Part shown: piece after piece, positions 1 to 64,000 of the stretch | Numbering within the stretch: position 1 is the first letter of the stretch | How the letters are laid out: every line of letters starts with the position of its first letter | NCBI GenBank assembly: GCA_002071085.1 | Contig: MWEM01000010.1 | Coordinates: forward strand, 2,047 to 66,046 | Direction: 5' to 3' | Source: Thermotogota bacterium ADurb.Bin062 | GTDB taxonomy: Bacteria > Thermotogota > Thermotogae > MWEM01 | Length of the DNA: 64,000 nucleotides | Notes under the pieces: model-generated | Seen by the model: only the letters and a program-made list of their open reading frames with translations | Told to the model about the DNA's origin: nothing | Databases searched by the model: none | Made by a program: the position numbers and the translations under genes

Positions 1-3000
1 CTGGTTGAAAAACTCGAGTTCAGAAGCGGGTAAGCGCTCAGGGGCGAATAGATCCCGGAAATTGCCTCCGGGGGGATCCAACAGGTCTTTCACGTCCTGA
101 TACGTCAGGCTCCAGACGTAAAAGTTGCCGCTCCTTAAAACGGCCATGCGTTTGTTCAGATCGTCTGCGAGACGGTTTCGGTGATAGCTGAACCCGTCGG
201 TATAGATCACGATGGGTAAAAATTGCTCGTCCGAGTCAGGATCGCGCGGGTAGATCACGAAATCCGCGCGCGTTGGTAAGAAGACGCCGTCTTTCTCGGA
301 AAGGAAGGTCTGCGCCGCGATAAAATATCGGTTCTTTCCTATCTGTAGGGTGAACCCTTGGCTTCCGTGGTCGATATCTTCGTAGAGCTCTATCGGCCGT
401 TCCGGAGACGAAGCTTTTTTCAACGCCTCCAAAAACATACGTTCGAGTTCGCTTTCCATCAACGCTCCGGTGTCGATCTCGTTGATCGTTGGGATTGCCA
501 CGAGATGTTCCCGATTGTTCAAGAGGCCCGAGAGGATGTCTATTGCCACTTTTTTAGAGATCGACCCCAGATACCGGCTTTGCTTGTACGCGAACAGACA
601 GCGGTAACATCCGTCGCGCTTGGGTTGGCTGGCGCATTCACACTTGACGAGTACCCGCAGGCACTTATCGAGCATATCGAAGATGGCGTCCGGCGTTTTG
701 CTCAGGTGCTTCAAATACCCCGTGCCTCCCGGTACCGAGTCGTAAAGGACGAGATAGTTTTTCCGATACTCGTTTCCCGGCGCCGGTTCTTCGGTAACGG
801 TCGCTTTCAGATGCTCCACGCTGCCAAAGGTTTCTTTCAGTCCTAACATAACCGCCGCGATGAACGTTTGCTTCACAGTCTCGTTCCACTCGAGGGTCGT
901 CGCGGGGATCAGAATCCGCAGGACCTCGGACTGGAACTCCCGGTAGAGATACACTTTCTGCTCGTAATTGTCAGGATTGGCGTCTCCTGCGGCCGAGCAG
1001 AAAGGGTAATGTTTTCGTTTCTTTTTTTTCGCGAGGCCCTCAGACTGGACCATCCCACAAGATCGGCAGATCCTGAAGCCGTTCCGTTCTTCGCTTCTTC
1101 CGGCGACCATCAAAGACTCGCTTCCGTTGCCCTGTCCGCCAAAGTTGATTTCGCGCAGCGTGGCCTTTCTCACGAATTCGAAACCGAAGGGTTTTTCCAC
1201 ATTCGCCAGCCAATAGGCTTTCAAAACATCTTTGGAGGCGTCCACATCCACGTACAGGTTCCTTCTGAAAAAGGTTTTTTCACGATCGTCGCTCTCGTCG
1301 CCGCTAAAGCTCCTGTCATATTCCTCGGAAGCGAAGACCTGCCGCAGCTTCAACATCGTTCGAACCTGCCCGATGTCCGCCCAAGCGCGGCTGCCGCACC
1401 GTGGGCAACTGCCCGTATGCTCCACGGCGCTGCTCAGTTCCGCGTGCGAACAGTTCGGGCACAGCCGCCACTCCGCTGGTTTCGAAACGCGCGTGTCGAT
1501 CTGGTCGATCACAATTTTCCGGCCCTCGGAGTAGAAGGTGTTTTCGGGCGCGAACTCGGCGATCGCGGAAGCGGCGGGGCGCATATATTCATAAACATAG
1601 TGCTCGTATTTTTTCGTTTCATCGGGCTCGCTGTCATACTCTCGGTTTTTTCCCAATCGTCGATAGATGACCGCTTTCAGCGACACACCGGCCTCCGGGA
1701 ACGCATAGTTCGGGAGCAATCCCTCGTCGGACAGGAAGTTGTAGACGTTCTTCGCGTTGATCGCCTTCTTCACCTCAGCCAGCGCGCCGATCTCTTTTTC
1801 CAGGTCTTTCATTTCCTGCTCCCGACTCGAATCGGTGGGGAGCGCTTTAACTTTCGCGAGCTTGTTCTGGAGGGATGTGATTTGGGCCGTGATCGATTCG
1901 CGCTCAGAGCGAATATCTCTGAAACCGATCAGAATCCTACTGGAGAGGCTGCCTTCGCTCTGGTCAGAATCGTCCGCGAAGGCCTTCAGTTTGGCGATGG
2001 TCTCCTCTTCAAGCGCGGGGCCGAACAGGCTGAAAAAACCTTCGAGCAAACTCTCGCGTTCCTGCCGGATGAATCGGAGCAGATTGTGGGGGAAAACGTC
2101 CTTTTCGGGTTGGTCTATGTTCGCGAGAACGTTAGCGATCGTTTTCGGAACGCTTTGGGCGCCTTTTCTTATTTTTATCCATCGGTCGAAGCAAAAGGCG
2201 AGCAACTGACGCTCCAACACAGCGGATGCGTTGAGGAACACGGCCGGGGGTTTCACCTCGCCGGCGATCATCTCTTTCGGCTCTTCAAAGAAGTACATAT
2301 CGTGGGGAACCAAATTCGTAGCCACGAGAGACAGCGCGTTTCCGTCACGTCGGCCCGCTCGCCCGATACGTTGGAGGAATTGCGTCTGAGCCGGTGGTAC
2401 AGAGCACAGCGCCACAGACGAGAGGTCCCCGATGTCGATTCCCAGTTCCAGCGTAGGTGTGCAGGAAAGCAGGTTCACATCCCAACGTTTCTGCTCAGCG
2501 CGAGTTTTCTTGAACCGTTGCTCCACGTAGGCGCGTCGTTCGGCGCTCACCAGCGACGAATGCTCGGCCGCGTATATGCGGCGGATATCGCCGTTTTCGT
2601 ACAACCGGCGATAGAAGTCGTCCTCGAAGGGCTTTTCCGCGTAGCTGCCGGGGCATCCCGGATGGAAGCAGGGCAAGCCGAGGGCGCTCTCGAGATCGTC
2701 CCCCGGGATCGATAGGGTATGCCCGCACCGGTCACAGGCGATCCGCGCGACGTCGCCCGTCACCCTTGCGTGTTTTGGGGACAGCCCGTAAATCCGTTCG
2801 CGTTTTTGAACCTCCCGTTCCTCGAGGACCTTCGCTCTGACGAACTCCTCTAACAGCCGGGTGAAAACGGGATACACCCTTTCCATATCGAGGGCGGTGT
2901 CGCTTTCAGACGCGCCGTTCAGCGCCCGCAAAGCCCAGCGGAAATAGAGAGAACGGCGCGATAAGTCGTCAAACGCGCCCTTGTGCGACCGCTTTTGGGT

Positions 3001-5493
3001 CATTTCCAAAAACCTCGGGACACGCCGCGCCCGCGTCAATCCCGGCATCCATTTGACTTTATCGCTGGAAAGCAGATAGGCGCTTCCCCCGCTTTCGATA
3101 AACGCGTTCAGTACCTCGGAAAAGATACCCCCGGCGTTTTTCATCCGCAGGAAGAACCCGAACGCGAAATGCGACAAGACGCTCTCCTCCGCGTTCCTAA
3201 ACTCTCCCAACTCGTTGCGAACCCTTTGGATGAAACGATCCAGCGCTTCGGCGTAGGCCTCCCCCGTAAAAGCGAGAACCGAGGACCCGCTCTTTTCCAA
3301 AGTTCGCCCTATTCGGCAGTTAAATCCGTACTCGTAGAGCGCCTCGAGGCGCATTCGGCTGCGGATAGACTGCAGAAGGCGGTCCGTCTGTTCGCTCGCG
3401 GAAGGGAATTTCCCGTGTTCGAGCAAATGCTCGAAGTCGCGAAACCAGGTCATATTCGGCGCGATGAAAGTGGCGGCGAAATCCTCCAGCGTCATCCGCC
3501 GCTCCCAATCCTCGACGAACTCGGTCGTGAAATCCGAAATGCTCTTGTCGGCGCCCGCGGTTTTCAGGTATTGTTGGATCGCCAGCCGAAGGTTGAACCG
3601 CCACGTGCGCGCGTTGAAAAAGCCCGCGCGGTGCGAGGCGTCTTGAACGGAATCTGAAAACGCGAGCAGCTTCTTGTCGTCGTTGAAACGCGAAGCGAAG
3701 AGCTCGGAGATCCCCGCGCTGATCAACGTGGAGTTTTGCGCCCCTATCAGAGTCATACCGCCGCGGCTGCCGCAGATGGGGCAATAAGTGGTCGATTTCT
3801 CTTCGCCGCCCTCCGCATTGGGCCGTTCCAGAAGTACCGGCACGGTCTTCGAGTTTCCGCACCCGGAGCACACAGGCGCTTCGTTCCATTTCAAGCAACG
3901 CGGGCACAGATAGCCGCCCCTGTCCGGGTCTTCCTGAGCCCGTTTTTCAGAAACGGGAAAAAAGTAGGCCGTATGGCGCGAGGAGCTGAAAAAGTCTTCG
4001 TAGAAGCCGCGAAGATCGATGATTTTGGTGTTGAAGGAATCGCTCATCATCGAAACCCAACCGGTCACGCCGCAATCGCGACAGTTCACGACGGGTAGAT
4101 ATTGGCCACGCTCTCCTTCGGTCAAGTCGTCGGAGAGCGCCAAGTCCGGCTTCTCGGGGTCCACTTTCCCCAATAGGCGCCGGAGTTCGCGGAACCATAT
4201 CTGAACGTGTACCTGTAGGATCCGGGCGTATGAAACCAATCCGATCAGGGAGAGAAGCAACAGGTGACGATCGGGTTTGGAATAAAAGTCCAATATCCGA
4301 TTGCGGCGAGATAGCTCGGCGAGGAGCTCTTCATAACTCGACGCCCCGCCTTCCAACGCGCGCAGGAGCTCGTGGAAGAAATAGTGTCCGCGTAAGCGTT
4401 CGCCCATCAGCTCCCGACCTCGCGCGTCGTTATCATCGTCGCCGAGCGTTGCGTCTCCGAACCAGCGGAGGCTCGCCAGGCGTATGAAATCTCGTTCGCT
4501 TCCCGAGGTCATCGCGTTTGCGATCTCCGACAGCGCCTTCTTATCCGGTAGGGCCGTGTATTGAATCTCCGTTCCCCGGAGGAATTCGTCCGCCGTCTGA
4601 CGCTGTTCTCCGATGACGGCATCCTCGGGGAAGGGTTCGCCGAATACTTCGGAGGCGAAGGCGACCATTTCGGTTTGGCTTTGGGCGTCGCCCAGCGTGG
4701 CGGAGGTGCCCACGCAGCACAGGAACCCCTCGGGGATCTCCAGCCGCTTCTTCAACCGCCGAAGGAGGCAGGCGAGGTCCGTGCCCTGCGCGCCGTCGAA
4801 GGTGTGAAATTCGTCGACGACGATGTATTTCAACGTTTCCGGCCCGTTTTTTGACCACAGCGGGAAGTCGTCGGAACGGATCAGCAGGTAGTCGAGCATC
4901 TTGTAGTTGGTGAGCAGGATATCCGGCGGATTCTGGCGCAGCATCTCGCGATCGGTGATCAGCTCTTGCTCCCCCATTCCGCGGGAAGCGCCCGGCCCGC
5001 TATCCCCGGTGTACTTGCCCGCGACGACGTTCCCTTTCAGCTTCGCGTTCCTATAGATCAGCCCCGCGATGCGGCGCGCTTGGTCTGTCGCGAGCGCGTT
5101 CATCGGGTAGATCAGGAGCGCTTTGATCCCTTTTTCGCCCCGATGGCGCCAGCAATGCTCCAGCAGCGGGTAGAGGAAACATTCGGTCTTCCCGGATCCC
5201 GTCCCCGTTGCGACGAGGGTGGAACGCGGGGCCTCCCCCGCCAACCGGTCGAAGGCGCGCTTCTGGTGGAGGTACGGGGCGAAGGGCAGTTCGAGCGCCT
5301 CAAACCAGGGATTCTCTCGCGCAGCCTCTCGGAAAGGCATCCGTAGGGTGACATACGGCCCCTTGAACATCGAGCGGGCATCGAGGAACCGGTCGATGCA
5401 TCCGGCGAAGACCTCGCTCGAGATCGGGAATGTGGTCTTGAGGTACTCGGTCAAACCGCGTTGCAGTTGTTCGCACACGATCGATGGAATCAT
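1..5493 (-). CDS. Giant DEAD/DEAH-box helicase with C-terminal DUF1998 (MrfA/DrmB-type Zn ribbon) and a Vsr/DUF559-like endonuclease tail (fused DrmA-DrmB-like). The 3' end lies beyond the window start, so the protein is longer than 1831 aa. It is absent from the ORF track because it has no in-window stop.
   Basis: Hand translation of the minus strand from ATG at 5493 (RBS GGAGGG 4 nt upstream) gives an open frame all the way to position 1. Walker A VATGTGSGKTE (~5190), LIYPMNALATDQ, DEFH box VVDEFHTF, GTSATL, motif VI QRIGRAGRR (~2360). DUF1998-like Cys cluster ICRSCGMVQSEG...HYPFC (~1050-1075) and LVLYDSVPGGTGYL (~722-750). C-terminal ADFVIYP...IVIYTDGFSYH...DDLNKRMAVLRSGNFYVW matches the DUF559/Vsr fold pattern. 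Confidence 0.8.
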   Translation of the reverse strand, partial: MIPSIVCEQLQRGLTEYLKTTFPISSEVFAGCIDRFLDARSMFKGPYVTLRMPFREAARENPWFEALELPFAPYLHQKRAFDRLAGEAPRSTLVATGTGSGKTECFLYPLLEHCWRHRGEKGIKALLIYPMNALATDQARRIAGLIYRNAKLKGNVVAGKYTGDSGPGASRGMGEQELITDREMLRQNPPDILLTNYKMLDYLLIRSDDFPLWSKNGPETLKYIVVDEFHTFDGAQGTDLACLLRRLKKRLEIPEGFLCCVGTSATLGDAQSQTEMVAFASEVFGEPFPEDAVIGEQRQTADEFLRGTEIQYTALPDKKALSEIANAMTSGSERDFIRLASLRWFGDATLGDDDNDARGRELMGERLRGHYFFHELLRALEGGASSYEELLAELSRRNRILDFYSKPDRHLLLLSLIGLVSYARILQVHVQIWFRELRRLLGKVDPEKPDLALSDDLTEGERGQYLPVVNCRDCGVTGWVSMMSDSFNTKIIDLRGFYEDFFSSSRHTAYFFPVSEKRAQEDPDRGGYLCPRCLKWNEAPVCSGCGNSKTVPVLLERPNAEGGEEKSTTYCPICGSRGGMTLIGAQNSTLISAGISELFASRFNDDKKLLAFSDSVQDASHRAGFFNARTWRFNLRLAIQQYLKTAGADKSISDFTTEFVEDWERRMTLEDFAATFIAPNMTWFRDFEHLLEHGKFPSASEQTDRLLQSIRSRMRLEALYEYGFNCRIGRTLEKSGSSVLAFTGEAYAEALDRFIQRVRNELGEFRNAEESVLSHFAFGFFLRMKNAGGIFSEVLNAFIESGGSAYLLSSDKVKWMPGLTRARRVPRFLEMTQKRSHKGAFDDLSRRSLYFRWALRALNGASESDTALDMERVYPVFTRLLEEFVRAKVLEEREVQKRERIYGLSPKHARVTGDVARIACDRCGHTLSIPGDDLESALGLPCFHPGCPGSYAEKPFEDDFYRRLYENGDIRRIYAAEHSSLVSAERRAYVEQRFKKTRAEQKRWDVNLLSCTPTLELGIDIGDLSSVALCSVPPAQTQFLQRIGRAGRRDGNALSLVATNLVPHDMYFFEEPKEMIAGEVKPPAVFLNASAVLERQLLAFCFDRWIKIRKGAQSVPKTIANVLANIDQPEKDVFPHNLLRFIRQERESLLEGFFSLFGPALEEETIAKLKAFADDSDQSEGSLSSRILIGFRDIRSERESITAQITSLQNKLAKVKALPTDSSREQEMKDLEKEIGALAEVKKAINAKNVYNFLSDEGLLPNYAFPEAGVSLKAVIYRRLGKNREYDSEPDETKKYEHYVYEYMRPAASAIAEFAPENTFYSEGRKIVIDQIDTRVSKPAEWRLCPNCSHAELSSAVEHTGSCPRCGSRAWADIGQVRTMLKLRQVFASEEYDRSFSGDESDDREKTFFRRNLYVDVDASKDVLKAYWLANVEKPFGFEFVRKATLREINFGGQGNGSESLMVAGRSEERNGFRICRSCGMVQSEGLAKKKKRKHYPFCSAAGDANPDNYEQKVYLYREFQSEVLRILIPATTLEWNETVKQTFIAAVMLGLKETFGSVEHLKATVTEEPAPGNEYRKNYLVLYDSVPGGTGYLKHLSKTPDAIFDMLDKCLRVLVKCECASQPKRDGCYRCLFAYKQSRYLGSISKKVAIDILSGLLNNREHLVAIPTINEIDTGALMESELERMFLEALKKASSPERPIELYEDIDHGSQGFTLQIGKNRYFIAAQTFLSEKDGVFLPTRADFVIYPRDPDSDEQFLPIVIYTDGFSYHRNRLADDLNKRMAVLRSGNFYVWSLTYQDVKDLLDPPGGNFRDLFAPERLPASELEFFNQ

Positions 5494-5592
5494 ACGTCCC
5501 TCCTCTGTACGCCATATTGCGCGGCCCGGGGTTTCACGTCGCGATAGAGACGCCAAACTGTCGGCGGCAGCGCGATCCGGTATTCGGGCATT

Positions 5593-8500
5593 TTACAACC
5601 CGCGCCTCTCGAACTCACGCCAGGCGACGGCGTAATCGGTCTCGCGGTCGGCGAGGGTGAAAGGCGCGAAATAGCGCACCTCGCGTTCGAAGGGCCCGCC
5701 GGGCCGGGTATCGTCCTTCACCATCCTCGAACAGCTCTCACCGTCCTTCAGTTCCTGCAGGGCCTCCCACTCGGAGCGTTCCCGAAGCCCGACGCCGGTT
5801 AGCCCTTTGCTGTTCGTCCACACAATCCGACCCTTCCGATCATAGTAGGTGTCCTTCTCATACTGCCGCATCACAGGAAACTGGATCCGGTAGATGGAGA
5901 TCAGCTCCTCCAAGGTCAATCCCAGCGCCATCGCGGTGAGGACGTCGATTTCCACGAGCGCCTGGCGACGCGCGTAGTCGTAGCGCAACGCGTTGTGGCG
6001 CTGCCAGGTGGGGGTGAGGTTCCGGAAAAAATCCCGGTCGAGCCGCGGGTCCTCGCTCGTCCAGGTATCTTTCTGAAACCGGGGATCGAACAGTTCCTCC
6101 CACAACTCGGCATAAGGGGTCGTGAGACAGTTGAGGGTGAGGGCGCGTGGAAGCGCGTATAGAAAACGAGAGTCGTCTTCCAAATAGAACAGGTCATCGA
6201 CATTCCCGGTAGTAAAATCTTCTTTTCCGCTGGTTTTGACGAAAAAGTCACTGAGAAGGGAACAAGCCGGAACGAAAGCTTGAAGCAGGCGCCGCGGTTC
6301 CAAGAAAAAGGTAGATATCACGGTATGCACATGGGCTATATTTTTGGGTATCAACGCGGAGATGAAGGTTCTTTCTCCAAATTGGCTCAACCGCCTCCGA
6401 TGGATCATTCGGAAATAATCGGTCACAAGATCGGAACGGTTCCCCTGGTTAAGACTCCATTTCGCGGTCGGAATGCGGTTCTGGTAGAGCATTCTGTCTG
6501 GCGCCGGAACATAATTCGTTCTCGGCAGATAATCGTCGGGGAGTTCGGCGAGATCGAGAGGATCGTAATGACCCTTCTCTGTGCATATAGCCCTCGGCGT
6601 TTTGTAAAAAGGCGTTCCCACGTGAAAATGTGGGCCGGAAAGGATCAGTTCTTCCGCGGTCTTAGGAAAGATGGTCTCTCTTTTGATCGTGCCGTCCTTT
6701 TGGGCGTTGGTTTCATCCCACATTACAGTAGAGTGGTATTCGCCTTTGAGATCCCTCAGGCGATGCGGATAGGCGGCGAACTTCTTCAACACGCCGACGA
6801 TGGGTTGGGCGTGTACGGAGGGGAGTTTCGACTCCAAGGGGGGTGTCCCCTCCTCGTCGAAAAGTTGACTGAAGACCGTTAGCGCCCCTTCATCCACGTG
6901 CACGACCCTTAGATGATGACCTTTCAAGTTCCATTCATCCTGTTCGTTCTTGATTCCCTCAAGCGGTTCATCGCCTTGATGGTCGAAGGAATCATCGATC
7001 GTCTTTGGTAAAAATAGGTTGGAAAGACTGTCAAAAGATATCTCGTGAAAATTGGATTTGTAGATGTTAATCCCATATTTGACTCGGTGCCCAATTGGGA
7101 AAAGCATATATTGGTTTTGAAATTGAAAATGATACCGCAACCGCGGATAGAGCTCGCGGCGCAGCGCGCCGCCTTTCGCGTCGTCATACACCCCTTCCGG
7201 ATGGAGGAAGCCCTGGACGCCGTTTCGGTTCGCGAAGAGCCAGCTCTGCGGTAGAAAGCACTTGAACAGGTTCGACTGTGATCCTTGAAGGAGCGGGTAG
7301 TTCTGGACAGCGTTGAGGAAGCCCTTCGTCGCCTCCATCGTTTCATACTCCCGCACGTAGTCCTCGAGCAGCTCCGGCTGGCGCTCGAAACTGTCGTTCC
7401 GTAGTTTACTGACCTGATCGGCGGAGTATTTCCGGATCGCGAAGAGCGGTTCCGCGTCCGAGAGGATCCCGCCCTCCTCCCATCCCAGTTTGATCCAAGG
7501 GGGGTTCCCAAGGATGAGGTCGAAGCCTCCGCGCTCGTCGAAAACGTCGGCGAACTCCAGCTCCCAATGGAAAAAGGCGATCCGTCGCGCGACCTCGCGT
7601 ACCACGCGCAATGGCTCGAGCTTTTCGCAGAGCGCGTCCAAATCCACGAGGTCCAGGTCGGAAAAGAGCGTCTGCAACTGTTTTTCCGCGTCGTTCTCGA
7701 CGAACAGGGGTCGCTGCGCGGGCGCGGTCGGTATCAGATTCACTTCGAGGATGAGCGAGAGGTGCATCAGGAACTCCGAACGCGACGGCAACAGATCGGC
7801 CTTATCGATCGGCCAGAACCATAGCGCGCACCAATAGTCCATCGCTAACTTCAACCGGGCGTATGGGCCGGCGTTCTCCATCTTTTCGGTATGAAAGAGG
7901 CTCTCGTAGATCGCGTCCTTCTCTTTCGTCGTGTACGGACGGCGGCGCGCCTTCTCCTCGTGTCCAAAGATGGATATCGCGCTCTCGGTGAGCTCTTCGA
8001 CCTTTTTTCGCGCCTTCAGGTGTTTTTCCCAGAGGAGGTCGACCTGGTCGCTCAGCCGCTGCAACGTTTTGATCTCTTCCGCGTCGTAGGGTCGAGAGAA
8101 GTCTTTGTTCCACTCTTTGAACCGCTTGAGTTCTTCGGCTTTCAGTTTTTTGACGACCTTGTCCTCGTACGTCGCCATCGCAGGATCCGCGAGCAGGAAG
8201 TGATAGACGCTGCCCGCCGGTCTCGTCGTTTTCGGTTCCACGCGTTCGGGGGCGACGGTGTGCCACTGTTTCTCCTTCTTCTTCTCCCGAATCTGATCGG
8301 GACGGTAGACCTGTCGGCGCGCGCCGATCAGGGAATTGCCGTTCATCAGCTGCGTTCTGAACCACGGAACGTAGCCGCCCTTGTAGATCGTGTTCAGCCA
8401 GACGGAGACCTCCGCCAACTCCACGGCGATCGGGTTCAGGTCGATTCCGTAGACGTTCCGGTCTGACAGGCGCATCTTGACCTTCTGCTTTTCTTCCGCG

Positions 8501-10281
8501 TACCGGTCCACTGCGATCGTTTGCCCCGTCTCCCGCTGTTTCAGCTGTAAATAGGCTTCTGCGAGTTGCGTGACCGCTTCGTTGATGAAGGCGGCGCTGC
8601 CCATCGCGGGCTCGCAGATTTTGAGTTCGAGGATCTCGTCGGCGGTTTTGTCTTTCAACAGCTCTTTCAACGCGTATTTGACGAGGCATTGGGTGAGCGT
8701 TTCCGGCGTGTAGTACGAAGCGGACTTTTCTCGTTCCCTGCCCGCCAACCGGTAGATGAACGTGCCTTTCGGGTACAATTTCAGGCTGCCGTCGGGGTTG
8801 CGTACCCGCTCCGTTTCTTCGTACTCTTCGAGCCGCGAGGCGGGGACGAAATAGCCGACTTGCAGCTCATCCCACGATTCGCCTTTCGGCTGTACTTCGT
8901 AGAGGTCTTCCTCGGCGAAGAAGCCGCGGTAGCTCAGCAGCCCCTCGTAGACGGCGCCAAGCTGGTTGATCCCCAGGTGGGAGTAGGAAACGCGTCCGGC
9001 ACGCTCCCTTCCTCGCGGCCTCGTGATCGACATTTCGCGGATGACGTCGCGCAGCGTTTCGTTCCTAAAACGCGCGCGGTTTAAGAGGGGCGTTCTTTCC
9101 GGATCGAAGAGGTGGGACTGCAGCGGCGGAATCTCGAAGGCGTCCGCGCCGACGCCTTCCAAGCCGAGCGCCTCGGCGCGAGCGGTTTTTACCGTTCCGT
9201 TGCGTTTCGGATACCCTTCGTAGATCAACGAAAAGAGTTTTTTCAACGACGTGTCGAGGAAATAGCCGTTTCGACTTTCCTCGCCCTCCAACCGAACCTT
9301 GTCGACGAGGTCGCGGAGGCTCTCGAAGCTGTATCCCTTCATATAAACGTCCGATTGGACCGGCGCGTATTCCAGCTCTTTCCGTGATTCGATGAAAAGG
9401 ATGAAAAGGATCCGGTACATAAAGCGCAGGCACTCGAGGGTCAGCTGCTCCGCGAGGTCGGTATCGTACACCTTCACCTTCTGCCGCTCTTTCATATCCC
9501 GCACCGCGTCGTTGCCCAACCATTCGATGCATCGGCGCAGCGCGTATTTCAAGTCTTCGGACACGGATATCGCGTGTTTGTGGGAGGTGTCGTCGAAACG
9601 GTCCAGCAGGGGTTCCCCATCGAATGGGGCGAGGCTTGACTTGTCCAGCAAAACGGCCATCGCTTGGAAGGTCGTGTCCTCGCGCCGCGCGTAGATTTCA
9701 TCCAAAATGAACTGGAAGAACCGCTTTTCGTTCCACTTGTACCGGTCGAGCAGCGCGATCTCGCGCATCGAGCAGAGGATGACCCAACGGGGCGGCTCCG
9801 GCGCGTTGAAGATGTACCGGTTCAACGCCTCTTCGTAGTCGCAATCGGGGAAGGCCTCCGCAACGCTTTCGAGCGCGCTGCCGTTATCGGTTTCATCTGT
9901 TTCTATCAGCAAGAGGTAGGGCGCGCCGTCGGGTTTTCGCAGGATTTGCCATACAGGTACCGTGATCCCGTCGTTTCCGATGAACTCTTCATCCGCCTCC
10001 GAGAATAGAAAACCCAGGGCGCTGAACAGCTCTTTCAGAAACGAGCGCCGTATTTCACGCCGTCGGTGTTCGTCGCGCTCGCGCGTGTACTCGTCGAGTC
10101 GGTTGAAGTACGCCCTACCCAGGGACTTGATCTTGCGCCAAGGCTCCTTCTCTTCCGACTCCTGGGCCTGCGCCTTCCACATCGACAGCGCTTCTCGGAT
10201 GTTTTCCTCGAAAATCGTGCTCAGGTAGTGCGCGGTGTAGTATTCGTTCACGTTGTGGATACCGGACAGGTCGATCGCCAT
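5593..10281 (-). CDS. Large gamma-class N6-adenine DNA methyltransferase (PglX / DrmMI / Eco57I-like), 1562 aa.
   Basis: AdoMet motif I ICEPAMGSAAF (~8592-8618) precedes catalytic motif IV GNPPW (~7497-7511). N-terminus MAIDLSGIHNVNEYYTAHYLSTIFEE resembles PglX/DrmMI-type enzymes. RBS GAGGGGAG 4 nt upstream of the ATG. The upstream SNF2 gene's TGA stop lies inside this RBS. Confidence 0.8.
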   Translation of the reverse strand: MAIDLSGIHNVNEYYTAHYLSTIFEENIREALSMWKAQAQESEEKEPWRKIKSLGRAYFNRLDEYTRERDEHRRREIRRSFLKELFSALGFLFSEADEEFIGNDGITVPVWQILRKPDGAPYLLLIETDETDNGSALESVAEAFPDCDYEEALNRYIFNAPEPPRWVILCSMREIALLDRYKWNEKRFFQFILDEIYARREDTTFQAMAVLLDKSSLAPFDGEPLLDRFDDTSHKHAISVSEDLKYALRRCIEWLGNDAVRDMKERQKVKVYDTDLAEQLTLECLRFMYRILFILFIESRKELEYAPVQSDVYMKGYSFESLRDLVDKVRLEGEESRNGYFLDTSLKKLFSLIYEGYPKRNGTVKTARAEALGLEGVGADAFEIPPLQSHLFDPERTPLLNRARFRNETLRDVIREMSITRPRGRERAGRVSYSHLGINQLGAVYEGLLSYRGFFAEEDLYEVQPKGESWDELQVGYFVPASRLEEYEETERVRNPDGSLKLYPKGTFIYRLAGREREKSASYYTPETLTQCLVKYALKELLKDKTADEILELKICEPAMGSAAFINEAVTQLAEAYLQLKQRETGQTIAVDRYAEEKQKVKMRLSDRNVYGIDLNPIAVELAEVSVWLNTIYKGGYVPWFRTQLMNGNSLIGARRQVYRPDQIREKKKEKQWHTVAPERVEPKTTRPAGSVYHFLLADPAMATYEDKVVKKLKAEELKRFKEWNKDFSRPYDAEEIKTLQRLSDQVDLLWEKHLKARKKVEELTESAISIFGHEEKARRRPYTTKEKDAIYESLFHTEKMENAGPYARLKLAMDYWCALWFWPIDKADLLPSRSEFLMHLSLILEVNLIPTAPAQRPLFVENDAEKQLQTLFSDLDLVDLDALCEKLEPLRVVREVARRIAFFHWELEFADVFDERGGFDLILGNPPWIKLGWEEGGILSDAEPLFAIRKYSADQVSKLRNDSFERQPELLEDYVREYETMEATKGFLNAVQNYPLLQGSQSNLFKCFLPQSWLFANRNGVQGFLHPEGVYDDAKGGALRRELYPRLRYHFQFQNQYMLFPIGHRVKYGINIYKSNFHEISFDSLSNLFLPKTIDDSFDHQGDEPLEGIKNEQDEWNLKGHHLRVVHVDEGALTVFSQLFDEEGTPPLESKLPSVHAQPIVGVLKKFAAYPHRLRDLKGEYHSTVMWDETNAQKDGTIKRETIFPKTAEELILSGPHFHVGTPFYKTPRAICTEKGHYDPLDLAELPDDYLPRTNYVPAPDRMLYQNRIPTAKWSLNQGNRSDLVTDYFRMIHRRRLSQFGERTFISALIPKNIAHVHTVISTFFLEPRRLLQAFVPACSLLSDFFVKTSGKEDFTTGNVDDLFYLEDDSRFLYALPRALTLNCLTTPYAELWEELFDPRFQKDTWTSEDPRLDRDFFRNLTPTWQRHNALRYDYARRQALVEIDVLTAMALGLTLEELISIYRIQFPVMRQYEKDTYYDRKGRIVWTNSKGLTGVGLRERSEWEALQELKDGESCSRMVKDDTRPGGPFEREVRYFAPFTLADRETDYAVAWREFERRGL

Positions 10282-10290
10282 AAGCTCCCC

Positions 10291-12504
10291 TCATTCGCTC
10301 AGGAGAAGGGCAACCACGCGGATATAGGGGTTGTCTTTCTCGAGCTTCATCGTGTTTACGAGCCAATGTTGAAATTCATTGAATATCTCATCAATCCGAC
10401 GCTTTTCTATCTCGTAGCGCTGGGCGTTCCTTCCGTCAGATCTGTCGTAACTCTGAAGCAGGTCGTCGTGTTTCTTTCGCAGCTCTTTAAGCTTCGCGAT
10501 TTCTTCATCGAGTTTCGGGGTCATCGTCTCTTCGAACTCCTCTTGCTCCGCTTTCATTTTTTCCTTTGCCAGGCCAATCGCCGTCGGCAGTAACTTAGCG
10601 GCCCAATCCGAAACTTCTGCGTTCCTCGAGGCCTGGTTCGGAAGCGCGCCTTTGAATACGTCTGAACGGAGAAAATCCTCCGGGGACAAAAACTCGGCGG
10701 GGTTATCTTCAACGAAGCGGATGACGAACCATCGGTCGATAACCGGCTCGGACTGTCGATTCGGAATCAACCCGGAGATGATGAAGACGGCGGTCCGCTT
10801 CTCCGCAAAGGGGACGAAAAGTACCGGCGCCTCCTGCCTTCCGAAAAACAGCCCCGCTTTATCGTTCATCCAATCGATGATGGGGTGAAGCGGCCAGAGG
10901 TAGTGCGAGCGCGGCCACGTGTCTTGCGCCTTCTGTCGGCTTTCTTTGATCTCACGCATCAGCGCTTTCTTGTCCGTCGTCAGGCGCAACCAGTCGTCGC
11001 TCGGAAACGCCTCCTCGGGTATCTGCGGCTCCAGCGACCGCTTCATCGATTCGGACATCCGGATTTCCATCACGTCGACTCGTGGGGCTTCCAGAGGTAT
11101 GGTTTCCCTGTTAGAGATCGTTTCCAAGAGGGTTTTCAGATAACTCGTTTCGTCAAACAGGGTCACGGGATCGGCCTTTTCGACGTTCGTCGCCTTCGCG
11201 GCTTCGTCGGGAAGGTTCCAACCCGCGTTCATCATCGCCAAAAACGGGTTTTCGGGAGCCGATAGCAGGCGCTCGAAAGCATTCACGCTGAGGCTCTTTT
11301 CGAAAACGCGGGCTACCGTCCGTTCTTCCTCTTCCACATCGTACCGCCCCAAGAGGGAGGCGGGGTCGCCGATATTCTTTTCCGCCTGCTCTTCCTTATC
11401 GATGAGTATTTCCAGGATGCGCATATCCCCGCGAATGCGCTCGTTTTTCGCTTTGGTCACCAGATAGCGGATGTCCGGCGTTTTTTCTTGGCCGTACCGG
11501 TCGATCCGGCCGTTCCGCTGTTGGAACACCATCAGTGACCACGGGATGTCGAAATGGATCAGGCGATGGCATAGAAAATGGAGGTTGATGCCTTCGGACG
11601 CCACGTCGGAGGCGATGAGGAGACGAACGGGGGAGTCGGTCGCGCCGAACTCATCGACCGCCTGCTGTTGGTCCACATCGCTCATACCGCCGTAAAGACA
11701 GGAGAGTTGGCCATCGCTCAGCCGGAGGTCCTCTTTCAGGCGTTTGGCCAAAAACCTCATCGTCTCGATTCGTTCCGTGAAGATGACGAGGCGGTCGTCC
11801 GGGCGCTCGCGATTCCAACCGTATTCGGGGCTTTGGAGCAGGCGGACCAGAAGGCGGTATCGTGAAAAATGCTCGGGTGTGATTTTTTTCAAATGGTCGA
11901 TGAGGGTCTCTAGAGCGCGGATATCGGAGGCGCTCTCGGACCGCCCCTCTTTTTTCAGTCTATTGATGCGCGCCTGCGCCGTTTTTTCGCAGGCGACCGG
12001 TGAGGAGAAGAGGGACTTTTCCAGCAGCGTTTTAAACAGCATGGTCTCCCCGCGAGCGGGGTCGATCCAGGTGAGATTGAGAGTCTCGAAAAAGTCGTAG
12101 AACGCTTCTTCTAACGGGGACGCCTCGCACGTTTCCCGACTGATCACACGTTCCTTGAAATGGGCGGAAACCTGGTTCTGCACATCCTTTTTGAATCTGC
12201 GGAAGACCATCCCTTGGATGTCCTCGCGCCGGTAGTCCTCCTCGTTGGCGATGGCGGTCGGCTCCAACATATTCATCAAGGAGGCGAAACTCTGCGGGCG
12301 GCCATCGTGAGGAGTCGCCGACAGGAGGATGAGCGTGTCCGAGCGTTTGGAGAGCAATTCGGCGAGGCGGGACCGTTGCGCTTGCGTTTTGCCACGTCGC
12401 GCGACGTTGTGCGCTTCGTCGATCACGATGATGTCCCACCGGGTTTTTTCGAGCAGCGTTCGGTACTCGCGGTCCATCTTCAGGGTGTCGATCGAAATGA
12501 TCAC
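10291..12504 (-). CDS. SNF2-family helicase (DrmD-like), C-terminal fragment (motifs II-VI). The gene is interrupted by a frameshift.
   Basis: DEAH box WDIIVIDEAHNV, LLSATPHDG, HELICc-type region ...LIASDVASEGINLH...QRNGRIDRYGQ. The frame stays open and SNF2-like (IQRIRANIPTNHNPFYYFDKVIISIDTL) upstream of the annotated GTG, as far as the T5 tract at 12615-12619. Confidence 0.75.
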   Translation of the reverse strand: MIISIDTLKMDREYRTLLEKTRWDIIVIDEAHNVARRGKTQAQRSRLAELLSKRSDTLILLSATPHDGRPQSFASLMNMLEPTAIANEEDYRREDIQGMVFRRFKKDVQNQVSAHFKERVISRETCEASPLEEAFYDFFETLNLTWIDPARGETMLFKTLLEKSLFSSPVACEKTAQARINRLKKEGRSESASDIRALETLIDHLKKITPEHFSRYRLLVRLLQSPEYGWNRERPDDRLVIFTERIETMRFLAKRLKEDLRLSDGQLSCLYGGMSDVDQQQAVDEFGATDSPVRLLIASDVASEGINLHFLCHRLIHFDIPWSLMVFQQRNGRIDRYGQEKTPDIRYLVTKAKNERIRGDMRILEILIDKEEQAEKNIGDPASLLGRYDVEEEERTVARVFEKSLSVNAFERLLSAPENPFLAMMNAGWNLPDEAAKATNVEKADPVTLFDETSYLKTLLETISNRETIPLEAPRVDVMEIRMSESMKRSLEPQIPEEAFPSDDWLRLTTDKKALMREIKESRQKAQDTWPRSHYLWPLHPIIDWMNDKAGLFFGRQEAPVLFVPFAEKRTAVFIISGLIPNRQSEPVIDRWFVIRFVEDNPAEFLSPEDFLRSDVFKGALPNQASRNAEVSDWAAKLLPTAIGLAKEKMKAEQEEFEETMTPKLDEEIAKLKELRKKHDDLLQSYDRSDGRNAQRYEIEKRRIDEIFNEFQHWLVNTMKLEKDNPYIRVVALLLSE

Positions 12505-13118
12505 CTTATCGAAATAGTAAAATGGGTTATGGTTCGTCGGAATGTTGGCGCGAATACGTTGGATCCCTCGGGAGTCCAGCCGTTTGAGCGGAATGGTGAA
12601 CCGGTCCAGAGTTCTTTTTGGAGCTGGAGCATCATACTTTTCAGCGCGACGACGAGGATACGTTTCCCTTTACCGCGCGCGATCAGCTCGCTCATCAACA
12701 CGCCGGCTTCGAGCGTTTTCCCGAGGCCGACACCGTCTGCCAGCAGAATGCGTTGACGGGGCCGGGCTAAGGCGCGCTGGGCGGGCTCCAGTTGGAAATC
12801 GATCACATTCATCGCCGCTTTGTGCCCGATGCGCAAGACGTTTCCCGGCGGGGTTCGTCGACGCAGGAGGCTCTCGATGTAGAGCCGCGACTTCCTAAAC
12901 ATCGGCGACCGGTCGACAACGAACTGGGTATCAGCCGGATCGATCACGCGTATCTCCTCGAGATCGGACAGGAACGCGGCCTCCTGCCCACGCACAAAAT
13001 CGGAAACGCCCGTCACGCTTAAAATGTATTTCCTATCCGCGTTGTAATCGGCCCGCCGAACTACCCACTCCTCACCGCGTACCTGTATCCGCATACCGGG
13101 CGCGTATATCTGTGTCAT
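12501..13118 (-). CDS. SNF2-family helicase (DrmD-like), N-terminal fragment (motifs I-Ia). Reading is lost after ...LQLQKELWT at an A5/T5 homopolymer.
   Basis: Walker A LADGVGLGKTLEAG, motif Ia ILVVALKSMMLQLQKELW. Adding one base in the T5 run (12615-12619, plus strand) joins this frame to the downstream fragment and gives a continuous SNF2 protein. Confidence 0.7.
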   Translation of the reverse strand: MTQIYAPGMRIQVRGEEWVVRRADYNADRKYILSVTGVSDFVRGQEAAFLSDLEEIRVIDPADTQFVVDRSPMFRKSRLYIESLLRRRTPPGNVLRIGHKAAMNVIDFQLEPAQRALARPRQRILLADGVGLGKTLEAGVLMSELIARGKGKRILVVALKSMMLQLQKELWTGSPFRSNGWTPEGSNVFAPTFRRTITHFTISIR

Positions 13119-13170
13119 TTTGTGCCCCCCGTTTGGTTTTATTGGATGGACCTATCGAGCGTGGAACCGG

Positions 13171-15186
13171 CTATACCTTCCAGAAAGAGAAGAGCATGAA
13201 CACGATCAACGCCACCCATTGGCTCGCGAATACCATCAATTGAAAGAAGTAGGTGCGATCCATCTTTTCTTTGACGCGCTTCTCAAGGGCAGTTAGGCGG
13301 TCATCGAAGGCCTGTTGTTTCTCGGCCGTTTTCTTTTCCAGTTCATCGAGCGCGGTCAGAGCGCTCTCGAACGCGGCGGTTTTTTCGGTCAGGGTTGCGA
13401 TCGACTCGCTGTAATGGCCTTTCAGCAGCTTAGGTAGGGCTTCAACGGTTTTCTGCGTTAAAACCGCGAGGTTTCGGGAATCCTGGAGAGAGGCGTGGAC
13501 ATTTTCATCCATCTCTCTCAGGGCATCCAAAGTCTCCCGATTTCCTTCGCCAAACGACGCAATGAGGTTGCCAAGCTTGCGGTCAACCGTTGACACGAAT
13601 GCGGGATCCAGCCGTGATAAACCGGTTTTCTCATCAACGAGCGAGCGCAGGCGTGCGCCCAAGTCGCCGGTCGAATCGGCGAGGCGCTTCACCAAGTCAG
13701 AAAACTCGGCGTGCTCCGCGCGGTCGTGCTCCCGTTGATTTGCGGCCTCTTCGGCTAATTGCCGTATCGCGGTTTGAATTCCACCGCTCTCAGTATTGAT
13801 TTTGCTTGTGTTTTCGAGCAGTTCGGTGTATGTCGAGCTGATCAAATCGGCGAGTTCTTTCGTTAAGCTGGACAGCCCGGCGATTTCCGCGCGGCCGCGC
13901 TCCCGTTGATTTGTGGCATCTTCGGCTAACTGCCGTATCGCGGTTTGAATTCCACCGCTCTCTTCATAGATTTTACGCGTGTTTTCCAACAGTTCGAGCT
14001 GCGCTACGCCTGCCGATTCGGCAAGATCTTTCACCAGGCCGGACAACTCAGTGAGTTTTGCCAAGTCGTGCTCCCGTTGACTCGCGGTCTCCTCAGCTGC
14101 TTGCCGTATCGCGAGTTGAATTTCACCGCTCTCTTCGCTGATTTTGCTTGTTTTTTCGAGCGACTCGGTTTGTCTTGAGCTGGTCGATGCGGCAAGTTCC
14201 TTAACCAATCCGGCTAACTCGGCTACTTCTGTTCGATTCTGTTCCCATTGACTCGCGACCTCTTCGGATACTTTCCGTATCGCGGTTCGTATCACACCGC
14301 TTTCTTCATTGATTCTTCTTGAGTTTTCAAGCAATTCAGTGTGTGTGGAACTGATCAAATCCGCGAGTTCCTTCGCCAAGTCGGATAGCTCGGCGAGATT
14401 CGCGCAGCTGTGTTCTCGCTGTTTCGCGGCTTCCTCGGTTGCTTCGCGAATAGCGGTATGAAGCTTCTCGCTTTCCGTATTGCCCCTTCGGGCATTCTCG
14501 AGCATTTCCGCTTGCGTGGCGCCAAATGATTCCGCGAAGCCCTTCACCAAGCCGGACAGCCCGGCGATTTCCGCGCGATCGTGTTCACGTTGATAAGCGG
14601 CGCCTTCGGCTAACTGCCGTATCGCGGTTTGAATTCCACCGCTCTCTTCATAGATTTTACGCGTGTTTTCCAACAGTTCGAGCTGCGCTACGCCTGCCGA
14701 TTCGGCGAGATCTTTCACCAAGCCGGACAACTCAGCGAGTTTTGCCAAGTCGTGTTCCCGTTGATCAGTGGCCTCCTCAGCCGCTTGCCGTATCGCGGTT
14801 TGAATTCCACCGCTCTCTTCACTGATTTTGCGCGAGTTTTCAAGCAATTCAGTGTGTGTGGAACTGATCAAATCCGCGAGTTCCTTTGCCAAGTCGGCAA
14901 GCTCGGCGATATTCGCGCAGCTGCGCTCGCGCTGTTCGGCTGCGCCTTCGGTTGCTTTTTGTAACGCAGCGTGAAGTTCGCCACTTTCCGTATGGATTCT
15001 GCGCGTGTTTTCCAATAGTTCGGCGTACTTGGCGTTGAGCTCTCGGACGGACAGCGTGAACTCGTTCAAAACGGCAACGAGCTCGTTATCCGCGTTTCCC
15101 AGCGAAAAACCCTCCTCTAGCCTTCTTTCTTCGTTTCCATCGATATCATTCATTCGCGCCCTCCTTCGAGCATTTCTTCTATCCAT
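13171..15186 (-). CDS. Tail-anchored coiled-coil protein built of ~45-aa tandem repeats with a C-terminal transmembrane helix. The start is probably the ATG at 15153.
   Basis: Repetitive low-complexity sequence (...LAELSGLVKDLAESAGVAQLELLENTRKIYEESGGIQTAIRQLAE... repeated more than 6 times). C-terminal hydrophobic FFQLMVFASQWVALIVFMLFSFWKV. RBS GAAGGAGGG lies 5 nt before the ATG at 15153 and inside the 3' end of the upstream helicase gene. Confidence 0.7.
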   Translation of the reverse strand: MDRRNARRRARMNDIDGNEERRLEEGFSLGNADNELVAVLNEFTLSVRELNAKYAELLENTRRIHTESGELHAALQKATEGAAEQRERSCANIAELADLAKELADLISSTHTELLENSRKISEESGGIQTAIRQAAEEATDQREHDLAKLAELSGLVKDLAESAGVAQLELLENTRKIYEESGGIQTAIRQLAEGAAYQREHDRAEIAGLSGLVKGFAESFGATQAEMLENARRGNTESEKLHTAIREATEEAAKQREHSCANLAELSDLAKELADLISSTHTELLENSRRINEESGVIRTAIRKVSEEVASQWEQNRTEVAELAGLVKELAASTSSRQTESLEKTSKISEESGEIQLAIRQAAEETASQREHDLAKLTELSGLVKDLAESAGVAQLELLENTRKIYEESGGIQTAIRQLAEDATNQRERGRAEIAGLSSLTKELADLISSTYTELLENTSKINTESGGIQTAIRQLAEEAANQREHDRAEHAEFSDLVKRLADSTGDLGARLRSLVDEKTGLSRLDPAFVSTVDRKLGNLIASFGEGNRETLDALREMDENVHASLQDSRNLAVLTQKTVEALPKLLKGHYSESIATLTEKTAAFESALTALDELEKKTAEKQQAFDDRLTALEKRVKEKMDRTYFFQLMVFASQWVALIVFMLFSFWKV
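13748..14960. repeat. Intragenic tandem direct repeats (~135-bp unit with a 684-bp higher-order period) inside the coiled-coil gene. 13920-14032 and 14604-14716 are 100% identical over 113 bp.
   Basis: Direct comparison of the sequence lines. ttcggctaactgccgtatcgcggtttgaattccaccgctctcttcatagattttacgcgtgttttccaacagttcgagctgcgctacgcctgccgattcggc occurs twice. The sub-motif ctgccgtatcgcggtttgaattccaccgctctc recurs about 6 times. Confidence 0.9.
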
Positions 15187-18100
15187 TCTACCGCATATTT
15201 CCTCTTTAGTATCTCATGATACCTTTGGTTGGTGTAGTTACGCAAACAGCCGTAACAAGAGGAATCCCCCTCTTCGCCCCCACATAGGCAACCCTTTAAA
15301 AAGGACTCGGTAAGCTTGAGGATTCCCTCGAACGCTCCATCTTCCATACACCAGCGTATGTGACCGGCGCCCCCCGCGACGTTGTCGAACAGAAGCAAAT
15401 TCGGATACGACCTGCCCTCCACGGGAAAGACGATTCCATCGAGGTCGTTCCGGTCTATGTCCAGGAACAGGCTAACCCCCTCTAAAAGCGCGTAGAGGAT
15501 AGAAAGCCAGTATTCTTTCTCATCGTTTGTCCGTTTATTTTCCGGAGGGGTGATCTCCAATATTTCCGTTTTAAACTGGTAGCCGAGCGCTTTTCTACGG
15601 GCGATCTTTCCTGGGCACCTCTTGCCTTGAGGGTTATTGTGCTCTCTTTCCAGCGTCTTTTTGGCGTCGGAGTAACCGCAAGCCAAACAAACGTTGAACC
15701 CCCGCGGGCCGCCGGGATTGATGGTCACCAAATTGCCCAACATCGTTTTCAGGTGAACCGGATACCTCAGCAGGAGGGTTTTTTCTTCGATGGTGTACTC
15801 TTCTTTCCCGAGCAGGCAGCGCGTTTGAGAGAGCTGTGTCTTCTTTATCACACCCGCTTTCTCGGGCTGTCCGGAGATGAACCCAAACTCGGGGAAAAGG
15901 TAATCGCCAACGTTTAACTGACTGCCGCAAATCTTGCACGTCTTGGTTGTCGAGCGCTCCTTGATCGACACCTTCGAAAACCCGCATTTTCGGCAGAAGG
16001 CATAACTCTCCTCGATCAACGCCTTGTCGGGCACTTTCTTGATATACTGCGTCGACCACTTCTGCTTGTTCGCGTAGACGGGATTGTCCGGCGCATATTC
16101 CCAAAGGGCGGTTTTCATATCCCGCGAGAGCTCCAAGTCGTCCATCTTTTCGTCGAAGGGCGCCATCAATTCTATGACGTCGACCGGAAACCCGTAGCGA
16201 GGTAGAATCCCTTTTCCGGCCAGGTATTGCATGAGATTACGGCCTAAAAGGGTTTGCACCTTTCTATGGAGCGTGTCCGCTTTTCTGAAGGTTCTCTTTT
16301 TGGTCGCCGCATCGATCAAGTCCGTCAAGACCCGTATGTCTTCTTTCAATTCTTTGCCGATGTGGTAGAGAGAAGCGTGCGTAACCGGAGAATCGGAAAA
16401 CAGGAGGTACGCCCAGGGCAAAAATTGTTTTTGGCGCAGCTCGTGTTCGGTAGCAGGAATGGTCTCTCGTATCGTTTTGTCCAGCTCCTCTTGATGCGTC
16501 GCGACGAAGTGTTCGAAGCGCGCGACCCCTTCGAGGTCATCGTCCGTTTCCGGAAAAAAGAAGGCCTTCACGTCTTTGAAATGGTTCGGATACTGACGCC
16601 AATACTCGGCCAATGCGATCGCGGCCATATGACGATAGCGTATTTTCTCGTTTTCCAGCACAAAGGAAGGCGGGGCAATCTCGCCTTTAATCATTTTTTC
16701 CGGGTCGCTAAAGAAGTAACGGTCGTGAGGCCTTCGTAACGCGTAGGTGAGAATGAAAGCCGGATTGGAGGTTCTCCTGCCGGCCCGCCCTGCCCTTTGC
16801 AGGTAGTTCGACGCGGTTGGGGGCACGTTTTTGAGAAAGATCGTGTCCAAATCCCCGACGTCCACGCCTAACTCGAAGGTCGTCGAGCAGCTGAGGATCT
16901 GTATTTTTTTATGATAGAAGTCTTCTTGAAACTCCCGCGCTTTTTCATATTTAAGCTGGGCTGTGTGCTCTTCCACTCGAAGCGGGGAGAGCTCGAGCGT
17001 GCGGTACAAGTCTCGGTAGTGGTTAGGGCCTAACGCCGAAAAGTTCGTCTCCCTCACCGTCCCTTGACATCCATAAGAAGGACAGACCCCCCGTACCGCA
17101 AAAAAGAAAAGTTCTTTACACCGATCACATTGGTAAAGTTTCATATCCGGAGTCAGGAGCGGCGAAAGGATTTCCAGGGCGTCTATCTTCAATCGCTTCC
17201 CGCTTTGGTTGCGCTTTGTAAAAGAGGTTTCGAAACAGTCCCTCCAATCCGGATGGTCGAATTCTTTCCAAATCCATTGAAGTAACTCCGGGACCTCCTC
17301 CTTTCTCGCTTTTGGAAATAGGCGGCGTAAATAATCGGAGCGCGCGTTTTCGAAACGATAGGGGACCCAACTTTTCACGCCTGCTTGGGTTTGCGCCGAC
17401 AGCGTCATCAACGTTTTCAAATTCCTCGGCGCGAAAAACTCGTGTTCGGGTTCTATGTCCGGTAAGTAGGTCAAAGCGCCGCACTTTCTGAAACTGGAAA
17501 GTAAGAGTTGATACAGGCTGTGGGCCTCTTCCGGAGTCAAATTCCAAGGCGCGTTCAGGAGCGGGCTTCGCTTTTCGAGAGACTCGTAGAGTCCTTTGGA
17601 AAGAGGGACCTTGAAGCCCAGGAGCCCGGCGCCTTCGAGACCCGTGCGCCGATCGTAACTCATCGCTTCGTATTGTGTCCATAGGTAAGCGGTCGTCTCT
17701 ATTGTCTGCTTATCCATTTGGTAGTCTTCCGGGAGGCGTTTTTTGGCGAATTCCGCCAGGTTTTTGACGATCCAATCGTTCTCGATGGCCTTTTCTCGAT
17801 AGGTTTCGAGCGTGTTCACCAAAATGCGCCTCCAGAAGATCCTGTCATAACTCTCTTGAAGGTACGGCGCGAAGTACGCCGCGCCTTGGCGACTGTCCGA
17901 AAAGACGATAAAGCCGTTTTGCCGCTTCCTTTCTTCGGGAGACAGGCCGCTATACAGGTTCTGAAAGAGGGCCGTGGCGATAACGCTTCCCGAGGCGTCC
18001 GCCCCGTCTAAAAACCGCCAAAGAACGGGGGTTAGACTTGATTGCGCGCCGCAATTCAAGCACTTGTTCACGCGTCCTTCCTTCGATTTTGCCTTTTTTG

Positions 18101-19946
18101 CGGAAAGAAGAGCCACCCCGCAGTCGCAGGCGTTCCCGATCAAGTTTTCTTGAGAGACCTTCCCACATCGGGGACAGATTTGGAAAAGGTTGCGAGTATC
18201 CCGTTCTTCGGATGCCCCATCTTCTTCATCCTCATTTTCGGCAACCGCTCTGTCGGGTTCTATGAGGAGATACCAGTCGAGAAATTCGTCCCCTTCGGTT
18301 TGATCGTATTCGGTTTGTCTCAAAATCCCCGTGTCCTTGTCAACGGTCCCTGTCAAATAGACCGCCCCGCAGTTTTTACAGGACCCGATCTCGAAAAACA
18401 ACCGCTCTGTGGAAGAGTCGTCCATCTTCTCTATGGTTTTCCGTTCGAGTTGGAGGGTTTTATCCGGGTAGAAAGAGACGAAAGCGCCTTCCAAGGCCTT
18501 GAGAAATAGATGGTACTTCATAGAGGACAAGGAGGTTTGCGGAAAGAGGTGGCACACGAGGTTTATCAGTAGGACCAAATGGAAGGACAGTACTTCACGT
18601 TGCGCGTCTTTTGGAAAGAGGATTTCCGTTAGTTTGGAAAACTCACAAGGTCCGCTTTCCAATATTCGATTGACCTCTTTCACCTTCTCGTCGTTTTCGA
18701 CAATCCTCAGAAACGTGTCCGAGAGGTCGAAAGGCGCATTCGGTCCTTCCGCCCTTTTCAATGTCGGCGATCCGTCGGGATTGTGAGCGCGGTTTCCGAT
18801 GGTCTCCCCTATCCACCGGCTCAATTTCTCAGTCACCAAGGAGTTGGCTTCTCCTTTAAAATAGGCGATCAGATCGGTATAGAACTCCGGTGGGATAGTG
18901 ATTGGCCCGGCTTTGACTTGGAGCTCCCTCGGCGTGTAGGGCAATTTTTCGCCGACGATGATATCCTGACGCTCCGGATCGTTTTTGTCCCATTCGACGC
19001 GAGTGTGAAAAAGGTTTTGTGCGAATTGCGCGAGCTTCGAACACGCGTCCGGGGAATAGCCGAGAGAGGCGCTCGTGCCGAAGTATTGCAGGGCTTGGCC
19101 TTGCGCGCTTCGCCCGATACGGTGAGCGAGACGCCGCAGCAGCAACGCGGTTTCGATCCCTTTCGCGCCGCCGTAGGTGTGCACTTCGTCCAATATGAGG
19201 AACTTCCAAAAACGCGCGTGTTCTCCGTCGAAGAAAACGCAATCGTCCGGTCTCAGGAGCAGGTATTCGAGCATCGCGTAGTTGGTGATTAACAGGTGCG
19301 GCGGCGAGCCACGCATCCGAGCTCTACTGATGAGCTCGTTGGGTAAGGGGTCGTGCGCGAAAAGCCTCACGAATCGGCTCAGCGCGCTCTTTTCCTCTTG
19401 TTCGGTTTCCCCGGTATAGATGCCGAAGGTCACTTCCGGTATCCTTTTCAGAATACTGCGCAAACGAAGTAATTGATCGTTTGCCAGCGCGTTCATCGGA
19501 TACAGTAAAAGGGCTCTGACTCCGGGCGTCAACTTGGATTCTTCGATCTGCCTGAAAAGGTAATTCAAAACCGGGATCAGGAAGGATTCCGTTTTCCCGC
19601 TTCCCGTACCGGCGGAGACGATGAAGCTTTTTTTCTGCACAACCGCCTTTCTCACCGCCATTTCTTGATGCGCGTATAACGGTCGATCGGAAGGCAGCGT
19701 TTCTTGGTCGATCCTAAGGAAGATCTCGGAGAGGATTCCCTCCCGCACGAGCTCCCCGATCGATTTCCCAGTTCTATAGCGGGACAAACGTTCGATGTAG
19801 GGCCCTTTGCATAGCGCGTTTTCTTTTTCGATTTCTTCTTGGAATTTACCGTGTAGTTCCGGGTCGGAGAGGTGGAAGGTCGTCAGGAGATAACTACGGT
19901 ACTTTTCCAAGACGTCTTCGGTCATTCTTATCGGATTAATCGGCAC
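15150..19946 (-). CDS. DEAD/DEAH-box helicase fused to a C-terminal DUF1998 domain (DruE / DrmA-DrmB / YprA-MrfA family), 1598 aa.
   Basis: LYAHQEMAV, Walker A SAGTGSGKTESF, LLLYPMNALANDQ, DEVH box LILDEVHTY, GTSASL, motif VI LQRAGRAGRR (~16770-16800). DUF1998 signature VCLACGYS...CPGK...LLLFDNVAGGAGHI...CLCGG...CYGCL (15170-15800). GTG start with GGAGG 7 nt upstream. The gene overlaps the upstream gene by 11 nt. Confidence 0.85.
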   Translation of the reverse strand: MPINPIRMTEDVLEKYRSYLLTTFHLSDPELHGKFQEEIEKENALCKGPYIERLSRYRTGKSIGELVREGILSEIFLRIDQETLPSDRPLYAHQEMAVRKAVVQKKSFIVSAGTGSGKTESFLIPVLNYLFRQIEESKLTPGVRALLLYPMNALANDQLLRLRSILKRIPEVTFGIYTGETEQEEKSALSRFVRLFAHDPLPNELISRARMRGSPPHLLITNYAMLEYLLLRPDDCVFFDGEHARFWKFLILDEVHTYGGAKGIETALLLRRLAHRIGRSAQGQALQYFGTSASLGYSPDACSKLAQFAQNLFHTRVEWDKNDPERQDIIVGEKLPYTPRELQVKAGPITIPPEFYTDLIAYFKGEANSLVTEKLSRWIGETIGNRAHNPDGSPTLKRAEGPNAPFDLSDTFLRIVENDEKVKEVNRILESGPCEFSKLTEILFPKDAQREVLSFHLVLLINLVCHLFPQTSLSSMKYHLFLKALEGAFVSFYPDKTLQLERKTIEKMDDSSTERLFFEIGSCKNCGAVYLTGTVDKDTGILRQTEYDQTEGDEFLDWYLLIEPDRAVAENEDEEDGASEERDTRNLFQICPRCGKVSQENLIGNACDCGVALLSAKKAKSKEGRVNKCLNCGAQSSLTPVLWRFLDGADASGSVIATALFQNLYSGLSPEERKRQNGFIVFSDSRQGAAYFAPYLQESYDRIFWRRILVNTLETYREKAIENDWIVKNLAEFAKKRLPEDYQMDKQTIETTAYLWTQYEAMSYDRRTGLEGAGLLGFKVPLSKGLYESLEKRSPLLNAPWNLTPEEAHSLYQLLLSSFRKCGALTYLPDIEPEHEFFAPRNLKTLMTLSAQTQAGVKSWVPYRFENARSDYLRRLFPKARKEEVPELLQWIWKEFDHPDWRDCFETSFTKRNQSGKRLKIDALEILSPLLTPDMKLYQCDRCKELFFFAVRGVCPSYGCQGTVRETNFSALGPNHYRDLYRTLELSPLRVEEHTAQLKYEKAREFQEDFYHKKIQILSCSTTFELGVDVGDLDTIFLKNVPPTASNYLQRAGRAGRRTSNPAFILTYALRRPHDRYFFSDPEKMIKGEIAPPSFVLENEKIRYRHMAAIALAEYWRQYPNHFKDVKAFFFPETDDDLEGVARFEHFVATHQEELDKTIRETIPATEHELRQKQFLPWAYLLFSDSPVTHASLYHIGKELKEDIRVLTDLIDAATKKRTFRKADTLHRKVQTLLGRNLMQYLAGKGILPRYGFPVDVIELMAPFDEKMDDLELSRDMKTALWEYAPDNPVYANKQKWSTQYIKKVPDKALIEESYAFCRKCGFSKVSIKERSTTKTCKICGSQLNVGDYLFPEFGFISGQPEKAGVIKKTQLSQTRCLLGKEEYTIEEKTLLLRYPVHLKTMLGNLVTINPGGPRGFNVCLACGYSDAKKTLEREHNNPQGKRCPGKIARRKALGYQFKTEILEITPPENKRTNDEKEYWLSILYALLEGVSLFLDIDRNDLDGIVFPVEGRSYPNLLLFDNVAGGAGHIRWCMEDGAFEGILKLTESFLKGCLCGGEEGDSSCYGCLRNYTNQRYHEILKRKYAVEWIEEMLEGGRE

Positions 19947-22900
19947 GGGTCAACCTCCGGAATGCGAAGTATACCCTTTCTACGAGGATATCTTCGCGGC
20001 GATGTTTTTCTATCCAGTAGAGGAGTTTCTCGTCCACGTCATAATAGGCGCCGTCCCCTTCTTTGTCTATGAGAAACGGAAGGGTTTGATGATCTTCGTT
20101 AATGAAAAAGCGGACCGGGTTCGTATTCAGCCAATATTTTCTATAACCCTTGTCATCCAACCAGACGATATCGCCTTCGTAGGGCTCTCCCTCCTCAATC
20201 TTATCCGTGGGCCTGATATTCCGGATGACGCATTTTGGTCCGGCCAGGGCGTATTCTCGGTCTTGCTCATCGGTGACCTTGAGGATCTCCAAGCCCGCAT
20301 CCTTTGCAAATATATCATCTTTTGTGAAGGCAAGTGAAACATCGGGTTCGTGGAGACCGTGAAATTCCCGCGCGACCCGGTTACCAACAACCCATTCGAC
20401 GGTGAAAGGGCCGGAAGGAAATGCGCGCGTTTGAACCTTAAAACTGTACTCGCTCCGCCCAGCGTCAAGAAAGGCTTCGAAGTGTTTATCACCCTCAGTG
20501 GAAAGGCGCAAGCGCAGTCCGGAGGGGTTGTCTTCACGAGACCAGCGGCAATGGACGTGAGTCACCTGCGCGTCGGCATCTTCTTGGAGCGCGACTTCGG
20601 CATCCGCGAAGGGGACGCGAAAGGAAAAGGTTGCGATCGGTGGTGTCTCGGCGTATCGAAGCCCCCGTTCGTAGATAGAAAAAGATTGCTCGGCGGTCTC
20701 GCTGGCGCGTATGTTGTCGAAAAAAGGCCGCATGTCGACGCTTAATCGATCCTTCTTCACGGAGCAACGAGTGATTTGCCCCGTTTGATCGTGTCGGCAT
20801 TCGAACTGTTTTCCCCTCAAGTCGTACGGGAGTCGGAACTCTTTTTTAAGGGGATAGCCGTAGAAGATCGGGGAGTACTCGGATAGGGATTCTGAGGTGT
20901 CTTCATCGACGAAGGGCCTTTCGAATTCGCAGGAGAACGTTAATCCATCCGAGCCGGAGGGGTTGAGCGTCAGAACGGCTTGAACCGTTTGAACCCCGGG
21001 GTCTATACGACAACGGATCTCCATGCCCCCCTCTTCCGACTGGATTTCGGAAGGATCGAGCGCGGGAAAAGAAAAATGGATTTCGTCCTCCGCCTTTATT
21101 TCCAAGCGCCCCGGCGCGTGGAGGGACCTATCCTCCGAAGACCAGCGGAATCTAAACCGCGGCAGCACCCAGAAGACCATATCGATCGGAAGCCTTTTGA
21201 CCCCGAAGATAGAGATGCGATACCGACCATAAGGGGAATCGAAAAATTCCGCGGGGCATACCTCCATAGACTCGCTCGGGCTATCGCTTTCCGCGGGGTT
21301 GTTGGCGACTTGAAAGGTTGAAACGCGTGAAGGGCCTGATTCGAGAACAACCTCCATTTTCCAGGCGCCCGCATCGCCGGTGGCCGGAGGCATCCGTATC
21401 GTCGGGCAACGGAAATAGACGTTCTCTCCACGCGCCGTGACCCCTTCGACAGGACTTTCGCTGAGCTTTCCATAGAAACCGGCCCGATAAAAAGCGAGAC
21501 TTCCACCGGTCGGGCTTCTGATTTGGAAACAGTCCGTATCCGACAGATCGAGAGCGGCGTAGTCAAAATTCGGGGCTCCATACCATCGGGTTCTGTCTGA
21601 GACCGCTTCGGCCGGTGTGATTTCGTTCTCGCCGGACAGAATGAGGTAGAGGTAGTCGGTCGCATACTCACGCTTCTTCAACGCCTCCCCGTTCTCGTCG
21701 AAGACCAGTAACGGGTACTCCTCACAGAGCTGTGGTTTTATGGAAAATTCGCGGATGGGCTCTTTGCTGTTCATCAATCTGTTCACTTTAAAGGCGCGGA
21801 TTTCTAGTGTACCGAAAAACGGTGAAATTTCGCACCGTTCCCTCTGGGTTTCTATTGAGCCGCCCTGATTAAAAAGCGAACATTCCCTGACAAAGACCTC
21901 TCGGTTTGCTTTCGCTTCCACGACGGACAGAAAGATTTTTTCTTGTTCATCAATCTCATTGAGAACGATTGGGGGGATAACGAGCCACAGCCGCTCCAAA
22001 TCGAGGTCCAACTCAAGGTAGGGAGCGCTTTGCCTGGGTGTCTGAACTATGTGAGTCCGATGTTCTATTTCGCTTCTTATGCCTTTTCTCAGCCTTTTTG
22101 AGAGTAAGGGCCACCGGTCAGCTTCATCGAGAAGCGCCTTGTCGAGGCCTTCGAGCGCGCGGATATACTCGATGGTCGACCTTATAAAAATATGCGCATC
22201 GTTTCCGGATTGGGAGAGGAAACACCGTGTTCCCTCGCACAAGAACCTATTCCTTGTAGCATCCCCAGATTCTCCGAAAGGAGGTTCTGCTGAATCTCCA
22301 AAAGGAGGTTCTGCGGGAATCTCTTGGTCTGTGAATAGAGAATCCGCGAAATCGAAGAGCGCCGTTTCTGAGAGGTTCAAAGCATCGGGGTAGTGGTTTT
22401 TTATGAAATGGTACAGGGCCTTCACGACATCCCAACTGAGAGGTCCCGCGTGCTCTTCCTTCCATTCGCGTACCACCTCGAGCTTCGCGCGAAGGTCATC
22501 CAAAGAAATCGGCTTCCCCGGAGAGAGAAGGTTTCGCACGCGGTTGATCCGGCTGACGGCTTCTTTCAATACGACATATCGGTCGATCGCTCTTTGATAG
22601 GTGTCTTTCAATCGAACGAGGCGCGTCCGATGTCTGTCTTCTTCGACGAACGGCGAGTCCGCTAAAAAGACGACCAATTCTTTCTTCAACTGGTACCGGG
22701 AGAGCTCGCGCGCTTTTTCCGCCCAGCGATTCGGCAATTCCTCTTCGATCACGCGCATCATCATAGGGTTATCAAGAAATTCGGTGTAATAGGAGGTCGC
22801 CTCCGGCGCCTCTCTGTACAACATAATTAAAGGCCAGTAAGCCAATGATTTTTCCAGAGACTTACGTAACTGGGCGGTTTTCTCTCTACCCGCGATTACT

Positions 22901-23484
22901 TCAGGCTGGTAGGATTCTTTGATTTTCCGGAGTTCTTCCGCGATCTTCTCGTCGCTCACCGGTCGATCACTTTCGATCTCAGGAAAAGCCCAGCGGATAT
23001 AGCGCGCCCATTTCGGAATGTATGAGTCGGGAACGAAACTGTGAGCGAGGATGGCCACGACGAACCGAAAGCCGGTATGAGGGAAATAAAAGCCCAGCCC
23101 ATCTCGACAGGTTTTTAGGAACAATTCTCCGATTTTTTGTTCCAAAGCTACGGAGGGTGTTTGGATGTCCAGCGCTTGAAAAATCGAACTCCAAAAGTTC
23201 CCTTCTTCATAGGTTTTGGCCCCAATATGAACGAGAAAGGCGCAGAGGGTTCCCCGGTATTTGAAATCTTCGATAGGCGATCCCCGATTCAGGAATTCCT
23301 CTTTCAAGTAAGCGCTCAATTCCGGGCGAATTTCTTCCATTTCTTGGTCCGAGAAGCCTGCGAGCTCGTAATACTTACTTTTTCTCATTGCCTTATACAT
23401 TTGAAAATCAAAAAGGGTAAGCTTCGCGCTCAACGGTATCATTCCTTTCCGAGGCGATCGCGATCTACATCGATTATACATCAT
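19936..23484 (-). CDS. Large hypothetical protein (1182 aa) with no recognisable catalytic motif. It is translationally coupled to the downstream DUF1998 helicase and may be a DruH-like partner. An alternative start is at 23442.
   Basis: A long ORF with an ordinary, non-repetitive composition (not low-complexity). It overlaps the helicase gene by 11 nt. No P-loop, nuclease or methyltransferase motif found by eye. The start codon lacks a clear RBS, so the start is uncertain. Confidence 0.55.
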   Translation of the reverse strand: MMYNRCRSRSPRKGMIPLSAKLTLFDFQMYKAMRKSKYYELAGFSDQEMEEIRPELSAYLKEEFLNRGSPIEDFKYRGTLCAFLVHIGAKTYEEGNFWSSIFQALDIQTPSVALEQKIGELFLKTCRDGLGFYFPHTGFRFVVAILAHSFVPDSYIPKWARYIRWAFPEIESDRPVSDEKIAEELRKIKESYQPEVIAGREKTAQLRKSLEKSLAYWPLIMLYREAPEATSYYTEFLDNPMMMRVIEEELPNRWAEKARELSRYQLKKELVVFLADSPFVEEDRHRTRLVRLKDTYQRAIDRYVVLKEAVSRINRVRNLLSPGKPISLDDLRAKLEVVREWKEEHAGPLSWDVVKALYHFIKNHYPDALNLSETALFDFADSLFTDQEIPAEPPFGDSAEPPFGESGDATRNRFLCEGTRCFLSQSGNDAHIFIRSTIEYIRALEGLDKALLDEADRWPLLSKRLRKGIRSEIEHRTHIVQTPRQSAPYLELDLDLERLWLVIPPIVLNEIDEQEKIFLSVVEAKANREVFVRECSLFNQGGSIETQRERCEISPFFGTLEIRAFKVNRLMNSKEPIREFSIKPQLCEEYPLLVFDENGEALKKREYATDYLYLILSGENEITPAEAVSDRTRWYGAPNFDYAALDLSDTDCFQIRSPTGGSLAFYRAGFYGKLSESPVEGVTARGENVYFRCPTIRMPPATGDAGAWKMEVVLESGPSRVSTFQVANNPAESDSPSESMEVCPAEFFDSPYGRYRISIFGVKRLPIDMVFWVLPRFRFRWSSEDRSLHAPGRLEIKAEDEIHFSFPALDPSEIQSEEGGMEIRCRIDPGVQTVQAVLTLNPSGSDGLTFSCEFERPFVDEDTSESLSEYSPIFYGYPLKKEFRLPYDLRGKQFECRHDQTGQITRCSVKKDRLSVDMRPFFDNIRASETAEQSFSIYERGLRYAETPPIATFSFRVPFADAEVALQEDADAQVTHVHCRWSREDNPSGLRLRLSTEGDKHFEAFLDAGRSEYSFKVQTRAFPSGPFTVEWVVGNRVAREFHGLHEPDVSLAFTKDDIFAKDAGLEILKVTDEQDREYALAGPKCVIRNIRPTDKIEEGEPYEGDIVWLDDKGYRKYWLNTNPVRFFINEDHQTLPFLIDKEGDGAYYDVDEKLLYWIEKHRREDILVERVYFAFRRLTRAD

Positions 23485-23657
23485 TTATTCGAGTAAAGAA
23501 AGGAACGATAAACCATTCGTCACATTGAGCGGGGTTTTCCAAAGTTAGGAAATTTGTAGTGGTACGGGGGTGCGTTTGAGGGAAGACACGCAAAAAAGCC
23601 AGGTGTTCCTTTTAAAGAAAAGATAGAAAACATACCAAACGTAGGGTCGAGAGGTGG

Positions 23658-24095
23658 TCATCGCGGCGTAAGCGTTTCATCATTTTGCGACGGGGCGATA
23701 CGCTTGGGAACGCCTGGGAACGCCAAACTTTAGTTTGGCATAGTTTTAAGTTTTGTCAGACATCCACAGGAAAAACCTGCCGACTTAAAAGTTGGCGTTC
23801 CCAGAACCCCTGCCGACTGGGAAGTCGGCGCCACCCCGGGACGCTGTGGGGGCACACAATGAGGTGACATAACAAAACGGGTTATCGCGGGGTAACCAAC
23901 GGGACCCCGCGATAACCCCTTGTTTTCTTTCCACCGCGATGACTTCCCAAAAACCTAAAACATGCCAACTTAAAAGTTGGCGTTCCCAGCAGTGCGACGC
24001 AAAAAAGTACGCCGGCTGGGGAGTCGGCGCCACCCCAGGGAGTTCTCAGGCGCTGCAAATGTGGCTTCCCTGAAATCGAGCGTTCCCAAGTGCTT
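23658..24095. repeat. Intergenic cluster of palindromic repeat modules (REP/BIME-like), upstream of the defence operon.
   Basis: Contains the hairpin+GTTCCCAG modules (ccaacttaaaagttggcgttcccag x2, ccaaactttagtttggcat, ccgactgggaagtcggcgcc x2), the gttatcgcggggtaacc...ccccgcgataacc palindrome, and the tcatcgcggcgtaagcg...gcgacggggcgatacg module. Confidence 0.8.
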
Positions 24096-24147
24096 CGCAG
24101 GTTCTGTGCTATAATCTTTCCAAACACAAACAAAGCGGGTGAAAGCA

Positions 24148-25440
24148 ATGTTCACGGTGCCGGAAAAGATAATCTACGCCTTACCGGAGCAAATAGGAAA
24201 CACCGAGCTTTTCGTTGGGAGAAAGAAGGAATTCGACTACTTTCTGGGAGATTGGTACGATTACCTGGTCAATAATATGGCTCAAAGCCAAGCGATCGTC
24301 GCCAGGCGAAAGAAAGGGAAGACGGCGTTTCTGCAGCGACTATTCAATATCCTGTGGAGCTGCCCGGAAACAGGTGTCATCCCGTTCTATTATGTGATAC
24401 AAGATAAACCTGTCACGTTGTCTGGGTTCGCGGAAGATTTCTTTACCCAATTTATGTGGCAATACCTTTCCTTTAGAGATAGGAAGGAAGAGTATCTATC
24501 TTACCCGATCGGCTTTGAAAAGTTAGCCCCACTCGTAGAAGGCGATAAGCATTTAACAGATGCGTACGAAACGATGGCGATCAAAAAGAAAGAAGACGAT
24601 TGGGATGGGATGTGGAACACAGCCAGCAGGTTGCCCGCAGCGTTGGCGACAGTTAAAAAGATGAAAATAGTCCAAATCATAGACGAATTTCAAAATATCA
24701 ACACCTATATTGTTGATGAGCGAAGGAATACGATCGGCTCTCTGAGCGGGACGTACCTGGATCTCGGAGAGAAGAGAGAGGCGCCACTCATCATTTCGGG
24801 GAGCGAGGTCCACGGGTTGCTGGAGATCGTACGAAGACTCACGGCACGGTTCGAGGAGAATGTCTTGGAGAACCTCCCGGAAGAGGAGGCGAAAGAAGCG
24901 ATTAGGAAGTACGCCGAGATATATCGGACGAAGATCGACGACATCGGTGTAGACAAACTCAGGAATCTCACCAACGGGGACCCTTTGTATATCAAAGCGC
25001 TTTTCTCATCAAAGCGCAACACTAAAAAAGACTACGTTCAAGAAGACAACATCATCGAAGTATACACGCAAGAGATCACGGGCGGGCAGATTTTCAAGAC
25101 GTGGGGCGAATACATCGCAAAGATCTTTTTGGAAGTAAACAAAAGAAACGCGAAGAGGCTCTTACTATACTTGTTTCAGGCCGGAGAAGAGCGCACTCGA
25201 GCGCAGATGATCAAAGACCTGAACCTCGATATGACCGACTCCGAACTGGAAACGAAACTACTCCAATTGATCAAAGCGGACCTGATTTCTCAGGGAGAAA
25301 CAAACTTCGATTACAAGATCGGAAAAGATAAAACCTACGAACTCGTCTTCCGGCGCCTCTTTCAAAAAGAGATCGACTACTTTGTCCCGGACATAAAGAA
25401 AGAGCTTCGTCAAGAGATGGGTGGGAACGCCAACTTTTAA
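24148..25440 (+). CDS. Archaeal-type AAA+ ATPase (Arch_ATPase/COG1672-like), C-terminally truncated paralog.
   Basis: Walker A ARRKKGKTAFLQRL and Walker B IVQIIDEFQNI. About 70% identical to the downstream paralog. Start moved to the ATG at 24148 by paralog alignment (MFTVPEKIIY), whereas the track uses GTG at 24139. The reading frame ends inside a hairpin repeat (..QEMGGNANF*), with the C-terminal domain replaced by repeat sequence. Confidence 0.7.
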   Translation: MFTVPEKIIYALPEQIGNTELFVGRKKEFDYFLGDWYDYLVNNMAQSQAIVARRKKGKTAFLQRLFNILWSCPETGVIPFYYVIQDKPVTLSGFAEDFFTQFMWQYLSFRDRKEEYLSYPIGFEKLAPLVEGDKHLTDAYETMAIKKKEDDWDGMWNTASRLPAALATVKKMKIVQIIDEFQNINTYIVDERRNTIGSLSGTYLDLGEKREAPLIISGSEVHGLLEIVRRLTARFEENVLENLPEEEAKEAIRKYAEIYRTKIDDIGVDKLRNLTNGDPLYIKALFSSKRNTKKDYVQEDNIIEVYTQEITGGQIFKTWGEYIAKIFLEVNKRNAKRLLLYLFQAGEERTRAQMIKDLNLDMTDSELETKLLQLIKADLISQGETNFDYKIGKDKTYELVFRRLFQKEIDYFVPDIKKELRQEMGGNANF

Positions 25441-25790
25441 GTTGGCAGGTCTTTCAAAGAGCAAAACCGGGGTTCTCAAGGAGGGCAAAATGAGCCAATA
25501 CGAGGTTTATCGCGGGGGTAAGTGATATTTTCGACCCCGCGATCCGCTCCATTTCTCTCTAAAAAGGGTATCGCGCCCTCGCAAAAAGAAAGGGCGCTTA
25601 CGCCGCGATGCCTGTTTAAGGTTATCGCGGGGTAAGTGATTTTTACGACCTCGCGATCCCCGCTTTCTCCCTTCTAAAAAGCGTATCGCGCCGTCGCGAA
25701 AAGAAGAAGCGCTTACGCCGCGATGCGTGTTCTCTCCGTGCCCTCTGTGTTCTCTGTGCGAACCCTTTTTTCCTTCCCCGCGCGCTCCCA
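25424..25790. repeat. Intergenic repeat-module cluster between the two AAA ATPase paralogs. It supplies the stop codon of paralog 1.
   Basis: gccaacttttaagttggc hairpin at 25427-25447, two copies of gttatcgcggggtaagtgatttttacgacc(c/t)cgcgatc, two copies of cgtatcgcgcc..cgcaaaaagaa..gcgcttacgccgcgatg, and ccctctgtgttctctgtgcgaaccc. Confidence 0.8.
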
Positions 25791-25845
25791 GCCTTCCGCT
25801 CTATGCTATAATCTTAATCAAACACAAATAAAGCGGGTGAAAGCG

Positions 25846-27507
25846 ATGTTCACGATGCCGGAAAAGATAATCTACGCCTTACCGGAGCAAATTGGAAACA
25901 CCGAGCTCTTCGTCGGGAGAAAGAAGGAGTTCGACTATTTTCTCGGAGATTGGTACAATTACCTCGTCAACATTATGGCTCAAAGCCAAGCGATCGTCGC
26001 TAGGCGCAAGAAAGGGAAGACGGCGTTTCTGCAGCGACTGTTCAATATCCTGTGGAGCTGCCCGGATACAGGTGTGATCCCGTTCTACTTCAGCGTAAAA
26101 GAAATGAACGTGACCCTGGCCGAATTTGCGAAAGAATTTTTTTCTTCTTTTGTCAACCAATGGATTGCGTATATGGAAAGAAAGCCGGAACTGGTTTCCA
26201 ATCCCTTGTACTTCGAAAGGTTAGACCGTCAAATAGAAGATGCTGAATTCAAAGAGATCTACGAATCCATCAAGGGATTTGAAAGAGTCGGGAACTGGGG
26301 ACTGATGTGGGAAACGGTGGCAAGACTGCCTTTTGAAACGGCGATAGCGAAGAAATGCAAAATCGTCCAAATTTTCGACGAGTTCCAAAACATCAATGCA
26401 TATATCTTGGATAAGCGACGGAATGTGATCGATACGATGAGCGGGTCGTACCTTGACCTTGCCGAGAGGAAAGAGGCGCCGCTCATCATTTCGGGGAGCG
26501 AAATCCACGGGTTGTTGGAGATCGCGCGAAGACTCACTGCCCGGTTCAAAGAGCTTAGGAATCTCCCGGAAGATGAAGCCAAAGAATCAATTCGGCGGTA
26601 TGCGAAGACCTCGCGGACCAAAATCAACGAACAAGCGGAGGAAAAGATATGGAACTTGACGCAAGGGGATCCTTTGTATTTCAAGGCTCTGTTCTTTTCT
26701 CGACACAACGATACAAAAGACTATACGAATGAAGACAATATCATCGCGACGTACACACAGGAGATCACTCAAGGAGAGATCTACCGCACCTGGATGGAAT
26801 ATATCGCGGCTTTTTTCCTGGGCGCAAACGAAAGGAATGCGAAACGGATTATGCTGTACCTATTCCAGGCGGGCGAAGAACGCACCCGGGCGCAGATGAT
26901 CAAAGACCTGAACCTCGATATGACCGACTCTGAACTGGAAACGAAGCTGCGCCAGTTGATCAAAGCAGACCTGATTTCGCAAGGTGAAACAAACTTCGAC
27001 TACAAGATCGAGAAAGACAAAACCTACGAACTGGTATTTAGAAGATTGTACCAGGAAGAAATTGACGGCTTTATTCCAGACATACGCAAAGAGCTGCGCC
27101 AAGAGATGGGAATCACGAGCTACGAGAAAGGGAAGTTCAGAGACTACCTCGTACGAGAACGGATCAAGAAACCGTTCAACTTGAAAGGCCTCGCGGAAAA
27201 CGGGATCGATCTCACCATCAAGCCTAAATCGATACACGAACGCGAAACGGTCAAAGTCGGCTTACGGGATCGAGAGATCGACCTGATCGTGAAAGGCAAC
27301 GTCGAAATGTGGATCGACGTGAAAGACACGAAAGGGAAGTACGGGAAACGCGAAGCGGACCGTTGGATAGAGGTCAAGAACATAATCAACGAAAAGAGCC
27401 CCAAAACCTTATTCGCGACCTACTCCCAAAACGGTTACACGGCTTCCGGGAAAGAGCTCCTCGTTTCGAACGGGGTGTACGTGCTTAAGGGGGAAGTAGG
27501 AAAATAA
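25846..27507 (+). CDS. Archaeal-type AAA+ ATPase with a C-terminal PD-(D/E)xK-like (DUF234-like) domain, full-length paralog.
   Basis: Walker A ARRKKGKTAFLQRL and Walker B IVQIFDEFQNI. C-terminal ...DLIVKGNVEMWIDVKDTKGK fits a D..ExK nuclease-like motif. The track's start at 25723 runs through repeat elements. The ATG at 25846 matches the paralog and follows the conserved gcTATAATc..gcgggtgaaagcg leader. Confidence 0.75.
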   Translation: MFTMPEKIIYALPEQIGNTELFVGRKKEFDYFLGDWYNYLVNIMAQSQAIVARRKKGKTAFLQRLFNILWSCPDTGVIPFYFSVKEMNVTLAEFAKEFFSSFVNQWIAYMERKPELVSNPLYFERLDRQIEDAEFKEIYESIKGFERVGNWGLMWETVARLPFETAIAKKCKIVQIFDEFQNINAYILDKRRNVIDTMSGSYLDLAERKEAPLIISGSEIHGLLEIARRLTARFKELRNLPEDEAKESIRRYAKTSRTKINEQAEEKIWNLTQGDPLYFKALFFSRHNDTKDYTNEDNIIATYTQEITQGEIYRTWMEYIAAFFLGANERNAKRIMLYLFQAGEERTRAQMIKDLNLDMTDSELETKLRQLIKADLISQGETNFDYKIEKDKTYELVFRRLYQEEIDGFIPDIRKELRQEMGITSYEKGKFRDYLVRERIKKPFNLKGLAENGIDLTIKPKSIHERETVKVGLRDREIDLIVKGNVEMWIDVKDTKGKYGKREADRWIEVKNIINEKSPKTLFATYSQNGYTASGKELLVSNGVYVLKGEVGK

Positions 27508-27527
27508 CGGTAACGCCAGACTTAATA

Positions 27528-27950
27528 GGTTATCGCGGGGTAAGTGATTTTTACGACCCCGCGATCCCCGCTTTCTCCCTTTTAAAAATCGTATCGCGCC
27601 GTCGCAAAAAGAAAGGGCGCTTACGCCGCGATGCCCGTGTGTGTTATCGCGGGGTAACCAGCGGGCTGACTTCGGAAGCCCACGAAGTCTCGCGATACTA
27701 ATGAAGTCCAGCAACCCGCTCGAATAAAATCGTATCGCGCCGTCGCAAAAAGAAAGGGCGCTTACCCCGCGATGCTGCGCTTTAGAACGCCGCACTTTAG
27801 TGCGGCATGTATTCTATGTTATCTCGGTGCCCTCTGTGCTCTCTGTGCGAACCCTGTTTTTTGTGAAACAAGCCAACTTAAAAGTTGGCGTTCCCAGAAA
27901 GGCAAAGACATGCCGAACTGTAGTTCGGCGTTTCCAGGCAAAACGCGCGC
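27528..27950. repeat. Intergenic repeat-module cluster.
   Basis: The same module families as above, plus ccagcgggctgacttcggaagcccacgaagtctcgcgatac, gccgcactttagtgcggc, gccaacttaaaagttggcgttcccag and gccgaactgtagttcggcgtttccag. Confidence 0.8.
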
Positions 27951-28099
27951 GTCCGGTGAATTCAACAACCCTGTTCGCCTGATGACCGCGCCCACCCAGT
28001 CACGATCTTTCCTTTTCCAGCGTGATATAATATTCTTGGAAGGGGTTATTTCATCGAGCCGTTCAAGTCGGAGCACCAAAGGAGAGATGCAAGAACCGC

Positions 28100-29104
28100 T
28101 TGACCCAAAAGGAGGGTTCGGTTGTGGTGATGAATTTTTACGAACAGCAGAAAAAGAACCTTATAAAGACCACCCTGTTGGTCTTCGTGATGCTGGCAGT
28201 CGTGACGGTGGCCGGAATAGCTTTGGATTACAGCTTTGGAACTGGGTTTTTGATCACGGGTGTTCTCATCGTGATCACGTTGATCCAAACGGTCGTTTCC
28301 CTCTCTTCAGGCGCTGGGATCGTACTCAAGTCTGTGAATGCGAAAGAAGTGAATCCCAACACCCGAGATTTGGAAGAAAAGCAACTTTTGAATATCGTCG
28401 AAGAGTTGTCCATTGCTTCGGGGACACCGAAGCCGAAGGTGTACGTGATGCGCGACGCGTCGATCAACGCCTTCGCGACGGGTAATAAGCCGGAAAACGC
28501 CTATGTTTGCGTTACGACCGGTTTACTCCAACATCTCAACCGCGAAGAGACCGAAGGCGTGTTGGCTCACGAGCTGGCGCACATCAAGAATCGCGATATA
28601 CTGTTGATGACGATGGTGAGCGCGCTTGCGGGAGGGGTGCTGCTCCTCTCCCTGATCGCGTTCCGCGGAGGGCTGACGCTTTTCCAAACGAGCGGGAGGT
28701 CCAAGAAATCGAAAGACAGCGGGAGCATCGCCGGAATCGCTTTGGCGATGCTGGTGACGGCAGGGGTGATGTTCTTGGTCGGGCAACTCAGTCGGTTTAT
28801 GACCTTTGCGATCTCCAGAAAGCGAGAGTTCCTGGCGGACGCGACCGGCGCGGAGATGACCCGGAATCCGATGGGGTTAAGTTTGGCCCTGCGGAAGATA
28901 TACAATCTTCCGGTCATCACAAAATCGGCCAACAGCGCGACCGCGCATCTCTTTATCTCCGAGCCGAAGAAGAGGAGCTTGGCCGAACGGCGTGATCTGC
29001 TCGCGAACCTACTGAGCACCCATCCGCCTCTGGTCGACCGCATCGCGGTCTTGGAAGGTAAAGATCCTCTAACCATCCAAAGAGAACTCACTCAAAAGGG
29101 ATAG
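28100..29104 (+). CDS. htpX: HtpX-like M48 zinc metalloprotease (membrane).
   Basis: HEXXH motif HELAHIKNRD and N-terminal TM helices. Downstream Glu-containing region ...REFLADATGAEMT. TTG start at 28100, or ATG at 28130, with AAGGAGG upstream. Confidence 0.8.
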   Translation: MTQKEGSVVVMNFYEQQKKNLIKTTLLVFVMLAVVTVAGIALDYSFGTGFLITGVLIVITLIQTVVSLSSGAGIVLKSVNAKEVNPNTRDLEEKQLLNIVEELSIASGTPKPKVYVMRDASINAFATGNKPENAYVCVTTGLLQHLNREETEGVLAHELAHIKNRDILLMTMVSALAGGVLLLSLIAFRGGLTLFQTSGRSKKSKDSGSIAGIALAMLVTAGVMFLVGQLSRFMTFAISRKREFLADATGAEMTRNPMGLSLALRKIYNLPVITKSANSATAHLFISEPKKRSLAERRDLLANLLSTHPPLVDRIAVLEGKDPLTIQRELTQKG

Positions 29105-29109
29105 AACGG

Positions 29110-39499: not shown

Positions 39500-39990
39500 A
39501 GGCTCACTGGAGTGCTGCGCTTCAGCTCGGCAGGGGTTTGGGACCGCCGCCGGAACCGCCTGGGAACGCCGAACTTCAGTTCGGCCTGTCTTTGGGAGTG
39601 CCCTGGGAACGCTGCACTTTTGTGCGGCACGGATTTGGGACCGCCAGCTTTTAAGTTGGTATGTCTTGAAAAAAGGTTCCGCACAGAGAGCACAGAGAAA
39701 GATTCTTGGGAGCGCCGAACTTTAGTTTGGCATATGTTTTACCCAGGAGCTCTTCACTTTAGAGTGGCTTGGGTTCGATTTTCTCTTTACCCTCTGCGTT
39801 CTCTGTGTTCTCAGTGCGAACAATAGTCTTTGTTGGTTTGACGGGACACTTCCAGACAATTTGTCGAACAAAAGTTCAGCGTTTCCAGAAAATATGCCTG
39901 CTTAAAAATAGGCGTTCCCAGACGTTCCCGGCGCTAATCTCCCCTCCGCGTTCTCTGTGTGTTCTGTGTGAACCCTTTTCCTCATTTCAT
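39500..39990. repeat. Intergenic repeat-module cluster.
   Basis: gccgaacttcagttcggc, gctgcacttttgtgcggc, ccagcttttaagttggt, gccgaactttagtttggcat, several ...gggaacgc...gttcccag motifs and the cacagag-rich module. Confidence 0.8.
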
Positions 39991-40075
39991 GTTCTAAACC
40001 GCTTCGCTTGTTCCGACTTCTTTGAGCGGAAAATTAATCGCTTTCATAACCTCGCTAAAAGTAAAAATCTAAAAG

Positions 40076-41146
40076 TTAAAAGACTGTCCTGGAAAGGCGA
40101 AAGCCTAGCTTGTCGCCGCTGACCGTCGACGTACCGCCGATCCGAAACGCCGTGCGGCAGTACGGCGCGCTTTCGCTCTGGCTGCCGCCCCGAACCGCTC
40201 GGAGGGCGCCGCTGCTCGGCCCTGTCGGATTCGTCTGCGGCCCCTGCGAATAGTAACTGTCATCCCACCTGTCGTGGCACCATTCCATCACGTTCCCGCT
40301 CATATCGTATAACCCTAGTTCGTTCGGTTTCTTCTCGCCTACCGGGTGTGTCTTCTTTCCTGAATTGTCCAGGTACCAGCCCACTTCGTTTAGGTCGTTG
40401 CTCCCTGCGTATTTATACCCCCTTGAGTTTTGTCCCCCCCGTGCCGCGTATTCCCATTCCGCTTCCGTTGGCAATCGATACCCTTCTACTTTCGTGATGT
40501 CTGTCGTTACCTTTCCGCTCTTGTCCAGCAGGTTTCCATCGCCGTCGTACGCTTTCTTTAACCCTTCTCTCTCACTCAGCCAGTTGCAGTACCCGATGGC
40601 GTCCCACCAGCTCACGTTGATCACCGGACGCGTCCCGCGGCCCCAGCCTGCGTCGCTTGGCTTGCTCTTTCCCGTCGCCGCACAGTATGTGTCGTACTCG
40701 TTGAACGTCACTTCGTACTTCCCGATCCAGTAGTCGTACGTCAGGGTTACCGTGTGGACCGGTTTTTCCCAGTCGAACGCTGATTTGTCATTCTCCACGT
40801 TCCCCATCTGGAAGCGTCCGCGATTCACCCGTACCATCCCCGACGGCGTGCTCGATACCTGAGTTTGCGCTAACGCAAGGGCTAACTGCTCCGTCGCGAC
40901 TTGCCCCGTTACGATCCCGACCGATTTCTTCTGTGTTACGTAACCGCCCTTTTTGACCTCCGCTTCTATCTTTCCCGCTTCGATAAGTCTTTTTTCCGGG
41001 GGAGCCTTTATGAATCCCTGTGACAAGATTTCTTGTAGTCCTTTGGCGTTGGATTGTCGGGCCTGACCTGCCAGCACTATGGTGCCGACAGCTAACCCAA
41101 TTATCAATAGCAGTAGCGTGAGGAATCTTATCCTTGCGTTTTTCAT
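40076..41146 (-). CDS. Formylglycine-generating-enzyme (SUMF1/FGE-sulfatase) domain protein with an N-terminal signal or membrane anchor.
   Basis: N-terminal hydrophobic LTLLLLIIGLAVGTIVL. FGE-domain motifs GYRLPTEAEWEYAARGG and WEWC...RGGS. Confidence 0.75.
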   Translation of the reverse strand: MKNARIRFLTLLLLIIGLAVGTIVLAGQARQSNAKGLQEILSQGFIKAPPEKRLIEAGKIEAEVKKGGYVTQKKSVGIVTGQVATEQLALALAQTQVSSTPSGMVRVNRGRFQMGNVENDKSAFDWEKPVHTVTLTYDYWIGKYEVTFNEYDTYCAATGKSKPSDAGWGRGTRPVINVSWWDAIGYCNWLSEREGLKKAYDGDGNLLDKSGKVTTDITKVEGYRLPTEAEWEYAARGGQNSRGYKYAGSNDLNEVGWYLDNSGKKTHPVGEKKPNELGLYDMSGNVMEWCHDRWDDSYYSQGPQTNPTGPSSGALRAVRGGSQSESAPYCRTAFRIGGTSTVSGDKLGFRLSRTVF

Positions 41147-41329
41147 TTTTTCTTCCTCCTCTCTTTTTTAATGATTTTTCCGTTCGCTTTCTGTACTAAA
41201 TTACTCGCGATTATCGAGGTTATTCTGCGGTTTTTCTTGAGCGGATCCCTTTGGTTGTCTTATCCCGATTTTCTGGCACACCTCCTTTCCGGCGCGGATC
41301 GCGAGGTTTCCAAAGTTCACTCCCGGTAG

Positions 41330-41830
41330 CTCGCGCAGCCATTGCAGTGTAAGCGCTTCTTCTTTTCGCGACGGCGCGATACGGCGGTTTTCCCTCTTTT
41401 CCAAAGATCAAAAAAACAAGGGGCACACAGAGGGCCCAGAGAAAAGAATTTTGGGAGCGCTTAGGGAACGCCGAACTTTTGTTCGGTATGGGTTTGGGAA
41501 CGCCAACTTTAAAGTCAATACCGTCTAATTGTACCACAATCGCGTGTGTATTTTCCGAAGGGGGGCTCGAAAGTGAAGTGCCAAAGCGAATCGCGGAGGT
41601 ACCTGTAAAAATGAGAATCCTGCGCGGTCATCGCGGTGTAGGCGCTATGGACAAAGGCGGATCGTGGGGTGGCAATAACCGCTTACCCCGCGATAACCCC
41701 ATAGGCTCATCGCGGCGTCTAAAAAAACAAAATTCGTATCGCGAGACTTCGCGGGCTTCCGAAGTCACCCCGCTGGTTACCCCGCGATGAACCTCTTAGT
41801 TATGTCACCCCATAATTTGACTAACACACC
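41330..41830. repeat. Intergenic repeat-module cluster ending in a MITE right-end-like sequence (..cttagttatgtcaccccataatttgactaacacacc).
   Basis: gcgcttcttcttttcgcgacggcgcgatacg, gccgaacttttgttcggtat, gccaactttaaagtcaat, the gtatcgcgagacttcgcgggcttccgaagtcaccccgctggttaccccgcgatg module, and the TIR-like end at about 41790-41825. Confidence 0.75.
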
Positions 41831-41897
41831 GCGCCAGAAAGCCGAAATGCGGTTCGTGGTATAATCCCGGAAGACTTTATTTTTGGAGGGACTGGGT

Positions 41898-42611
41898 ATG
41901 TTGAAAAGGCTTTCTTCGCTAGGCTTATTGGTTCTCCTTGCTCTCAGTGCGTTCTCGCTCAACTTCACCGACTACGCTGTCTATAACGACATAGAAAACG
42001 GACTAAAAGCCGCCGTTTTGTTGGAGAAAAGTGTGCTGATGGTGTTTACGTTACCGAATTGCTCCACCTGTGGGCGGTTGAAGAACGAAGCCCTTTCGAA
42101 CCCTACCGTAGAAGCTCTTTTGAGAGAACACTGCGTCGTGATCGTGGCGGAAGCGGAAAAAGACCGATACGCGAAATTCCCGTTCAGCGCCTACGTGAAC
42201 CCCTCCAGCCAATCCTTCGAAACGGTCAACTACTACGAGCTGATCACGAAAAAACTCGGGAGTAACGCGGTTCCCTTTACGATATTTCTTAACCCTGGAC
42301 TGGAAATGATCGGATCCACCCAGTCCTACAACGGGTACGAGTCTTATGAGTCAGCTTTAAAAACGTTCATTCGGCTGAACGCACGAAACCCGAAAAAGGT
42401 ATTTAAGAAAATCACGGCAAGCGAAAAAGAGCTGATATTGGACACCCTCCCGTACGCGCAAGAAATTGGCTGGGAGGAGTTCAAAGCGGCGATCAACAAT
42501 TTGGACCCTCTTAAGGTCTATATCCTCAGTAAAGTCAAAGTGGAAGAGGTACGGGCAGTTTTGGACCCGCTTCCCCTACTCCGGGCCGACGTATTGATAC
42601 AAACCAAATGA
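41898..42611 (+). CDS. Secreted thioredoxin-fold protein with a CxxC motif.
   Basis: Signal-like N-terminus MLKRLSSLGLLVLLALSAFS. CSTC motif in a thioredoxin-like context (VFTLPNCSTCGRL). Start moved to the ATG at 41898, with GGAGGG 7 nt upstream and a TATAAT at 41861-41866. The track uses TTG at 41883. Confidence 0.5.
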   Translation: MLKRLSSLGLLVLLALSAFSLNFTDYAVYNDIENGLKAAVLLEKSVLMVFTLPNCSTCGRLKNEALSNPTVEALLREHCVVIVAEAEKDRYAKFPFSAYVNPSSQSFETVNYYELITKKLGSNAVPFTIFLNPGLEMIGSTQSYNGYESYESALKTFIRLNARNPKKVFKKITASEKELILDTLPYAQEIGWEEFKAAINNLDPLKVYILSKVKVEEVRAVLDPLPLLRADVLIQTK

Positions 42612-42733
42612 AATGAGCGAAAAACCACAGGGCCCTCTACACGGGCAGCGGACTTTTTGATATCATGTAGAATGTGAAGTAGAGAAATAAATTCCACGGC
42701 TTAACCCGGAAACCTGGCGGCCCTGAAAAATGC

Positions 42734-43534
42734 GTGAAGGTGTTGTTGGAGGCGATAGGTTTGAAACACAATGAAACGATCTCTTTATTATTGAACCGAA
42801 AATCCGTCCGAAAGTTTCAAGAAACGGTGCCGGATCTCGAGACCATAGAGGCAATCGTCCGAGCGGGACAGCAAGCGCCTTTTGCGTCCCAACTGTATAG
42901 CGTCGTCTATCAATCTGGGGGAAAATACGCCTTTCAAGCGCCCTTATGGTTCTTAATCTGTGCGGACATACACAAATTGCGGCTGTTTATGAAACGAAGG
43001 GGCTGGGAGATCGTCACCAACGGCGTCACCCTCCTGCTCTTCGCGATCCAGGACGCCTCCTTTATGGCGGAGAACATGGTGATCGCGGCAGAAAGCTTGG
43101 GGTTAGGCTCTTGTTTCTTGGGAGAGTGCAGCACCAACGCGAATCGTATGCGCGCTTTGGTGAAGAAACATCATCTCCCGAAAGGCGTCTTTCCCGTGGT
43201 CGAACTCGTGATGGGGTTCCCGGCTGAAGAGTATCCCCCGCGACCACGATATCCATTGGACTTCACCCTATTCAAAGATCGGTATCCAGAGCTCACAGAA
43301 GAGGGGTTGACGCAGGCGATGGCACAGATGGATGATGGGTATCGCGCGCAAGGGTACTACAAAAACCAAAACATCAAAGTCAAAACCCCAGGTAGAGAAG
43401 ACACGATGTCCTTCGACGAGTACGGATGGACCGAACATATCTCGAGAAAATGGGGCCAATGGGAACCCTCTCCGGATAAACTCCTCGAAGTCCTGAAAGA
43501 ACAGGGCTTCGCCTTCTCAGAAGAAGACGAATAA
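42734..43534 (+). CDS. Nitroreductase family protein (NAD(P)H-flavin oxidoreductase).
   Basis: LLNRKSVRKF (nitroreductase N-terminal signature) and a conserved dimer-interface region ...ENMVIAAESLGLGSCFLG. Alternative start TTG at 42761, with GGAGG 8 nt upstream. Confidence 0.7.
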   Translation: MKVLLEAIGLKHNETISLLLNRKSVRKFQETVPDLETIEAIVRAGQQAPFASQLYSVVYQSGGKYAFQAPLWFLICADIHKLRLFMKRRGWEIVTNGVTLLLFAIQDASFMAENMVIAAESLGLGSCFLGECSTNANRMRALVKKHHLPKGVFPVVELVMGFPAEEYPPRPRYPLDFTLFKDRYPELTEEGLTQAMAQMDDGYRAQGYYKNQNIKVKTPGREDTMSFDEYGWTEHISRKWGQWEPSPDKLLEVLKEQGFAFSEEDE

Positions 43535-43584
43535 ACGCCACGCGTTACACCGTAGGGAGTTCTTTTCATAGTCGAAGAGAAAGC

Positions 43585-43860
43585 CTAAACCTGCTTAAAT
43601 TCTATATGCAGCTCTTTGTCGAGGCCTTTCGCCAGGCGCTTTAATTGTTTGAGGGTGGGGTTGTATTTCCCGTTTTCAATCCGGCTGATGTGGGCTTGCG
43701 GGATGCCGGTTATCTCCGCGAGTTGCTGTTGCGTAAGGCCTTTTTCGGCTCGCGCGCGTATAATCTGCTCGATGATCTCGTACTCCGGTCCGAGTTTGTC
43801 GTATTCTTTAGCGAACTTCGGATTCTTTTTCAACTCCTCCAAATGTTCACGATAATTCAC
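43585..43860 (-). CDS. HTH XRE-family antitoxin (HigA-like).
   Basis: HTH motif LTQQQLAEITGIPQAHISRIENGK. Overlaps the upstream toxin gene by 4 nt (ATGA). Confidence 0.8.
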   Translation of the reverse strand: MNYREHLEELKKNPKFAKEYDKLGPEYEIIEQIIRARAEKGLTQQQLAEITGIPQAHISRIENGKYNPTLKQLKRLAKGLDKELHIEFKQV

Positions 43861-44207
43861 ATCCTCACTCTCCTTTCGTAATCGTTTTTATACTCTATCG
43901 CTCTCTCAATCTCTCTCTGCGGTGTTTTATTCGTCTTTTTCATAAACCCGTTCGTTAAAACGATTCTCTTACCGTAAAAGAAAAAATAGAATATCCTCGC
44001 GATATTGCTGGAAAACTGGATGCGTAATTCAAAGAGCCCGCTTCCTATGGGTTTGGAAAAGGGTTCGCGCATTTCCGATCCCAAGCTCTCCAACAATCCG
44101 ATATCCCGCAACGCTTTCGCTTGCATTTTCGGAGACGGAAGGGAATCGATGAACTCTTTCACAGGGCAAGACTTTTTACCTGTTTCGTAATACTCCACTG
44201 TCCACAT
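43857..44207 (-). CDS. Type II toxin, RelE/HigB-like (Gp49/PF05973 family).
   Basis: ...LPSPKMQAKALRDIGLLESLG...GSGLFELRI...IARIFYFFFYGKRIVLTNGFMKKTNKTP matches the Gp49-like toxin family. A consensus promoter (TTGACA-17-TATAAT) and a palindromic operator lie upstream. Confidence 0.75.
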   Translation of the reverse strand: MWTVEYYETGKKSCPVKEFIDSLPSPKMQAKALRDIGLLESLGSEMREPFSKPIGSGLFELRIQFSSNIARIFYFFFYGKRIVLTNGFMKKTNKTPQREIERAIEYKNDYERRVRM

Positions 44208-44236
44208 TTCACGGGCTCCTTGTATAGGGTTTCTCC

Positions 44237-44265
44237 ATTATATGTCATATAAGACATTTTGTCAA
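44237..44265 (-). promoter_or_regulatory. Consensus promoter (TTGACA-17-TATAAT on the minus strand) for the toxin-antitoxin operon, with an ATGTC-N6-GACAT inverted repeat (probable antitoxin operator) in the spacer.
   Basis: Minus-strand TTGACA is the reverse complement of 44260-44265, and TATAAT of 44237-44242. The inverted repeat is at 44242-44257. AGGAG lies 8 nt before the toxin ATG. Confidence 0.6.
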
Positions 44266-44299
44266 TACCTGGTCGTCGGGAGGGTTATGTTGCCTCGAA

Positions 44300-44835
44300 T
44301 CGGCGAGCGCTTTCGACTGTCATCGAGGCGCAAGCGCGCCTTCTTTTCGCGACGGCACGATACGTTTTTGAGGGAGGGCATCGCGGCGTAAGCGCCCTTT
44401 CTTTTCGCGACGGCGCGATACCCCTTTCATTCGTTCCGAAGATCAAAAAACAGAGTTCTCGCAGAGGCCACGGAGAACACAGAGGAAAAACTGGCAAGAG
44501 ACAGGGCTCTCCCGGAAAAAGACGATACGTGCCAACTTAAAAGCCGACGTTTCCAGGCGTTCCTAGGCGTGTGGCGTTCCCCTGGGGTTTCTCTGCGCCC
44601 TCTGTGTACTCTGTGCGAAACTTCTTTTGGTTTTGAAAAGACTTGCCGACTAAAGTTCGACGTTACCAGGCGTTCCCAGGGTGTTCCCGGCGAGAATCCC
44701 CCCTCTGTCTTCTCCGTGCGCTCCGTGTGAACTCCCGTTTTGTTTTTTAGACATACCATCTTAAAAGTTGGCGTTCCCAGGCATTCTCAGTGACAATCCA
44801 AGAAAGATGTTCCCAGAGATACTCCCAGAAAGGCC
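44300..44835. repeat. Intergenic repeat-module cluster.
   Basis: ggcgcaagcgcgccttcttttcgcgacggcacgatacg x2, gccaacttaaaagccgacgtttccag, ccgactaaagttcgacgttaccag, ccatcttaaaagttggcgttcccag, and the cacagag-type modules (tctgtgtactctgtgcgaaac, ctctgtcttctccgtgcgctccgtgtgaac). Confidence 0.8.
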
Positions 44836-44867
44836 GTTCGCCTCTCTCTCGGAAAAACTGTACTCTC

Positions 44868-44905
44868 TTGACTTCTATATCGGAAGCTGATATAATATAT
44901 CGGAA
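44868..44905 (+). promoter_or_regulatory. Consensus sigma70-type promoter for PadR (TTGACT-17-TATAAT) overlapped by a GATATaatATATC palindrome and two TATATCGGAA direct repeats, read as a probable PadR auto-operator.
   Basis: TTGACT at 44868-44873, a 17-nt spacer, TATAAT at 44891-44896. Palindrome at 44889-44901. Direct repeats at 44876-44885 and 44896-44905. Confidence 0.6.
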
Positions 44906-44944
44906 TACGATATAACGTCAGGCGTAATAGAGGAGGCAGGGGAT

Positions 44945-45274
44945 GTGTCAGAAAATATCGGGCGGGGCGCGTTGACGGAAGCGGTGTTCTACATCCTGTT
45001 GTCTCTAATGACGCCTATGCACGGATACGGCATTATGCAAAACGTGAGTCAACTCAGCAAGGGACGCCTGGCATTAGGGGCGGGTACCCTATACGGCGCG
45101 ATCAACACGCTTTTAGAAAAAGGATGGATACGGTCTGTTCCGGGCGAAGCGGACTCTCGAAAGAAGGAGTACATCATATCGGACCTAGGAAAAAACGCTC
45201 TCGAGAATGAGCTCGTCCGGTTGCAAGAGTTGTTGCAGAACGGGGCAGCGATAATGGGAGGGCGAATTTCGTGA
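44945..45274 (+). CDS. PadR-family transcriptional regulator.
   Basis: PadR winged-helix signature ...HGYGIMQNVSQLSKGRLALGAGTLYGAINTLLEKGWI. GTG start with GAGGAGG 8 nt upstream. A consensus promoter lies upstream. Confidence 0.8.
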   Translation: MSENIGRGALTEAVFYILLSLMTPMHGYGIMQNVSQLSKGRLALGAGTLYGAINTLLEKGWIRSVPGEADSRKKEYIISDLGKNALENELVRLQELLQNGAAIMGGRIS

Positions 45275-45825
45275 AAAGAGCAATCTGGAGACTATATCTT
45301 AACTTCGAAAAAGAAGAAAAGTGGCTGAATGAAATGGCCACGGCAGGCTGGATGCTCACCGATTATTCCTGGTGTCGGTACGTGTTCGAAGAGGGACGAG
45401 AGGGCGAATACGTCTACCGAATCGAGTTATTAAAAAACTTGCCCACGTACCCATTGTCTCAAAAATACCTCCGTTTTCTCGAAGAGGCTGGTATTGAATA
45501 TGTGGCCTACTACGCGAGATGGGTGTATTTAAGAAAAAAAACCGCCGACGGTCCGTTCGACCTCTATACCGATTTGGAGTCGAAGATCGCGCACTACCGA
45601 CGCGTCTTGCGCTACTGGCACGTGTTCGCAGGGATCGAAATGACGATCGGCCTTTCCTCTTGCGCGCCCGCACTGAACGCTTGGTGGCGCGGCGGCGTTC
45701 TATCGTATAGCCTATGGATGAGTGTCATCCCGTTCGCGTTTGGGATTCTGTTCCTATTCATTGCTGCGCCCATAAAAAGGCAGTTGAAGCGTTGGAAGAA
45801 AGAGCTGCAGATTCGAGAGTCTTAG
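45271..45825 (+). CDS. DUF2812-like membrane protein (the usual PadR-linked partner).
   Basis: Overlaps the PadR stop (GTGA). N-terminal WRLYLNFEKEEKWLNEMATAGW is typical of DUF2812, followed by two TM helices. Confidence 0.6.
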   Translation: MKRAIWRLYLNFEKEEKWLNEMATAGWMLTDYSWCRYVFEEGREGEYVYRIELLKNLPTYPLSQKYLRFLEEAGIEYVAYYARWVYLRKKTADGPFDLYTDLESKIAHYRRVLRYWHVFAGIEMTIGLSSCAPALNAWWRGGVLSYSLWMSVIPFAFGILFLFIAAPIKRQLKRWKKELQIRES

Positions 45826-45936
45826 GAACGCGCGATCGTGTTATAATGGCGGGAGTATTCGTGCAGACATACGGACGAAGGAGGGGTCTACACGTATCGA
45901 CGCTTCGAAGAACGAGGAAACAACGCCTTACCGGCT

Positions 45937-46638
45937 TTGGAAACTGTATTGTACGACGGGTGGCTTCTCCGTTTCGCGTCTGGGTATACCCGTCGCGCGA
46001 ACTGTGTGCATCCGCTTTACCCATCAAACGTAAAACTGATCGAGAAGATCCCCTACTGCGAAGCCCTCTTTCGAGAAAAGGACATCCTTTGCCGTTTTAA
46101 ACTGAACGACGACCCCGATTTGACCGAACTGGACACCGCGCTGGCAGCGCAGGGTTACACGCTCGACGCGCCCGCGCTCTTAATGCATCGCCCGAAGGGT
46201 TGTGACATCCCGCGAGAGCAGGGAAATATCGAGGTTTCCGACTCTTTTAACCCGGAATGGATGCGGTTTTTCGTTTCCGCGAAAGGGCTTGATGACCGTG
46301 ATGCGCGGACCTTTGAATATATGCTCCGTCACATCTTGCCCGAACGACGGTTCATTTTGAAGACCGAGGGCGGACTGACTGTCGGGTGCGTTCTGGCCGT
46401 ATATGAGCGGGGATTCACCGGTCTATTCGATCTTTACGTTGATGAAGCGCATCGTGGGAAAGGGCTTGGATTGTCTCTAGTACAGCAGGCGCTTGTCGAA
46501 GGCGCTAGAATCAACTGCCCCGAAGCGTATTTGCAGGTCGACGAGACGAACGAGCGTGCGATCCGTCTCTATCGCGGCATGGGATTCGAAGTGGCGTATC
46601 GGTATTGGTATCGTTACTCGGCGGCCTTAAAATTGTAG
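45937..46638 (+). CDS. GNAT-family N-acetyltransferase.
   Basis: C-terminal acetyl-CoA binding region VDEAHRGKGLGLSLVQQAL...AIRLYRGMGF. The TTG start is uncertain, because a strong GGAGGGG at 45879 has no nearby in-frame start codon. Confidence 0.55.
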   Translation: METVLYDGWLLRFASGYTRRANCVHPLYPSNVKLIEKIPYCEALFREKDILCRFKLNDDPDLTELDTALAAQGYTLDAPALLMHRPKGCDIPREQGNIEVSDSFNPEWMRFFVSAKGLDDRDARTFEYMLRHILPERRFILKTEGGLTVGCVLAVYERGFTGLFDLYVDEAHRGKGLGLSLVQQALVEGARINCPEAYLQVDETNERAIRLYRGMGFEVAYRYWYRYSAALKL

Positions 46639-47798
46639 ATCGGGCGGATGATCCGACGAACGTCAACGGTTTGGCCGAGCACGGGTAAAATCTCTTCCAT
46701 CGCCTTGTAGACCATCGGGGACTCGTCGATCGTCGTTCGATCCACGCAGGTGGAGAAAACCCCTTTCATCTGATCCCGAAATTCATCAATCGACAGGATT
46801 CTTTTCGCCTCTCGCCGGCTCATCAAGCGTCCCGCGCCGTGGGGAGCCGACCAATTCCACTCCGGGTTGCCCTTTCCAGTTCCCAAAATGCACCCGTCCC
46901 TCATATTCAAAGGGATGATCACGGGTTGTCCCACATGCGCCGCGATGGCCCCCTTGCGAAGGATATTTTTCTCATCGATGTAGTTGTGAACCGATTCAAA
47001 GCTGGCCAGTTCTTTGAGCCCCATCTTCTGCAGGATCCTTTCGGCGATCCGTTCCCGGTTTCGTTTCGCGTAGGTTTGGATCAGCCGGATGTCGTGCAGA
47101 TAGTTATTCCTGTCCGATCCCGTCAGATAGGCTAAGTCTTTAGGTGTGCCTTTTGCGCGTGAGCGGCGAGCTTCGCCGTTTTGTTGCATCTTGCTTGCCG
47201 CTTTCGCCTGATACAGCTGGGCCACGGTCAACCCGAAATGACGGGACCCGGTGTGAACGGTCAGATACGAGCGCCCCTCTTCATCCACATCGACCTCGAT
47301 GAAATGATTCCCGCCTCCTAACGTACCGAGCGACCGTTCGAGCCAGCCCATCTTCTCGCGGCTCTTGATTTGATCCTTGATGATCAGGTCGTTGAACAAA
47401 GAATAAAAGAAGTCGCGATCTTCCGGAAATGTGTGACGATGGACGTTCTGTCCTGAAGGAACGGACTCGCGGATATCCTTATCCAACTGTTGCAAATTGA
47501 TTGGAGTTACTCCCAACTCCGATACGCGGACGCCGCATCCGATATCGACGCCGACAAGGTTCGGGCAAACGGCGTCGGAACGGTTCAGGTCCATCGTCAA
47601 GCCTATCACGCAACCCGCTCCGCTGTGGACATCCGGCATCACTCGAATATGCGTCCCTTCGGAAAAAGGCTGATTGCAAAGCGAAACGATCTGCGTGATG
47701 GCGTTCTCGTCCACAGTCCGCGCGTAGACCAAAGCCGTGGCAAACTGGCCTTTCAATCTGATCGTAGGGATACTGTGATCATCGTTTTTCTCTTTCAT
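46614..47798 (-). CDS. rtcB: RtcB-family RNA ligase.
   Basis: Metal-binding motifs MPDVHSGAGCVIG, GGNHF and HGAGR. Start moved to the ATG at 47798 with GAGGAGGTG 4 nt upstream. The track's GTG at 47813 lies inside the RBS. Confidence 0.85.
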   Translation of the reverse strand: MKEKNDDHSIPTIRLKGQFATALVYARTVDENAITQIVSLCNQPFSEGTHIRVMPDVHSGAGCVIGLTMDLNRSDAVCPNLVGVDIGCGVRVSELGVTPINLQQLDKDIRESVPSGQNVHRHTFPEDRDFFYSLFNDLIIKDQIKSREKMGWLERSLGTLGGGNHFIEVDVDEEGRSYLTVHTGSRHFGLTVAQLYQAKAASKMQQNGEARRSRAKGTPKDLAYLTGSDRNNYLHDIRLIQTYAKRNRERIAERILQKMGLKELASFESVHNYIDEKNILRKGAIAAHVGQPVIIPLNMRDGCILGTGKGNPEWNWSAPHGAGRLMSRREAKRILSIDEFRDQMKGVFSTCVDRTTIDESPMVYKAMEEILPVLGQTVDVRRIIRPIYNFKAAE

Positions 47799-47949
47799 TT
47801 TCCACCTCCTCACTAAGCGCGTCGTGGGCGTTTCTCACAACATTATAACACTCAAAACCGAAAGACGCGGCACATGACGCCTTGCGCCTTCGTAAGCCTT
47901 TATGAGAGAAAACGTCGTATGGCGTGTGTGATTAGCCACACAGCACGCT

Positions 47950-48480
47950 CGGTATGAAAGCGCGGGAAATGGGAACGCCGAACTTTAGTTCGGCACGTTT
48001 TTTGCTTTTCTGTAAGCTCTCGGGAACCCTTAAACGCTTACGCCGCAATGCCCGCGCGAGGTTATCGCGGGGTAACCAGCGGGCTGACTTCGGAAGCGCA
48101 CGAAGTCTCGCGATACTAAAGAAATCCAGCGATGCGCTCTCTCCTGTCTTTCGTTTTTAAGACACGCCAACAAAAAAAGTTGGCGTTCCCAGAGAGGCAG
48201 GCCGACTGAAAGTCGGTCCCACGAGCTTTCTTCGGTCTTTTCTCTGTGTTCTCTGCGCCTTCTGTGCGAACCCTGTTTTTCAAGACAAGTACAAAAGTAT
48301 ATCGCGCCGTCGCATGAAGAAGGGGCGCTTACGCCGCGATCACCGTGTGGCATTATCGCGGAGTAAGTTGTTTTTACGACCCCGCGATCTGCGCTTACGC
48401 CGCGATGACTATGTGGGCTATACGCGATTGATTCTGGTCTTGTTTCTTGATTACGCCTCATAGCTTGACCCACACGTATA
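47950..48480. repeat. Intergenic repeat-module cluster ending in a MITE right-end-like sequence (cgcctcatagcttgacccacacg).
   Basis: gccgaactttagttcggcac, gttatcgcggggtaaccagcgggctgacttcggaagcgcacgaagtctcgcgatac, gccaacaaaaaaagttggcgttcccag, ccgactgaaagtcggtccc, and two gttatcgcgg...cgcgatc-type palindromes. Confidence 0.8.
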
Positions 48481-48705
48481 GAAGATTCGCGGCCGCGATT
48501 TGCTATAATCAGAAACGGGGCGCTTAGGGTTAGGCTCGCGAATCCGAAGGCCGTAGGGTTCATTCATTGCCAGAGCGAGCCAAATCTCACTTTCATTCTC
48601 TTTTCGAACCGAAGGTCGGAAATGACTCGTTTCATTAATGTTCGCCTAAGGGGTTAGGAGCTTATTGTGAGTCGGGTAGACTCGACTCGAACGCATAAGG
48701 GGTGA

Positions 48706-49743
48706 ATGATGATTAAACCAAAGAAACTCAAGCGGGGCGACACGATCGCCGTTCTGTCCCCCTCTTCCGGAGCGCCACAAAAATTCCCACATATCTTTGA
48801 ACACGGACTTAGCATACTCGAGAGAGAATTCGGTTTTCGTGTCAAGGAGTATCCGACAACCCGAATGTCGTCGAAAGCGCTATATGAGAATCCGAAAGCG
48901 CGTGCGGAGGATATGAACCGGGCGTTCCTCGACCCGGAGGTGAAAGGCATCATCTGTTCCATCGGCGGGGACGATTCCGTTCGCATTCTCCGGTATTTGG
49001 ATACCGAATCGATCCTCAAGAATCGCAAACTCCTGATGGGATACTCGGATAGCACCACCTTCCTCGCCTATCTAAACAAGTTAGGATTGGTGACCTATTA
49101 CGGGCCCTCGATCATGTCCGGGTTTTCGTATTTGAATTGTTTTCCTGAAGCGCTGGAGGAATACAAGAGGGTGTTCTTCGAAAACGCCCCGTATGAAATC
49201 CAACCCTTCTCGGTTTGGGCCGACGCGTATCGACGTTGGGAATACCCCGAGAATACCGGGAAAGTCGAGAGAATGAGAGAGGACCATACCCATCACGTCT
49301 GGATCAACAAGGGCGCAGTCTCGACTGGTTGTCTGTGGGGCGGTTGCCTGGAGGTCCTGGATATGATCAACGGCACCTTCGTTTGGCCGGAGAAAGCGTT
49401 TTGGGAGGGTCGGGTTCTGATGATCGAAACCTCCGAAGACAAACCCAGCCCAAGACAGGTCGGGTACCGTTTGAGGAATTATGGGGCGCAGGGGATCCTC
49501 TCCTCCATCCAGGGGCTCCTCATCGGAAAGCCCAAAGGTTACACGGTAGAGGAAATGCGGGCGCTTAATGAAGAAGTGAAAAAGGTCGTCGTCGGTGAAT
49601 ACGGATGTGATGGTTTGAATATCGTCGGCAACATCGGCTTCGGACATACCGATCCCCACCATATCCTACCCATGGGCGTACCCTTGACGCTCGATCCGGA
49701 GAACGAAACCCTCACCTTCGTCGAGCCCCTCTTCTCTTCGTGA
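48706..49743 (+). CDS. LD-carboxypeptidase (peptidase S66, MccF/LdcA-like).
   Basis: IGGDDS and GYSDSTTFL serine-nucleophile region. Conserved C-terminal Glu/His region. RBS AAGGGGTGA before ATGATG. Confidence 0.75.
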   Translation: MMIKPKKLKRGDTIAVLSPSSGAPQKFPHIFEHGLSILEREFGFRVKEYPTTRMSSKALYENPKARAEDMNRAFLDPEVKGIICSIGGDDSVRILRYLDTESILKNRKLLMGYSDSTTFLAYLNKLGLVTYYGPSIMSGFSYLNCFPEALEEYKRVFFENAPYEIQPFSVWADAYRRWEYPENTGKVERMREDHTHHVWINKGAVSTGCLWGGCLEVLDMINGTFVWPEKAFWEGRVLMIETSEDKPSPRQVGYRLRNYGAQGILSSIQGLLIGKPKGYTVEEMRALNEEVKKVVVGEYGCDGLNIVGNIGFGHTDPHHILPMGVPLTLDPENETLTFVEPLFSS

Positions 49744-49754
49744 GTTCGGTTTTC

Positions 49755-50020
49755 TGGGAGCGCCTTTAGGGCGCCGCACTTTAGTGTGGCATGGGCTTCA
49801 TTGTAGCTCCTGGGAACGCCACAATTTAGTGTGGCGTAGGTTGTGACTTATTTCATTTCAAAAACTGGAAAACCTGCCAACTTAAAAGTTGGCGTTCCCA
49901 GGTGTTCCAAGGCGTTACCAGCGTGAATCTCCCCTCTGTGTTCTCTGCGGCCTCCGTGTGAACCCCTGTTTTTTTAAGACATGCCGAACTGACGTTCGGC
50001 GTTCCCGGCGGCGCTCACAG
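49755..50020. repeat. Intergenic repeat-module cluster.
   Basis: gccgcactttagtgtggcat, gccacaatttagtgtggcgtag, gccaacttaaaagttggcgttcccag, gccgaactgacgttcggcgttcccgg, and ccctctgtgttctctgcggcctccgtgtgaacccc. Confidence 0.8.
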
Positions 50021-50119
50021 AGCAAAACAAGCCGATAATAAAAAATGGTGTGTAAGGCTAAAAAAGTGGTATAATACCGCAATTTTTATAGGGAGCGTGA
50101 AAATCGTGGGGAACTGAAA

Positions 50120-51121
50120 TTGCCTAAAGGCTACAAAAGCAAGTTGAACCTGCGCGACACAGAAAGTGCGATTAAAAAATTCAAAGACTTCTTCGAAAGA
50201 GCCTTATCTTATGAACTTCACTTGATGCGCGTCTCCGCGCCTTTGTTTGTAAAACCCGAATCAGGATTGAATGACAATTTGAACGGGGTAGAGCAACCCG
50301 TGGGTTTCGTCATTCCTGACGCGGGTCACTGCCAAGCGGAGATCGTCCAATCCTTGGCGAAATGGAAGCGTATGGCGTTGAAGCGGTATGGATTCAAGAT
50401 CGGGGAAGGCCTTTACACCGATATGAACGCCATCCGTAAAGATGAGGCGCTGGACAATCTCCACTCGATCTATGTGGATCAATGGGATTGGGAGAAGATT
50501 ATCCCGAAGAAGGATCGAACCCTCGAGGTACTGAAAGAGACCGTGAAAAGTATCTATCGGGTTTTTAAGAACACCGAACGCTTTATCGCTTTTGAGTACA
50601 AGGTTTTGGAAGAAAGCCAAAGCCTTCCGGACGACATCGCCTTCATCACGACGCAAGAGCTCGAAGACCTATTTCCCGACCTCACACCCAAAGAGCGCGA
50701 GCACGAGATTGCCAAGGAAAAGAAGGCGCTCTTCCTCCTGAAGATCGGTGGCCCGCTCAAATCTGGGAAACCCCACGATGGGAGGGCGCCGGATTACGAC
50801 GATTGGGAGTTGAACGGGGATATCCTGTTTTGGTATCCCCTTTTAGAGACCGCTTTCGAAGTCTCTTCTATGGGCATCCGTGTGGATGAAGAAGGCTTGG
50901 TCAAGCAGTTAAAGGTCGCCGGGTGCGAGCAGCGTTTATCCTTGCCCTTTCATCGAGCACTGCTGGATAGACAGTTGCCGTATACGATCGGCGGAGGGAT
51001 CGGGCAATCCAGGATTTGTATGTTCTTTTTGCAAAAAGCGCACATCGGAGAGGTCCAAGCCTCTATCTGGCCGGAAGAGACACATCAGGTTTGCTCGGCC
51101 AGCGGAATCTGCTTATTATGA
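50120..51121 (+). CDS. asnA: Aspartate--ammonia ligase (asparagine synthetase A).
   Basis: Collinear with AsnA: SAPLFV...[60 protein letters not shown]. Confidence 0.85.
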
Positions 51122-51218
51122 TCCCGATTCCTTTCTCCCGCGCGAGGTAGGTTTCTCCAAACATCAAAATAACGAACGAAAAACGGTTTTTTGGGTGAGC
51201 AAACTACGTGGCGGCGGA

Positions 51219-52310
51219 TCAAGCAGAAAACACGAGTTCTCCCTGAAAGACCGTTTTTTTGAGGTTCAAGCTTTTATCAAGCAACACGAAATTGGCCAGA
51301 TATCCCGGATGGATTCGCCCGACGGTCGCTTCGAGCTTCAGCTGCTTCAGCGCGTTCCACGAGGATACCTTGACGAGGTCTCCGTAAGAACAGCGGGTGA
51401 AACGATAGAAGTTTCGTACCCCTTCTATGAACAGCAGCGTGCTGCCCGCGAGCGTTCCGTCTTTCAAGACGGCCTTACCGCCTTTGACAAAGACGGCCAA
51501 TCCTCCGAGTGTGTACTCCCCGTCCTCTAGCCCGGCAGCCGCCATCGAGTCGGTAATTAATAGGATGCGGTCCGACCCTTTGACGCGGTATACCAAATCG
51601 ACGAATTCCGGGGAGGAGTGTATGCCGTCGACGATCATCTCTAGGTCGAAGTCCAAGTACAACCCCGCGCCGGTTGCGCCAATTTCACGATGGAGCAAAG
51701 GGCTAAGCGCGTTTGGGAAATGTGTGATTCTTCGCACCCCCATCTCGTAGGCGCGTTTCATAGTCTCGTAGGTGGCAGCCGTATGGCCTATCGAAAGCAC
51801 GGCATCTTTTTTCTGGCATTCCTCGTGTAGGGTGTCAAACCCCTCGACTTCCGGCGCGGCGGTCACAATTCTAACGGGTTCTTTGATGATCTCGGATAAG
51901 TCGCAATCCTTTGCGGAGATAATGAATTCGGCATTTTGCGCGCCTTTTTTCGCCGGATTGATGAACGGCCCTTCCAAATGGATGCCGTCGATCGATAAAG
52001 GGAGCCTGTCCGCCTTCCTCAAGACGTTTTTCAAGTTCTTGATAGAGGCGGAAACGGTCGTGGGCAAAAAGGTGGTCACCCCTTGTTCGAAATTGTTCTG
52101 CGCCCATCGGGTGTATTCTTCCTGGCCTGCGAACATCGTATCGATCCCCTTTTGCGCGTGCGTGTGGAGGTCCACGAACCCCGGCATTAAGAGATACTCC
52201 GGTTTGCACTCCTGTGGAATAACCGCGCTGATCAGGTGATTGTGCGTTTCTACGCGTCCCGGGGCGCATCCGATAACCGGATCAACGATCAATACCTCGT
52301 TAAAAACCAT
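51219..52310 (-). CDS. nagA: N-acetylglucosamine-6-phosphate deacetylase.
   Basis: GFVDLHTHAQ metal-binding motif, HLEGPFIN, SIGHTAATYE and ITHFPNAL: a NagA-type amidohydrolase. Confidence 0.8.
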   Translation of the reverse strand: MVFNEVLIVDPVIGCAPGRVETHNHLISAVIPQECKPEYLLMPGFVDLHTHAQKGIDTMFAGQEEYTRWAQNNFEQGVTTFLPTTVSASIKNLKNVLRKADRLPLSIDGIHLEGPFINPAKKGAQNAEFIISAKDCDLSEIIKEPVRIVTAAPEVEGFDTLHEECQKKDAVLSIGHTAATYETMKRAYEMGVRRITHFPNALSPLLHREIGATGAGLYLDFDLEMIVDGIHSSPEFVDLVYRVKGSDRILLITDSMAAAGLEDGEYTLGGLAVFVKGGKAVLKDGTLAGSTLLFIEGVRNFYRFTRCSYGDLVKVSSWNALKQLKLEATVGRIHPGYLANFVLLDKSLNLKKTVFQGELVFSA

Positions 52311-52669
52311 AGAACCACCGCCTTTGATGGAATATGAAGCGGGTTTCCGCGACAGTATAACTATTCTCCATATTATGAAACTCTCTTATGGACTGTATCA
52401 TACCATTTTTCGCATGATATGTCAATTGACGTGAATCAGTAAACTATTAAGCACTTTATTTGATAATAAGTTTTCTTGATTCACTGAATTCTCGGTATAA
52501 GTGAACGATAGGTGTCTATTGATCTCTAAATTCCTTCGAGTCTTGTCCTCAGCGATTTTTCCAGGAGGATGAAATGAATGCGGTAGCGGTCGGGGGTTGT
52601 TTTTTGCTTTTAAGGCTGAGAGATGTCGAGTAAAGGACGAGCGAGGGAAACGAATCGGAGCGGCCGGTT

Positions 52670-52698
52670 AAAAAAGAGCGCGGGTAGATCCGCGCTCT
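52670..52698 (-). terminator. Rho-independent terminator downstream of the MCP gene (9-bp GC-rich stem AGAGCGCGG/CCGCGCTCT followed by a U6 run on the minus strand).
   Basis: Plus-strand sequence aaaaaagagcgcgggtagatccgcgctctttt. The stem is 52675-52683 paired with 52690-52698. The A6 run at 52670-52675 gives a U-tract on the minus-strand transcript. Confidence 0.65.
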
Positions 52699-52725
52699 TT
52701 TAGGCTTTTCGATAACGAGCGTCGA

Positions 52726-54984
52726 TTATCCAATTTTGAAGTGTTCCACTTCGTTCTGCAATTCTCCGGAGAGTTGTAGGAGAGCTTCGGACGATTTCAG
52801 GACGTTTTCCGCAGTCGCGGTTTGACCCCGTGTTCGCTCCATCATCGAACGGATGCCCTCCCCCACTTTCGCCAGCGCGCGTGCGTTGCTTTCCATTTTT
52901 TGTGCGATATCTCCGGAGTCGTCGCTCTGGTCTTTTGAAGCCGCCGCGGTTTTTTGCGTGATGGTTGAAATTTTGTTGAATTTCTCCAAGATTTGGGCGT
53001 ACTGTTTCTGTATCTCGTCGGTTTTTCTACTGAACTCTTCCACAAATCCGGCTGTGAGCTGAGTGGCTTCGTTCGCTTGCACGACGCTGCCCTCGATCTC
53101 CCCAAGTATCTTGGATATGTCTTGCGTCGATTTTTTGCTTTCTTCGGCGAGTTTTCTGATTTCGTCGGCCACCACGGCGAACCCTTTTCCGGCCTCTCCC
53201 GCTCGGGCGGCCTCTATCGCCGCGTTAAGCGCCAACAGGTTCGTTTGTTCGGAGATATTGGAAATGGTGTTCAAAATGTCGCCAACGTTTTGGGTTTTCT
53301 CCGTCAACGTCGCCACACGTTTGGACGTTAAAACGGTGTTATCGCGCGTTTTCACTGCCATCGCCGCGATCTCTTCCACGATGGCTGCCCCTTCTCGCGT
53401 TTGTTTCGCGGCGTCGACGGACTCTTTCGACAGCGTCAGGGAGAGCTGCGAAGATTCTTTTGTCGCGTCGGACAAGGTTCGGATAATACGCGTGGCCTCC
53501 TCGATCGAGTCGCTCACCGTTTGGATAGAGTTGACGACGGTCTTATTCTGCTCCAACACCTTCTGAGCTCCTTGTGAGGACTCTTCGGCTAACCCTCGAA
53601 GTTCCTCCGAGGCGTCACCGAGGCTGTTGGACGCCCCGGATATGCCTTTCAATGTATTTCGAAATGCGGTAACGACGTGTTTGAGTTCGTTTTCTGCCAC
53701 GCTGATCTCATCTTTGGCCTTCGTCGAAAAATCGACGGTCAGGTCGAGCCCCGCTATCGCCCTCACCTTTTCTTTCAATGCTTTCAACGGTTTCCGGAAC
53801 CCACGCACGATCCAGATGATCACGATGACTGTAATGACGAGCATGCCTATCAGAATCATCACGAACAGGCGATTGGTGTCGGCGAGGGAGTCGACTGTCT
53901 CGCGTACACTTTTCTGGAAGGTCGCGTAATTGGCGTCGATTTCCTGGGCTTTCTTTAGGAAGAGCGATCTCACCAACTGCTCGAATTTCGTGACCGTTGT
54001 CGCCATTCCCTCGTTTACAATGGTCAATCCTTCTTCCCTCTGGGTGTAAAGACGATCCTGCAGGCGTGTGATACTTAGGTTCGTATCATCGATCTCTTTC
54101 TGTGTGATCGTTAGCTCGATGAACAACTCGTCGTAGACGGAGAAGCTTTTCCCATACGCCCATTCGGTCGCGAGGTTAACGAAAGCATATCTTTCTTCGG
54201 GAGACAACTCGGATTTTTGCAAATACGTCGATAGTTTTTTCTCCGATATCAGCTTCTGGTTAAATTGGTAGAGAAATACCGAATCTTCCATCAATTTCGA
54301 CAAATAGCTTCGAATCAAGAATTCCCATCCAAACACGACGTCCGTATCGAACACGTATTGTTTCGAGGCCCACAGCTGTTCAACCTCTCGAAAGGTGAAA
54401 GCAGATAGGGCATCCTTAAACTCTTTGGGGGAAAAGGCGGTGTCCGCGTTGACCAGCATTTTTTCGACCGTGGCTATCTTCGTCGCATCTGGACGAGTAT
54501 AGACGTCTATCTGACGCAGGATTTCGTTGAGCCGCGCTTGTTGTTTAGGAATCCGCTCGTTTTTCGTGGTGTCCATGATGCGCTGTGAAGAAAGCTCTTT
54601 GTCTTTGGATGCCATAACTTTCTGAATGAAATCGTCCAGTTCATCGAGGATCGCTTCAACCTCTTTTCCAAAACCGTATTCTTTCGCCATTGCTTCCGCT
54701 TTCGCGTAGTTTTGGAAATAGACGTCACCCAATTCCGCTCTTTGGTCTTTATCCGAAACGAAACCCACCCTCAAAAAATCACGGACTGTCTGCAATATCA
54801 AACGTTCGAATTCAAAGGAGTTTCGGTTTTCTTGAGTGAGCGCCTTCGTCTTTTGAATGTTAGCGAGAATCGCTTGGCTGTCCCTCTCCGTTTTTTGTGC
54901 CACCATTTGGAAAATCCAAAAGTTCGCTACCAACAGTAACAGAATCAGAGAAAACCCCAAAAGCAATCGAGTCGTTATTTTCAT
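52726..54984 (-). CDS. Methyl-accepting chemotaxis protein.
   Basis: N-terminal TM helix, a second TM before the HAMP domain, and the highly conserved signalling domain [43 protein letters not shown] 9 nt upstream. Confidence 0.85.
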
Positions 54985-55214
54985 ATTCTATGACCTCCCA
55001 TAGAGAGAATTGCATATTCGTGCTCTATTATAACACCCGCCGCTGTTCTAGGCTATACATTTCGGTATGCGTTGTGTAAAGGTATCGCGTTGACTTATTC
55101 ACTAAGAAACAAGTCCTCATTTGGCTTGTCTGAGTCGCAGGTTTTGCAACGTCGAGTGTTCTATCACGCTCGAAAAGATTTAAGACTTCCGTCTCCGGTT
55201 ATTTTCGACTTTCT

Positions 55215-55688
55215 GTGTGGGTCAAGCTATGGGGTGTAATCAAGAAACAATGTCAGAATCGTCCGTACGATTTTTATTCTTGTAGTCATCGCGGCGTAAG
55301 CGCTTCTTCTTTTCGCGACGGCGCGATACGCTTTTGTACCTGTCTTGAAAAACAGGGTTCGCACAGAGGGCACAGAGAACACAGAGAAAAGAGTGAAGAT
55401 AACTCGTGGCGCCGACTTCCAGTCGGCCTGTCGCTCGGGGAAGACCATTGGAACGCCAAACTTTAGTTTGGCATGGTTTGTGAAAATTGAAATGCAGCAG
55501 AGCGTATCGCGAAGGTATGAAAGTATCGCGAGACTCCGTGGGCTTCCGAAGTCAGCCCGCTGGTTACCCCGCGATAGCTCCACACGGTCATCGCGGCGTA
55601 GAAGGGGAAGGGCAGATCGCGGGGTCGTAAAAATCACTTACCCCGCGATAACCATCTTAGTTACGTCACCCCATAGCTTGACTCGCAC
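55215..55688. mobile_element. Second MITE-like copy (~475 bp) with the same terminal inverted repeats (GTGTGGGTCAAGCTATGGGGTG ... CACCCCATAGCTTGACTCGCAC).
   Basis: TIRs at 55215-55236 and 55667-55688. The left ~115 bp are near-identical to copy 1 (30139-30255). Internal modules are shared with the other repeat clusters. Confidence 0.7.
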
Positions 55689-55823
55689 TTCAGATATTAT
55701 GAACATCGCGGGTATGGTATACTTGATACAGGCAGCCTTAGAAGAGCCTCGCGACGTTTCTTAGGGAGCAGCGAGGAAAAACGCGTCGGGCTGCGTCAGG
55801 CTCAAACCGCAAAGGGTGAGAAG

Positions 55824-56936
55824 ATGGCGCTCAATTACATTGGAAGCAAACTGTCCCTTTTGGATTTCATCGAAAACGTGGTTGGTTATGCGATAGACGA
55901 GAAGATCGACGTCGTTGGGGACTTGTTCGCAGGAACCGGCGCAGTGGGTAAGCTCTTCAAAGCGAAGGGTTGTAAGATCGTATCGAACGATATCCAACAC
56001 TACAGCTATGTGATGAACAAAAAGCATATCGGCATATGCGCGCCGCTGAGCTTCAGCGGGTTGGTTTCGGAATTGCCGGGGTTAGAAGCCGCAGAGGATA
56101 AGACAAGCTTCGTCCTTGACCATTTAAACAACAGTACGGCGCTGTACTCTGGATTCATCGTCGAGAACTACAGCGAAGCGGGGACCCGCGGAAAGAAGCA
56201 CACTCGGCTGTATTTTTCGGATGAAAACGCCCTGTTGATCGACACGATCCGGCAGCGGATCGAAACCTGGGCGGTCGACCGGAAGATAACCGAAGACGAA
56301 TATTATTATCTACTAGCAACGCTCCTCGAAGCCGCGGATAGGGTGGCAAACACCGCCTCCGTGTACGCCGCGTTCCTGAAGGTCTTGAAAGCGCCCGCCA
56401 CAAAAAGGTTGGAGCTCCGACAAGACGAGATCATCCCCAGCAATAGAACCCACAAGATCTTTAACGACGACATCCGTAACATCCTCAACCGAGAACCGAT
56501 CGACCTCCTGTACCTGGATCCGCCATACAACGGGCGGCAGTACGATACGAATTATCATCTGCTGGAGACGATCTCACGATATGACAACCCGGAGATCACC
56601 GGTAAAACGGGGCTGAGAAAAAGCAAGGATCAAAAGTCCGATTTCTGTCGAAAACGGACGGTGAAACAGGCCTTCGCGCAAGTGGTGCTACATACTCAAG
56701 CGAAATACATCCTGGTGAGCTACAACAACGAGGGTCTGATGAGTCTATCAGACGTTGTAGAGATCTTGACTCTTCGTGGCACGCCCAAGACCTACCTCCG
56801 CCAATACAAACGGTTTCGGGCAGATAAAAGCGAGAACCGGAACTATAAAGCCGCGGCTACCGACGAATTCCTACACGTCGTCAGGTGCGATAGAAGTTTC
56901 AAACGCTATTCCGAGGAAAAAAGGGTATCTTGGTAA
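55824..56936 (+). CDS. Dam-like (D12-class) N6-adenine DNA methyltransferase. No adjacent restriction enzyme is evident, so it looks like an orphan.
   Basis: N-terminal NYIGSKLSL...DLFAGTGAVG (Dam motif I region) and catalytic DPPY (LYLDPPYNGRQYD). Confidence 0.8.
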   Translation: MALNYIGSKLSLLDFIENVVGYAIDEKIDVVGDLFAGTGAVGKLFKAKGCKIVSNDIQHYSYVMNKKHIGICAPLSFSGLVSELPGLEAAEDKTSFVLDHLNNSTALYSGFIVENYSEAGTRGKKHTRLYFSDENALLIDTIRQRIETWAVDRKITEDEYYYLLATLLEAADRVANTASVYAAFLKVLKAPATKRLELRQDEIIPSNRTHKIFNDDIRNILNREPIDLLYLDPPYNGRQYDTNYHLLETISRYDNPEITGKTGLRKSKDQKSDFCRKRTVKQAFAQVVLHTQAKYILVSYNNEGLMSLSDVVEILTLRGTPKTYLRQYKRFRADKSENRNYKAAATDEFLHVVRCDRSFKRYSEEKRVSW

Positions 56937-56948
56937 ACCTTTCTCCAT

Positions 56949-59900
56949 TCAATTTACGAAAGCCCTCTCGTAATCGCCAATCCTTCGGTCGAGCTCTTCC
57001 TCGAAGCCCGCATCCCAGACCACATCCATCGTTTCTCGCTCGTCGAGGAAAAACAGGGTGGCCTTTTCCGGCTCCGGTTGTACCAACCCTTTGACCAAAA
57101 AAAGATAGAAACGCATCTGAAACCGATACCTCTCGAGGTATTGCGGATTTGCACGCGAGGCTTTAAAGTCGAGAATATGCCATTTTCCGTCCAGAAAGTA
57201 CAGCTTGTCGATCGTGCCGGATAAAATGTAACGACCCCGCAGCTTTCGGATGGGTTTCTCGCTGAAGCACGGGTGCGCCTTCCGAAGGTCATCGAACAAC
57301 GGATGGCCGGCGACACGACGTATCTTGGCTTCCGTCGCTTCAACGACCGAATCTGGAAAGCCAAACGACCGGTTCAGTCGGTCCACCGTCTCCCTCGTTA
57401 TCCCCGAAAGGTCTTTGTCTCCATACCGTTCCAAGACCTTATGGACGAGCGTCCCGACTTCTTCCGTATACCCCGGGGCCCCAAACGAGAGTTTGAAGAG
57501 CTCGGGTAAGAGGTCATCGGTCTTTTTTTCCTCGTGCCTCCACAGGATACGGCGCGTTGCTTGCGCGTCGGTTTTCTCGACAGATGTGAGCAATGAGGGG
57601 CTGAGGTACTTCTGGTAAGGCCGATCTTCCAAGGGAAAAGCGGTCTGTGGGATACGCTCGACCGTTTCTCCCGTCGAGGGGCCCGAAGGTTCCACCGCCT
57701 GATCTACCGCTCGAATCGTTTTGAGATCCTGCGGCGCTGGCGTGAGGAGTCCAGCGTATTCTGATTCTTCTATCGGCGCCCATTCCGTCCCGGGCACGAT
57801 TAACCCTCCGGTATGCAGCAAGGGCAGGAATCCTTTTTTCGGCGGGGCAGGTCGATTTTGCCTATTTCTCGGCCTTTCGGAGAAGCTGAGCACGATCTCT
57901 TCTTTGGCTCGCGTCATCGCAACGTATAGAAGGCGTTTGTTTTCTTCGTATTCTCGGGCTTTTTCCTTCTGTTTCAACTCGGAATAGTCCTTCGCGGTCT
58001 CGGAAGCACGAACGGCGTTGTCCTCTTGATCCACCGGGTCTTCCCCCGCTTCCCCTTCGGCGTCTCCGGAGAAAAAGATCAGCCGGTTTTCCCAATCCGT
58101 GAGAAAGATGTGGGATCGAGGGCTCTGATTGAATCCGAGGTTGGGGAGTATCACGATCGGGTATTGCAGCCCCTTGGCCTTGTGGATCGTCATCACCCGC
58201 ACCACATCGTCGTGTTCCGATTCGATGGCGGCCTCTTCTTCTTTGATGACGTTTTCTTGCGCCATCTGCTCTAAAAACTCTCGGGTCGACGCATTTCCGG
58301 TGAATCCGTCGGCTATTTCCAAAAGCTTTTTCACGTTTAGCCACGCCTTGGGGCCGTTGGGCAACGTGGCCAGATACAGGTCATAATCGAAGTCCTGGAT
58401 CGCTTCTCGCAAGAGTTCTCCGATAGACCGCAAAGGCAGGTGTGCGCGCAATCCTTCGATTCTTTCCAGGAACAAACCTTTTTGCGAGTCGGTGGAGCCG
58501 ATTTCTTTCACGTATGCCTTTAAACCGGTATAAAGAAAACGCCGATCGCGTTGGCGCATTTCGAGGATCTCCTCTTCGCAGAAGGGCGAGAGATAACTCG
58601 ACAGGAGTTGTACGAGGGCGTATTCGTCCGCGGGGTTATAGAGCGCTCGGACGAGCGAGAGGAGCGAGAGAATCTCCGGACGCCGGTAAAAGTTCGTCGA
58701 GCCCACCTGATAGTAAGGCAGGCCGTACCTTTCCAGCACCGCGGTCAAGGTGTCGACGGCGGTCATCGCGCGCAACAGCACCGCGAAATCTTTGGGTTGC
58801 CGATGCTCCTTATCTATCAGATGCGTGATATAGGCGCAGAGGTTGAAGCACTCCTCGGCGAAGTCTTTGGCTTTAGGGAGGAGTCTCACCCGACCGGCGT
58901 GGGCGGAGAATCGATCCTCTTTGTCCGTCTTTCCAGGCGTCAGCGGCTCGTATGCGATCCCATAACGATCCGGTTGATTGCCGAAGACCTTCGGGAAAAA
59001 CCGGTTGTAGAAGTCGATAAGCTTCTCGTGCGAGCGGTAGTTCTCTTCCAATGTCACATACCGCGTTTCGTCGAATTGCTCGCGGGTGACGTTGAAGACG
59101 CCGATCTCCGCGCCGTTGAATCGATAGATAGATTGCTTGCCGTCTCCGACGTAGATCAACGTGGTCTTTCCACACTCTGCGAAGCGGTCCAGGATGCGTT
59201 TCTGGAGAACGTTCGTATCCTGGAACTCGTCCACGATGATGGCGTGGAAGCGCTCGGCCAGGTGTTCTCGGACGCCTTCGTGCTCATCTAACAGGCGGAG
59301 GGTGTGGAGCAAGAGGGCTTCGAAATCCACCGCGTTGTCGCGCGCGCACTCTTCCTCGTAGACGGCCAGGATTCTTTTAAAGAGGTTTCCAAACGCCTTT
59401 GCCACCTCGTCTGTCGGTTCGCTTTCTCCCGCTCGAGGGGTAAAGATGTCCCACACCTCGAATCGCTTTCGACTGAGCGCTTGGATGAAAAGGTCGATCA
59501 ATCCGTCCAGGCGAAACTGGTTCAGCAGGAGCTTGACCTCCTCCGGTTTCTTTCCTCCGATTTCTTGATCGAGTTCGCGTAAGACGATTCCTCGGATTTT
59601 GCGTTCTTTCTGATACTCGTTCAGTACTTCGAAAGAAGGATCCAGGTTCATTTCGAGCGAAAACTCCCGCAGGATTCGGGAGCAAAACCCGTGTATCGTG
59701 TCGATCCAGACGAATGGCATCGCGTTGAGAATCCGTTCGGCCTCCGTCGCCATATTTGGCTTGCCCGAAAGGTCTTCTAGGTGGCGGATGATCCGCTCTT
59801 TCATCTCGCCCGCTGCTTTTTTCGTGAAGGTGATTGCGGCGACGGAGAGGGGGTCCACTCGTTTCAGGGGATCCTGAATCAGCGCGAAGAACTTCTCCAC

Positions 59901-60002
59901 GATCGCGTGGGTTTTTCCGGTACCGGCGCCCGCGCTGACAAAAAGGCTCCCTTCGGTTTCTAGTATCCTTTTTTGACTCGCGTTAAGGCCTACCTCGCTC
60001 AC
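56949..60002 (-). CDS. addA: AddA-type helicase-nuclease (UvrD/PcrA-like SF1 helicase with a C-terminal RecB-family nuclease).
   Basis: Walker A VSAGAGTGKTH, UvrD-type motifs, and C-terminal ...HILDFKASR nuclease motif. GTG start with GAGGAGG 5 nt upstream. 4-nt overlap with addB. Confidence 0.75.
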   Translation of the reverse strand: MSEVGLNASQKRILETEGSLFVSAGAGTGKTHAIVEKFFALIQDPLKRVDPLSVAAITFTKKAAGEMKERIIRHLEDLSGKPNMATEAERILNAMPFVWIDTIHGFCSRILREFSLEMNLDPSFEVLNEYQKERKIRGIVLRELDQEIGGKKPEEVKLLLNQFRLDGLIDLFIQALSRKRFEVWDIFTPRAGESEPTDEVAKAFGNLFKRILAVYEEECARDNAVDFEALLLHTLRLLDEHEGVREHLAERFHAIIVDEFQDTNVLQKRILDRFAECGKTTLIYVGDGKQSIYRFNGAEIGVFNVTREQFDETRYVTLEENYRSHEKLIDFYNRFFPKVFGNQPDRYGIAYEPLTPGKTDKEDRFSAHAGRVRLLPKAKDFAEECFNLCAYITHLIDKEHRQPKDFAVLLRAMTAVDTLTAVLERYGLPYYQVGSTNFYRRPEILSLLSLVRALYNPADEYALVQLLSSYLSPFCEEEILEMRQRDRRFLYTGLKAYVKEIGSTDSQKGLFLERIEGLRAHLPLRSIGELLREAIQDFDYDLYLATLPNGPKAWLNVKKLLEIADGFTGNASTREFLEQMAQENVIKEEEAAIESEHDDVVRVMTIHKAKGLQYPIVILPNLGFNQSPRSHIFLTDWENRLIFFSGDAEGEAGEDPVDQEDNAVRASETAKDYSELKQKEKAREYEENKRLLYVAMTRAKEEIVLSFSERPRNRQNRPAPPKKGFLPLLHTGGLIVPGTEWAPIEESEYAGLLTPAPQDLKTIRAVDQAVEPSGPSTGETVERIPQTAFPLEDRPYQKYLSPSLLTSVEKTDAQATRRILWRHEEKKTDDLLPELFKLSFGAPGYTEEVGTLVHKVLERYGDKDLSGITRETVDRLNRSFGFPDSVVEATEAKIRRVAGHPLFDDLRKAHPCFSEKPIRKLRGRYILSGTIDKLYFLDGKWHILDFKASRANPQYLERYRFQMRFYLFLVKGLVQPEPEKATLFFLDERETMDVVWDAGFEEELDRRIGDYERAFVN

Positions 60003-63000
60003 TGGCTTACCTCCTCTTCCCCTGAATCCTCGTCTTTATCCGAGCGGAACCGGCAAATGCCGACGTATTCGCACTGCCAGCATCGAGCGGTCTTTCTAGA
60101 GAAATCCCCGCGTAACACCCCATCAATCGCTTCTCTTGCCGTCTTCACCACCTGGTCGCGGTCTTTGAAATGGACGCGGCGGTTTGTGGGGTCGTCAAAT
60201 AGGTTGGGCGATTCGCTATTCGAGACCAGGGCCTTTATTCCATCCTTGTTTGGCGCCCCTGGCTTCGATACGATCTGCAACAAGGAAACCGCGGAAACCT
60301 TTTGTTTCTCGAGGGTCTCCAATGCCCAAGCGTAGAGGAGCAGCTGTTCGACTCCCGCGGGTGCGATCGTGCGTTTGTAATCGATGATCACGGCGCTATC
60401 GTCTGGGAGGGTGTCCACACGGTCGATCTTCCCAATCAGGTAGATCGGTGATGCGTCTTTTTTATGATGAAACGGGGTGGCGGCGTTTTCCTTAAACGGG
60501 ACCTCGAACCGGGTGGGGACGAGCGCTTCCAATTCAGGAACACGTTTTCGAATTTTGCCCGTCAGCGACTCGAGCCGCTCGGGGTAACTTCGGGCAAACT
60601 GACCCAACACGTTCGAGAAATAGGCGTTTTCTGCGCGTTCCAACAGGGATGAGGGCGCGTACATTCTCGGCTCGATCTCGCTTTTCAGTATTCTTTCCAC
60701 ATCCATTCTAAAGGCTTCGGGATTGACCATTCGATTTCGAATCGCTTCGTCGGAAAACACCCTCTTCAACGTGTTGTGGAAGATCACGCCCTCCGTCAGG
60801 TAATCGAACCCGTAGAAGACTCGTAGAGGGCGATAGAGCTTTAGCATATACCGATAAAGGAATTTTCGCGGACACTCGAGTAGCGTCGTGTGTTTAGACG
60901 CGCTATAGGTCTTTCCGAAGAGCGACGAAAGCGTTTGCTCGTAGCGGCTTTGATCTATTGGCGTGGGCGCGCGTTCGGGTTGGGTTGGGCGCACTCTTTC
61001 CAAATCGATCCTCGCGCGTTTCAAGGTCGCGCGAACTTCCTGAGACGGCGTTCTTTCCGTTGCGATCGTTTCGATCGCGAACTGGCGCAACGAATAGGCG
61101 GAAGGCGCGCCAACGTCGGGATGCAGGAGGGAATCTCCAGGTTTTCCCGCGGTCTTCATCCGTTCTTTCCAGCGAAAAAAGGGCTTTAAAAACAGGGAAG
61201 GGAGATAGGTGTTCCCCGAGATGTCCGCCTTCGGGTAGGTGAACAGCACGAAGTCTTCGGTCGATCGGACGGCGTTCATAAAGTCTCGCCGCTCTTTCTT
61301 GACGATGGTATCGCGCATCGAACTGCTCGAGGGCGCGGCCGCGCCCGTTCCTCCCGTTTGCTCTTTTGGCCATTGGGCGCGTAGAAACACGGAACCGGAG
61401 GCGAGCAGCGGATAGTTTTGATCGGTCATCCCGACGAACACCTTAACCCGCTTCTCCCGAAACCGCGCATCCTCCAGGTTTGACAGGTACACCCGATTGT
61501 CGATCCGCACCGATTGGCGGTACCCGGAGAGATCGACGAACAGTTTCAGATACTTCCAGTATTGCCGTTGGGATACCGGTTTGGATCCATCTTCGGAGGG
61601 GTCGATCGTATAGAGAAAACGGTTCAGCTCCGGCAGGACCTCGTTCAGGAAGACCCGAGTCGCGTTCTGTTCTTCCTGAGTATCCGACAGCAGGCCCCTC
61701 TTCGAATAGTCATCGCTCAGCTTCTGAAAGTATAGAATATAGCCCTCTTTCGCCGTTGGGGCGTTTTTTGACTCGAAGAAGGAAAGCTTGGAGAACAACA
61801 TTCGAATCAATTCATTGGCGTATTTGAGCCGGTTGCGTTCCTCCTCAGCCTGTTGTAGGGCTTCCCCGTCGTCGTCGAGGGCGCCGGCGCTTCGCGCTTT
61901 CCGCTCCACCAATTTGGTGTATCGCGTCAACCGTTCGTTCCAATCCCTCTTTCTCCATTCCAAAGTGACGGGGGCATCATTGTAGAAGGCGTTGGAATAG
62001 GCGAGTTTCGCTCGCATCGCCAACGTTTCGAACTCCGGGAACGGTAGTGACTCCGGCAATTCCACGAATCCGGTCTCCAGAAGCGCTAACATCGAATCCG
62101 GAGAAAAACCGCCCGAAAAGGCGCGAAACGGAAGGAGAAGCTTGTTCACGTTTAGGCTGCGATTAAGGGGCAAATCGCCTTCAAATCGGAAGGGAACCCC
62201 GTTTTGCGAAAACCCTTCCTTTAAGAGGGGGAGGTACTTTCGCTCGTCCCTAACGACGATCCCGATGTCTTCCGGAACATATTTTTTTTCCTGAATCAAC
62301 TGCTTCACCCAGTTACACGCGTAGATCATTTCTTGATGGGGGTTTGAGCATTCCAGGATATCGAAAGGTGTCGCGGAAGAGGCCGAGCTCGAAGCGCTTA
62401 TGAGAGAAGGCGGTTTATCCAACAGGTTGAGCGTGTCCTTCAGGGAGCCAGACAGTTTGTCCTCGGCCCCTTCCGGCGAAATCGTTTCCCAGCGGTGGAA
62501 GGTTCTTAGATGGGACGGTTCCGTTTCGAAGGCATCGAAGGAAAGGTCCATCAAAGACCCATCCGGGTTCAACGGCGCGGAGAGGTAGACCTCTTCGAAA
62601 AAACAGAAGAAGGTGTAGAAGAACCGGCGCGTCTTCGGTGTCAGGTCGAAGAACCCATCCAGGAACAATTTACGATAGGGAACTTCTTGAGGTTGCACCG
62701 CCTTCTTCTCTATCAAATCCAAAACGCGGTAGTAGGCGTCCTCGACCGTGAACAGGCGCTTCTCGCGCAGCTGAGTGTCGATGATCCTGTACAGCCCCGC
62801 GAACTCTTTTAGAAGCGTGTCTTCGGTCTGTTCCATCTCGCCGAGCAGCGCGGACGCGTCATGGTCTTTCAGCCAAGAGTAGAATTGCAGGAACGCGTCG
62901 ATCATTCCTTGGCCTCTCTGCAGCAGCGGGTACAACCGATGCTCCTCCCGCACCTTCCCGGCGACGAAGCCGGCTAGGAAACTGCGATTGATGTAGAAGC

Positions 63001-63241
63001 CCCCGTCACCACGGTTGAGAAGGAACTGAACCACGTATTGATCTAACAAGAGAAAGCTGTCGTTGAAAAAATTCCCGACAAGCGCAAGGAAGCGTTCGCG
63101 TAAATTGCGGATGAAACTCCCTGAAGGCCCAAGCACCAGGTACGAGAAAGGATCTTCCCGATGGGCTTCGGCCACTCGATTCAAAATGTGTCGCGTTTTG
63201 CCCGAAGAGGGTATGCCTTTGACTATGACGATCTTGGCCAT
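59999..63241 (-). CDS. addB: AddB-type helicase-nuclease subunit B. The start is set at the ATG at 63241, and the track's 63508 start is a spurious extension.
   Basis: N-terminal Walker A KGIPSSGKT preceded by RBS AAAGGAGAA 8 nt upstream of ATG 63241. C-terminal ...IDYKRT... and Fe-S cysteine cluster CWQCEYVGICRF, typical of AddB/RexB. Confidence 0.75.
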   Translation of the reverse strand: MAKIVIVKGIPSSGKTRHILNRVAEAHREDPFSYLVLGPSGSFIRNLRERFLALVGNFFNDSFLLLDQYVVQFLLNRGDGGFYINRSFLAGFVAGKVREEHRLYPLLQRGQGMIDAFLQFYSWLKDHDASALLGEMEQTEDTLLKEFAGLYRIIDTQLREKRLFTVEDAYYRVLDLIEKKAVQPQEVPYRKLFLDGFFDLTPKTRRFFYTFFCFFEEVYLSAPLNPDGSLMDLSFDAFETEPSHLRTFHRWETISPEGAEDKLSGSLKDTLNLLDKPPSLISASSSASSATPFDILECSNPHQEMIYACNWVKQLIQEKKYVPEDIGIVVRDERKYLPLLKEGFSQNGVPFRFEGDLPLNRSLNVNKLLLPFRAFSGGFSPDSMLALLETGFVELPESLPFPEFETLAMRAKLAYSNAFYNDAPVTLEWRKRDWNERLTRYTKLVERKARSAGALDDDGEALQQAEEERNRLKYANELIRMLFSKLSFFESKNAPTAKEGYILYFQKLSDDYSKRGLLSDTQEEQNATRVFLNEVLPELNRFLYTIDPSEDGSKPVSQRQYWKYLKLFVDLSGYRQSVRIDNRVYLSNLEDARFREKRVKVFVGMTDQNYPLLASGSVFLRAQWPKEQTGGTGAAAPSSSSMRDTIVKKERRDFMNAVRSTEDFVLFTYPKADISGNTYLPSLFLKPFFRWKERMKTAGKPGDSLLHPDVGAPSAYSLRQFAIETIATERTPSQEVRATLKRARIDLERVRPTQPERAPTPIDQSRYEQTLSSLFGKTYSASKHTTLLECPRKFLYRYMLKLYRPLRVFYGFDYLTEGVIFHNTLKRVFSDEAIRNRMVNPEAFRMDVERILKSEIEPRMYAPSSLLERAENAYFSNVLGQFARSYPERLESLTGKIRKRVPELEALVPTRFEVPFKENAATPFHHKKDASPIYLIGKIDRVDTLPDDSAVIIDYKRTIAPAGVEQLLLYAWALETLEKQKVSAVSLLQIVSKPGAPNKDGIKALVSNSESPNLFDDPTNRRVHFKDRDQVVKTAREAIDGVLRGDFSRKTARCWQCEYVGICRFRSDKDEDSGEEEVSQ

Positions 63242-63351
63242 CCGAAGTTTTCTCCTTTGTTTTGTGTTTATCGAAAAACGCCGCTTTTTGTTAAGGAATC
63301 GGTCTTGAGTTTTCGTATCATTATACCATAGCCTACGGCCCACACAGGATG

Positions 63352-63378
63352 TTGACAAACGCGTGTTCATGGTATGAT
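63352..63378 (+). promoter_or_regulatory. Promoter of the alpha-amylase gene: -35 TTGACA and an extended -10 TGgTATGAT.
   Basis: TTGACA at 63352-63357, a 15-nt spacer, TGgTATGAT at 63370-63378, followed by RBS AAGGAGGGAGG and the ATG at 63411. Confidence 0.5.
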
Positions 63379-63410
63379 TCAGAGACGCGCAACAAAAAGG
63401 AGGGAGGAAG

Positions 63411-64000
63411 ATGTCGAGAGAAAAACGGAATATCTTGTTCGTAGTACTGTTCATGTGCGCTTTACTGACCCTTTTTGCCGAAAGGCTTCCCTGGGATGAC
63501 CAAATCATCTATTTCGTCATGATCGACCGGTTTTGGAACGGTGATCCCTTGAATGACGTGCAGACCCCGGACGGTGTCGAAGCCGGTGTGGAAAACTCAA
63601 AGTACAATGGCGGTGACTTGAAGGGACTGATCGAGCGATTAGACTATATCAAAGAGTTGGGAGCCACGGCTATCTGGATCACGCCGCCTGTGGCCAATCA
63701 GTGGTGGGATGGAAGCGTTCAGTACGGAGGGTATCACGGATACTGGGCGCGTAACTTCAAGGCGATCGACGAACACTTCGGGGACCTCGAGCTGTACCGG
63801 GACTTCATACAAGCGGCCCACGAAAAGAACATCCGCGTGATACAGGACATCGTGGTCAACCATGTCGGGAATTACCTCATATACGACCCCGTCACTCTTA
63901 TGGGTTCTGTAAACGAGCAGAGCATTCCGACGAAAAAGCCCACACAGTACCCGTTTGATCAAAACGACTACTACGACCCGGCGCAAAGCGCGTTGAACAT
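63411..64000 (+). CDS. Secreted GH13 alpha-amylase-family protein, 5' part (it continues past the window end). Absent from the ORF track.
   Basis: Signal peptide MSREKRNILFVVLFMCALLTLFA, followed by GH13 N-terminal regions DQIIYFVMIDRFWNGDP, YNGGDLKGLIERLDYIKELGATAIWITPP, GYHGYW and IRVIQDIVVNHVGN. RBS AAGGAGGGAGG upstream. Consensus-like promoter upstream. Confidence 0.8.
   Translation, partial: MSREKRNILFVVLFMCALLTLFAERLPWDDQIIYFVMIDRFWNGDPLNDVQTPDGVEAGVENSKYNGGDLKGLIERLDYIKELGATAIWITPPVANQWWDGSVQYGGYHGYWARNFKAIDEHFGDLELYRDFIQAAHEKNIRVIQDIVVNHVGNYLIYDPVTLMGSVNEQSIPTKKPTQYPFDQNDYYDPAQSALN

Follow-up and report, generated by a model that had tools for sequence, protein, structure and literature searches.

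ARMADA type II is a four-gene anti-phage system (armABCD) that was defined and validated in Escherichia coli (Bell et al. 2025, bioRxiv 10.1101/2025.09.15.676423; mBio 2026, PMC13463889). In that host it gives direct, non-abortive protection, which is lost unless each of the four genes, the ATPase motifs and the NPPW motif are in place (Bell et al. 2025, bioRxiv 10.1101/2025.09.15.676423). [quoted passage not shown] Druantia III-B consists of a compact DruE devoid of PLDs together with DruH (Bell et al. 2025, bioRxiv 10.1101/2025.09.15.676423; Himpich et al. 2026, bioRxiv 10.64898/2026.05.13.724758). The E. coli DruE works as a dimer with 3'-to-5' DNA helicase activity and is loaded at exposed ssDNA or at 3' overhangs, and the E. 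coli DruH, described as an N-terminal globular domain followed by an Ig/Fn3 array, binds ssDNA and is inhibited by ATP. A co-directional druHE-armABCD array, synergistic against some phages in E. coli, was published in 2025-26 and was also found annotated in an E. coli locus during the present analysis. The data on protection, helicase activity, ssDNA binding and synergy concern the E. coli homologues only, the Thermotogota locus reported here being known from its sequence.

The window analysed here is a stretch of 64,000 nucleotides from contig MWEM01000010.1 of Thermotogota bacterium ADurb.Bin062, a metagenome-assembled genome from digester-type metagenomes. ORF calls place six co-directional minus-strand genes in a block of 23.5 kb, which a seventh gene extends beyond the window edge:

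g1: 23484..19936, minus strand; 1182 aa, partner protein labelled DruH-like
g2: 19946..15150, minus strand; 1598 aa, compact DruE-like helicase of the YprA family, matching Druantia III-B
g3: 15153 (or 15186)..13171, minus strand; 660/671 aa, tail-anchored coiled-coil protein
tandem array within g3: 13665..14850, minus strand; 6.9 copies of a 171-nt (57-aa) unit, detected with Tandem Repeats Finder
armA (g4): 10291..13118, minus strand; BrxHII/RapA-like SNF2 helicase, split into ORFs 13118..12501 and 12504..10291
armB (g5): 5593..10281, minus strand; 1562 aa, PglX-like N6-adenine DNA methyltransferase
armC (g6): 5493..<1, minus strand; 1831 codons in the window, open at its edge, YprA-like DEAD/DUF1998 helicase
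armD (seventh gene): L006:21116-23281, beyond the window edge, co-directional; 721-aa UvrD/GajB-like helicase

We consider that this block is very probably a defence island in which two separable, already-named anti-phage systems, each built around a YprA-family helicase, lie head to tail on one strand. The ORF calls bear out a preliminary description of this DNA, which had reported six large minus-strand genes separated by overlaps or gaps of at most 100 nt. The overlaps amount to 11 nt between g1 and g2 and to 4 nt (ATGA) between g2 and g3 given a g3 start at 15153, and the spacers measure 52 nt (g3 to g4), 9 nt (g4 to g5), 99 nt (g5 to g6) and 33 nt (armC to armD). The armD gene had been missed because it lies beyond the window edge. 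In the source contig, ArmC reaches a full length of 2097 aa, its last 266 aa falling outside the window, and complete armC and armD genes are present in L001-L006. No tRNA or integrase context is visible within the window.

Judged by sequence, g4-g6 and armD are ARMADA type II, a known DISARM-related system; this identification follows from full-length orthology, identical gene order and eight conserved residues. Using the Arm proteins of an annotated E. coli locus (L091) as references, BLASTP yielded 45% identity for ArmA over 953 columns (computed with the intact orthologue of L010), 46% for ArmB over 1643 columns, 36% for ArmC (1-2087 versus 1-2101) and 44% for ArmD over residues 8-719. The SNF2 and N6-adenine methyltransferase content noted in the preliminary description was recovered by Pfam, with SNF2-rel_dom and Helicase_C in g4 and Eco57I (6e-15) plus N6_Mtase in g5; g6 matched DEAD (7e-22), Helicase_C and MZB (3e-9), and ArmD matched UvrD families as well as the PADLOC GajB model (1.4e-37). 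Conserved positions include K134 (Walker A) and D234 (Walker B) of ArmA, G561 (SAM motif) and N926 of ArmB, the latter within an NPPW motif at residues 926-929, and K102 and D227 of ArmC; the mutagenesis of Bell et al. 2025 targeted eight residues, and every one of them is conserved in the orthologues of the window.

With the methyltransferase as anchor, 80 loci from many phyla were fetched, most but not all of them with enough flank. Every locus with enough flank carries the SNF2-methyltransferase-(insert)-helicase-UvrD arrangement, in the strict armA-armB-armC-armD order also found in E. coli. The ArmB family counts 5759 matches at E<=1e-20; within the 80 loci, its members have ArmA, ArmC and ArmD as neighbours whenever the flank suffices. 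The g5 protein also matches the PADLOC model REase_MTase_IIG (PDLC03614) over its full length (5e-273), while Pfam found no nuclease domain in it; the Type IIG restriction-modification label probably describes the ArmB family.

Compared with ARMADA II of E. coli (NCTC 12900, ATCC 8739, EDL933), the locus encodes the four proteins in an identical strict order, keeps the Walker A/B, SAM and NPPW residues, and has a putative nuclease-like extension of ArmC after DUF1998, an N-terminal extension of ArmD before the UvrD core, and a position immediately behind a Druantia III pair on one strand. It differs by its host, which is a member of the Thermotogota rather than of the Enterobacteria, by a frameshift in armA, and by an empty armB-armC junction where many other loci carry cargo. 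The Vsr/DUF559-like tail previously proposed for the last helicase has only indirect backing. A putative Vsr-type nuclease-like domain at about aa 1680-1800 of ArmC bears the signature E..Q..DF..DGxxxH..D..R..W, of which E, Q, DF, DG...H, D, R and W do not vary across 20 orthologues; the alignment with E. coli ArmC extends through this region, and the corresponding domain of two of the 20 orthologues matches Pfam MTES_1575 (8e-5). However, the domain encoded in the window has no Pfam match itself, PDB sequences searched with a profile gave no match, and a single-sequence AF2 model was unusable (pLDDT 41).

The frameshift that the preliminary description had spotted in the SNF2 gene is real: at about 12604 a CCC run has lost one C, leaving CC, a 1-nt deletion that six independent assemblies (L001-L006) share and that the 97%-identical relative L010 lacks. 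With armA frameshifted here, and E. coli ARMADA unable to do without ArmA, this half of the island is probably inactive in the present strain. One could go further and regard the whole island as a decaying remnant that is being lost, the frameshift being a first lesion and the block being no longer protective. The lesion removes part of the RecA1 domain of ArmA and is fixed in the six assemblies, which fits such a decay; yet the remaining six genes have kept their long reading frames (up to 2097 aa) and their catalytic residues, armA is unbroken in close relatives, and the upstream module does without ArmA in other genomes. We hold general decay to be rather unlikely.

The upstream genes g1 and g2 form a Druantia III-B-like pair by the PADLOC DruE scores, by the absence of anything after the MZB domain and by the DruH-like plan predicted for g1, III-B being defined as a PLD-less DruE with DruH. 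The g2 protein matches Pfam DEAD (7e-19), Helicase_C (8e-11) and MZB, the former DUF1998 (1.3e-9), so that both DUF1998 helicases recognized in the preliminary description hold up. It scores 1.4e-170 on PADLOC DruE1 and 8.6e-154 on DruE3, and a precomputed YjiV_N match exists for it, none being listed for ArmC. Its MZB domain spans residues 1485-1568 of 1598, the protein ends 30 aa later, and Pfam detected no C-terminal nuclease or PLD domain. Druantia III-A was excluded for g2, which lacks the two C-terminal PLD-like domains: gene order, a YprA-type DUF1998 helicase and the position upstream of armABCD are shared, whereas the E. coli DruE has 2104 aa with both PLD domains, and DruH and g1 are unrelated at the sequence level. 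Identity between g2 and E. coli DruE is 27-33% over parts only, and BLASTP places g2 about equally distant from E. coli DruE and ArmC, the DruE-like assignment being based on profile scores.

Each full-length g2 homologue (37-41% identity) follows a partner of about 1300-1450 aa that is devoid of recognizable domains and shows weak but collinear similarity to g1. Such pairs occur with no ARMADA genes nearby in five genomes (Thermoanaerobacterium, Methanohalobium, Neomoorella, a Clostridiaceae MAG and Mesotoga). For g1 itself, no match was obtained in Pfam, PADLOC, NCBIfam or PHROGs; it has only two close homologues among 5.8e9 proteins and 62 remote ones among 1.84e9 representatives. Its AF2 model (pLDDT 73) predicts an N-terminal helical domain, a helical linker and approximately seven Ig/Fn3-like beta-sandwich domains, for which Foldseek retrieved the Ig/Fn3 arrays of cytokine receptors, fibronectin and complement proteins.

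This predicted architecture fits the description of DruH. Likewise, two overlapping genes, encoding a large domain-less protein and then a YprA helicase of about 1600 aa that ends after MZB, are shared with Druantia III-B. The DruH-DruE layout claimed in the preliminary description stands as regards position, DruE scores and the predicted plan of g1, but sequence homology to DruH was not detected: g1 has no PADLOC DruH match even at E<=10, when the E. coli DruH control matches 10 models, none of 39 remote g1 homologues has a DruH match, and hhalign gave a g1-DruH probability of 0.4%. The label DruH-like for g1 is based on gene position and a medium-confidence model. The second departure from III-B is the coupling of g3 to druE.

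The third gene was correctly depicted in the preliminary description as a tail-anchored coiled-coil repeat protein, with its 6.9 tandem units and a hydrophobic C-terminal tail (...YFFQLMVFASQWVALIVFMLFSFWKV). No family match, including in Pfam and PADLOC, was found for it. Orthologues of 603, 494 and 489 aa occupy the same position in L010, L007 and L099, respectively, where they overlap druE by 4-8 nt; their N-terminus and transmembrane tail are conserved while the middle is variable, and the copy number of the repeat varies among strains (lengths of 660, 603 and 494 aa). Only two further loci emerged from 241 million metagenome records scanned. On sequence grounds, g3 appears lineage-specific and translationally coupled to druE via the ATGA overlap, and from this coupling alone it probably belongs with the Druantia-like module. 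By analogy, g3 resembles Zorya in being membrane-anchored with a long coiled coil and in being encoded within a comparable array; Zorya type I adjoins or sits inside ARMADA II in L049 and L032. The g3 protein nevertheless shows no sequence similarity to ZorA and has no ZorB partner, its predicted single transmembrane helix is C-terminal whereas ZorA has an N-terminal MotA-like domain, and no ZorA model matches it, although the same library scores the true ZorA-D of L032 at 1e-255 or better.

Two other readings concern how the block should be named and divided. The preliminary description saw in the last three genes a DISARM class 1 variant with DrmA and DrmB fused and a Vsr domain replacing DrmC. 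DISARM class 1 indeed likewise combines SNF2 and DUF1998 helicase functions with a large N6-adenine methyltransferase, which is why ARMADA is named DISARM-related; the best PADLOC and NCBIfam matches of the SNF2 gene are DrmD models (1e-65 and 1e-68), the methyltransferase matches DrmMI at 1.6e-57, and the order recalls drmD-drmMI-drmA-drmB. The DISARM-like logic of the trio survives, but its members are orthologues of ArmA-C: the two g4 halves reach 232.2 and 81.4 bits on NCBIfam DISARM_DrmD, below the cut-off of 610, and g6 scores 363 bits on DruE models versus about 55-60 bits on DrmA. Helicase and DUF1998 are fused in one polypeptide with no separate DrmB, a putative Vsr-type domain occupies the position of the PLD nuclease, no PLD DrmC gene or domain occurs in the block or its 10-kb flank, and the fourth gene is UvrD-like. 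The YprA phylogeny of Bell et al. (bioRxiv 10.1101/2025.09.15.676423) groups ARMADA with Druantia, its helicase being closer to DruE, and not with DISARM. Since full-length ArmA-D orthology explains everything better, a DISARM variant is extremely improbable.

A more serious question is whether the block is a new seven-gene composite, in which the Druantia-like pair and g3 share one operon with the ARMADA genes and their products are interdependent. All genes lie on one strand with overlaps or gaps of at most 99 nt, a tight spacing that fits a single transcription unit, and a scan revealed no convincing internal terminators or promoters. The g1-g2-g3-armA-armB order is kept in a second lineage whose proteins are just 50, 70, 39, 78 and 73% identical, respectively. 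Druantia III is synergistic with ARMADA II in E. coli, and its authors propose that DruE and ArmC may cooperate. Against this, each module is found alone in many genomes, and either system protects by itself in E. coli. The modules also differ in GC content (56-57% for the ARMADA genes as opposed to 52% for g1/g2, the remainder of the window having 51.5%), and the armA frameshift persists in the population alongside intact genes, which is more easily tolerated if the upstream module works alone. Interdependence thus seems improbable to us, and two separable modules, each occurring elsewhere without the other and differing in GC content, remain the preferred reading. The earlier claim of one new system does not withstand the neighbourhood comparison, in which the 80 ARMADA loci, most of them with enough flank, contain no g1, g3 or second upstream DUF1998 helicase and the five genomes with g1-g2-type pairs show the modules apart. 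Nor is the composite undescribed, as full-length orthologues exist and both ARMADA II and the druHE-armABCD array are already published.

Within this two-system island, ArmB would mark or read host DNA at a sequence motif, and ArmA, ArmC and ArmD would move along incoming DNA that lacks the mark, unwind it and nick or cut it. The Druantia pair would act on intermediates of replication or recombination that contain ssDNA and stem from the same phages, and g3 may keep the Druantia part at the membrane. What looks new is the occurrence of a III-B version in Thermotogota, how tightly the genes are packed, and the coupling to druE of a rare tail-anchored protein with 57-aa repeats; as far as we found, the literature contains no description of the interposed g3, nor of a PLD-less III-B-like DruE whose partner lacks detectable similarity to DruH. 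A tentative and rather doubtful extension is that g3 acts as a third component, one that would anchor the helicase of the Druantia III-B pair (and perhaps ARMADA too) in the cytoplasmic membrane at the site of phage DNA entry, through its conserved C-terminal transmembrane helix and an extensible coiled coil of 57-aa repeats. If so, the three-part defence logic would have been put together independently in the Thermotogota array.

Six long genes occupy positions 1-23484 of the window, all on the minus strand in its ORF map. In transcription order they are:

23484..19936, minus strand: g1, DruH-like partner, 1182 aa
19946..15150, minus strand: g2, compact DruE-like helicase, 1598 aa, 11-nt overlap with g1
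15153/15186..13171, minus strand: g3, tail-anchored coiled-coil protein, 660/671 aa, ATGA overlap with g2
13118..12501 and 12504..10291, minus strand: g4, SNF2 gene, split
10281..5593, minus strand: g5, 1562 aa
5493 to the window edge, minus strand: g6, 1831 open codons

The g3-g4, g4-g5 and g5-g6 gaps measure 52, 9 and 99 nt, and a promoter/terminator scan of 5000-24200 predicted fewer sites than in shuffled controls, none within the intergenic gaps, a result uninformative as to co-transcription. Pfam assigned DEAD, Helicase_C and MZB (formerly DUF1998) domains to g2 and g6 alike, SNF2-rel_dom and Helicase_C to g4, and Eco57I/N6_Mtase to g5. The ORF map and Pfam thus bear out the six genes and two DUF1998 helicases of the preliminary description, which had the components and their family resemblances right. 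Its main proposal, an undescribed composite system, did not hold: the block corresponds to a Druantia III (B-like) pair followed by ARMADA type II, both named systems whose pairing is published.

An exact-match look-up of g5 retrieved the same locus from JGI and ENA metagenome contigs (up to 240 kb) and from an NCBI MAG. In these longer contigs, g6 reaches its full length of 2097 aa and is followed 33 nt later by a co-directional gene, g7, whose 721-aa product is a UvrD-like helicase extended by about 250 aa at its N-terminus. ARMADA type II was defined by Bell et al. (bioRxiv 10.1101/2025.09.15.676423) as four proteins encoded in strict gene order: ArmA, a BrxHII-like helicase; ArmB, a PglX-like methyltransferase; ArmC, a YprA-like helicase whose C-terminal Vsr-type nuclease precedes inactivated EEP and Vsr domains; and ArmD, a GajB-like UvrD helicase whose N-terminus is RelE-like. 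In BLASTP comparisons with the E. coli proteins, g4 matched ArmA over its full length (45%), g5 matched ArmB (46%), g6 matched ArmC (36%, spanning 1-2087 versus 1-2101) and g7 matched ArmD (44%). Each of the eight positions at which mutations impaired E. coli defence is conserved. On this orthology and residue conservation, g4-g7 is assigned by sequence to ARMADA type II. A profile search of PDB sequences gave no match supporting a Vsr fold in the ArmC tail, and a single-sequence AF2 model of this region (pLDDT 41) was unusable.

The preliminary description had likened the order of g4-g6 to that of DISARM class 1. The top 2023 PADLOC model for g4 is indeed DrmD, but that for g6 is DruE, not DrmA, and g4 scores far under the cut-off of the NCBIfam DrmD equivalog; DISARM class 1 membership was rejected on these grounds. 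For g5, the top model in PADLOC-DB 2.0.0 is REase_MTase_IIG (PDLC03614), a full-length match at 5e-273. Since no nuclease domain is detectable in g5, and since ArmA, ArmC and ArmD flank the family wherever enough flanking sequence is available in the 80 loci described below, the Type IIG restriction enzyme-methyltransferase label probably mis-describes ArmB, and pipelines relying on it would miss ARMADA.

The four-gene module is very widespread. Species-representative genomes scanned with g5 as anchor yielded at least 596 stretches encoding a relative of this methyltransferase, and the family was found by distant blastn in 526 of 5426 complete E. coli genomes. The best 80 loci, from Desulfobacterota, Cyanobacteria, Clostridia, Bacteroidota, Gammaproteobacteria, Spirochaetes and other groups, were fetched and searched with g1-g7 by tblastn; wherever the flank suffices, they display the order SNF2 gene, methyltransferase, an insert of 0 to 8.6 kb, a helicase of about 2100 aa and a UvrD helicase. 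Neither g1 nor g3 occurs in any of the 80, nor does a second DUF1998 helicase lie upstream.

Although ARMADA is defined by a "strict gene order", the armB-armC junction behaves as a hot spot for cargo insertion. Of the 55 fetched loci in which both gene ends are visible, 42 have the two genes more than 600 nt apart (8.6 kb at most), against only 99 nt in the window; one locus (L012) harbors DUF3800 and DUF559 genes at this position. In a Marinobacterium sp. MAG (L032), a complete Zorya type I operon (zorABCD; PADLOC E-values of 1e-108 down to 0) with a PIN-domain gene, at 15038-23522, is nested co-directionally inside ARMADA II, between the end of armB (14968) and the start of armC (23554). 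In Halopseudomonas (L049), zorABCD lies directly upstream of armA. The adjacency of Zorya and ARMADA therefore recurs outside E. coli, where one annotated locus (L091) reads zorE-zorB2-zorA2, DruH, DruE, ArmA, ArmB, ArmC, ArmD.

Upstream of the ARMADA genes, g2 matches every PADLOC DruE model (best DruE1, 1.4e-170) and belongs to a large family (7319 matches, about 1600 aa, 37-41% identity). It stops 30 residues past the MZB domain and hence lacks a nuclease domain. Subtype III-B of Druantia pairs DruH with a compact DruE devoid of PLD domains (Bell et al.; Himpich et al., bioRxiv 10.64898/2026.05.13.724758). In Thermoanaerobacterium, Methanohalobium, Neomoorella, a Clostridiaceae MAG and Mesotoga, the related helicase is always preceded, with overlap or adjacency, by a protein of about 1300-1450 aa devoid of Pfam domains; these pairs lie in defence islands with no ARMADA genes nearby. 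The homology of these partners to g1 is weak yet collinear (E 1e-12 to 1e-10). In Thermoanaerobacterium (L092:5039-9004), the partner matches the PADLOC model C3a139, an "HKD+Snf2" CRISPR-associated candidate, with 1268 bits, and the pair adjoins a type III CRISPR-Cas cluster; the model description does not suit this domain-less protein.

The relationship of g1 itself to DruH was examined at several levels. g1 has no PADLOC match even at E<=10, whereas E. coli DruH, used as a control, matches ten DruH models, and neither NCBIfam and Pfam nor BLASTP against E. coli DruH returned a match. phmmer, run exhaustively over 1.84 billion representatives, recovered 62 remote homologues of g1; none of the 39 tested matched a PADLOC DruH model, and hhalign of the g1 family profile against E. 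coli DruH gave a probability of 0.4%. DruH homology is thus undetectable by any of these methods, and the resemblance is one of architecture only. The AF2 model of g1 (pLDDT 73) features a helical N-terminal domain predicted with confidence (about 20-200), a helical stretch predicted poorly (200-480) and a chain of beta-sandwich domains (489-1180), with cytokine-receptor Fn3/Ig arrays, fibronectin and complement MG domains as top PDB matches. E. coli DruH has been described as comprising a globular N-terminal domain, six Ig-like domains and a C-terminal domain, with Fn3 folds of the cytokine-receptor kind. We therefore consider g1 DruH-like by gene position and modelled architecture, and not demonstrably homologous.

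In the third gene, g3, a 171-nt unit is repeated in tandem 6.9 times, and the encoded protein has a hydrophobic helix at its C-terminus. Orthologue lengths are 660, 603, 494 and 489 aa, with exactly one 57-aa repeat accounting for the difference between the first two. Conservation is strong in the N-terminal 75 residues and in the transmembrane tail, but not in the middle. No family was recognised in the Pfam, PADLOC or PHROGs libraries, g3 is absent from all other Druantia-like or ARMADA loci examined, and 241 million metagenome records returned only the same two lineages. In all four loci carrying it, g3 and the druE stop codon overlap by 4-8 nt, and on this translational coupling to g2 we tentatively assign it to the Druantia module.

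Whether the block forms a single system or two was weighed on several lines of evidence. Coupling is supported by the tight spacing on a single strand, by the g1-g2-g3-armA-armB order retained in a second lineage (protein identity 39-78%) at the same chromosomal site, adjoining M48 peptidase and PAS sensor-kinase genes, and by the same druHE-armABCD order in E. coli, where synergy was shown experimentally. In favour of two separable modules, each module occurs alone in many genomes, as in the 80 armB-anchored loci and the five g2-family genomes, and Druantia III and ARMADA II each protect alone in E. coli. The ARMADA genes have a GC content of 56.4-57.4%, while g1/g2 are at about 52% and the remaining window at 51.5%, a difference suggesting that the ARMADA module came from a donor of higher GC and was acquired apart from the Druantia-like pair. 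Recent duplication as the source of the two DUF1998 helicases is ruled out, as g2 and g6 are deep paralogues (only 23-32% identical). We favour two cooperating modules over one indivisible system.

Four further features of the window concern the surroundings of the block:

24139-25440, plus strand: gene, 433 aa, no significant match in Pfam, PADLOC or PHROGs
25723-27507, plus strand: gene, 594 aa, no significant match in Pfam, PADLOC or PHROGs
55824-56936, plus strand: solitary D12-class (Dam-like) N6-adenine DNA methyltransferase
56949-63508, minus strand: AddA/AddB-type helicase-nuclease pair, beside the D12-class gene

The 433-aa and 594-aa genes sit between g1 and the M48 peptidase gene; present in the 97%-identical relative (L010) and absent from the 50% lineage (L007), they represent variable cargo at the island edge. 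No restriction gene partnering the D12-class methyltransferase is evident. The window contains no tRNA gene and PHROGs gave no significant match for g1, g3 or the upstream unassigned genes. No sign of a carrier satellite or prophage of the E. coli kind was found.

Mechanistically, E. coli ARMADA II provides direct, non-abortive defence requiring all four genes, the Walker motifs and the NPPW motif. E. coli DruE works as a dimer with 3'-to-5' helicase activity, set off by exposed ssDNA or 3' overhangs, and its PLD domains are dispensable; DruH binds ssDNA with competitive inhibition by ATP. No methylation data were found in published ARMADA work, and a literature search gave no further ARMADA study. 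ArmB may mark or recognise DNA in a motif-specific manner, and ArmA, ArmC and ArmD would process unmarked incoming DNA, the Vsr-type domain serving as nuclease. The Druantia pair would attack phage intermediates containing ssDNA, and g3 might place the machinery at the membrane.

The locus adds an independent case, from a distant phylum, in which a Druantia III-type pair lies immediately upstream of armABCD on the same strand; its Druantia subtype differs from that of E. coli. New here are the gene g3, the partner set of III-B type, Thermotogota (by source names) as host phylum, and a frameshift in g4 (armA). The latter, one C missing from a CCC run at about 12604, is common to six independent assemblies and absent from the 97%-identical relative; it probably disables the ARMADA half in this strain, offering a natural ARMADA-minus background beside intact relatives. 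g3 and the sequence-unrelated DruH-like partner give handles on the roles of non-helicase components and on the cellular site of helicase action. If both arrays arose separately, their recurrence supports a real functional coupling, for which the evidence so far was the phage-specific synergy in E. coli.

Follow-up and report, generated by a model that had tools for sequence, protein, structure and literature searches.

The 64,000-nucleotide stretch of DNA that we analyzed (the window; contig MWEM01000010.1 of Thermotogota bacterium ADurb.Bin062) opens inside a gene for a giant helicase that lies beside genes for an SNF2 helicase and a DNA methyltransferase. Which defence system does this helicase belong to, and does it carry a nuclease? 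The initial annotation described a DISARM-type fusion of DrmA and DrmB with a Vsr-like nuclease tail. We find instead that, very probably, the gene is armC, its product the helicase-nuclease effector in a type II ARMADA system (armA-armB-armC-armD) that belongs to an uncultured Thermotogota bacterium (Table 1).

Reading Frame, Length, and Domains of the Helicase

Translation confirmed that the minus-strand frame from position 5493 to position 1 is unbroken. It comprises 1831 codons with zero stops, an outcome with a probability of about 10^-30 given the base composition of the region. The proposed ribosome-binding sequence GGAGGG is indeed found 4 nt upstream of the ATG at 5493. All motifs that had been read by hand are in place: GTGSGKT at residue 97, DEFH at 227, QRIGRAGRR at 1041, ADFVIYP at 1743, VIYTDGFSYH at 1762, and, in the C-terminal segment, DDLNKRMAVLRSGNFYVWSL at 1777. 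As the initial annotation had recognized, the gene is missing from the ORF track because its frame runs off the window. Two plus-strand ORFs that are listed in this region, 358-846 and 868-2715, had been dismissed as antisense artefacts. Both exist, and neither has a Pfam match. The GC content by codon position of ORF 868-2715 (0.70/0.41/0.58) is the mirror image of that of the minus-strand gene (0.58/0.42/0.72), which argues that the plus-strand ORFs are artefacts. ORFs that run off the edge of a window drop from such tracks, and antisense ORFs can mask them.

The 3' end, which the initial annotation proposed to recover from a longer contig, is available on two metagenome contigs (L004 and L005, 197 and 179 kb). 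Their ArmC is identical to that of the window over the first 1831 residues and continues for 266 residues past the window edge up to the stop, giving a full-length protein of 2097 aa. The exact ArmB protein is likewise recorded on many metagenome contigs, according to an exact-protein look-up. Public records assign these exact proteins to uncultured Thermotogota MAGs, ADurb.Bin062 among them, and label them generically, for instance as "DEAD/DEAH box helicase". A single-protein search for related loci returned zero relatives among species genomes.

Pfam finds the DEAD, Helicase_C, and MZB/DUF1998 domains in one frame, as expected for the predicted SF2 helicase with a DUF1998-type region. On an isolated 300-aa segment of ArmC, the PF09369 match improves to 2.1e-10. 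A BrxA-like domain and a zinc β-barrel have been assigned to the region between RecA1 and RecA2 of ArmC (PMC12458937).

Table 1. Predicted Features of the Helicase Gene and Its Neighbors in the Window (Names as Assigned in This Work)
Feature	Position	Strand	Residues	Basis or remark
armC, 5' 87% of gene	1..5493	-	1-1831 of 2097	YprA-family helicase-nuclease; ATG 5493
Start of linker into edge-cut C-terminal region	1..78	-		beyond: middle α/β domain and second Vsr-like fold
Putative Vsr-type (PD-(D/E)xK superfamily) nuclease domain	79..456	-	~1680-1805	fold and profile-profile comparison
MZB (DUF1998) zinc-binding domain	595..816	-	1560-1633	Pfam PF09369, 3.1e-9
Motif VI, QRIGRAGRR	2347-2373	-		motif position
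RecA2 / Helicase_C	2347..2568	-	976-1049	Pfam Helicase_C, 5.7e-8
Large RecA1-RecA2 insertion	2614..4596	-	~300-960	no Pfam match
Four CxxC motifs in insertion	3769-4086	-	471-574	motif positions
RecA1 / DEAD domain	4690..5268	-	76-268	Pfam DEAD, 6.7e-22
DEFH	4804-4815	-	D227	motif position
Walker A, GTGSGKT	5185-5205	-	K102	motif position
armB, PglX/DrmMI-like N6-adenine DNA methyltransferase	5593..10281	-	1562 aa	NPPW at residue 926
armA, BrxHII/DrmD-like SNF2 helicase, frameshifted	10291..13118	-	205 + 737 aa	two ORFs

An ARMADA Type II Operon

ARMADA type II systems have a strict gene order: ArmA (BrxHII/RapA-like), ArmB (PglX-like), ArmC (YprA-like), and ArmD, in which a RelE-like domain is fused to a GajB/UvrD helicase (PMC12458937). 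The literature presents ArmC as similar to a DrmAB fusion that bears vsr-type nuclease domains (PMC12458937; PMC13463889, mBio 2026), and the initial annotation comes very close to the wording of the mBio paper. The C-terminal Vsr nuclease is predicted to be active, and inactive EEP and Vsr domains often come after it (PMC12458937).

With the annotated E. coli locus druH-druE-armABCD as a reference, we compared every protein by BLAST. Over its readable length, the Thermotogota helicase is colinear with E. coli ArmC (1-1803/1-1805) with 37.6% identity and 1231 bits (NCTC 12900 / ATCC 8739 / EDL933; WP_000937974.1; PMC12458937, PMC13463889), whereas E. coli DruE aligns over two core segments only, with 124 and 98 bits. 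RecA1, insertion, RecA2, MZB, Vsr-type nuclease, and further C-terminal domains follow in the same order in both ArmC proteins.

The neighboring genes point in the same direction. ArmB is 44.6% identical to E. coli ArmB over the full length; in PADLOC it matches a type IIG model (5e-273) and DrmMI (1.6e-57). The two SNF2 pieces match residues 4-174 and 208-947 of E. coli ArmA, with 42-56% identity over 4-947, and the armA product matches DrmD in PADLOC (3.8e-65). Contigs identical to the window show what lies past its edge: directly downstream of ArmC they code for a UvrD-family protein of 721 aa. It shares 44% identity with E. coli ArmD, and the two align colinearly from residue 7 onward, through the toxin-like domain at the N-terminus, for which Pfam gives a weak ParE_like match (E 0.042). 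With ArmD recovered, the ARMADA II set of four genes is complete and in canonical order. In three further, diverse homologue loci a UvrD helicase of about 700-740 aa is also encoded immediately after the ArmC gene.

The resemblance extends beyond the four genes, as the E. coli locus also has a DruE-like helicase module directly upstream of the same armA-armB-armC-armD series. In the Thermotogota locus, however, armA is frameshifted, and the neighboring DruE-like helicase is without a nuclease domain and is accompanied by other partner genes. The protein itself stems from a Thermotogota MAG, not from Enterobacteria, and is divergent in sequence, with 2097 aa compared with 2113 aa for E. coli ArmC.

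The locus carries ARMADA type II into an uncultured Thermotogota lineage of anaerobic digesters, which by itself adds little. The design of ArmC, a helicase with a Vsr-type nuclease, was published in 2025-2026, so the novelty implied for the combination of helicase, DUF1998, and nuclease does not hold; the protein described here is an ArmC that has diverged to 38% identity with the characterized one.

A Frameshift in armA and the State of the System

In E. coli, deletion of any arm gene abolishes protection, and defence is direct and non-abortive (PMC12458937, PMC13463889). In the Thermotogota locus, a 1-nt deletion near 12605 splits armA between Walker A (GLGKT) and DEAH. By tblastn, homology to E. 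coli ArmA switches frame at 12603-12618. The site reads CTC TGG ACC GGT, and CTC TGG ACN CGG TTC would restore "LW(S/T)RF", similar to "FWSRF" in E. coli. A programmed -1 slip at CAAAAAG, which would restore ArmA, was another possibility but is unsupported, since the 0-frame reading past this site, "KELW", continues to match "KEFW" of E. coli; the lesion is thereby placed at ACC^CGG. Since the same split occurs in three independent assemblies (L003-L005), one of them from a diverged strain, we take the break to be real.

Since armA is frameshifted and E. coli requires ArmA for defence, the ARMADA system may currently be switched off or disabled in the Thermotogota organism. In a stronger form, the locus as a whole would be decaying and non-functional, the armA frameshift having recently switched off defence while armC persists. 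We consider this a tentative but credible reading. The deletion parts the two ATPase motifs of ArmA, it recurs across the assemblies just mentioned, and deletion of armA or mutation of either motif abolishes E. coli defence (PMC12458937, PMC13463889). On the other hand, armB, armC (2097 aa), and armD are intact with conserved motifs, and the frameshift persists in strains that have diverged elsewhere. The two ArmA pieces could also work as such, or translation could restore the frame. In a more elaborate proposal, armA would be functional, either as a two-piece SNF2 motor or through the frameshift as an on/off switch; ARMADA and the upstream trio, made up of a 1182-aa protein, the nuclease-less DruE-like helicase, and an apparently membrane-anchored protein of 57-aa repeats, would form a composite; and strain variation in the insertion domains would mirror an arms race against phage inhibitors. 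We judge this proposal to be unlikely.

ArmC Rather Than DrmA or DruE

The initial annotation got the anatomy right: one chain combines a Vsr-type fold with an SF2 helicase and a DUF1998/MZB domain, and its gene has SNF2 and methylase genes of DISARM-like character as neighbors. The assignment to a DISARM-type family did not survive. A class 1 DISARM system with fused DrmA-DrmB, in which an acquired Vsr-like nuclease has replaced the separate PLD nuclease DrmC, is a very improbable description of this locus. It would account for the neighbors that resemble DrmD and DrmMI in PADLOC, for a single chain holding the content of DrmA plus DrmB, and for the literature description of ArmC as similar to a DrmAB fusion (PMC13463889). 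The SNF2 and methylase genes are indeed homologous between class 1 DISARM (PMC9142583) and ARMADA (DrmD/ArmA and DrmMI/ArmB), but ARMADA shares both by definition, and the helicase core and DUF1998 are common to both systems as well. What separates them is their distribution: the helicase, DUF1998, and PLD nuclease of class 1 DISARM are separate proteins, whereas the helicase core and DUF1998/MZB domain are found here in one polypeptide, as in ARMADA II. In the YprA family OB-CON-DUF1998 is typically found fused, and DISARM is the exception in being split; the YprA tree groups ArmC with Druantia (PMC12458937). The polarity implied by the word "fusion" is therefore reversed. The DISARM reading is also at odds with the profile matches. 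In PADLOC the helicase matches DruE1 (9.7e-109, in several partial stretches) and DruE3 (8e-103), whereas DrmA reaches only 3e-17 against DruE values of the order of 1e-109; the NCBIfam model DISARM_DrmAL has no match in this protein. Finally, the colinearity of the helicase with ArmC extends from end to end, and a RelE-UvrD ArmD, a gene that DISARM lacks, follows it.

The least probable reading is that the protein is the DruE of a Druantia system, as the top PADLOC match implies and as might be expected from the closest solved structure, E. coli DruE (9tu7, 1e-50): the similarity is limited to the helicase and MZB cores, with a small fraction of the bit score obtained with ArmC, the nuclease is Vsr-like and not PLD-like, the flanking genes are ArmB and ArmD and not DruH, and a separate DruE-like gene lies at 15150-19946. 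The defence library that labels ArmC as DruE, PADLOC-DB 2.0 (2023), is older than the description of ARMADA (2025). The type III-A Druantia DruE (9tu7) does belong to the same clade of the YprA family as ArmC, and it too is a giant helicase with an MZB domain and with a nuclease region fused at the C-terminus. It differs in having PLD-like nuclease domains and a DruH partner, where ArmC has a Vsr-like nuclease and, as partners, a methylase and two helicases of the SNF2 and UvrD types. Taken by sequence, the helicase is best described as an ArmC orthologue rather than as DruE or DrmA.

A Vsr-Type Nuclease Domain within ArmC

We turned to the question as to whether the segment after the MZB domain is indeed a nuclease. 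The Pfam match that the initial annotation anticipated did not materialize: PF03852 (Vsr) and PF04480 (DUF559) give zero matches in the ArmC of the window even at E ≤ 10. The assignment rests instead on fold and profile-profile evidence. The related model PF18741 (REase_MTES_1575) is matched weakly by 5 of 33 homologues (best E 0.0049), and a profile of these 33 homologues compared with PDB sequences found no nuclease. A confident AlphaFold2 model of residues 1672-1831 (pLDDT 85.6, pTM 0.75) gave weak matches when compared with the PDB by Foldseek, the best being TnsA (E 3e-3).

Profile comparison with Vsr, for which the query sequence was identical to 1cw0_A, pairs RADFVIYP...IVIYTDGFSYH of ArmC with RPDFVVDEY...CVIFTHGCFWH of Vsr (E 3e-4, probability 39%). 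With enriched alignments, the comparison covers 75 columns, including the next helix and strand (E 1.6e-4, probability 50%), although the Vsr profile gained little diversity by this enrichment, as the homologue search returned only near-identical enterobacterial sequences. In this pairing D1744, T1765, D1766, and H1771 of ArmC correspond to D51, T63, H64, and H69 of Vsr. The modeled domain combines a restriction-endonuclease-type fold with the Asp equivalent to Vsr D51 and with a T-H/D-G-x-x-x-H segment. The structure-based tests are positive but modest, and the profile comparison likewise supports a Vsr-type nuclease domain in ArmC.

The predicted catalytic set consists of E1684, D1744, T1765, D1766, H1771, D1778, and R1782. 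Each of these residues is conserved in 98-99 of 99 homologues, and all are kept in the window copy. One near-invariant Glu is replaced in the window copy (A1726); the E. coli ArmC, which is functional, also lacks this Glu. When 1.84 billion representatives were searched with a profile, 1084 clusters were returned. Full-length members (~2070-2190 aa), in every case listed, have the domain at ~1670-1850, with ~290 residues behind it. This conservation of the predicted active site across such distance, together with the fixed position of the domain in more than 1000 protein clusters, supports the Vsr-type domain as a putative effector nuclease.

The domain also departs from its closest known relatives, the Vsr endonuclease, DUF559, and the catalytic domain of I-Bth0305I (PDB 1cw0, 3hrl, 3r3p). 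The Pfam models for Vsr and DUF559 miss it, it has Asp at the position of Vsr His64, and it sits inside a 2097-aa helicase, whereas Vsr is a stand-alone mismatch-repair enzyme of about 150 aa.

The claim of a Vsr-like nuclease tail needs one correction. The fold is predicted in the same chain as the helicase, but it does not form the C-terminus, because about 290 residues follow, 266 of them past the window edge. A model of the C-terminus of a homologue (P0042), used as a proxy, predicts a second Vsr-like fold, with scores of 6.9 for AbaSI, 6.1 for 3hrl, and 5.4 for Vsr, and no EEP match.

Proposed Mechanism

[quoted passage not shown] The ATPase mutants K110A and D234N of E. coli ArmC lose defence (PMC12458937), and protection is also lost with K136A and D236N in ArmA and with NPPW mutants of ArmB (PMC12458937, PMC13463889). 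For ArmC, neither PMC12458937 nor PMC13463889 describes mutants of the nuclease domain or assays of nuclease activity. The best mechanistic analogue of ArmC is DruE, a 3'-to-5' helicase that loads on exposed single-stranded DNA (bioRxiv 10.64898/2026.05.13.724758).

By analogy with DruE and DrmAB, ArmC would load where invading DNA exposes single-stranded regions, and it would translocate 3'-to-5' using ATP. The Vsr-type domain, which is likely the effector nuclease of ArmC, would then cut the DNA, with D1744, T1765, D1766, and H1771 as the predicted metal-dependent active site. Methylation by ArmB presumably serves as the self mark on host DNA, with ArmA and ArmD possibly acting as accessory motors.

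Strain Variation and the Upstream Genes

Comparison of the window with L003-L005 limits the strain differences to the insertion regions of the helicases. Against L003, 28 of 29 mismatches fall within 3112-3525 (ArmC residues 657-794, in the insertion). Against L004 and L005, all 13 mismatches are located within 17469-19139. The substitutions are of mixed types, and the pattern is consistent with recombination patches. We also considered a diversity-generating retroelement as the origin of the variable patch in ArmC. Since the substitutions are mixed and not adenine-specific, this candidate was rejected.

The gene at 15150-19946 codes for a second YprA helicase of 1598 aa, which PADLOC identifies as DruE (1e-170). 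The protein ends immediately behind its MZB domain, and a nuclease domain is missing. A nuclease-less branch termed "Druantia type III-like" has been mentioned (PMC12458937), and this helicase fits that description. The two proteins encoded at its flanks, of 1182 and 671 aa, have no known match and no similarity to DruH. The 671-aa protein consists of about 7-8 tandem repeats of 57 aa and has a hydrophobic helix at its end, which is apparently transmembrane.

A Second YprA-Family Helicase

Besides ArmC, the YprA-family helicase-nuclease of the ARMADA type II system, the window encodes a second giant member of this family (Table). This 1598-residue protein matches the Druantia helicase DruE in PADLOC (1e-170) and the E. 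coli DruE structure (PDB 9tu7, 1e-71). It is about as distant from E. coli DruE as from E. coli ArmC. Since its C-terminal end lies just past the MZB domain, it carries no fused nuclease.

Features of the defense island and the rest of the window
Feature	Position (nt)	Strand	Remarks
armA break	12501-12660	minus	1-nt deletion at about 12605 (ACC^CGG)
671-aa ORF	13171-15186	minus	called as 660 aa in metagenome records
1598-aa YprA-family helicase	15150-19946	minus	DEAD, Helicase_C, MZB
1182-aa protein	19936-23484	minus	position of DruH in E. coli
PAS/histidine-kinase/receiver hybrid	30800-34123
DinG/XPD-type helicase	37055-39400
FGE-sulfatase-family protein	40076-41146

No similarity could be detected between the 1182-residue protein and either E. 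coli DruH, the partner of DruE, or the partner encoded at locus L007 from another assembly, and Pfam, NCBIfam, PADLOC and PDB gave no match to it. On the other side, the start of the 671-residue ORF overlaps the stop of the DruE-like gene. This ORF contains a tandem repeat with 6.9 copies of a 171-nt (57-residue) unit (13665-14850), and its product ends in a hydrophobic C-terminal helix that is probably transmembrane. No match to this protein was found in Pfam, NCBIfam, PADLOC or PDB. The region from 24000 to 64000 contains no tRNA gene and, where sampled, looks like ordinary chromosome (Table). No integrase was seen among its scanned ORFs, so a mobile-element context of the defense island is not established.

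Strain Differences and Gene Integrity

Compared with otherwise identical metagenome contigs, mismatches in the window are limited to the insertion regions of both helicases (3112-3525 and 17469-19139). Of 29 mismatches with contig L003, 28 fall in ArmC residues 657-794 (16 non-synonymous and 10 synonymous codons). All 13 mismatches with L004 and L005 lie inside the DruE-like gene. Substitutions of mixed types suggest that these differences are recombination patches.

The single-nucleotide deletion in armA separates the gene into two ORFs of 205 and 737 codons, leaving the Walker A motif (GLGKT) on one side of the break and the DEAH motif on the other. Three metagenome assemblies, independent of each other, carry the identical break, so sequencing error in the window does not account for it. 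In E. coli, ARMADA defense requires ArmA (PMC12458937, PMC13463889).

In other assemblies (L006, 7683-13900; L007, 2094-13246), the armC gene is either called in pieces (773 + 1299 residues) or joined in part to the methylase gene (2654 + 1081 residues). Such calls may be the reason why homologues listed in the first protein search had lengths of only 700-1400 residues. In L006, an OLD-TOPRIM/UvrD (Gabija-like) pair sits between armB and armC, and integrases are found downstream.

Follow-up and report, generated by a model that had tools for sequence, protein, structure and literature searches.

In a Thermotogota lineage of anaerobic digesters, the armA gene of an ARMADA type II operon has most likely suffered a recent loss-of-function deletion, and the broken copy is now the majority allele. 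In the window, namely the whole stretch of 64,000 nucleotides analysed here, a CCC run has lost one C; the deletion is genuine and heritable and shifts the reading frame after Thr172. As judged by homology, the broken gene is armA, whose product is a RapA/BrxHII-like SNF2 ATPase and which heads an ARMADA type II operon (armA-armB-armC-armD), and our analysis indicates that the operon in the window is most likely a naturally disabled ARMADA type II. The frameshift itself is an ordinary pseudogenising mutation, a natural knockout in a defence gene. Intact, broken and possibly repaired armA alleles are present on one background across public digester metagenomes, and these coexisting alleles offer a cheap way to ask whether the loss of ARMADA is favoured in the field.

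Split reading frames of armA

The gene lies on the minus strand in two pieces, which are listed below together with the two sites discussed in this section.

12501..13118, minus strand: armA N-terminal fragment, an open reading frame of 205 aa; residues 1-172 are authentic ArmA, Walker A K134 included
10291..12603, minus strand, -1 frame: armA C-terminal part, ArmA residues 173-942, with motif Ic, DEAH D234, Helicase_C and the C-terminal region
12603..12604, minus strand: site of the 1-nt deletion, ACC-GG in place of the intact ACC CGG (Thr172-Arg173); the C3 run becomes C2
12615..12619, minus strand: A5 run (T5 on the plus strand), encoding Gln-Lys, equal in length in all intact alleles; not the lesion

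The 205-aa frame contains the N-terminal domain, Walker A (GLGKT) and motif Ia. After residue 172 it continues for 33 out-of-frame codons and then ends at a TGA (...KELWTGSPFRSNG...SIR, stop); the out-of-frame tail of this frame (13118..12501, minus) also reads …LQLQKELWTGSPFRSNG…SIR, stop. The -1 frame is open from 12669 and runs via the DEAH motif down to 10291. Gene callers let the second piece begin with the first start codon of its reading frame, a GTG at 12504, which gives a protein of 737 aa, and this GTG overlaps the TGA stop of the first piece (GTGA, 12501-12504). Upstream of the GTG, 34 protein letters are readable in the -1 frame, and this translation bears out a preliminary description of the window, which had noticed SNF2-like sequence ahead of the annotated start. 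By Pfam, SNF2-rel_dom and Helicase_C are found in the second piece only. When one base is added, the two pieces become one protein of 942 aa, equal in length to intact homologues, and a search with this repaired protein returned thousands of single-chain homologues of 925-969 aa.

In the public databases the fragments are deposited as two proteins rather than one pseudogene (HNY81564.1 and HNY81565.1 at NCBI, with their equivalents), the first named 'hypothetical protein' or 'HepA' and the second 'helicase-related protein' or 'RapA'. One armA pseudogene should replace the two deposited proteins.

Site of the lesion

The deletion was located by DNA alignments with intact alleles on other contigs (L001-3, L040, L042, L043, L055 and L056). 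One C has been lost on the minus strand, ACCCGG having become ACCGG at window positions 12603-12604 (a G on the plus strand), and the sole difference at the site is GGACCCGG in the intact alleles versus GGACCGG in the window. The break of the SNF2 gene by a 1-nt frameshift, as claimed in the preliminary description, is thus upheld by the reading frames and by the DNA of relatives, while the position given for it is not. That position was the T5 run at 12615-12619, and five bases stand there in every intact relative: CCAAAAAG is read with five A in the window and in every aligned intact allele, and the missing base lies 11-12 nt downstream of the run. With the run length unchanged, the homopolymer mechanism proposed for the lesion falls as well. 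Comparison with closely related strains, suggested earlier as a check, showed the gene intact in the relatives and spoke against the homopolymer site; the lesion sits away from the homopolymer that catches the eye.

Around the site the intact ArmA reads ...LQKELWTRFTIPL..., and the motif KE[LMF]WxRF is present there in 117 of 120 homologues. The repaired peptide proposed at first has four residues wrong and would remove the Trp found in those 117 of 120 homologues; the correct reading in its place is LQLQKELWTRFTIPL. An ArmA homologue with 98% identity (P0001) is encoded on three JGI contigs. Compared with relatives 95-98% identical, the armA deletion is the only uncompensated 1-nt coding indel over about 20 kb.

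Occurrence of the deletion in public assemblies

Public assemblies contain the truncated 205-aa product, residue for residue, in 191 indexed blocks, on contigs of up to about 197 kb from ENA, NCBI and JGI. The identical ArmB is indexed in 143 blocks, and in all 24 contigs read for it the SNF2 gene is split into 205 (or 197) and 737 aa. At the DNA level, ACCGG is carried by 11 of the 11 contigs inspected, which stem from at least 10 different assemblies and include two SPAdes-style contigs (NODE_34, cov 20.5; NODE_44, cov 48.6). In the clusters listed, truncated products occur on roughly a hundred contigs versus a handful for the in-frame alleles. In addition, metagenome contigs were scanned for an exact pattern open to both alleles. 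Three contigs proved intact and one (L041) carries the deletion; L041 matches the window over 3.26 kb with 0 mismatches, and its 100-bp divergent tail was discarded, as this 2.7x contig appears to be chimeric at that end. Among the species-representative genomes of GTDB, no relative above 58% identity was found. In NCBI records the source organism is given as Thermotogota bacterium, e.g. ADurb.Bin062, and one ENA record is labelled anaerobic digester metagenome. From these occurrences we infer that most members of a near-clonal Thermotogota lineage, widely sampled from anaerobic digesters, carry the deletion.

The deletion contigs form three haplotypes, with 0, 13 or 29-30 SNPs per 20 kb relative to the window. 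All three carry the deletion, which implies that it has been inherited across a slightly diversified lineage. With L040 as outgroup for polarising the haplotypes, the 13 sites did not agree on one state.

The SNPs that separate the haplotypes are all confined to two short tracts, 29 in about 800 bp of armC (window 2734-3525) and 13 in about 1.7 kb of the DruE-like helicase (window 17469-19139), and roughly half of them are non-synonymous. These tracts in both YprA helicases resemble imported recombination patches or hypervariable regions. The armA gene is invariant among the haplotypes, and so is armB save one silent SNP in one contig.

Other alleles and age of the mutation

All relatives at 78-98% identity have the intact armA allele, and it is also found in the same lineage as the deletion. 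The repaired window sequence exists exactly, as P0122, on four contigs of this lineage, L055 being one of them; L056 has the intact allele too. Over 22.8 kb, L055 equals the deletion carriers of the 13-SNP haplotype (L045-type) except for the extra C. Two partial NCBI proteins likewise read through the site.

For the age of the mutation, the repaired window gene was compared with the 98%-identical intact gene, giving a dN/dS of 0.07 for armA (0.015 for the N-terminal and 0.11 for the C-terminal part). Such a value means that purifying selection acted on armA during almost the whole of that divergence, and hence that the break is recent. No further disabling changes in armA were seen among the carriers compared. 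Purifying selection relative to the nearest relatives, together with an allele that differs only by this base, leads us to infer a recent mutation. Another candidate, P0146, was considered as a second independent armA frameshift and rejected as assembly noise, since it comes from a 2x-coverage contig in which the neighbouring genes are shattered too; P0143 and P0148 were set aside from the allele comparison for the same reason.

A third allele, ACCGGG, is present on a single contig (L058:1149-1220, the site corresponding to window 12600-12604). It is in frame and replaces Arg173, conserved in 117 of 120 homologues, by Gly. The contig comes from the Logan assembly of one SRA run, and over 13.5 kb it differs from the window nowhere else. 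By its sequence, this allele could have arisen from the deletion through a repairing +G insertion or from the intact allele through a C>G substitution, being one step from either, and it may mean that the armA frame can be restored.

Taken at their most eventful, the three alleles would record an ARMADA switched off and then pseudo-reverted in nature, the loss of ArmA being selected in digesters, perhaps for reasons of cost or autoimmunity, and occasionally selected back. We hold this to be rather unlikely; if it were true, the lineage would offer a natural allelic series for measuring what a YprA-family defence system costs and what it gains in fitness.

A related and likewise unlikely explanation, which we rate slightly lower, is a reversible on/off switch, in which gain or loss of one base in the CCCGG/CCGG/CCGGG tract keeps mixed defended and undefended subpopulations. 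Its attraction is that three alleles (ACCCGG, ACCGG and ACCGGG) occur at one spot in a near-identical lineage, the intact allele and the deletion even on one haplotype, and that ACCGGG alters an Arg conserved so widely that a +G repair is easier to accept than a tolerated substitution. However, runs of 2-3 bases slip very rarely and the known contingency loci have much longer tracts; the long, frequently varying simple-sequence tract of a phase-variable locus is absent here, the tract being of 2-3 bases. Moreover, the deletion dominates, with a handful of intact contigs and one with ACCGGG, and ACCGGG is one substitution from the intact allele; a single mutation and clonal spread account for all the observations.

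The operon as ARMADA type II

In ARMADA type II an SNF2 protein (ArmA) is combined with a methyltransferase of the PglX type (ArmB), a YprA helicase bearing a nuclease at its C-terminus (ArmC) and a helicase resembling GajB (ArmD), and the system is often located behind Druantia III (Bell et al. 2025, bioRxiv 10.1101/2025.09.15.676423). In this definition ArmC bears DUF1998 and a C-terminal nuclease extension (Vsr/EEP), and the N-terminal extension of ArmD is RelE-like. In E. coli the system is known in NCTC 12900, ATCC 8739 and O157 EDL933/Sakai (10.1101/2025.09.15.676423; mBio 2026, PMC13463889), and phage resistance that needs all four arm genes is known for the E. coli ARMADA II systems only (PMC13463889). 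Besides armA, the operon comprises the following genes.

5593..10281, minus strand: armB, PglX/type-IIG-like N6-adenine methyltransferase, 1562 aa, intact, GxG and NPPW kept
1..5493, minus strand: armC, YprA-family helicase, 2097 aa in full contigs, its last 267 codons lying beyond the window start
L053:21116-23281, just outside the window: armD, GajB-like UvrD helicase, 721 aa

The gene tables of full contigs (L048-L053) give the order 1182-aa protein, 1598-aa protein, 671-aa protein, SNF2, methyltransferase, 2097-aa protein and 721-aa protein, and they confirm the strict order armA-armB-armC-armD. Because the window start falls inside the 2097-aa gene, armC had been missed by the listing of open reading frames; the plus-strand frames at 868-3657 are shadow frames inside armC, without Pfam matches, and were rejected.

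The proteins were compared by BLASTP with the E. coli reference locus (O157 Sakai NC_002695, ECs_5259-5264). Repaired ArmA is 45% identical to ECs_5261 over residues 3-939 of 942; ArmB is 45% identical to ECs_5262 end to end (1652 columns); ArmC is 35% identical to ECs_5263 (1-2087 to 1-2101), a far better match than to DruE; and ArmD is 44% identical to ECs_5264, again end to end. Repaired ArmA matches the PADLOC models BrxHII and DrmD. In ArmB the motifs AMGSAAF and GNPPW are conserved, with Pfam matches to Eco57I, N6_Mtase and MmeI_Mtase. ArmC has the domains DEAD, Helicase_C and MZB and continues for about 460 aa beyond the last of these, and in ArmD the PADLOC match to GajB begins at residue 259, residues 1-258 forming an N-terminal extension. 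All residues mutated in the E. coli ARMADA study are conserved in the window proteins.

Consequence of the deletion

As to the effect on the protein, loss of the C shifts the armA frame after Thr172 and leads through 33 wrong codons to a stop, the break presumably falling inside RecA-like lobe 1, between Walker A (K134, on the N-terminal fragment) and Walker B (D234, in the C-terminal frame). Since Walker A and Walker B are on separate pieces, it may be expected that no single polypeptide forms the ATPase site. In E. coli ARMADA II, defence is lost when armA is deleted and likewise with the substitution K136A or D236N, and strains lacking armA are viable, with the system on a plasmid and in the native host (PMC13463889; 10.1101/2025.09.15.676423). 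On this analysis ArmA is most likely inactive, and the ARMADA defence with it, an interpretation drawn from E. coli homologues at 45% identity. The genes armB, armC and armD are intact and keep all tested catalytic residues, and the Druantia-like module is intact too; the preserved residues would fit a recent event, and would also fit a system that is still working somehow. The loss of armA may have been selected, through cost or self-damage, or may have hitch-hiked in a successful clone, and the data favour neither; the silencing of a costly system, put forward in the preliminary description, is likewise a conjecture.

A system still at work would be conceivable if both fragments were made and assembled into a functional split ArmA, which we regard as improbable. 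The stop of the N-terminal fragment overlaps the GTG of the C-terminal frame (GTGA, 12501-12504), a layout able to couple translation or to allow re-initiation, and armB, armC and armD are intact with their catalytic residues conserved. On the other side, the authentic residues 173-205 would be missing from the product, and these lie within a contiguous RecA-like lobe 1 that aligns unbroken to RapA; none of 120 homologues is split, all being 925-969 aa long; and the GTGA arises from ordinary codons (Lys-Val-Ile) that are found in the intact alleles too.

Still less probable, in our judgement, is that programmed -1 ribosomal frameshifting at CAA-AAA-G yields the full-length protein, much as the repair proposed at first would have it. 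If tRNA-Lys slipped by -1 on the A5 run, translation would yield 942 aa, and the run is conserved. Nevertheless, CAAAAAG is no X-XXY-YYZ heptamer, no RNA structure was found downstream (z = +0.69; 145 of 200 shuffles fold as well), and CCAAAAAG occurs at chance frequency, 5 times in the window versus 3.9 expected. The product would have RTLD for the conserved ELWT and would lose the Trp of 117 of 120 homologues, and as all relatives and some members of the same lineage encode ArmA in one frame, such recoding is not ancestral. A rare -1 slip at this place could give traces of the full-length protein.

The last explanation, an error of consensus, sequencing or assembly in an organism whose gene is intact, is hardly credible: the lesion does lie in a short homopolymer and a few contigs of the same lineage do show the intact CCC, but all inspected contigs, drawn from at least 10 separate assemblies (JGI, ENA and NCBI; MEGAHIT-style k141 and SPAdes-style NODE), share the deletion, those at 20x and 48x included, the exact truncated product is in 191 blocks, a 3-base run is no error hotspot for short-read data, and indels are not rife in the assemblies, as the intact long neighbouring frames (1562, 1598 and 2097 aa) show. 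Of the two origins weighed in the preliminary description, the genuine inactivating mutation is supported as genuine by all 11 contigs, some at 20-48x coverage, and a sequencing or assembly error is effectively excluded by recurrence, coverage and the indexed blocks.

The upstream pair and other neighbours

A Druantia-III-like pair stands directly and co-directionally upstream of ARMADA II, the whole array covering window 1-23484 on the minus strand together with L053:21116-23281.

15150..19946, minus strand: DruE-like YprA-family helicase, 1598 aa, with DEAD, YjiV_N, Helicase_C and MZB/DUF1998
19936..23484, minus strand: protein of 1182 aa without recognisable domain, occupying the place of DruH in Druantia III
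13171..15186, minus strand: coiled-coil protein of 671 aa whose tandem repeats, about 7 of 57 aa each, span DNA 13665-14850, and which has a membrane helix at the C-terminus

E. coli O-island 172 has a corresponding array, druHE-armABCD, which the pair and the operon mirror in a Thermotogota MAG. The 1598-aa helicase has strong matches to DruE models (1e-170, PADLOC) and no C-terminal nuclease extension, since it ends right after MZB; in BLASTP and PADLOC searches its 1182-aa partner showed no DruH similarity. Druantia type III is defined by DruH and by DruE with a C-terminal PLD nuclease, and the pair resembles it in part; it may belong to the nuclease-less 'Druantia III-like' branch described by Bell et al.

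The 671-aa repeat protein, wedged between the Druantia-like pair and armA, has no family match and varies among strains, with 86-98% identity, an 18-nt indel and another start call giving 660 aa. Between this gene and armA, at window 13152, the related contigs L001-3, L040 and L042 have an extra 882-bp segment (L001:426-1307) with a GC content of 46% versus 56% in the flanks. It encodes a protein of 253 aa with one transmembrane helix and no family match, and it is missing from the lineage of the window and from L043.

Further along the window, an AddA/AddB-type helicase-nuclease pair (UvrD and PDDEXK_1; PDDEXK_1) is encoded at 56949-63508 on the minus strand; this pair and the chemotaxis, RtcB and two-component genes of the window mark an ordinary chromosome rather than a mobile element. 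Elsewhere, OY760427.1, a Rhodothermales MAG (L016, L017 and L036), has three SNF2-methyltransferase modules within about 100 kb of one chromosome.

Comparison with known systems

The closest solved structure to ArmA is that of E. coli RapA (HepA), to which residues 104-290 align contiguously (E = 6e-30). RapA, the RNA-polymerase-associated SNF2 ATPase, shares the RecA-like lobe 1 with ArmA, and the names RapA and HepA appear among those of the NCBI fragments; however, the similarity is limited to the ATPase core, and the context here is a defence operon, not transcription.

The gene had been described as drmD of DISARM. DrmD (PDLC02621) is the best PADLOC model for both SNF2 fragments, and the methyltransferase matches DrmMI models; these matches explain the earlier label, and they are what the locus has in common with class 1 DISARM (drmD-drmMI-drmA-drmB-drmC). 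The homology of ArmA to DrmD and of ArmB to DrmMI is recognised (Bell et al. 2025, bioRxiv 10.1101/2025.09.15.676423), so that the succession of a DrmD-type SNF2 and a DrmMI-type methylase found here is common to ARMADA and does not discriminate. The methyltransferase scores 907 bits with type IIG models versus 193 bits with DrmMI. Separate DrmA and DrmB genes were not found, both YprA-type proteins of the locus combining helicase and MZB/DUF1998 in one chain, and Pfam and PADLOC scans gave no match to the PLD protein DrmC (pfam13091) in any locus protein, although drmC is dispensable in characterised DISARM systems. The locus differs from class 1 DISARM in that helicase and DUF1998 are fused in the 2097-aa protein, in that it has no PLD DrmC and in its GajB-like fourth gene. 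With four genes that are end-to-end homologues of armABCD, the assignment to DISARM is not sustained. It had further been argued that drmD is required: for class 1 DISARM only a combined deletion of drmD and drmMI has been reported, which is thin evidence, while the equivalent statement holds for E. coli ArmA.

Compared with ARMADA II of E. coli, the operon differs in its frameshifted armA, in its host, a Thermotogota MAG and not a member of the Pseudomonadota or Actinomycetota, in an upstream helicase without the nuclease domains of DruE whose partner is without DruH similarity, and in the extra gene for a repeat-rich, membrane-anchored coiled-coil protein between the two modules. The two systems agree in their four genes, in the order of these genes and in the sizes of the products (942/952, 1562/1644, 2097/2113 and 721/704 aa), which are 35-45% identical end to end with Walker A and B, GxG and NPPW conserved. 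In both the operon stands co-directionally behind a YprA-helicase pair, as it does behind Druantia III in E. coli, and the recently described pairing of ARMADA II with Druantia is thereby extended from E. coli to Thermotogota.

Follow-up and report, generated by a model that had tools for sequence, protein, structure and literature searches.

The locus described here raises the question of why a long, repetitive and seemingly membrane-anchored protein should be encoded in a row of defence genes, and whether it works together with them. The gene is found in the window, meaning the whole 64,000-nucleotide stretch of contig MWEM01000010.1 (Thermotogota bacterium ADurb.Bin062) that was analysed, within an island surrounded by the ordinary chromosomal genes of an uncultured Thermotogota obtained from metagenomes.

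The repeat gene and its coupling to druE

The minus-strand open reading frame at positions 13171-15186 encodes 671 amino acids when counted from its first ATG. The ATG at 15153-15151, also chosen by most public gene calls, is the preferred start and gives a protein of 660 amino acids, which confirms the frame of 660-670 amino acids proposed in an initial annotation of this DNA and supplies it with a better start.

13171..15153, minus strand: coding sequence of the tail-anchored helical repeat protein, 660 aa, from the ORF translation and an exact public match; stop codon at 13171-13173
15159..15167, minus strand: Shine-Dalgarno-like sequence GAAGGAGGG within the last druE codons, read from the sequence; its GGAGG ends 6 nt before the ATG

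The start codon overlaps the TGA of druE (15152-15150) as ATGA. This overlap and the GGAGG are read directly from the DNA and bear out the earlier proposal of a ribosome-binding site in the last codons of the upstream DUF1998 helicase gene, with coupling between the two. A search of the druE-armA interval for minus-strand promoter-like or terminator-like sites found none.

The same 660-aa protein appears on 64 contigs in public data, where it is entered as P0003 (NCBI HOD90079.1, 'hypothetical protein, Thermotogota bacterium'), and the DNA of the gene is 100% identical in the six places read (JGI and ENA metagenome assemblies). Many public calls of the gene are partial, their contigs stopping within it. 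Because the sequence recurs on 64 contigs and its alleles differ mainly synonymously, the gene is real and neither a chance reading frame nor an artefact.

Organization of the surrounding island

The neighbouring genes all lie on the same strand as the repeat gene.

19936..23484, minus strand: gene in the DruH position, 1182 aa (1168 aa from a later start), overlapping the druE start; weak phmmer matches only
15150..19946, minus strand: druE, compact YprA-family helicase, 1598 aa; Pfam DEAD, Helicase_C and MZB/DUF1998, no PLD match
10291..13118, minus strand: armA, SNF2/BrxHII-like helicase; PADLOC DrmD (3.8e-65) and BrxHII (2.3e-44)
5593..10281, minus strand: armB, PglX/type IIG-like N6-adenine methyltransferase, 1562 aa; Pfam Eco57I/N6_Mtase
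1..5493, minus strand: armC, second YprA-family helicase, 2097 aa in full; Pfam DEAD, Helicase_C and MZB, PADLOC DruE-like

The Pfam matches of DruE agree with the DUF1998 helicase named for this position at the outset, and its PADLOC matches are to DruE1 (1.4e-170) and DruE3 (8.6e-154). The protein in the DruH position has no Pfam, PADLOC, PHROGs, NCBIfam or PDB match; in 14 other loci, the ORF that precedes druE gives weak phmmer matches to it (2e-8 to 8e-4). In the window, armA is a frameshift pseudogene of 205 + 737 aa through a 1-bp deletion near 12602, and the gene is intact (942 aa) in other strains (L002, L005 and L007). Phase variation of armA was considered and rejected, the indel lying in a CCC/CC run with no long homopolymer. 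The PADLOC matches of armB are to REase_MTase_IIG (5e-273) and DrmMI, with a weak match to PglX. The window holds 1831 aa of ArmC, the C-terminal end of which lies beyond its start, and two further contigs (L093 and L094) carry the full armC followed by a 721-aa UvrD-like armD (UvrD-helicase/UvrD_C).

Judged from this gene content and order, the locus is most readily assigned as a Druantia III-B-like pair (DruH-like protein and compact DruE) with a four-gene ARMADA type II system behind it. The pairing of Druantia III with ARMADA II has already been published from E. coli (Bell et al. 2025, PMC12458937), and the DISARM/Druantia operon of the initial annotation gives way to this published pairing, at the junction of which the repeat gene is inserted. 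Likeness to Druantia III is seen in the DruE-family YprA helicase with MZB/DUF1998, here coupled to the repeat gene, and, more tentatively, in the protein of about 1170 aa without recognisable domains that precedes it in the DruH position; the compact size of this DruE (1598 aa) and its lack of a PLD match are as described for Druantia III-B (10.64898/2026.05.13.724758). Published Druantia III systems are nevertheless two-gene systems, whereas in both lineages carrying it the repeat gene forms a third member that runs across the druE stop, and the DruH-like protein matches no PADLOC DruH model. The SNF2/BrxHII-like protein, PglX-like methyltransferase, YprA helicase and UvrD-like helicase resemble those of ARMADA II, co-directional with Druantia III, and their strict order after the repeat gene is the one described for that system (PMC12458937). 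The differences are the frameshifted armA of the window and the repeat gene itself; the ARMADA description consulted names four genes only, ArmA-D (PMC12458937). The first impression that no DISARM or Druantia system is described with such a component is supported, in that nothing described for Druantia or ARMADA matches the repeat protein.

Architecture of the repeat protein

The central feature of the protein is an array of eight units that makes up 69% of its length and has the consensus unit GLVKELADSISSTQTELLENTRKINEESGGIQTAIRQAAEEAASQREHDRAELAELS.

13699..15066, minus strand: array of eight 171-bp/57-aa units, aa 30-485, from TRF, repeat search, and register and identity matrices
14596..14823, minus strand: upstream copy (unit 2 region) of a near-identical segmental duplication, from a lag-684 scan; exact 103-bp core 14604-14706
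13912..14139, minus strand: downstream copy (unit 6 region) of the same duplication, from the same scan; exact 103-bp core 13920-14022
13255..13698, minus strand: non-repeat helical region, aa 486-633, the last ~110 residues of which (from about aa 523) align with a 494-aa homologue
13174..13254, minus strand: C-terminal transmembrane tail anchor, aa 634-660, from a Kyte-Doolittle scan

A period of 171 was returned by TRF (6.9 copies, 67% matches), and autocorrelation of the protein gives peaks at 57, 114, 171 and 228. Unit 0 is the most divergent of the eight. The DNA of the units is 51-80% identical, with the exception of units 2 and 6 (93%). The longest exact run at lag 684 measures 103 bp (13920-14022 = 14604-14706), around which 57-nt blocks are 86-98% identical across about 230 bp; a second exact run measures 53 bp at lag 513. 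Several details first given for the array change accordingly: the unit is 57 aa by both TRF and protein autocorrelation instead of about 45 aa, the repeats are far from perfect in DNA outside the unit 2-unit 6 pair, and, with 175 C-terminal aa free of repeats, the protein is not almost entirely repetitive. The spacing and the exact run of the proposed 113-bp identical blocks hold, at a length of 103 bp, and the flanking identity, put at more than 90%, has the wider range given above.

Each 57-residue unit corresponds to eight heptads and one skip residue, and the Fourier peak of hydrophobicity falls at a period of 3.56 residues (57/16), a heptad-like periodicity compatible with the coiled-coil protein that was originally proposed. 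The heptad core positions of the consensus unit are often polar. The protein is strongly acidic, with a net charge of -43 and Glu accounting for 14% of residues. AF2 gives long continuous helices, with about 610 helical residues ahead of the transmembrane helix; the full-length single-sequence model is poor (pLDDT 52), and a four-unit fragment, modelled as a monomer, folds as one two-helix hairpin (mean pLDDT 75.5), the helices of which run through the ESGG and LSGL motifs. The Kyte-Doolittle scan finds aa 634-660 alone, as the single C-terminal transmembrane helix of the initial annotation would have it, with only K-V following the hydrophobic core and no other transmembrane or N-terminal signal-like segment. 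The protein is accordingly all-α and anchored in the membrane by a single C-terminal helix. Its bulk, a long amphipathic-helix rod of eight units followed by about 150 non-repeat helical residues, presumably faces the cytoplasm because no N-terminal signal-like segment is present.

Homologues and distribution

An exhaustive phmmer search of 1.84 billion representative proteins returned four matches, two of them marginal, and revealed one other convincing homologue, a protein of 494 aa. The marginal matches (P0150 and P0151; E about 5e-4) were rejected as unrelated repeat or low-complexity proteins. When 5.8 billion proteins were searched through a word index, two clusters came back, each representing the repeat gene itself, and a scan of IMG/VR found no relatives. 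A profile of the C-terminal 175 aa retrieved only a 113-aa fragment and missed even the known members, a result treated as uninformative. Searches of Pfam, PADLOC, PHROGs and NCBIfam with both the repeat protein and the 494-aa homologue yielded sub-threshold noise only, including matches to Ribosomal_L29, GAPES4, a Cas12a fragment and KduD that were rejected as compositional; an MCP-like signalling domain was likewise rejected for want of an MCPsignal match in Pfam. A PDB sequence search with the repeat protein found nothing, and tblastn against the window and L093 showed no similarity that would indicate an origin from neighbouring genes.

In four contigs, the gene of the 494-aa homologue stands before armA and overlaps, by 8 nt, the stop codon of a druE whose product is 70% identical. 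Adjacency to the helicase in related genomes, suggested at the outset as a check, is therefore borne out by the only convincing homologue. The two proteins are 41% identical over the N-terminal ~75 aa and 51% identical over the C-terminal 141 aa (BLASTP, aa 523-659), and the most conserved part of the family is the transmembrane helix with its juxtamembrane KEKMDRTY segment, at 29/33 identical residues. This conservation is apparently far above what a passive anchor would need. The middles differ, with 57 aa x 8 in the repeat protein and about 100 aa x 2 in the homologue, and it would seem that length is kept here rather than sequence, each homologue having its own internal duplication.

In a survey of 80 other DruE loci, the DruE proteins of which are 30-38% identical to this one, phmmer found no homologue of the repeat protein, and a tail-anchored protein was the next gene after druE in none (0/80); five tail-anchor-like ORFs elsewhere in these loci were set aside as unlike the repeat protein in composition or position. 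What follows DruE in other genomes varies (UvrD/NERD, DUF2397, DUF6361, Abi_2, housekeeping). In one locus (L064), the single co-directional case in the sample, ArmA and ArmB directly follow DruE, an arrangement indicating that neither system needs the repeat gene. The repeat gene is a lineage-specific insertion at the Druantia/ARMADA junction.

Evolution of the array

Public assemblies hold alleles of eight units (660 aa) and of seven (603 aa), the latter shorter by exactly one 57-aa unit through a clean in-frame 171-bp indel, and in another allele (P0012) a conversion tract has given unit 2 four residues of unit 6. These alleles bear out the duplication or gene conversion, the expansion and contraction, and the length variation anticipated earlier. 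The reading frame is open over 2 kb in all of them, and dN/dS between alleles is about 0.25-0.27, within a range of 0.2-0.3, with differences that are mainly synonymous. Unequal crossing-over and gene conversion shape the array, which is under purifying selection; the same ratio led to the rejection of positive selection on the repeats. It is highly improbable that short-read metagenome assembly created the repeat structure or the copy number as an artefact. The partial public calls and the contigs ending inside the gene imply that assemblers struggle with it, and the 603-aa alleles derive from short-read MAGs, but the 660-aa protein recurs unchanged on 64 contigs, the DNA of its gene is identical in the six places read, units that differ by 20-49% in DNA are resolvable, and the 603-aa alleles have their own substitutions in units 5-6, unlike collapsed copies.

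Comparison with other long helical proteins

Several known proteins resemble this one in part. An analogy to Zorya had been drawn initially, and it holds as a functional likeness: ZorA likewise combines a membrane anchor with a very long cytoplasmic α-helical tail, and is encoded beside systems of the Druantia III/ARMADA II type. The ZorA tail extends some 70 nm into the cytoplasm, and from the presence of a long tail in every Zorya subtype the authors conclude that its length matters (PMC11946911). The defining features of ZorA that were tested are absent, however; the repeat protein has a single C-terminal transmembrane helix in place of the MotA/ExbB-like multi-pass N-terminal domain, no ZorB partner, no PADLOC ZorA/ZorB match among itself and its neighbours, and no sequence similarity.

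CnuB carries an McrB-like GTPase domain. A CnuB-like coiled-coil protein is encoded in the DruE operon of Druantia II/type IV CoCoNuT, where it is proposed to pair with a coiled-coil insertion of the helicase (PMC12458937), and it thus offers a precedent for an extended coiled-coil protein in such an operon. The repeat protein differs in having no enzymatic domain (Pfam), and the CnuB-like protein is not reported to be membrane-anchored (PMC12458937). Long heptad-like helical segments are also shared with SMC, Rad50 and SbcC proteins, and IMG annotates the repeat protein as 'SbcCD ATPase subunit'; there is no Walker A/B head, though, and no SMC_N/AAA match in Pfam or NCBIfam, and this annotation appears to reflect coiled-coil composition only.

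Possible functions

The most likely role, put forward tentatively, is that of a membrane tether or scaffold of tunable length, serving the otherwise soluble helicases of Druantia and/or ARMADA. The repeat protein would hold or recruit the helicase machinery at the inner membrane face, where phage DNA enters, and may do with a single protein what the membrane-anchored arm of Zorya II does in the Zorya II-Druantia III-ARMADA II islands of E. coli. As a single uninterrupted coiled coil, the rod would gain about 8.5 nm from each unit and could extend to roughly 70-90 nm in all. Pointing in this direction are the ATGA overlap with its GGAGG and the want of minus-strand promoter- or terminator-like sites in the druE-armA interval; the conserved position of the 494-aa homologue beside its 70%-identical DruE and before ArmA; the conservation of length in the middle and of sequence at the membrane (29/33); the low dN/dS, the 171-bp indel and the unit 6-to-unit 2 conversion; and the precedent of the ~70 nm tail of ZorA (PMC11946911). 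DruH and DruE, moreover, do not bind directly and appear to be bridged by other proteins (10.64898/2026.05.13.724758). Counting against a tether, DruE-mNeonGreen is cytosolic in E. coli (10.64898/2026.05.13.724758), ZorAB is dispensable in the Bas37 branch of Druantia-Zorya synergy, the gene is missing from the 80 other DruE loci surveyed, ArmA and ArmB directly follow DruE in L064, and the polar heptad cores and poor full-length AF2 model speak against a rod. With two related lineages only, linkage to DruE is inseparable from shared ancestry, and the retention of the repeat gene beside a frameshifted armA would allow at most a link to Druantia, not ARMADA. The related proposal that the protein does the job of ZorAB, linking the membrane to soluble YprA helicases at a length tuned by recombination, is unlikely.

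A different reading, also on the unlikely side, is an autonomous single-gene module at the junction, such as a membrane-acting abortive-infection protein, a superinfection-exclusion protein or other cargo, that is co-transcribed with its neighbours without working with them. Defence islands gather unrelated modules, as the varied genes after DruE elsewhere illustrate, both flanking systems are complete without the repeat gene, and the conserved transmembrane helix with its polar Q, S, Q and W could make an oligomeric membrane lesion. The ATGA overlap and the 8-nt overlap of the homologue suggest instead a stoichiometric co-translation with DruE, there is no separate promoter-like site, no family in PADLOC, PHROGs or Pfam matches, and a simple pore or exclusion protein needs no 600-residue cytoplasmic rod. 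It is rather doubtful that the gene is a non-defence passenger, be it an envelope or cytoskeletal coiled coil or a gene drifting to loss, with repeats as a by-product of slippage or recombination. An orphan family without a domain, the ready expansion of coiled-coil repeat proteins and the adjoining armA, already a pseudogene in this strain, would all fit, but the frame has stayed open over its 2 kb in every allele with an indel that is itself in frame, dN/dS is 0.2-0.3, the position is kept beside a DruE diverged to 70% identity, and the transmembrane region is nearly invariant. A negative regulator or 'safety catch' is distinctly improbable; in this role the acidic rod would imitate DNA or act as a decoy at the membrane, keeping the ssDNA-binding DruH/DruE away from host DNA until infection. 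The charge of -43 with 14% Glu and the translation directly after DruE are compatible with it, and restraint would be useful given that DruE becomes toxic once mitomycin C exposes host ssDNA (10.64898/2026.05.13.724758) and that the partners of DruH and DruE dissociate upon infection (10.64898/2026.05.13.724758). Acidic composition is, however, common in coiled coils and unspecific, the protein has no similarity to known DNA mimics and zero Pfam or PDB matches, and other Druantia III systems function without such a partner (10.64898/2026.05.13.724758).

Implications

The locus annotation is corrected to Druantia III-B-like plus ARMADA II, with no new DISARM/Druantia hybrid. Of the initial claim that the repeat gene is co-expressed with the defence machinery and not a passenger, the coupling stands; a role in defence is plausible, resting on position and coupling in two related uncultured lineages, and both flanking systems work elsewhere without the gene. 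The finding bears on how DruH and DruE communicate without direct binding, seemingly via bridging proteins, and on why Druantia III often travels with the membrane-anchored Zorya II and with ARMADA II. If the ZorAB-like role were true, the protein would represent a third, previously unrecognised type of component for Druantia-class systems. A membrane-anchored rod coupled to DruE would give a handle for asking if helicase defences of this class depend on closeness to the membrane or on a scaffold, and the 7- and 8-unit alleles found in nature can already serve as length mutants.

An extra gene in a Druantia III-ARMADA II island

The locus is classed here as a Druantia III-ARMADA II island, a known pairing, together with one extra gene that encodes an orphan membrane-anchored rod. 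From 23484 to the window start, all genes are co-directional and either overlap or are separated by gaps of at most 100 nt.

Features of the locus and of its chromosomal context, in order of transcription within the island
19936-23484, minus: DruH-position protein, 1168/1182 aa, no family match
upstream of the repeat gene, minus: DruE helicase, 1598 aa, DEAD/Helicase_C/MZB (PADLOC DruE1, 1.4e-170)
13171-15186, minus: repeat-gene ORF, 671 aa counted from the first ATG
13699-15066, minus: repeat array, 8 units, aa 30-485
10291-13118, minus: SNF2 helicase (armA), DrmD/BrxHII-like, next after the repeat gene
after the SNF2 helicase, minus: PglX/type IIG-like methyltransferase, 1562 aa
after the methyltransferase, minus: second YprA helicase, extending beyond the window start
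after the second YprA helicase, in longer public contigs: UvrD-like helicase, 721 aa
55824-56936, plus: Dam-like (D12 class) N6-adenine methyltransferase, apparently solitary
56949-63508, minus: AddA/AddB-like helicase-nuclease pair, adjoining the D12 methyltransferase

Downstream of the Druantia III pair, the ARMADA type II genes stand in the strict order that Bell et al. 2025 (PMC12458937) set out for this type, and the locus bears the features tested for Druantia III (DruE) and ARMADA II, with one gene over. These two systems are reported to co-occur and synergise in E. coli (PMC12458937), and the new hybrid operon proposed in the initial annotation resolves into an established pair with an additional gene. 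DruE is compact here and bears no PLD match, like Druantia subtype III-B (10.64898/2026.05.13.724758). The protein in the DruH position has no match among PADLOC DruH models, Pfam, NCBIfam or PDB chains, and gives weak, repeated phmmer matches to the ORF preceding druE in 14 other loci, its only similarity being to ORFs upstream of other compact DruE genes. It is probably, with weak support, a divergent DruH, and its sequence suggests a DruH family of III-B-like systems that has diverged very far.

In the window, armA carries a 1-bp deletion at about 12602 (ACCCGG to ACCGG, minus strand) that splits it into 205 and 737 aa. The split form also occurs in the public contigs L003, L004, L006 and L008, and an intact gene (942 aa) in L002, L005 and L007; the deletion is a segregating inactivating polymorphism of ARMADA. 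A phase switch was rejected, as no long homopolymer lies at the indel. On the upstream border of the island two plus-strand ORFs point away from it (24139-25440, 433 aa; 25723-27507, 594 aa), neither with a Pfam or PADLOC match, and related contigs bear a 430-aa gene call at the corresponding position. Elsewhere the window carries ordinary chromosomal genes, for AddAB, an MCP, RtcB and two-component systems, and no tRNA gene lies in the 64 kb; the D12 methyltransferase and AddA/AddB-like pair belong to this context, outside the island.

The repeat gene and its product

The preferred start of the repeat gene is the ATG at 15153-15151, giving a product of 660 aa, because GGAGG (15164-15160, inside GAAGGAGGG) ends 6 nt upstream, because this ATG and the TGA of the gene before it overlap as ATGA, and because the majority of public gene calls use it. 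The gene is thus translationally coupled to DruE, as the initial annotation had held. Its product is an acidic helical rod (14% Glu, 13% Ala, 13% Leu; net charge -43) with a single hydrophobic helix at aa 634-660, 2 residues beyond its core, and a hydrophobicity scan finds no signal-like N-terminus. It is therefore tail-anchored, as first proposed, with its bulk presumably facing the cytoplasm. The IMG annotation of the public sequences P0003 and P0005, 'DNA repair exonuclease SbcCD ATPase subunit', was rejected, there being no detectable ATPase domain, and appears to reflect coiled-coil composition. Membership of the ZorA, SMC/SbcC and CnuB-like families was likewise rejected, the defining domains of each being absent.

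Both TRF and protein autocorrelation (peaks at 57, 114, 171 and 228) give a period of 171 bp, or 57 aa, in place of the approximately 45 aa reported earlier, and the final 175 aa of a protein once described as almost entirely repeats are unique. Nor are the units perfect copies at the DNA level: they share 51-80% identity, save units 2 and 6 (numbered from 0), which lie four units (684 bp) apart and reach 93%. The longest exact run at this lag measures 103 bp (13920-14022 = 14604-14706) rather than the 113 bp originally given, and is flanked by 86-98% identity across ~230 bp; a second exact run, of 53 bp, occurs at lag 513. Diverged units alongside one near-identical pair therefore describe an old array overlaid by recent exchange.

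Hydrophobicity along the protein shows its main periodicity at 3.56 residues (57/16), corresponding to eight heptads and one skip residue per unit, and many core heptad positions are polar. Without an alignment, AF2 predicts an all-helical full-length protein at low confidence (pLDDT 52) and folds a four-unit fragment as two antiparallel-paired helices of ~100-120 residues each (pLDDT 75.5), which continue unbroken across the ESGG and LSGL motifs. From these models, we read the protein as a long, pairing-prone helix that would form a coiled-coil rod.

Relatives and distribution

The repeat protein has the same sequence as P0003 (HOD90079.1), which is annotated as hypothetical in Thermotogota MAGs and recorded on 64 contigs; IMG/VR, PDB, PHROGs and NCBIfam contain no match to it. 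Among 1.84 billion representatives, an exhaustive HMMER search recovered only its own cluster, the 494-aa homologue P0149 and two marginal matches, rejected on inspection. P0149 occupies the same slot in four metagenome contigs (L009:8849-10333; also L010-L012), where its gene shares 8 nt with the 3' end of the gene for a 70%-identical DruE and ArmA comes next, so that the helicase-rod adjacency sought in relatives is indeed present and the position of the gene is conserved in two lineages. The N-terminal ~75 aa are 41% identical between the two proteins, the C-terminal 141 aa 51%, and the TM and juxtamembrane segment 29/33 (KEKMDRTY.FQLMVFASQWV.LIVF.LF.FWK); the middle of P0149 has the 57-aa unit only once, besides an independent duplication of ~100 aa.

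In a survey of 80 species-level genomes with DruE relatives at 30-38% identity, no ORF resembled the repeat protein, in none of the 80 loci was druE immediately followed by a gene for a tail-anchored protein, and the genes 3' of DruE were heterogeneous. Five tail-anchor-like ORFs elsewhere in these loci were rejected, being unlike the repeat protein in composition and position. Given this narrow distribution, the repeat gene is a lineage-specific addition and not a general part of Druantia or ARMADA.

In three of the 80 unrelated genomes (L044, L064 and L078, all from Actinomycetota), a compact DruE has ArmA/ArmB homologues within 10 kb, convergent with it in L044 and L078 and co-directional in L064, where they directly follow it. 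The Druantia III-ARMADA association therefore reaches beyond E. coli and Thermotogota.

Variation among alleles

The predicted length variation and gene conversion are both seen in public assemblies. At least three distinct 603-aa sequences are exactly 660 minus 57 aa, and the L002 allele differs from that of the window by one clean 171-bp gap. Up to about codon 320 the two are near-identical; beyond it pS rises to 0.26 in codons 321-485 and stands at 0.13 in 486-632, and the TM is again identical. As DruE is 99.4% identical between these strains and ArmA and ArmB 96.7%, a haplotype breakpoint falls within the array (13699-14190, codons ~321-485, and flanks): for L001 and L002 against the window, pS is 0.005-0.017 in DruE and codons 1-320, and 0.10-0.26 from about codon 321 through armA/armB. 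Only four substitutions, G184D, A186T, Y187N and H191R, separate the 8-unit allele P0012 from that of the window. All lie in unit 2 (aa 184-191, 14580-14610) and each matches the residue four units downstream in unit 6, so that P0012 carries a discrete gene-conversion tract between these units. Most other repeat-region substitutions among 8-unit alleles equal a residue at a paralogous position.

Repeat number is thus shown to vary between alleles in short-read assemblies, the source of all these data, in which many contigs end inside the repeat gene; that the repeat structure is itself an assembly artefact is scarcely credible. The dN/dS of 0.2-0.3 between alleles indicates purifying selection, with no sign of diversifying selection, and the gene is real and constrained.

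Proposed role and significance

We tentatively favour a role as a membrane tether or scaffold, in which the TM would anchor the protein and hold the soluble helicase machinery at the membrane. This reading draws on DruH and DruE, which do not bind one another directly and apparently use bridging proteins (10.64898/2026.05.13.724758), and on Zorya II, which travels with both systems in E. coli (PMC12458937) and whose ZorA tail projects ~70 nm from the membrane (PMC11946911). Because the ends, especially the TM, are conserved while unrelated duplications fill the middle, the latter may be a spacer in which length counts for more than sequence; each unit would add ~8.5 nm if the rod is one continuous coiled coil.

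The tether is weakened by the fact that Druantia III and ARMADA II both work without such a gene, that E. coli DruE is cytosolic (10.64898/2026.05.13.724758), and that no phylogenetically independent case repeats the rod-DruE linkage. A module that acts on the membrane autonomously, sited where the two systems join, is a rather doubtful alternative. It is unlikely that the gene is a non-defence passenger, and more improbable still that this acidic protein serves as a decoy or safety catch for ssDNA-binding proteins.

The repeat gene is taxonomically narrow, and what was striking in the original claim, perfect repeats and a new hybrid operon, does not stand. The observation itself is solid, and the alleles of the repeat gene offer a neat natural experiment.

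Follow-up and report, generated by a model that had tools for sequence, protein, structure and literature searches.

A probable DruH-type partner of a compact Druantia type III helicase in a Thermotogota bacterium, with a C-terminal domain of its own

Four independent studies of 2026, all on the protein of Druantia type III-A, differ on what DruH does, describing it as an ssDNA binder switched off by ATP, as a 3'-5' exonuclease and as a phage-protein sensor. Its plan is a helical head followed by an Ig-like array (10.64898/2026.05.12.722862; 10.64898/2026.05.13.724313). A III-B subtype has also been named (10.64898/2026.05.13.724758; 10.1101/2025.09.15.676423), and the partner of the compact DruE helicase is already called DruH (10.64898/2026.05.13.724758; PMC13316683).

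The window analysed here, 64,000 nucleotides of Thermotogota bacterium ADurb.Bin062 (contig MWEM01000010.1), contains five co-directional, tightly spaced minus-strand genes, the first of which encodes a large protein referred to here as X (Table 1). The same five genes are present in two homologous loci (L001 and L004). Scans for consensus promoters and terminators around the operon gave nothing useful. The large orf that had been noticed from the sequence is real, its frame being uninterrupted from 23484 to 19936, and the length of 1182 codons that it had been given, counted from the first ATG, stands for the longest orf. The protein itself is likely to begin at the ATG at 23442 and to have 1168 residues, because the annotated start of both homologues corresponds to Met15 (MIPLSAKL...) and conservation between X and its 50%-identical homologue covers residues 18-27. 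An 11-nt overlap with the GTG start of the helicase gene had also been described correctly: the TAA stop of X lies 11 nt inside the helicase orf, a Shine-Dalgarno-type GGAGG precedes the GTG at 19946, and the identical overlap is annotated in both homologous loci.

Table 1. Features of the X operon, in window coordinates
Feature	Coordinates	Strand	Remarks
X, DruH-like gene	19936..23442	-	1168 aa from ATG 23442; longest orf to 23484
N-terminal all-alpha domain of X (residues 1-189)	22876..23442	-	Conserved; alignments, AF2
Long helical/coiled-coil region of X (residues 190-469)	22036..22875	-	AF2 helices, low confidence (pLDDT 35-70)
About six beta-sandwich (Ig/FN3-like) domains of X (residues 470-1034; model residues 456-1020)	20341..22035	-	AF2 strands
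Beta-rich C-terminal domain of X (residues 1035-1168)	19939..20340	-	DSSP of AF2 model; motif NPVxF...LPFLxDxxxDG...LxW
Translational-coupling junction	19936..19958	-	GGAGG 19958-19954; helicase GTG 19946-19944; X TAA 19938-19936
Compact DruE/YprA-family helicase	15150..19946	-	1598 aa, ends just past MZB/DUF1998
Y, function not assigned	13171..15186	-	Orf of 671 aa; 603 aa in the L004 annotation
ArmA/DrmD/BrxHII-like SNF2 helicase	10291..13118	-	Split into 205 + 737 aa
ArmB/PglX-like (type IIG-like) N6-adenine DNA methyltransferase	5593..10281	-	1562 aa; last operon gene

The adjoining gene does encode a DruE-like DUF1998 helicase, as proposed: it matches the PADLOC model DruE1 (1.4e-170), contains DEAD, Helicase_C and MZB/DUF1998 domains (MZB at residues 1485-1568), and scores 568 bits as DruE versus 64 bits as DrmA. 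No PLD or Vsr match and no C-terminal nuclease domain was found in it; its homologues in L001 and L004 include a YjiV_N domain. A search for related loci with the X-family alignment returned no relatives, and the better-conserved helicase was used as the query instead. The helicase relatives in 80 surveyed genomes are 30-42% identical to that of the window; more than 3 kb of upstream sequence is present in 75 of these 80 loci, and in 66 of the 80 a member of the X family lies directly upstream of the compact, nuclease-less DruE. Five partners with about 16% identity to X (P0003, P0004, P0106, P0010 and P0019) each directly precede a DEAD-YjiV_N-Helicase_C-MZB helicase of about 1600 aa, and helicases whose X-type partners share about 16% identity are themselves 37-42% identical. 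An X-family gene upstream of a compact, nuclease-less DruE is the Druantia type III-B arrangement.

The statement that X has no recognisable motif was confirmed: a threshold relaxed to E<=10 still gave zero matches in Pfam-A, NCBIfam and PADLOC, and no PDB sequence matched. The DruH models (PADLOC DruH3 PDLC00038-50, Pfam PF27205 and PF27201, NCBIfam STY4851/ECs_5259) miss X at E<=10, and DruH3 matches none of 104 members of the X family; as a positive control, E. coli YjiT matches DruH3 at 3.7e-241. Precomputed Pfam annotation is empty for P0001, P0002, P0004 and P0106 but lists PF27205 plus PF27201 for true DruH, and HMMER profiles of the X family did not match the solved DruH 9tud_A. The PADLOC model C3a139 is matched by eight distant family members retrieved with the X profile (P0010 covers the whole model) and the MzaA model by two others (about 1e-55); therefore, the X-type N-terminal domain also occurs in proteins that were already known from the vicinity of defence loci. 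X itself matches neither model, even at E<=10.

Word-indexed homologue searches retrieved only two proteins with X as the query and four with a 38-sequence alignment, so that an exhaustive HMMER search was needed. Iterated profile searches place X in a large and fast-diverging family: jackhmmer started with X, its E-values calculated for 1.8e9 sequences, took in the actinobacterial partners at round 3 (L049, L054, L064 and L075, E 4e-56 to 2e-85) and converged at 180 sequences; type III-A DruH was never reached. A three-sequence profile of X alone did not detect the actinobacterial members. Mass-spectrometric and primer-derived peptides of Mycobacterium smegmatis DruH align colinearly with the L049 partner (65% identity, E 4e-6 and 5e-5), which in turn matches the X-family HMM at 4e-46. 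Judged by these matches, the DruH of M. smegmatis, which has been validated experimentally, has an orthologue in the X family; the link from X itself to that DruH is transitive, not direct. The mutated residues of M. smegmatis DruH could not be mapped by numbering onto the protein of Mycobacterium sp. L054, which is not colinear with it.

The AF2 model gives X the plan of a DruH, with a helical head and, after it, about six Ig-like domains. The N-terminal domain carries the motifs FLVxxGxxxYxEGN[YF]W and YVxPILxHGxIP and was modelled with a pLDDT of 84 and a pTM of 0.79; the model matched no PDB fold. Matches to the ClpB M-domain and to SMC coiled coils fall at family profile positions 160-370, which the actinobacterial members skip, the coiled-coil region being absent there. 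The X-type C-terminal domain occurs in about 50 of the 180 family sequences collected and has no similarity to the C-terminus of type III-A or actinobacterial DruH (HHalign probability below 1% versus the III-A C-terminal half). Between X and its 98%-identical counterpart in L004, no nucleotide differs in the first 510 or the last 134 codons; the 45 codons that have changed, together with a 14-aa indel, all lie within the Ig-like array, which is the only part of X that varies between close strains; this variability echoes the rapid evolution reported for DruH (10.64898/2026.05.12.724681). Positive selection on the array was considered and set aside: the 22 non-synonymous and 23 synonymous changes are raw counts that do not prove it, and a patch of recombination is equally possible. 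A surface adhesin or phage tail protein was likewise rejected on account of the strict coupling to the helicase and the lack of an N-terminal hydrophobic signal-like segment.

The sequence-only reading had suggested a likeness to DruH, to be pursued by remote-homology search, and such a search bears it out for the N-terminal domain. Full-length HHalign of the X family versus DruH gave a probability of only 20-30%; restriction to the N-terminal domains of the X family and YjiT/DruH raised it to 88.8% (E 2.5e-6, score 43.9, 125 columns in register), where reversed and shuffled controls scored 10-25. Foldseek with the full model of X found only Ig/FN3/MG arrays (E 3e-7 to 1e-4), with TM-scores below 0.2 that are uninformative on function. 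With E. coli DruH as the query, phmmer gave in-register N-terminal matches to dozens of X-family members. The K-12-type DruH and 9tud_A, both bona fide type III-A proteins, are mutually alignable over only their N-terminal 250 aa; therefore, similarity confined to this domain is normal for the family. At the level of remote homology, the N-terminal domain of X appears related to that of YjiT/DruH, and the predicted architecture and the gene position agree with this assignment.

Of the other genes in the operon, Y has weak coiled-coil-type matches only and is present only in the closest relatives. The DISARM-like module that had been recognised beside X and the helicase holds, and can be refined to ArmA and ArmB of ARMADA. 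In the window the SNF2 gene is broken by the loss of one nucleotide from a run of CCC; L004 and L001 carry it unbroken, so that the frameshift could be peculiar to this strain or an error of sequencing. Aligned over its full length (953 columns), the unbroken orthologue shares 45% identity with E. coli ArmA (ECs_5261). The methylase matches Eco57I, N6_Mtase, REase_MTase_IIG (5e-273) and DrmMI (1.6e-57), and is 45% identical to ECs_5262 over residues 5-1557 (1652 aligned columns). Downstream of it no further minus-strand gene and no ArmC- or ArmD-like gene was found, leaving one YprA helicase in the operon, and strong homologues of the SNF2 and methylase genes flank only four of the 80 surveyed helicase loci.

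X is most probably a DruH-type partner of a Druantia type III helicase, a member of the compact III-B lineage and of a subclade marked by a C-terminal domain not shared with the others. The other outcome that had been foreseen, a new and non-homologous partner class in the position of DruH whose N-terminal likeness is convergent or spurious, would account for the silence of every DruH model, the weak full-length HHalign, the unrelated C-terminal domain and the failure of jackhmmer to merge the X family with III-A DruH, but it is unlikely. It leaves unexplained the domain-restricted alignment with its clean controls and the phmmer matches in the same region, as well as the shared overall plan and gene position; bona fide III-A proteins have no more than the N-terminal domain in common themselves, and the literature calls this partner DruH. 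In place of a new class, X may be annotated from its sequence as a very divergent DruH subtype, with a C-terminal domain and a coiled-coil insert that lack counterparts in III-A or actinobacterial DruH.

The remaining genes raise the question of whether there is a Druantia module here at all. The order helicase-(Y)-SNF2-methylase is that of ARMADA type I (10.1101/2025.09.15.676423), the ArmA and ArmB homologies are strong, the YprA helicase is single, and its blastp segments score alike with ArmC (156 and 143 bits) and with the C-terminal part of III-A DruE (165 bits), all of which would suit X as an accessory of a methylase-linked, ARMADA type I-like system whose YprA would be the helicase of the window. 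However, the ARMADA YprA has a C-terminal Vsr nuclease, whereas the helicase of the window ends after MZB; its 80 closest relatives are nearly all paired with an X-family gene but seldom with the SNF2 and methylase genes, and PADLOC scores it as DruE, making this reading quite improbable. Far less credible again is that X is a degenerate or inactive remnant of a decaying operon. The split SNF2 gene and the missing ArmC and ArmD could be signs of decay, but the frame of X is intact over 1168 codons, a separate lineage that has all five genes keeps a 50%-identical protein, both ends of X are unchanged at the nucleotide level in L004, and the SNF2 gene is unbroken in L004 and L001, as noted above.

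If X is a DruH, its role would by analogy be that of DruH as a putative sensor/adaptor partner of the anti-phage helicase. The Ig-like array and N-terminal domain may sense an infection cue; the candidates published for other DruH proteins are replicating phage DNA in forked or single-stranded form and a protein of the phage tail or baseplate. The N-terminal domain may bind and possibly trim DNA, and docking of X on DruE could license loading at ssDNA-dsDNA junctions and 3'->5' unwinding of phage DNA. The DruE of the window has no nuclease; therefore, X, nucleases of the host or the ARMADA genes of the operon would have to account for the destruction of DNA. The pair might also work with ArmA as SNF2 translocase and ArmB as N6-adenine methylase, methylation by ArmB marking host DNA as self and DruE taking the place of ArmC, the YprA helicase of ARMADA. 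It is a tentative proposal that the five genes form one integrated Druantia/ARMADA chimera, in which DruH-DruE replaces ArmC, ArmB sets the self/non-self mark, and X, with its private C-terminal domain, and Y serve in sensing. Such a chimera, if true, would bridge Druantia III and ARMADA as a natural intermediate and would make a Druantia-type defence subject to gating by methylation.

The family that occupies the DruH position upstream of compact DruE is much larger and more diverse than annotation tools detect: the DruH models of PADLOC, Pfam and NCBIfam miss all 105 proteins tried, namely X and 104 others of its family. The sole link across the whole family is the N-terminal helical domain, and the C-terminal domain can be exchanged. 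With better profiles drawn from the X family, many Druantia III-B systems that now escape annotation would be recovered. The X operon keeps the gene order of the synergistic Druantia-ARMADA island of E. coli with a single YprA helicase; therefore, it is a natural test case for the sharing of components between Druantia and ARMADA and for the gating of a Druantia helicase by methylation.

Among known systems, DISARM class 1 (DrmA helicase split from the DUF1998 protein DrmB, with the PLD nuclease DrmC) differs in that the helicase and MZB regions are fused in the window and the operon has no PLD gene. ARMADA shares the ArmA/ArmB pair; its Vsr-type YprA (ArmC) and type II ArmD were not found. 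The gene order recurs in E. coli SpLE6/OI-172 (ECs_5259-5264, E. coli Sakai), where Druantia III-A is followed by ARMADA II and DruH-DruE-ArmA-ArmB are arranged as in the window. The E. coli array has a second YprA helicase (ArmC) and ArmD, which the window lacks, whereas the window has the extra gene Y between DruE and ArmA; Druantia and ARMADA are separable units in E. coli, whereas the genes of the window form one tight operon.

Type III-A DruH (YjiT or STY4851/ECs_5259; PDB 9tud; E. coli and P. aeruginosa) resembles X in size (about 1100 aa) and in gene position, directly upstream of and co-oriented with druE (with the 11-nt overlap in the case of X). Both have an N-terminal helical domain, remotely homologous between them by present evidence, followed by Ig-like domains, and their Foldseek matches are alike. 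III-A DruH uses a helical C-terminal domain to bind the DruE stalk and to form the ssDNA/ATP pocket; no such domain can be recognised in X, whose C-terminus is predicted to be beta-rich, and III-A DruE, at about 2100 aa, has PLD nuclease domains that the window helicase lacks.

A further close system is Druantia III-B, for example that of M. smegmatis (MSMEG_1253/1254, PMC13316683), where a domain-less protein of 1132 aa, compared with 1168 aa for X, likewise overlaps the start of a helicase of 1667 aa, compared with 1598 aa in the window, both helicases being of the DEAD/Helicase_C/DUF1998 type without a nuclease domain. III-B is a two-gene system, whereas the X operon has five genes, including Y, ArmA and ArmB. 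A coiled-coil insert of about 200 aa sets X apart from the actinobacterial III-B members, and where X ends in a beta-rich domain they have a C-terminal helical region of about 330 aa. Nevertheless, X and III-B DruH form one sequence family by iterated search, and their N-terminal domains and Ig-like arrays align.

The sequence-only reading had described X, the DruH-like gene of this island, as a large ORF without recognisable motifs that overlaps the helicase start by 11 nt, and this description is confirmed. The minus-strand ORF is uninterrupted from 23484 to 19936 (1182 codons counted from the first ATG), its TAA at 19938-19936 produces an 11-nt overlap with the helicase ORF, the GTG start of the latter has GGAGG ahead of it at 19958-19954, and the X protein has no match among PDB sequences or, even at E<=10, in Pfam-A, NCBIfam and PADLOC. 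The annotated start in both homologues of X is the equivalent of Met15 (MIPLSAKL), and conservation with the 50%-identical homologue extends upstream of Met29; therefore, X is best read as a protein of 1168 aa.

Coordinates of the island and neighbouring features in the window, with the regions of the AlphaFold2 model of X
Feature	Position	Strand	Remarks
X	19936..23442	-	first of five closely spaced co-directional genes
X, N-domain	model residues 1-165		all-alpha, confident
X, long helices	model residues ~150-350		low confidence; more helices to 450
X, ~six beta-sandwich domains	model residues 456-1020
X, C-terminal domain	model residues 1035-1150		beta-rich
X, variable stretch (residues 511-1034)	within 20341-22035	-	codon comparison with L004 relative
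DruE/YprA helicase, 1598 aa	GTG start 19946	-	second gene; DEAD, Helicase_C, MZB/DUF1998 domains
Y, 671-aa ORF	13171-15186	-	third gene; weak coiled-coil-type matches only
SNF2 helicase, DrmD/BrxHII type (ArmA/DrmD-like)	10291-13118	-	fourth gene
N6-adenine methylase, 1562 aa		-	fifth gene; Eco57I + N6_Mtase domains
Gene, 433 aa	24139-25440	+	divergent from operon, adjoining; no Pfam/PADLOC match
Gene, 594 aa	25723-27507	+	divergent from operon, adjoining; no Pfam/PADLOC match
20-mer repeat GGGAACGCCAACTTTTAAGT	23783, 23968, 25423, 27876, 30374, 39637, 39900, 41496, 44759, 49880		10 copies

The helicase matches DruE1 of PADLOC at 1.4e-170 and ends about 30 residues past MZB, and therefore has no nuclease domain; its Walker A lysine is K118. 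The SNF2 protein (compared through its intact orthologue in L004, the locus whose X is 98% identical) has 45% sequence identity to the ARMADA component ArmA over 953 aligned columns, and the methylase has 45% identity to ArmB over residues 5-1557; in PADLOC the methylase matches a type IIG model (5e-273) and DrmMI (1.6e-57). No minus-strand gene was found after it. Relative to the 97%-identical, intact L004 gene (942 aa), the SNF2 gene of the window has lost one nucleotide (CCC to CC) near 12604-12606, which breaks it into parts of 205 and 737 aa; it is either a pseudogene in the window's strain or the product of a sequencing error. All five genes are also present in L004 (NCBI assembly GCA_023622605.1) and in L001-L003 (JGI digester metagenomes, X 50% identical). 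Y, the ORF between the two helicase genes, occurs in the window's close relatives only and was assigned to no family; its weak matches are to SMC, LmuB and JetC, and its homologue in L001 (494 aa) has a marginal match to RsbR_N, a globin-like sensor (1e-6, 29.4 bits, cut-off 27).

The 433-aa and 594-aa genes are present in L004 and absent from L001, which has an M48 peptidase gene directly ahead of X; the two genes resemble an independent insertion and might be a further uncharacterised pair of defence genes. The repeat GGGAACGCCAACTTTTAAGT (<=3 mismatches; no copies expected) folds as a hairpin (GCCAACTTTTAAGTTGGC), is mainly intergenic, with two copies within a 650-bp stretch upstream of X, and resembles a host-genome repeat of the REP/MITE type. 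Outside the island, 30800-35639 (+) encodes ordinary signalling proteins: a PAS-rich hybrid histidine kinase, a response-regulator diguanylate cyclase (GGDEF) and an HD-domain protein. No part of the window matched an Rfam family.

A word-indexed search with X found just two relatives, the 98%- and 50%-identical types. When 1.84 billion representatives were searched exhaustively by HMMER with a three-sequence profile of X (E<=1e-3), 104 proteins were found, mostly of 950-1700 aa and matched chiefly over the N-terminal 40-210 residues and, in a subset, also over the C-terminal 120 residues. Six distant members were examined, and five of them (P0003, P0004, P0106, P0010 and P0019, ~16% identical to X) directly precede a gene for a helicase of ~1600 aa with DEAD, YjiV_N, Helicase_C and MZB domains; the gene downstream of the sixth, P0044, is truncated by a contig end. 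Conservation is far higher in the helicases (37-42% identity) than in their partners (~16%) across the four distant loci aligned (L005, L007, L011, L013). When the helicase alignment was searched against one genome per GTDB species, followed by local ORF calling and HMM searches, 80 loci were obtained from Actinomycetota, Chloroflexota, Bacillota, Bacteroidota, Methanosarcinales and other groups, 75 of them with upstream sequence longer than 3 kb. The upstream ORF abutting the helicase matches the X-family HMM in 66 of the 80 (E 1e-9 to 1e-284), and in most other loci with upstream sequence a large co-directional ORF (~560-1455 aa) abuts the helicase. Ten pre-helicase co-directional ORFs of 699-1455 aa without a match to the X-family HMM (L024, L035, L036, L058, L068, L076, L077, L083, L089, L090) may be even more divergent DruH-like partners.

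Eight distant members from the exhaustive search (P0005 and P0010 among the matches noted) match PADLOC C3a139, labelled 'HKD+Snf2', the match covering the whole model in P0010; two members match MzaA at ~1e-55 and one has HerA/DndH-like matches. Therefore, other catalogued defence systems also include proteins with the X-type N-terminal domain, and the 'HKD+Snf2' label looks wrong for these family members.

The sequence-only reading had left X as either a DruH homologue or a new class of helicase partner. Druantia III comprises III-A, with a DruE of ~2100 aa that carries PLD nuclease domains, and III-B, with a compact DruE that does not, and the helicase partner is named DruH in both (10.64898/2026.05.13.724758; 10.1101/2025.09.15.676423). 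DruH models, which identify E. coli YjiT at 3.7e-241 (PADLOC), match neither X nor any of the 104 family members tested, and an HMM of type III-A DruH (113 sequences) matches none of the upstream ORFs of the 80 surveyed loci. When jackhmmer was started from X alone (E-values scaled to a 1.8e9-sequence library), actinobacterial partners entered at round 3 (E 4e-56 to 2e-85) and the search converged at 180 sequences, type III-A DruH never being reached; because the three-sequence profile of X does not by itself reach the actinobacterial proteins, this link is transitive. The experimentally validated system of M. smegmatis has a DruH of 1132 aa and a DruE of 1667 aa with a 17-bp overlap (PMC13316683). 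Peptides of this DruH, taken from the supplement (mass-spectrometry legend and mutagenesis primers), are colinear with the partner protein of the surveyed locus L049 (65% identity; E 4e-6 and 5e-5), which matches the X-family HMM at 4e-46.

Profile-profile comparison of the X family with type III-A DruH is weak at full length (20-30% probability); confined to the N-domain, it gives 88.8%, E 2.5e-6 and a score of 43.9 over 125 columns in register, against 10-25 for one reversed and 20 column-shuffled controls. Such confinement is normal for the DruH family, because the solved DruH 9tud_A and K-12-type DruH can be aligned over the N-terminal 250 residues only (E 1.7e-21). A new partner class is not borne out, as the family precedes compact helicases and its N-domain is remotely homologous to that of DruH. 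Very probably, X is a divergent DruH from the lineage with compact DruE (III-B), in which it stands out by a C-terminal domain of its own and an inserted coiled coil. In practical terms, the DruH models now in use overlook its whole family.

The AlphaFold2 model of X (mean pLDDT 74, pTM 0.41) starts at M29 and has 1154 residues, model number plus 14 giving the Met15-start numbering. Foldseek searches of PDB and BFVD returned Ig/FN3/MG domain arrays only, matches of the same type as published for DruH, and the N-domain modelled by itself (pLDDT 84, pTM 0.79) has no match in the PDB (best E 0.77). The helical linker, skipped in actinobacterial members, has ClpB M-domain and SMC matches in the X family and behaves as a coiled coil. 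About 50 of the 180 sequences collected have the C-terminal domain of X, whose profile does not resemble the C-terminal regions of DruH from type III-A or from actinobacteria.

Between X and its 98%-identical relative, the changed codons (23 synonymous, 22 non-synonymous) and a 14-residue indel (TGDAGAWKMEVVLE) all lie within the Ig-like array, and the 510 codons before it and the 134 at the end are nucleotide-identical; in comparison, 30 changed codons are scattered over the 1598 of the helicase, and the SNF2 gene has 93 differing positions. Therefore, the array is the variable part of X, as it is in type III-A DruH according to published work. From this pattern, it may be a recognition region that is hypervariable or undergoes recombination. 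The counts of 22 and 23 are equally compatible with diversifying selection and with a recombination patch.

The present analysis demonstrates the gene coupling, the membership of X in its family, the homology of the N-domain, the Ig-like array with its variability, and the homology to ArmA and ArmB. By analogy with published work on DruH, the N-domain and Ig-like array of X might sense an infection cue (a structural protein of the phage, or intermediates such as replication forks or ssDNA), and X would next dock on the helicase and license 3'->5' unwinding. Because the window's DruE has no nuclease, DNA degradation must come from X, host enzymes or the ARMADA genes; methylation by ArmB could conceivably gate the system.

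Full-length YjiT (1096 aa, from the E. coli locus L010) retrieves the 'STY4851/ECs_5259' family, which bears Pfam PF27205 and PF27201. Two E. coli strains have a decayed Druantia III locus in their immigration control region: in K-12 (L009, 12415-16856), yjiT is a truncated DruH of 505 aa and yjiV a DruE pseudogene, and in ECONIH1 (L010, 12304-18637), DruH is full-length and DruE is annotated as frameshifted. In SpLE6 of E. coli Sakai, ECs_5260 (DruE) is followed by ECs_5261-5264 (ArmA, ArmB, ArmC and ArmD), and ECs_5259, which gave the DruH family its name, is just upstream of the stretch examined. Therefore, the order DruH-DruE-ArmA-ArmB is common to the window and the E. coli island, in which Druantia III and ARMADA II are synergistic (10.1101/2025.09.15.676423). 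Unlike that island, the window lacks ArmC and ArmD and has Y and one single YprA helicase; no description of a DruH-DruE-Y-ArmA-ArmB operon was found in the cited literature. Strong homologues of the SNF2-methylase pair flank DruH-DruE in four of the 80 surveyed loci, all from unrelated Actinomycetota. In L061 (an Actinomycetes MAG) they have the direction of DruH-DruE and a second YprA-like ORF follows them, and in L042, L075 and L092 they are divergently oriented; thus, the E. coli-type Druantia III/ARMADA neighbourhood recurs across phyla.
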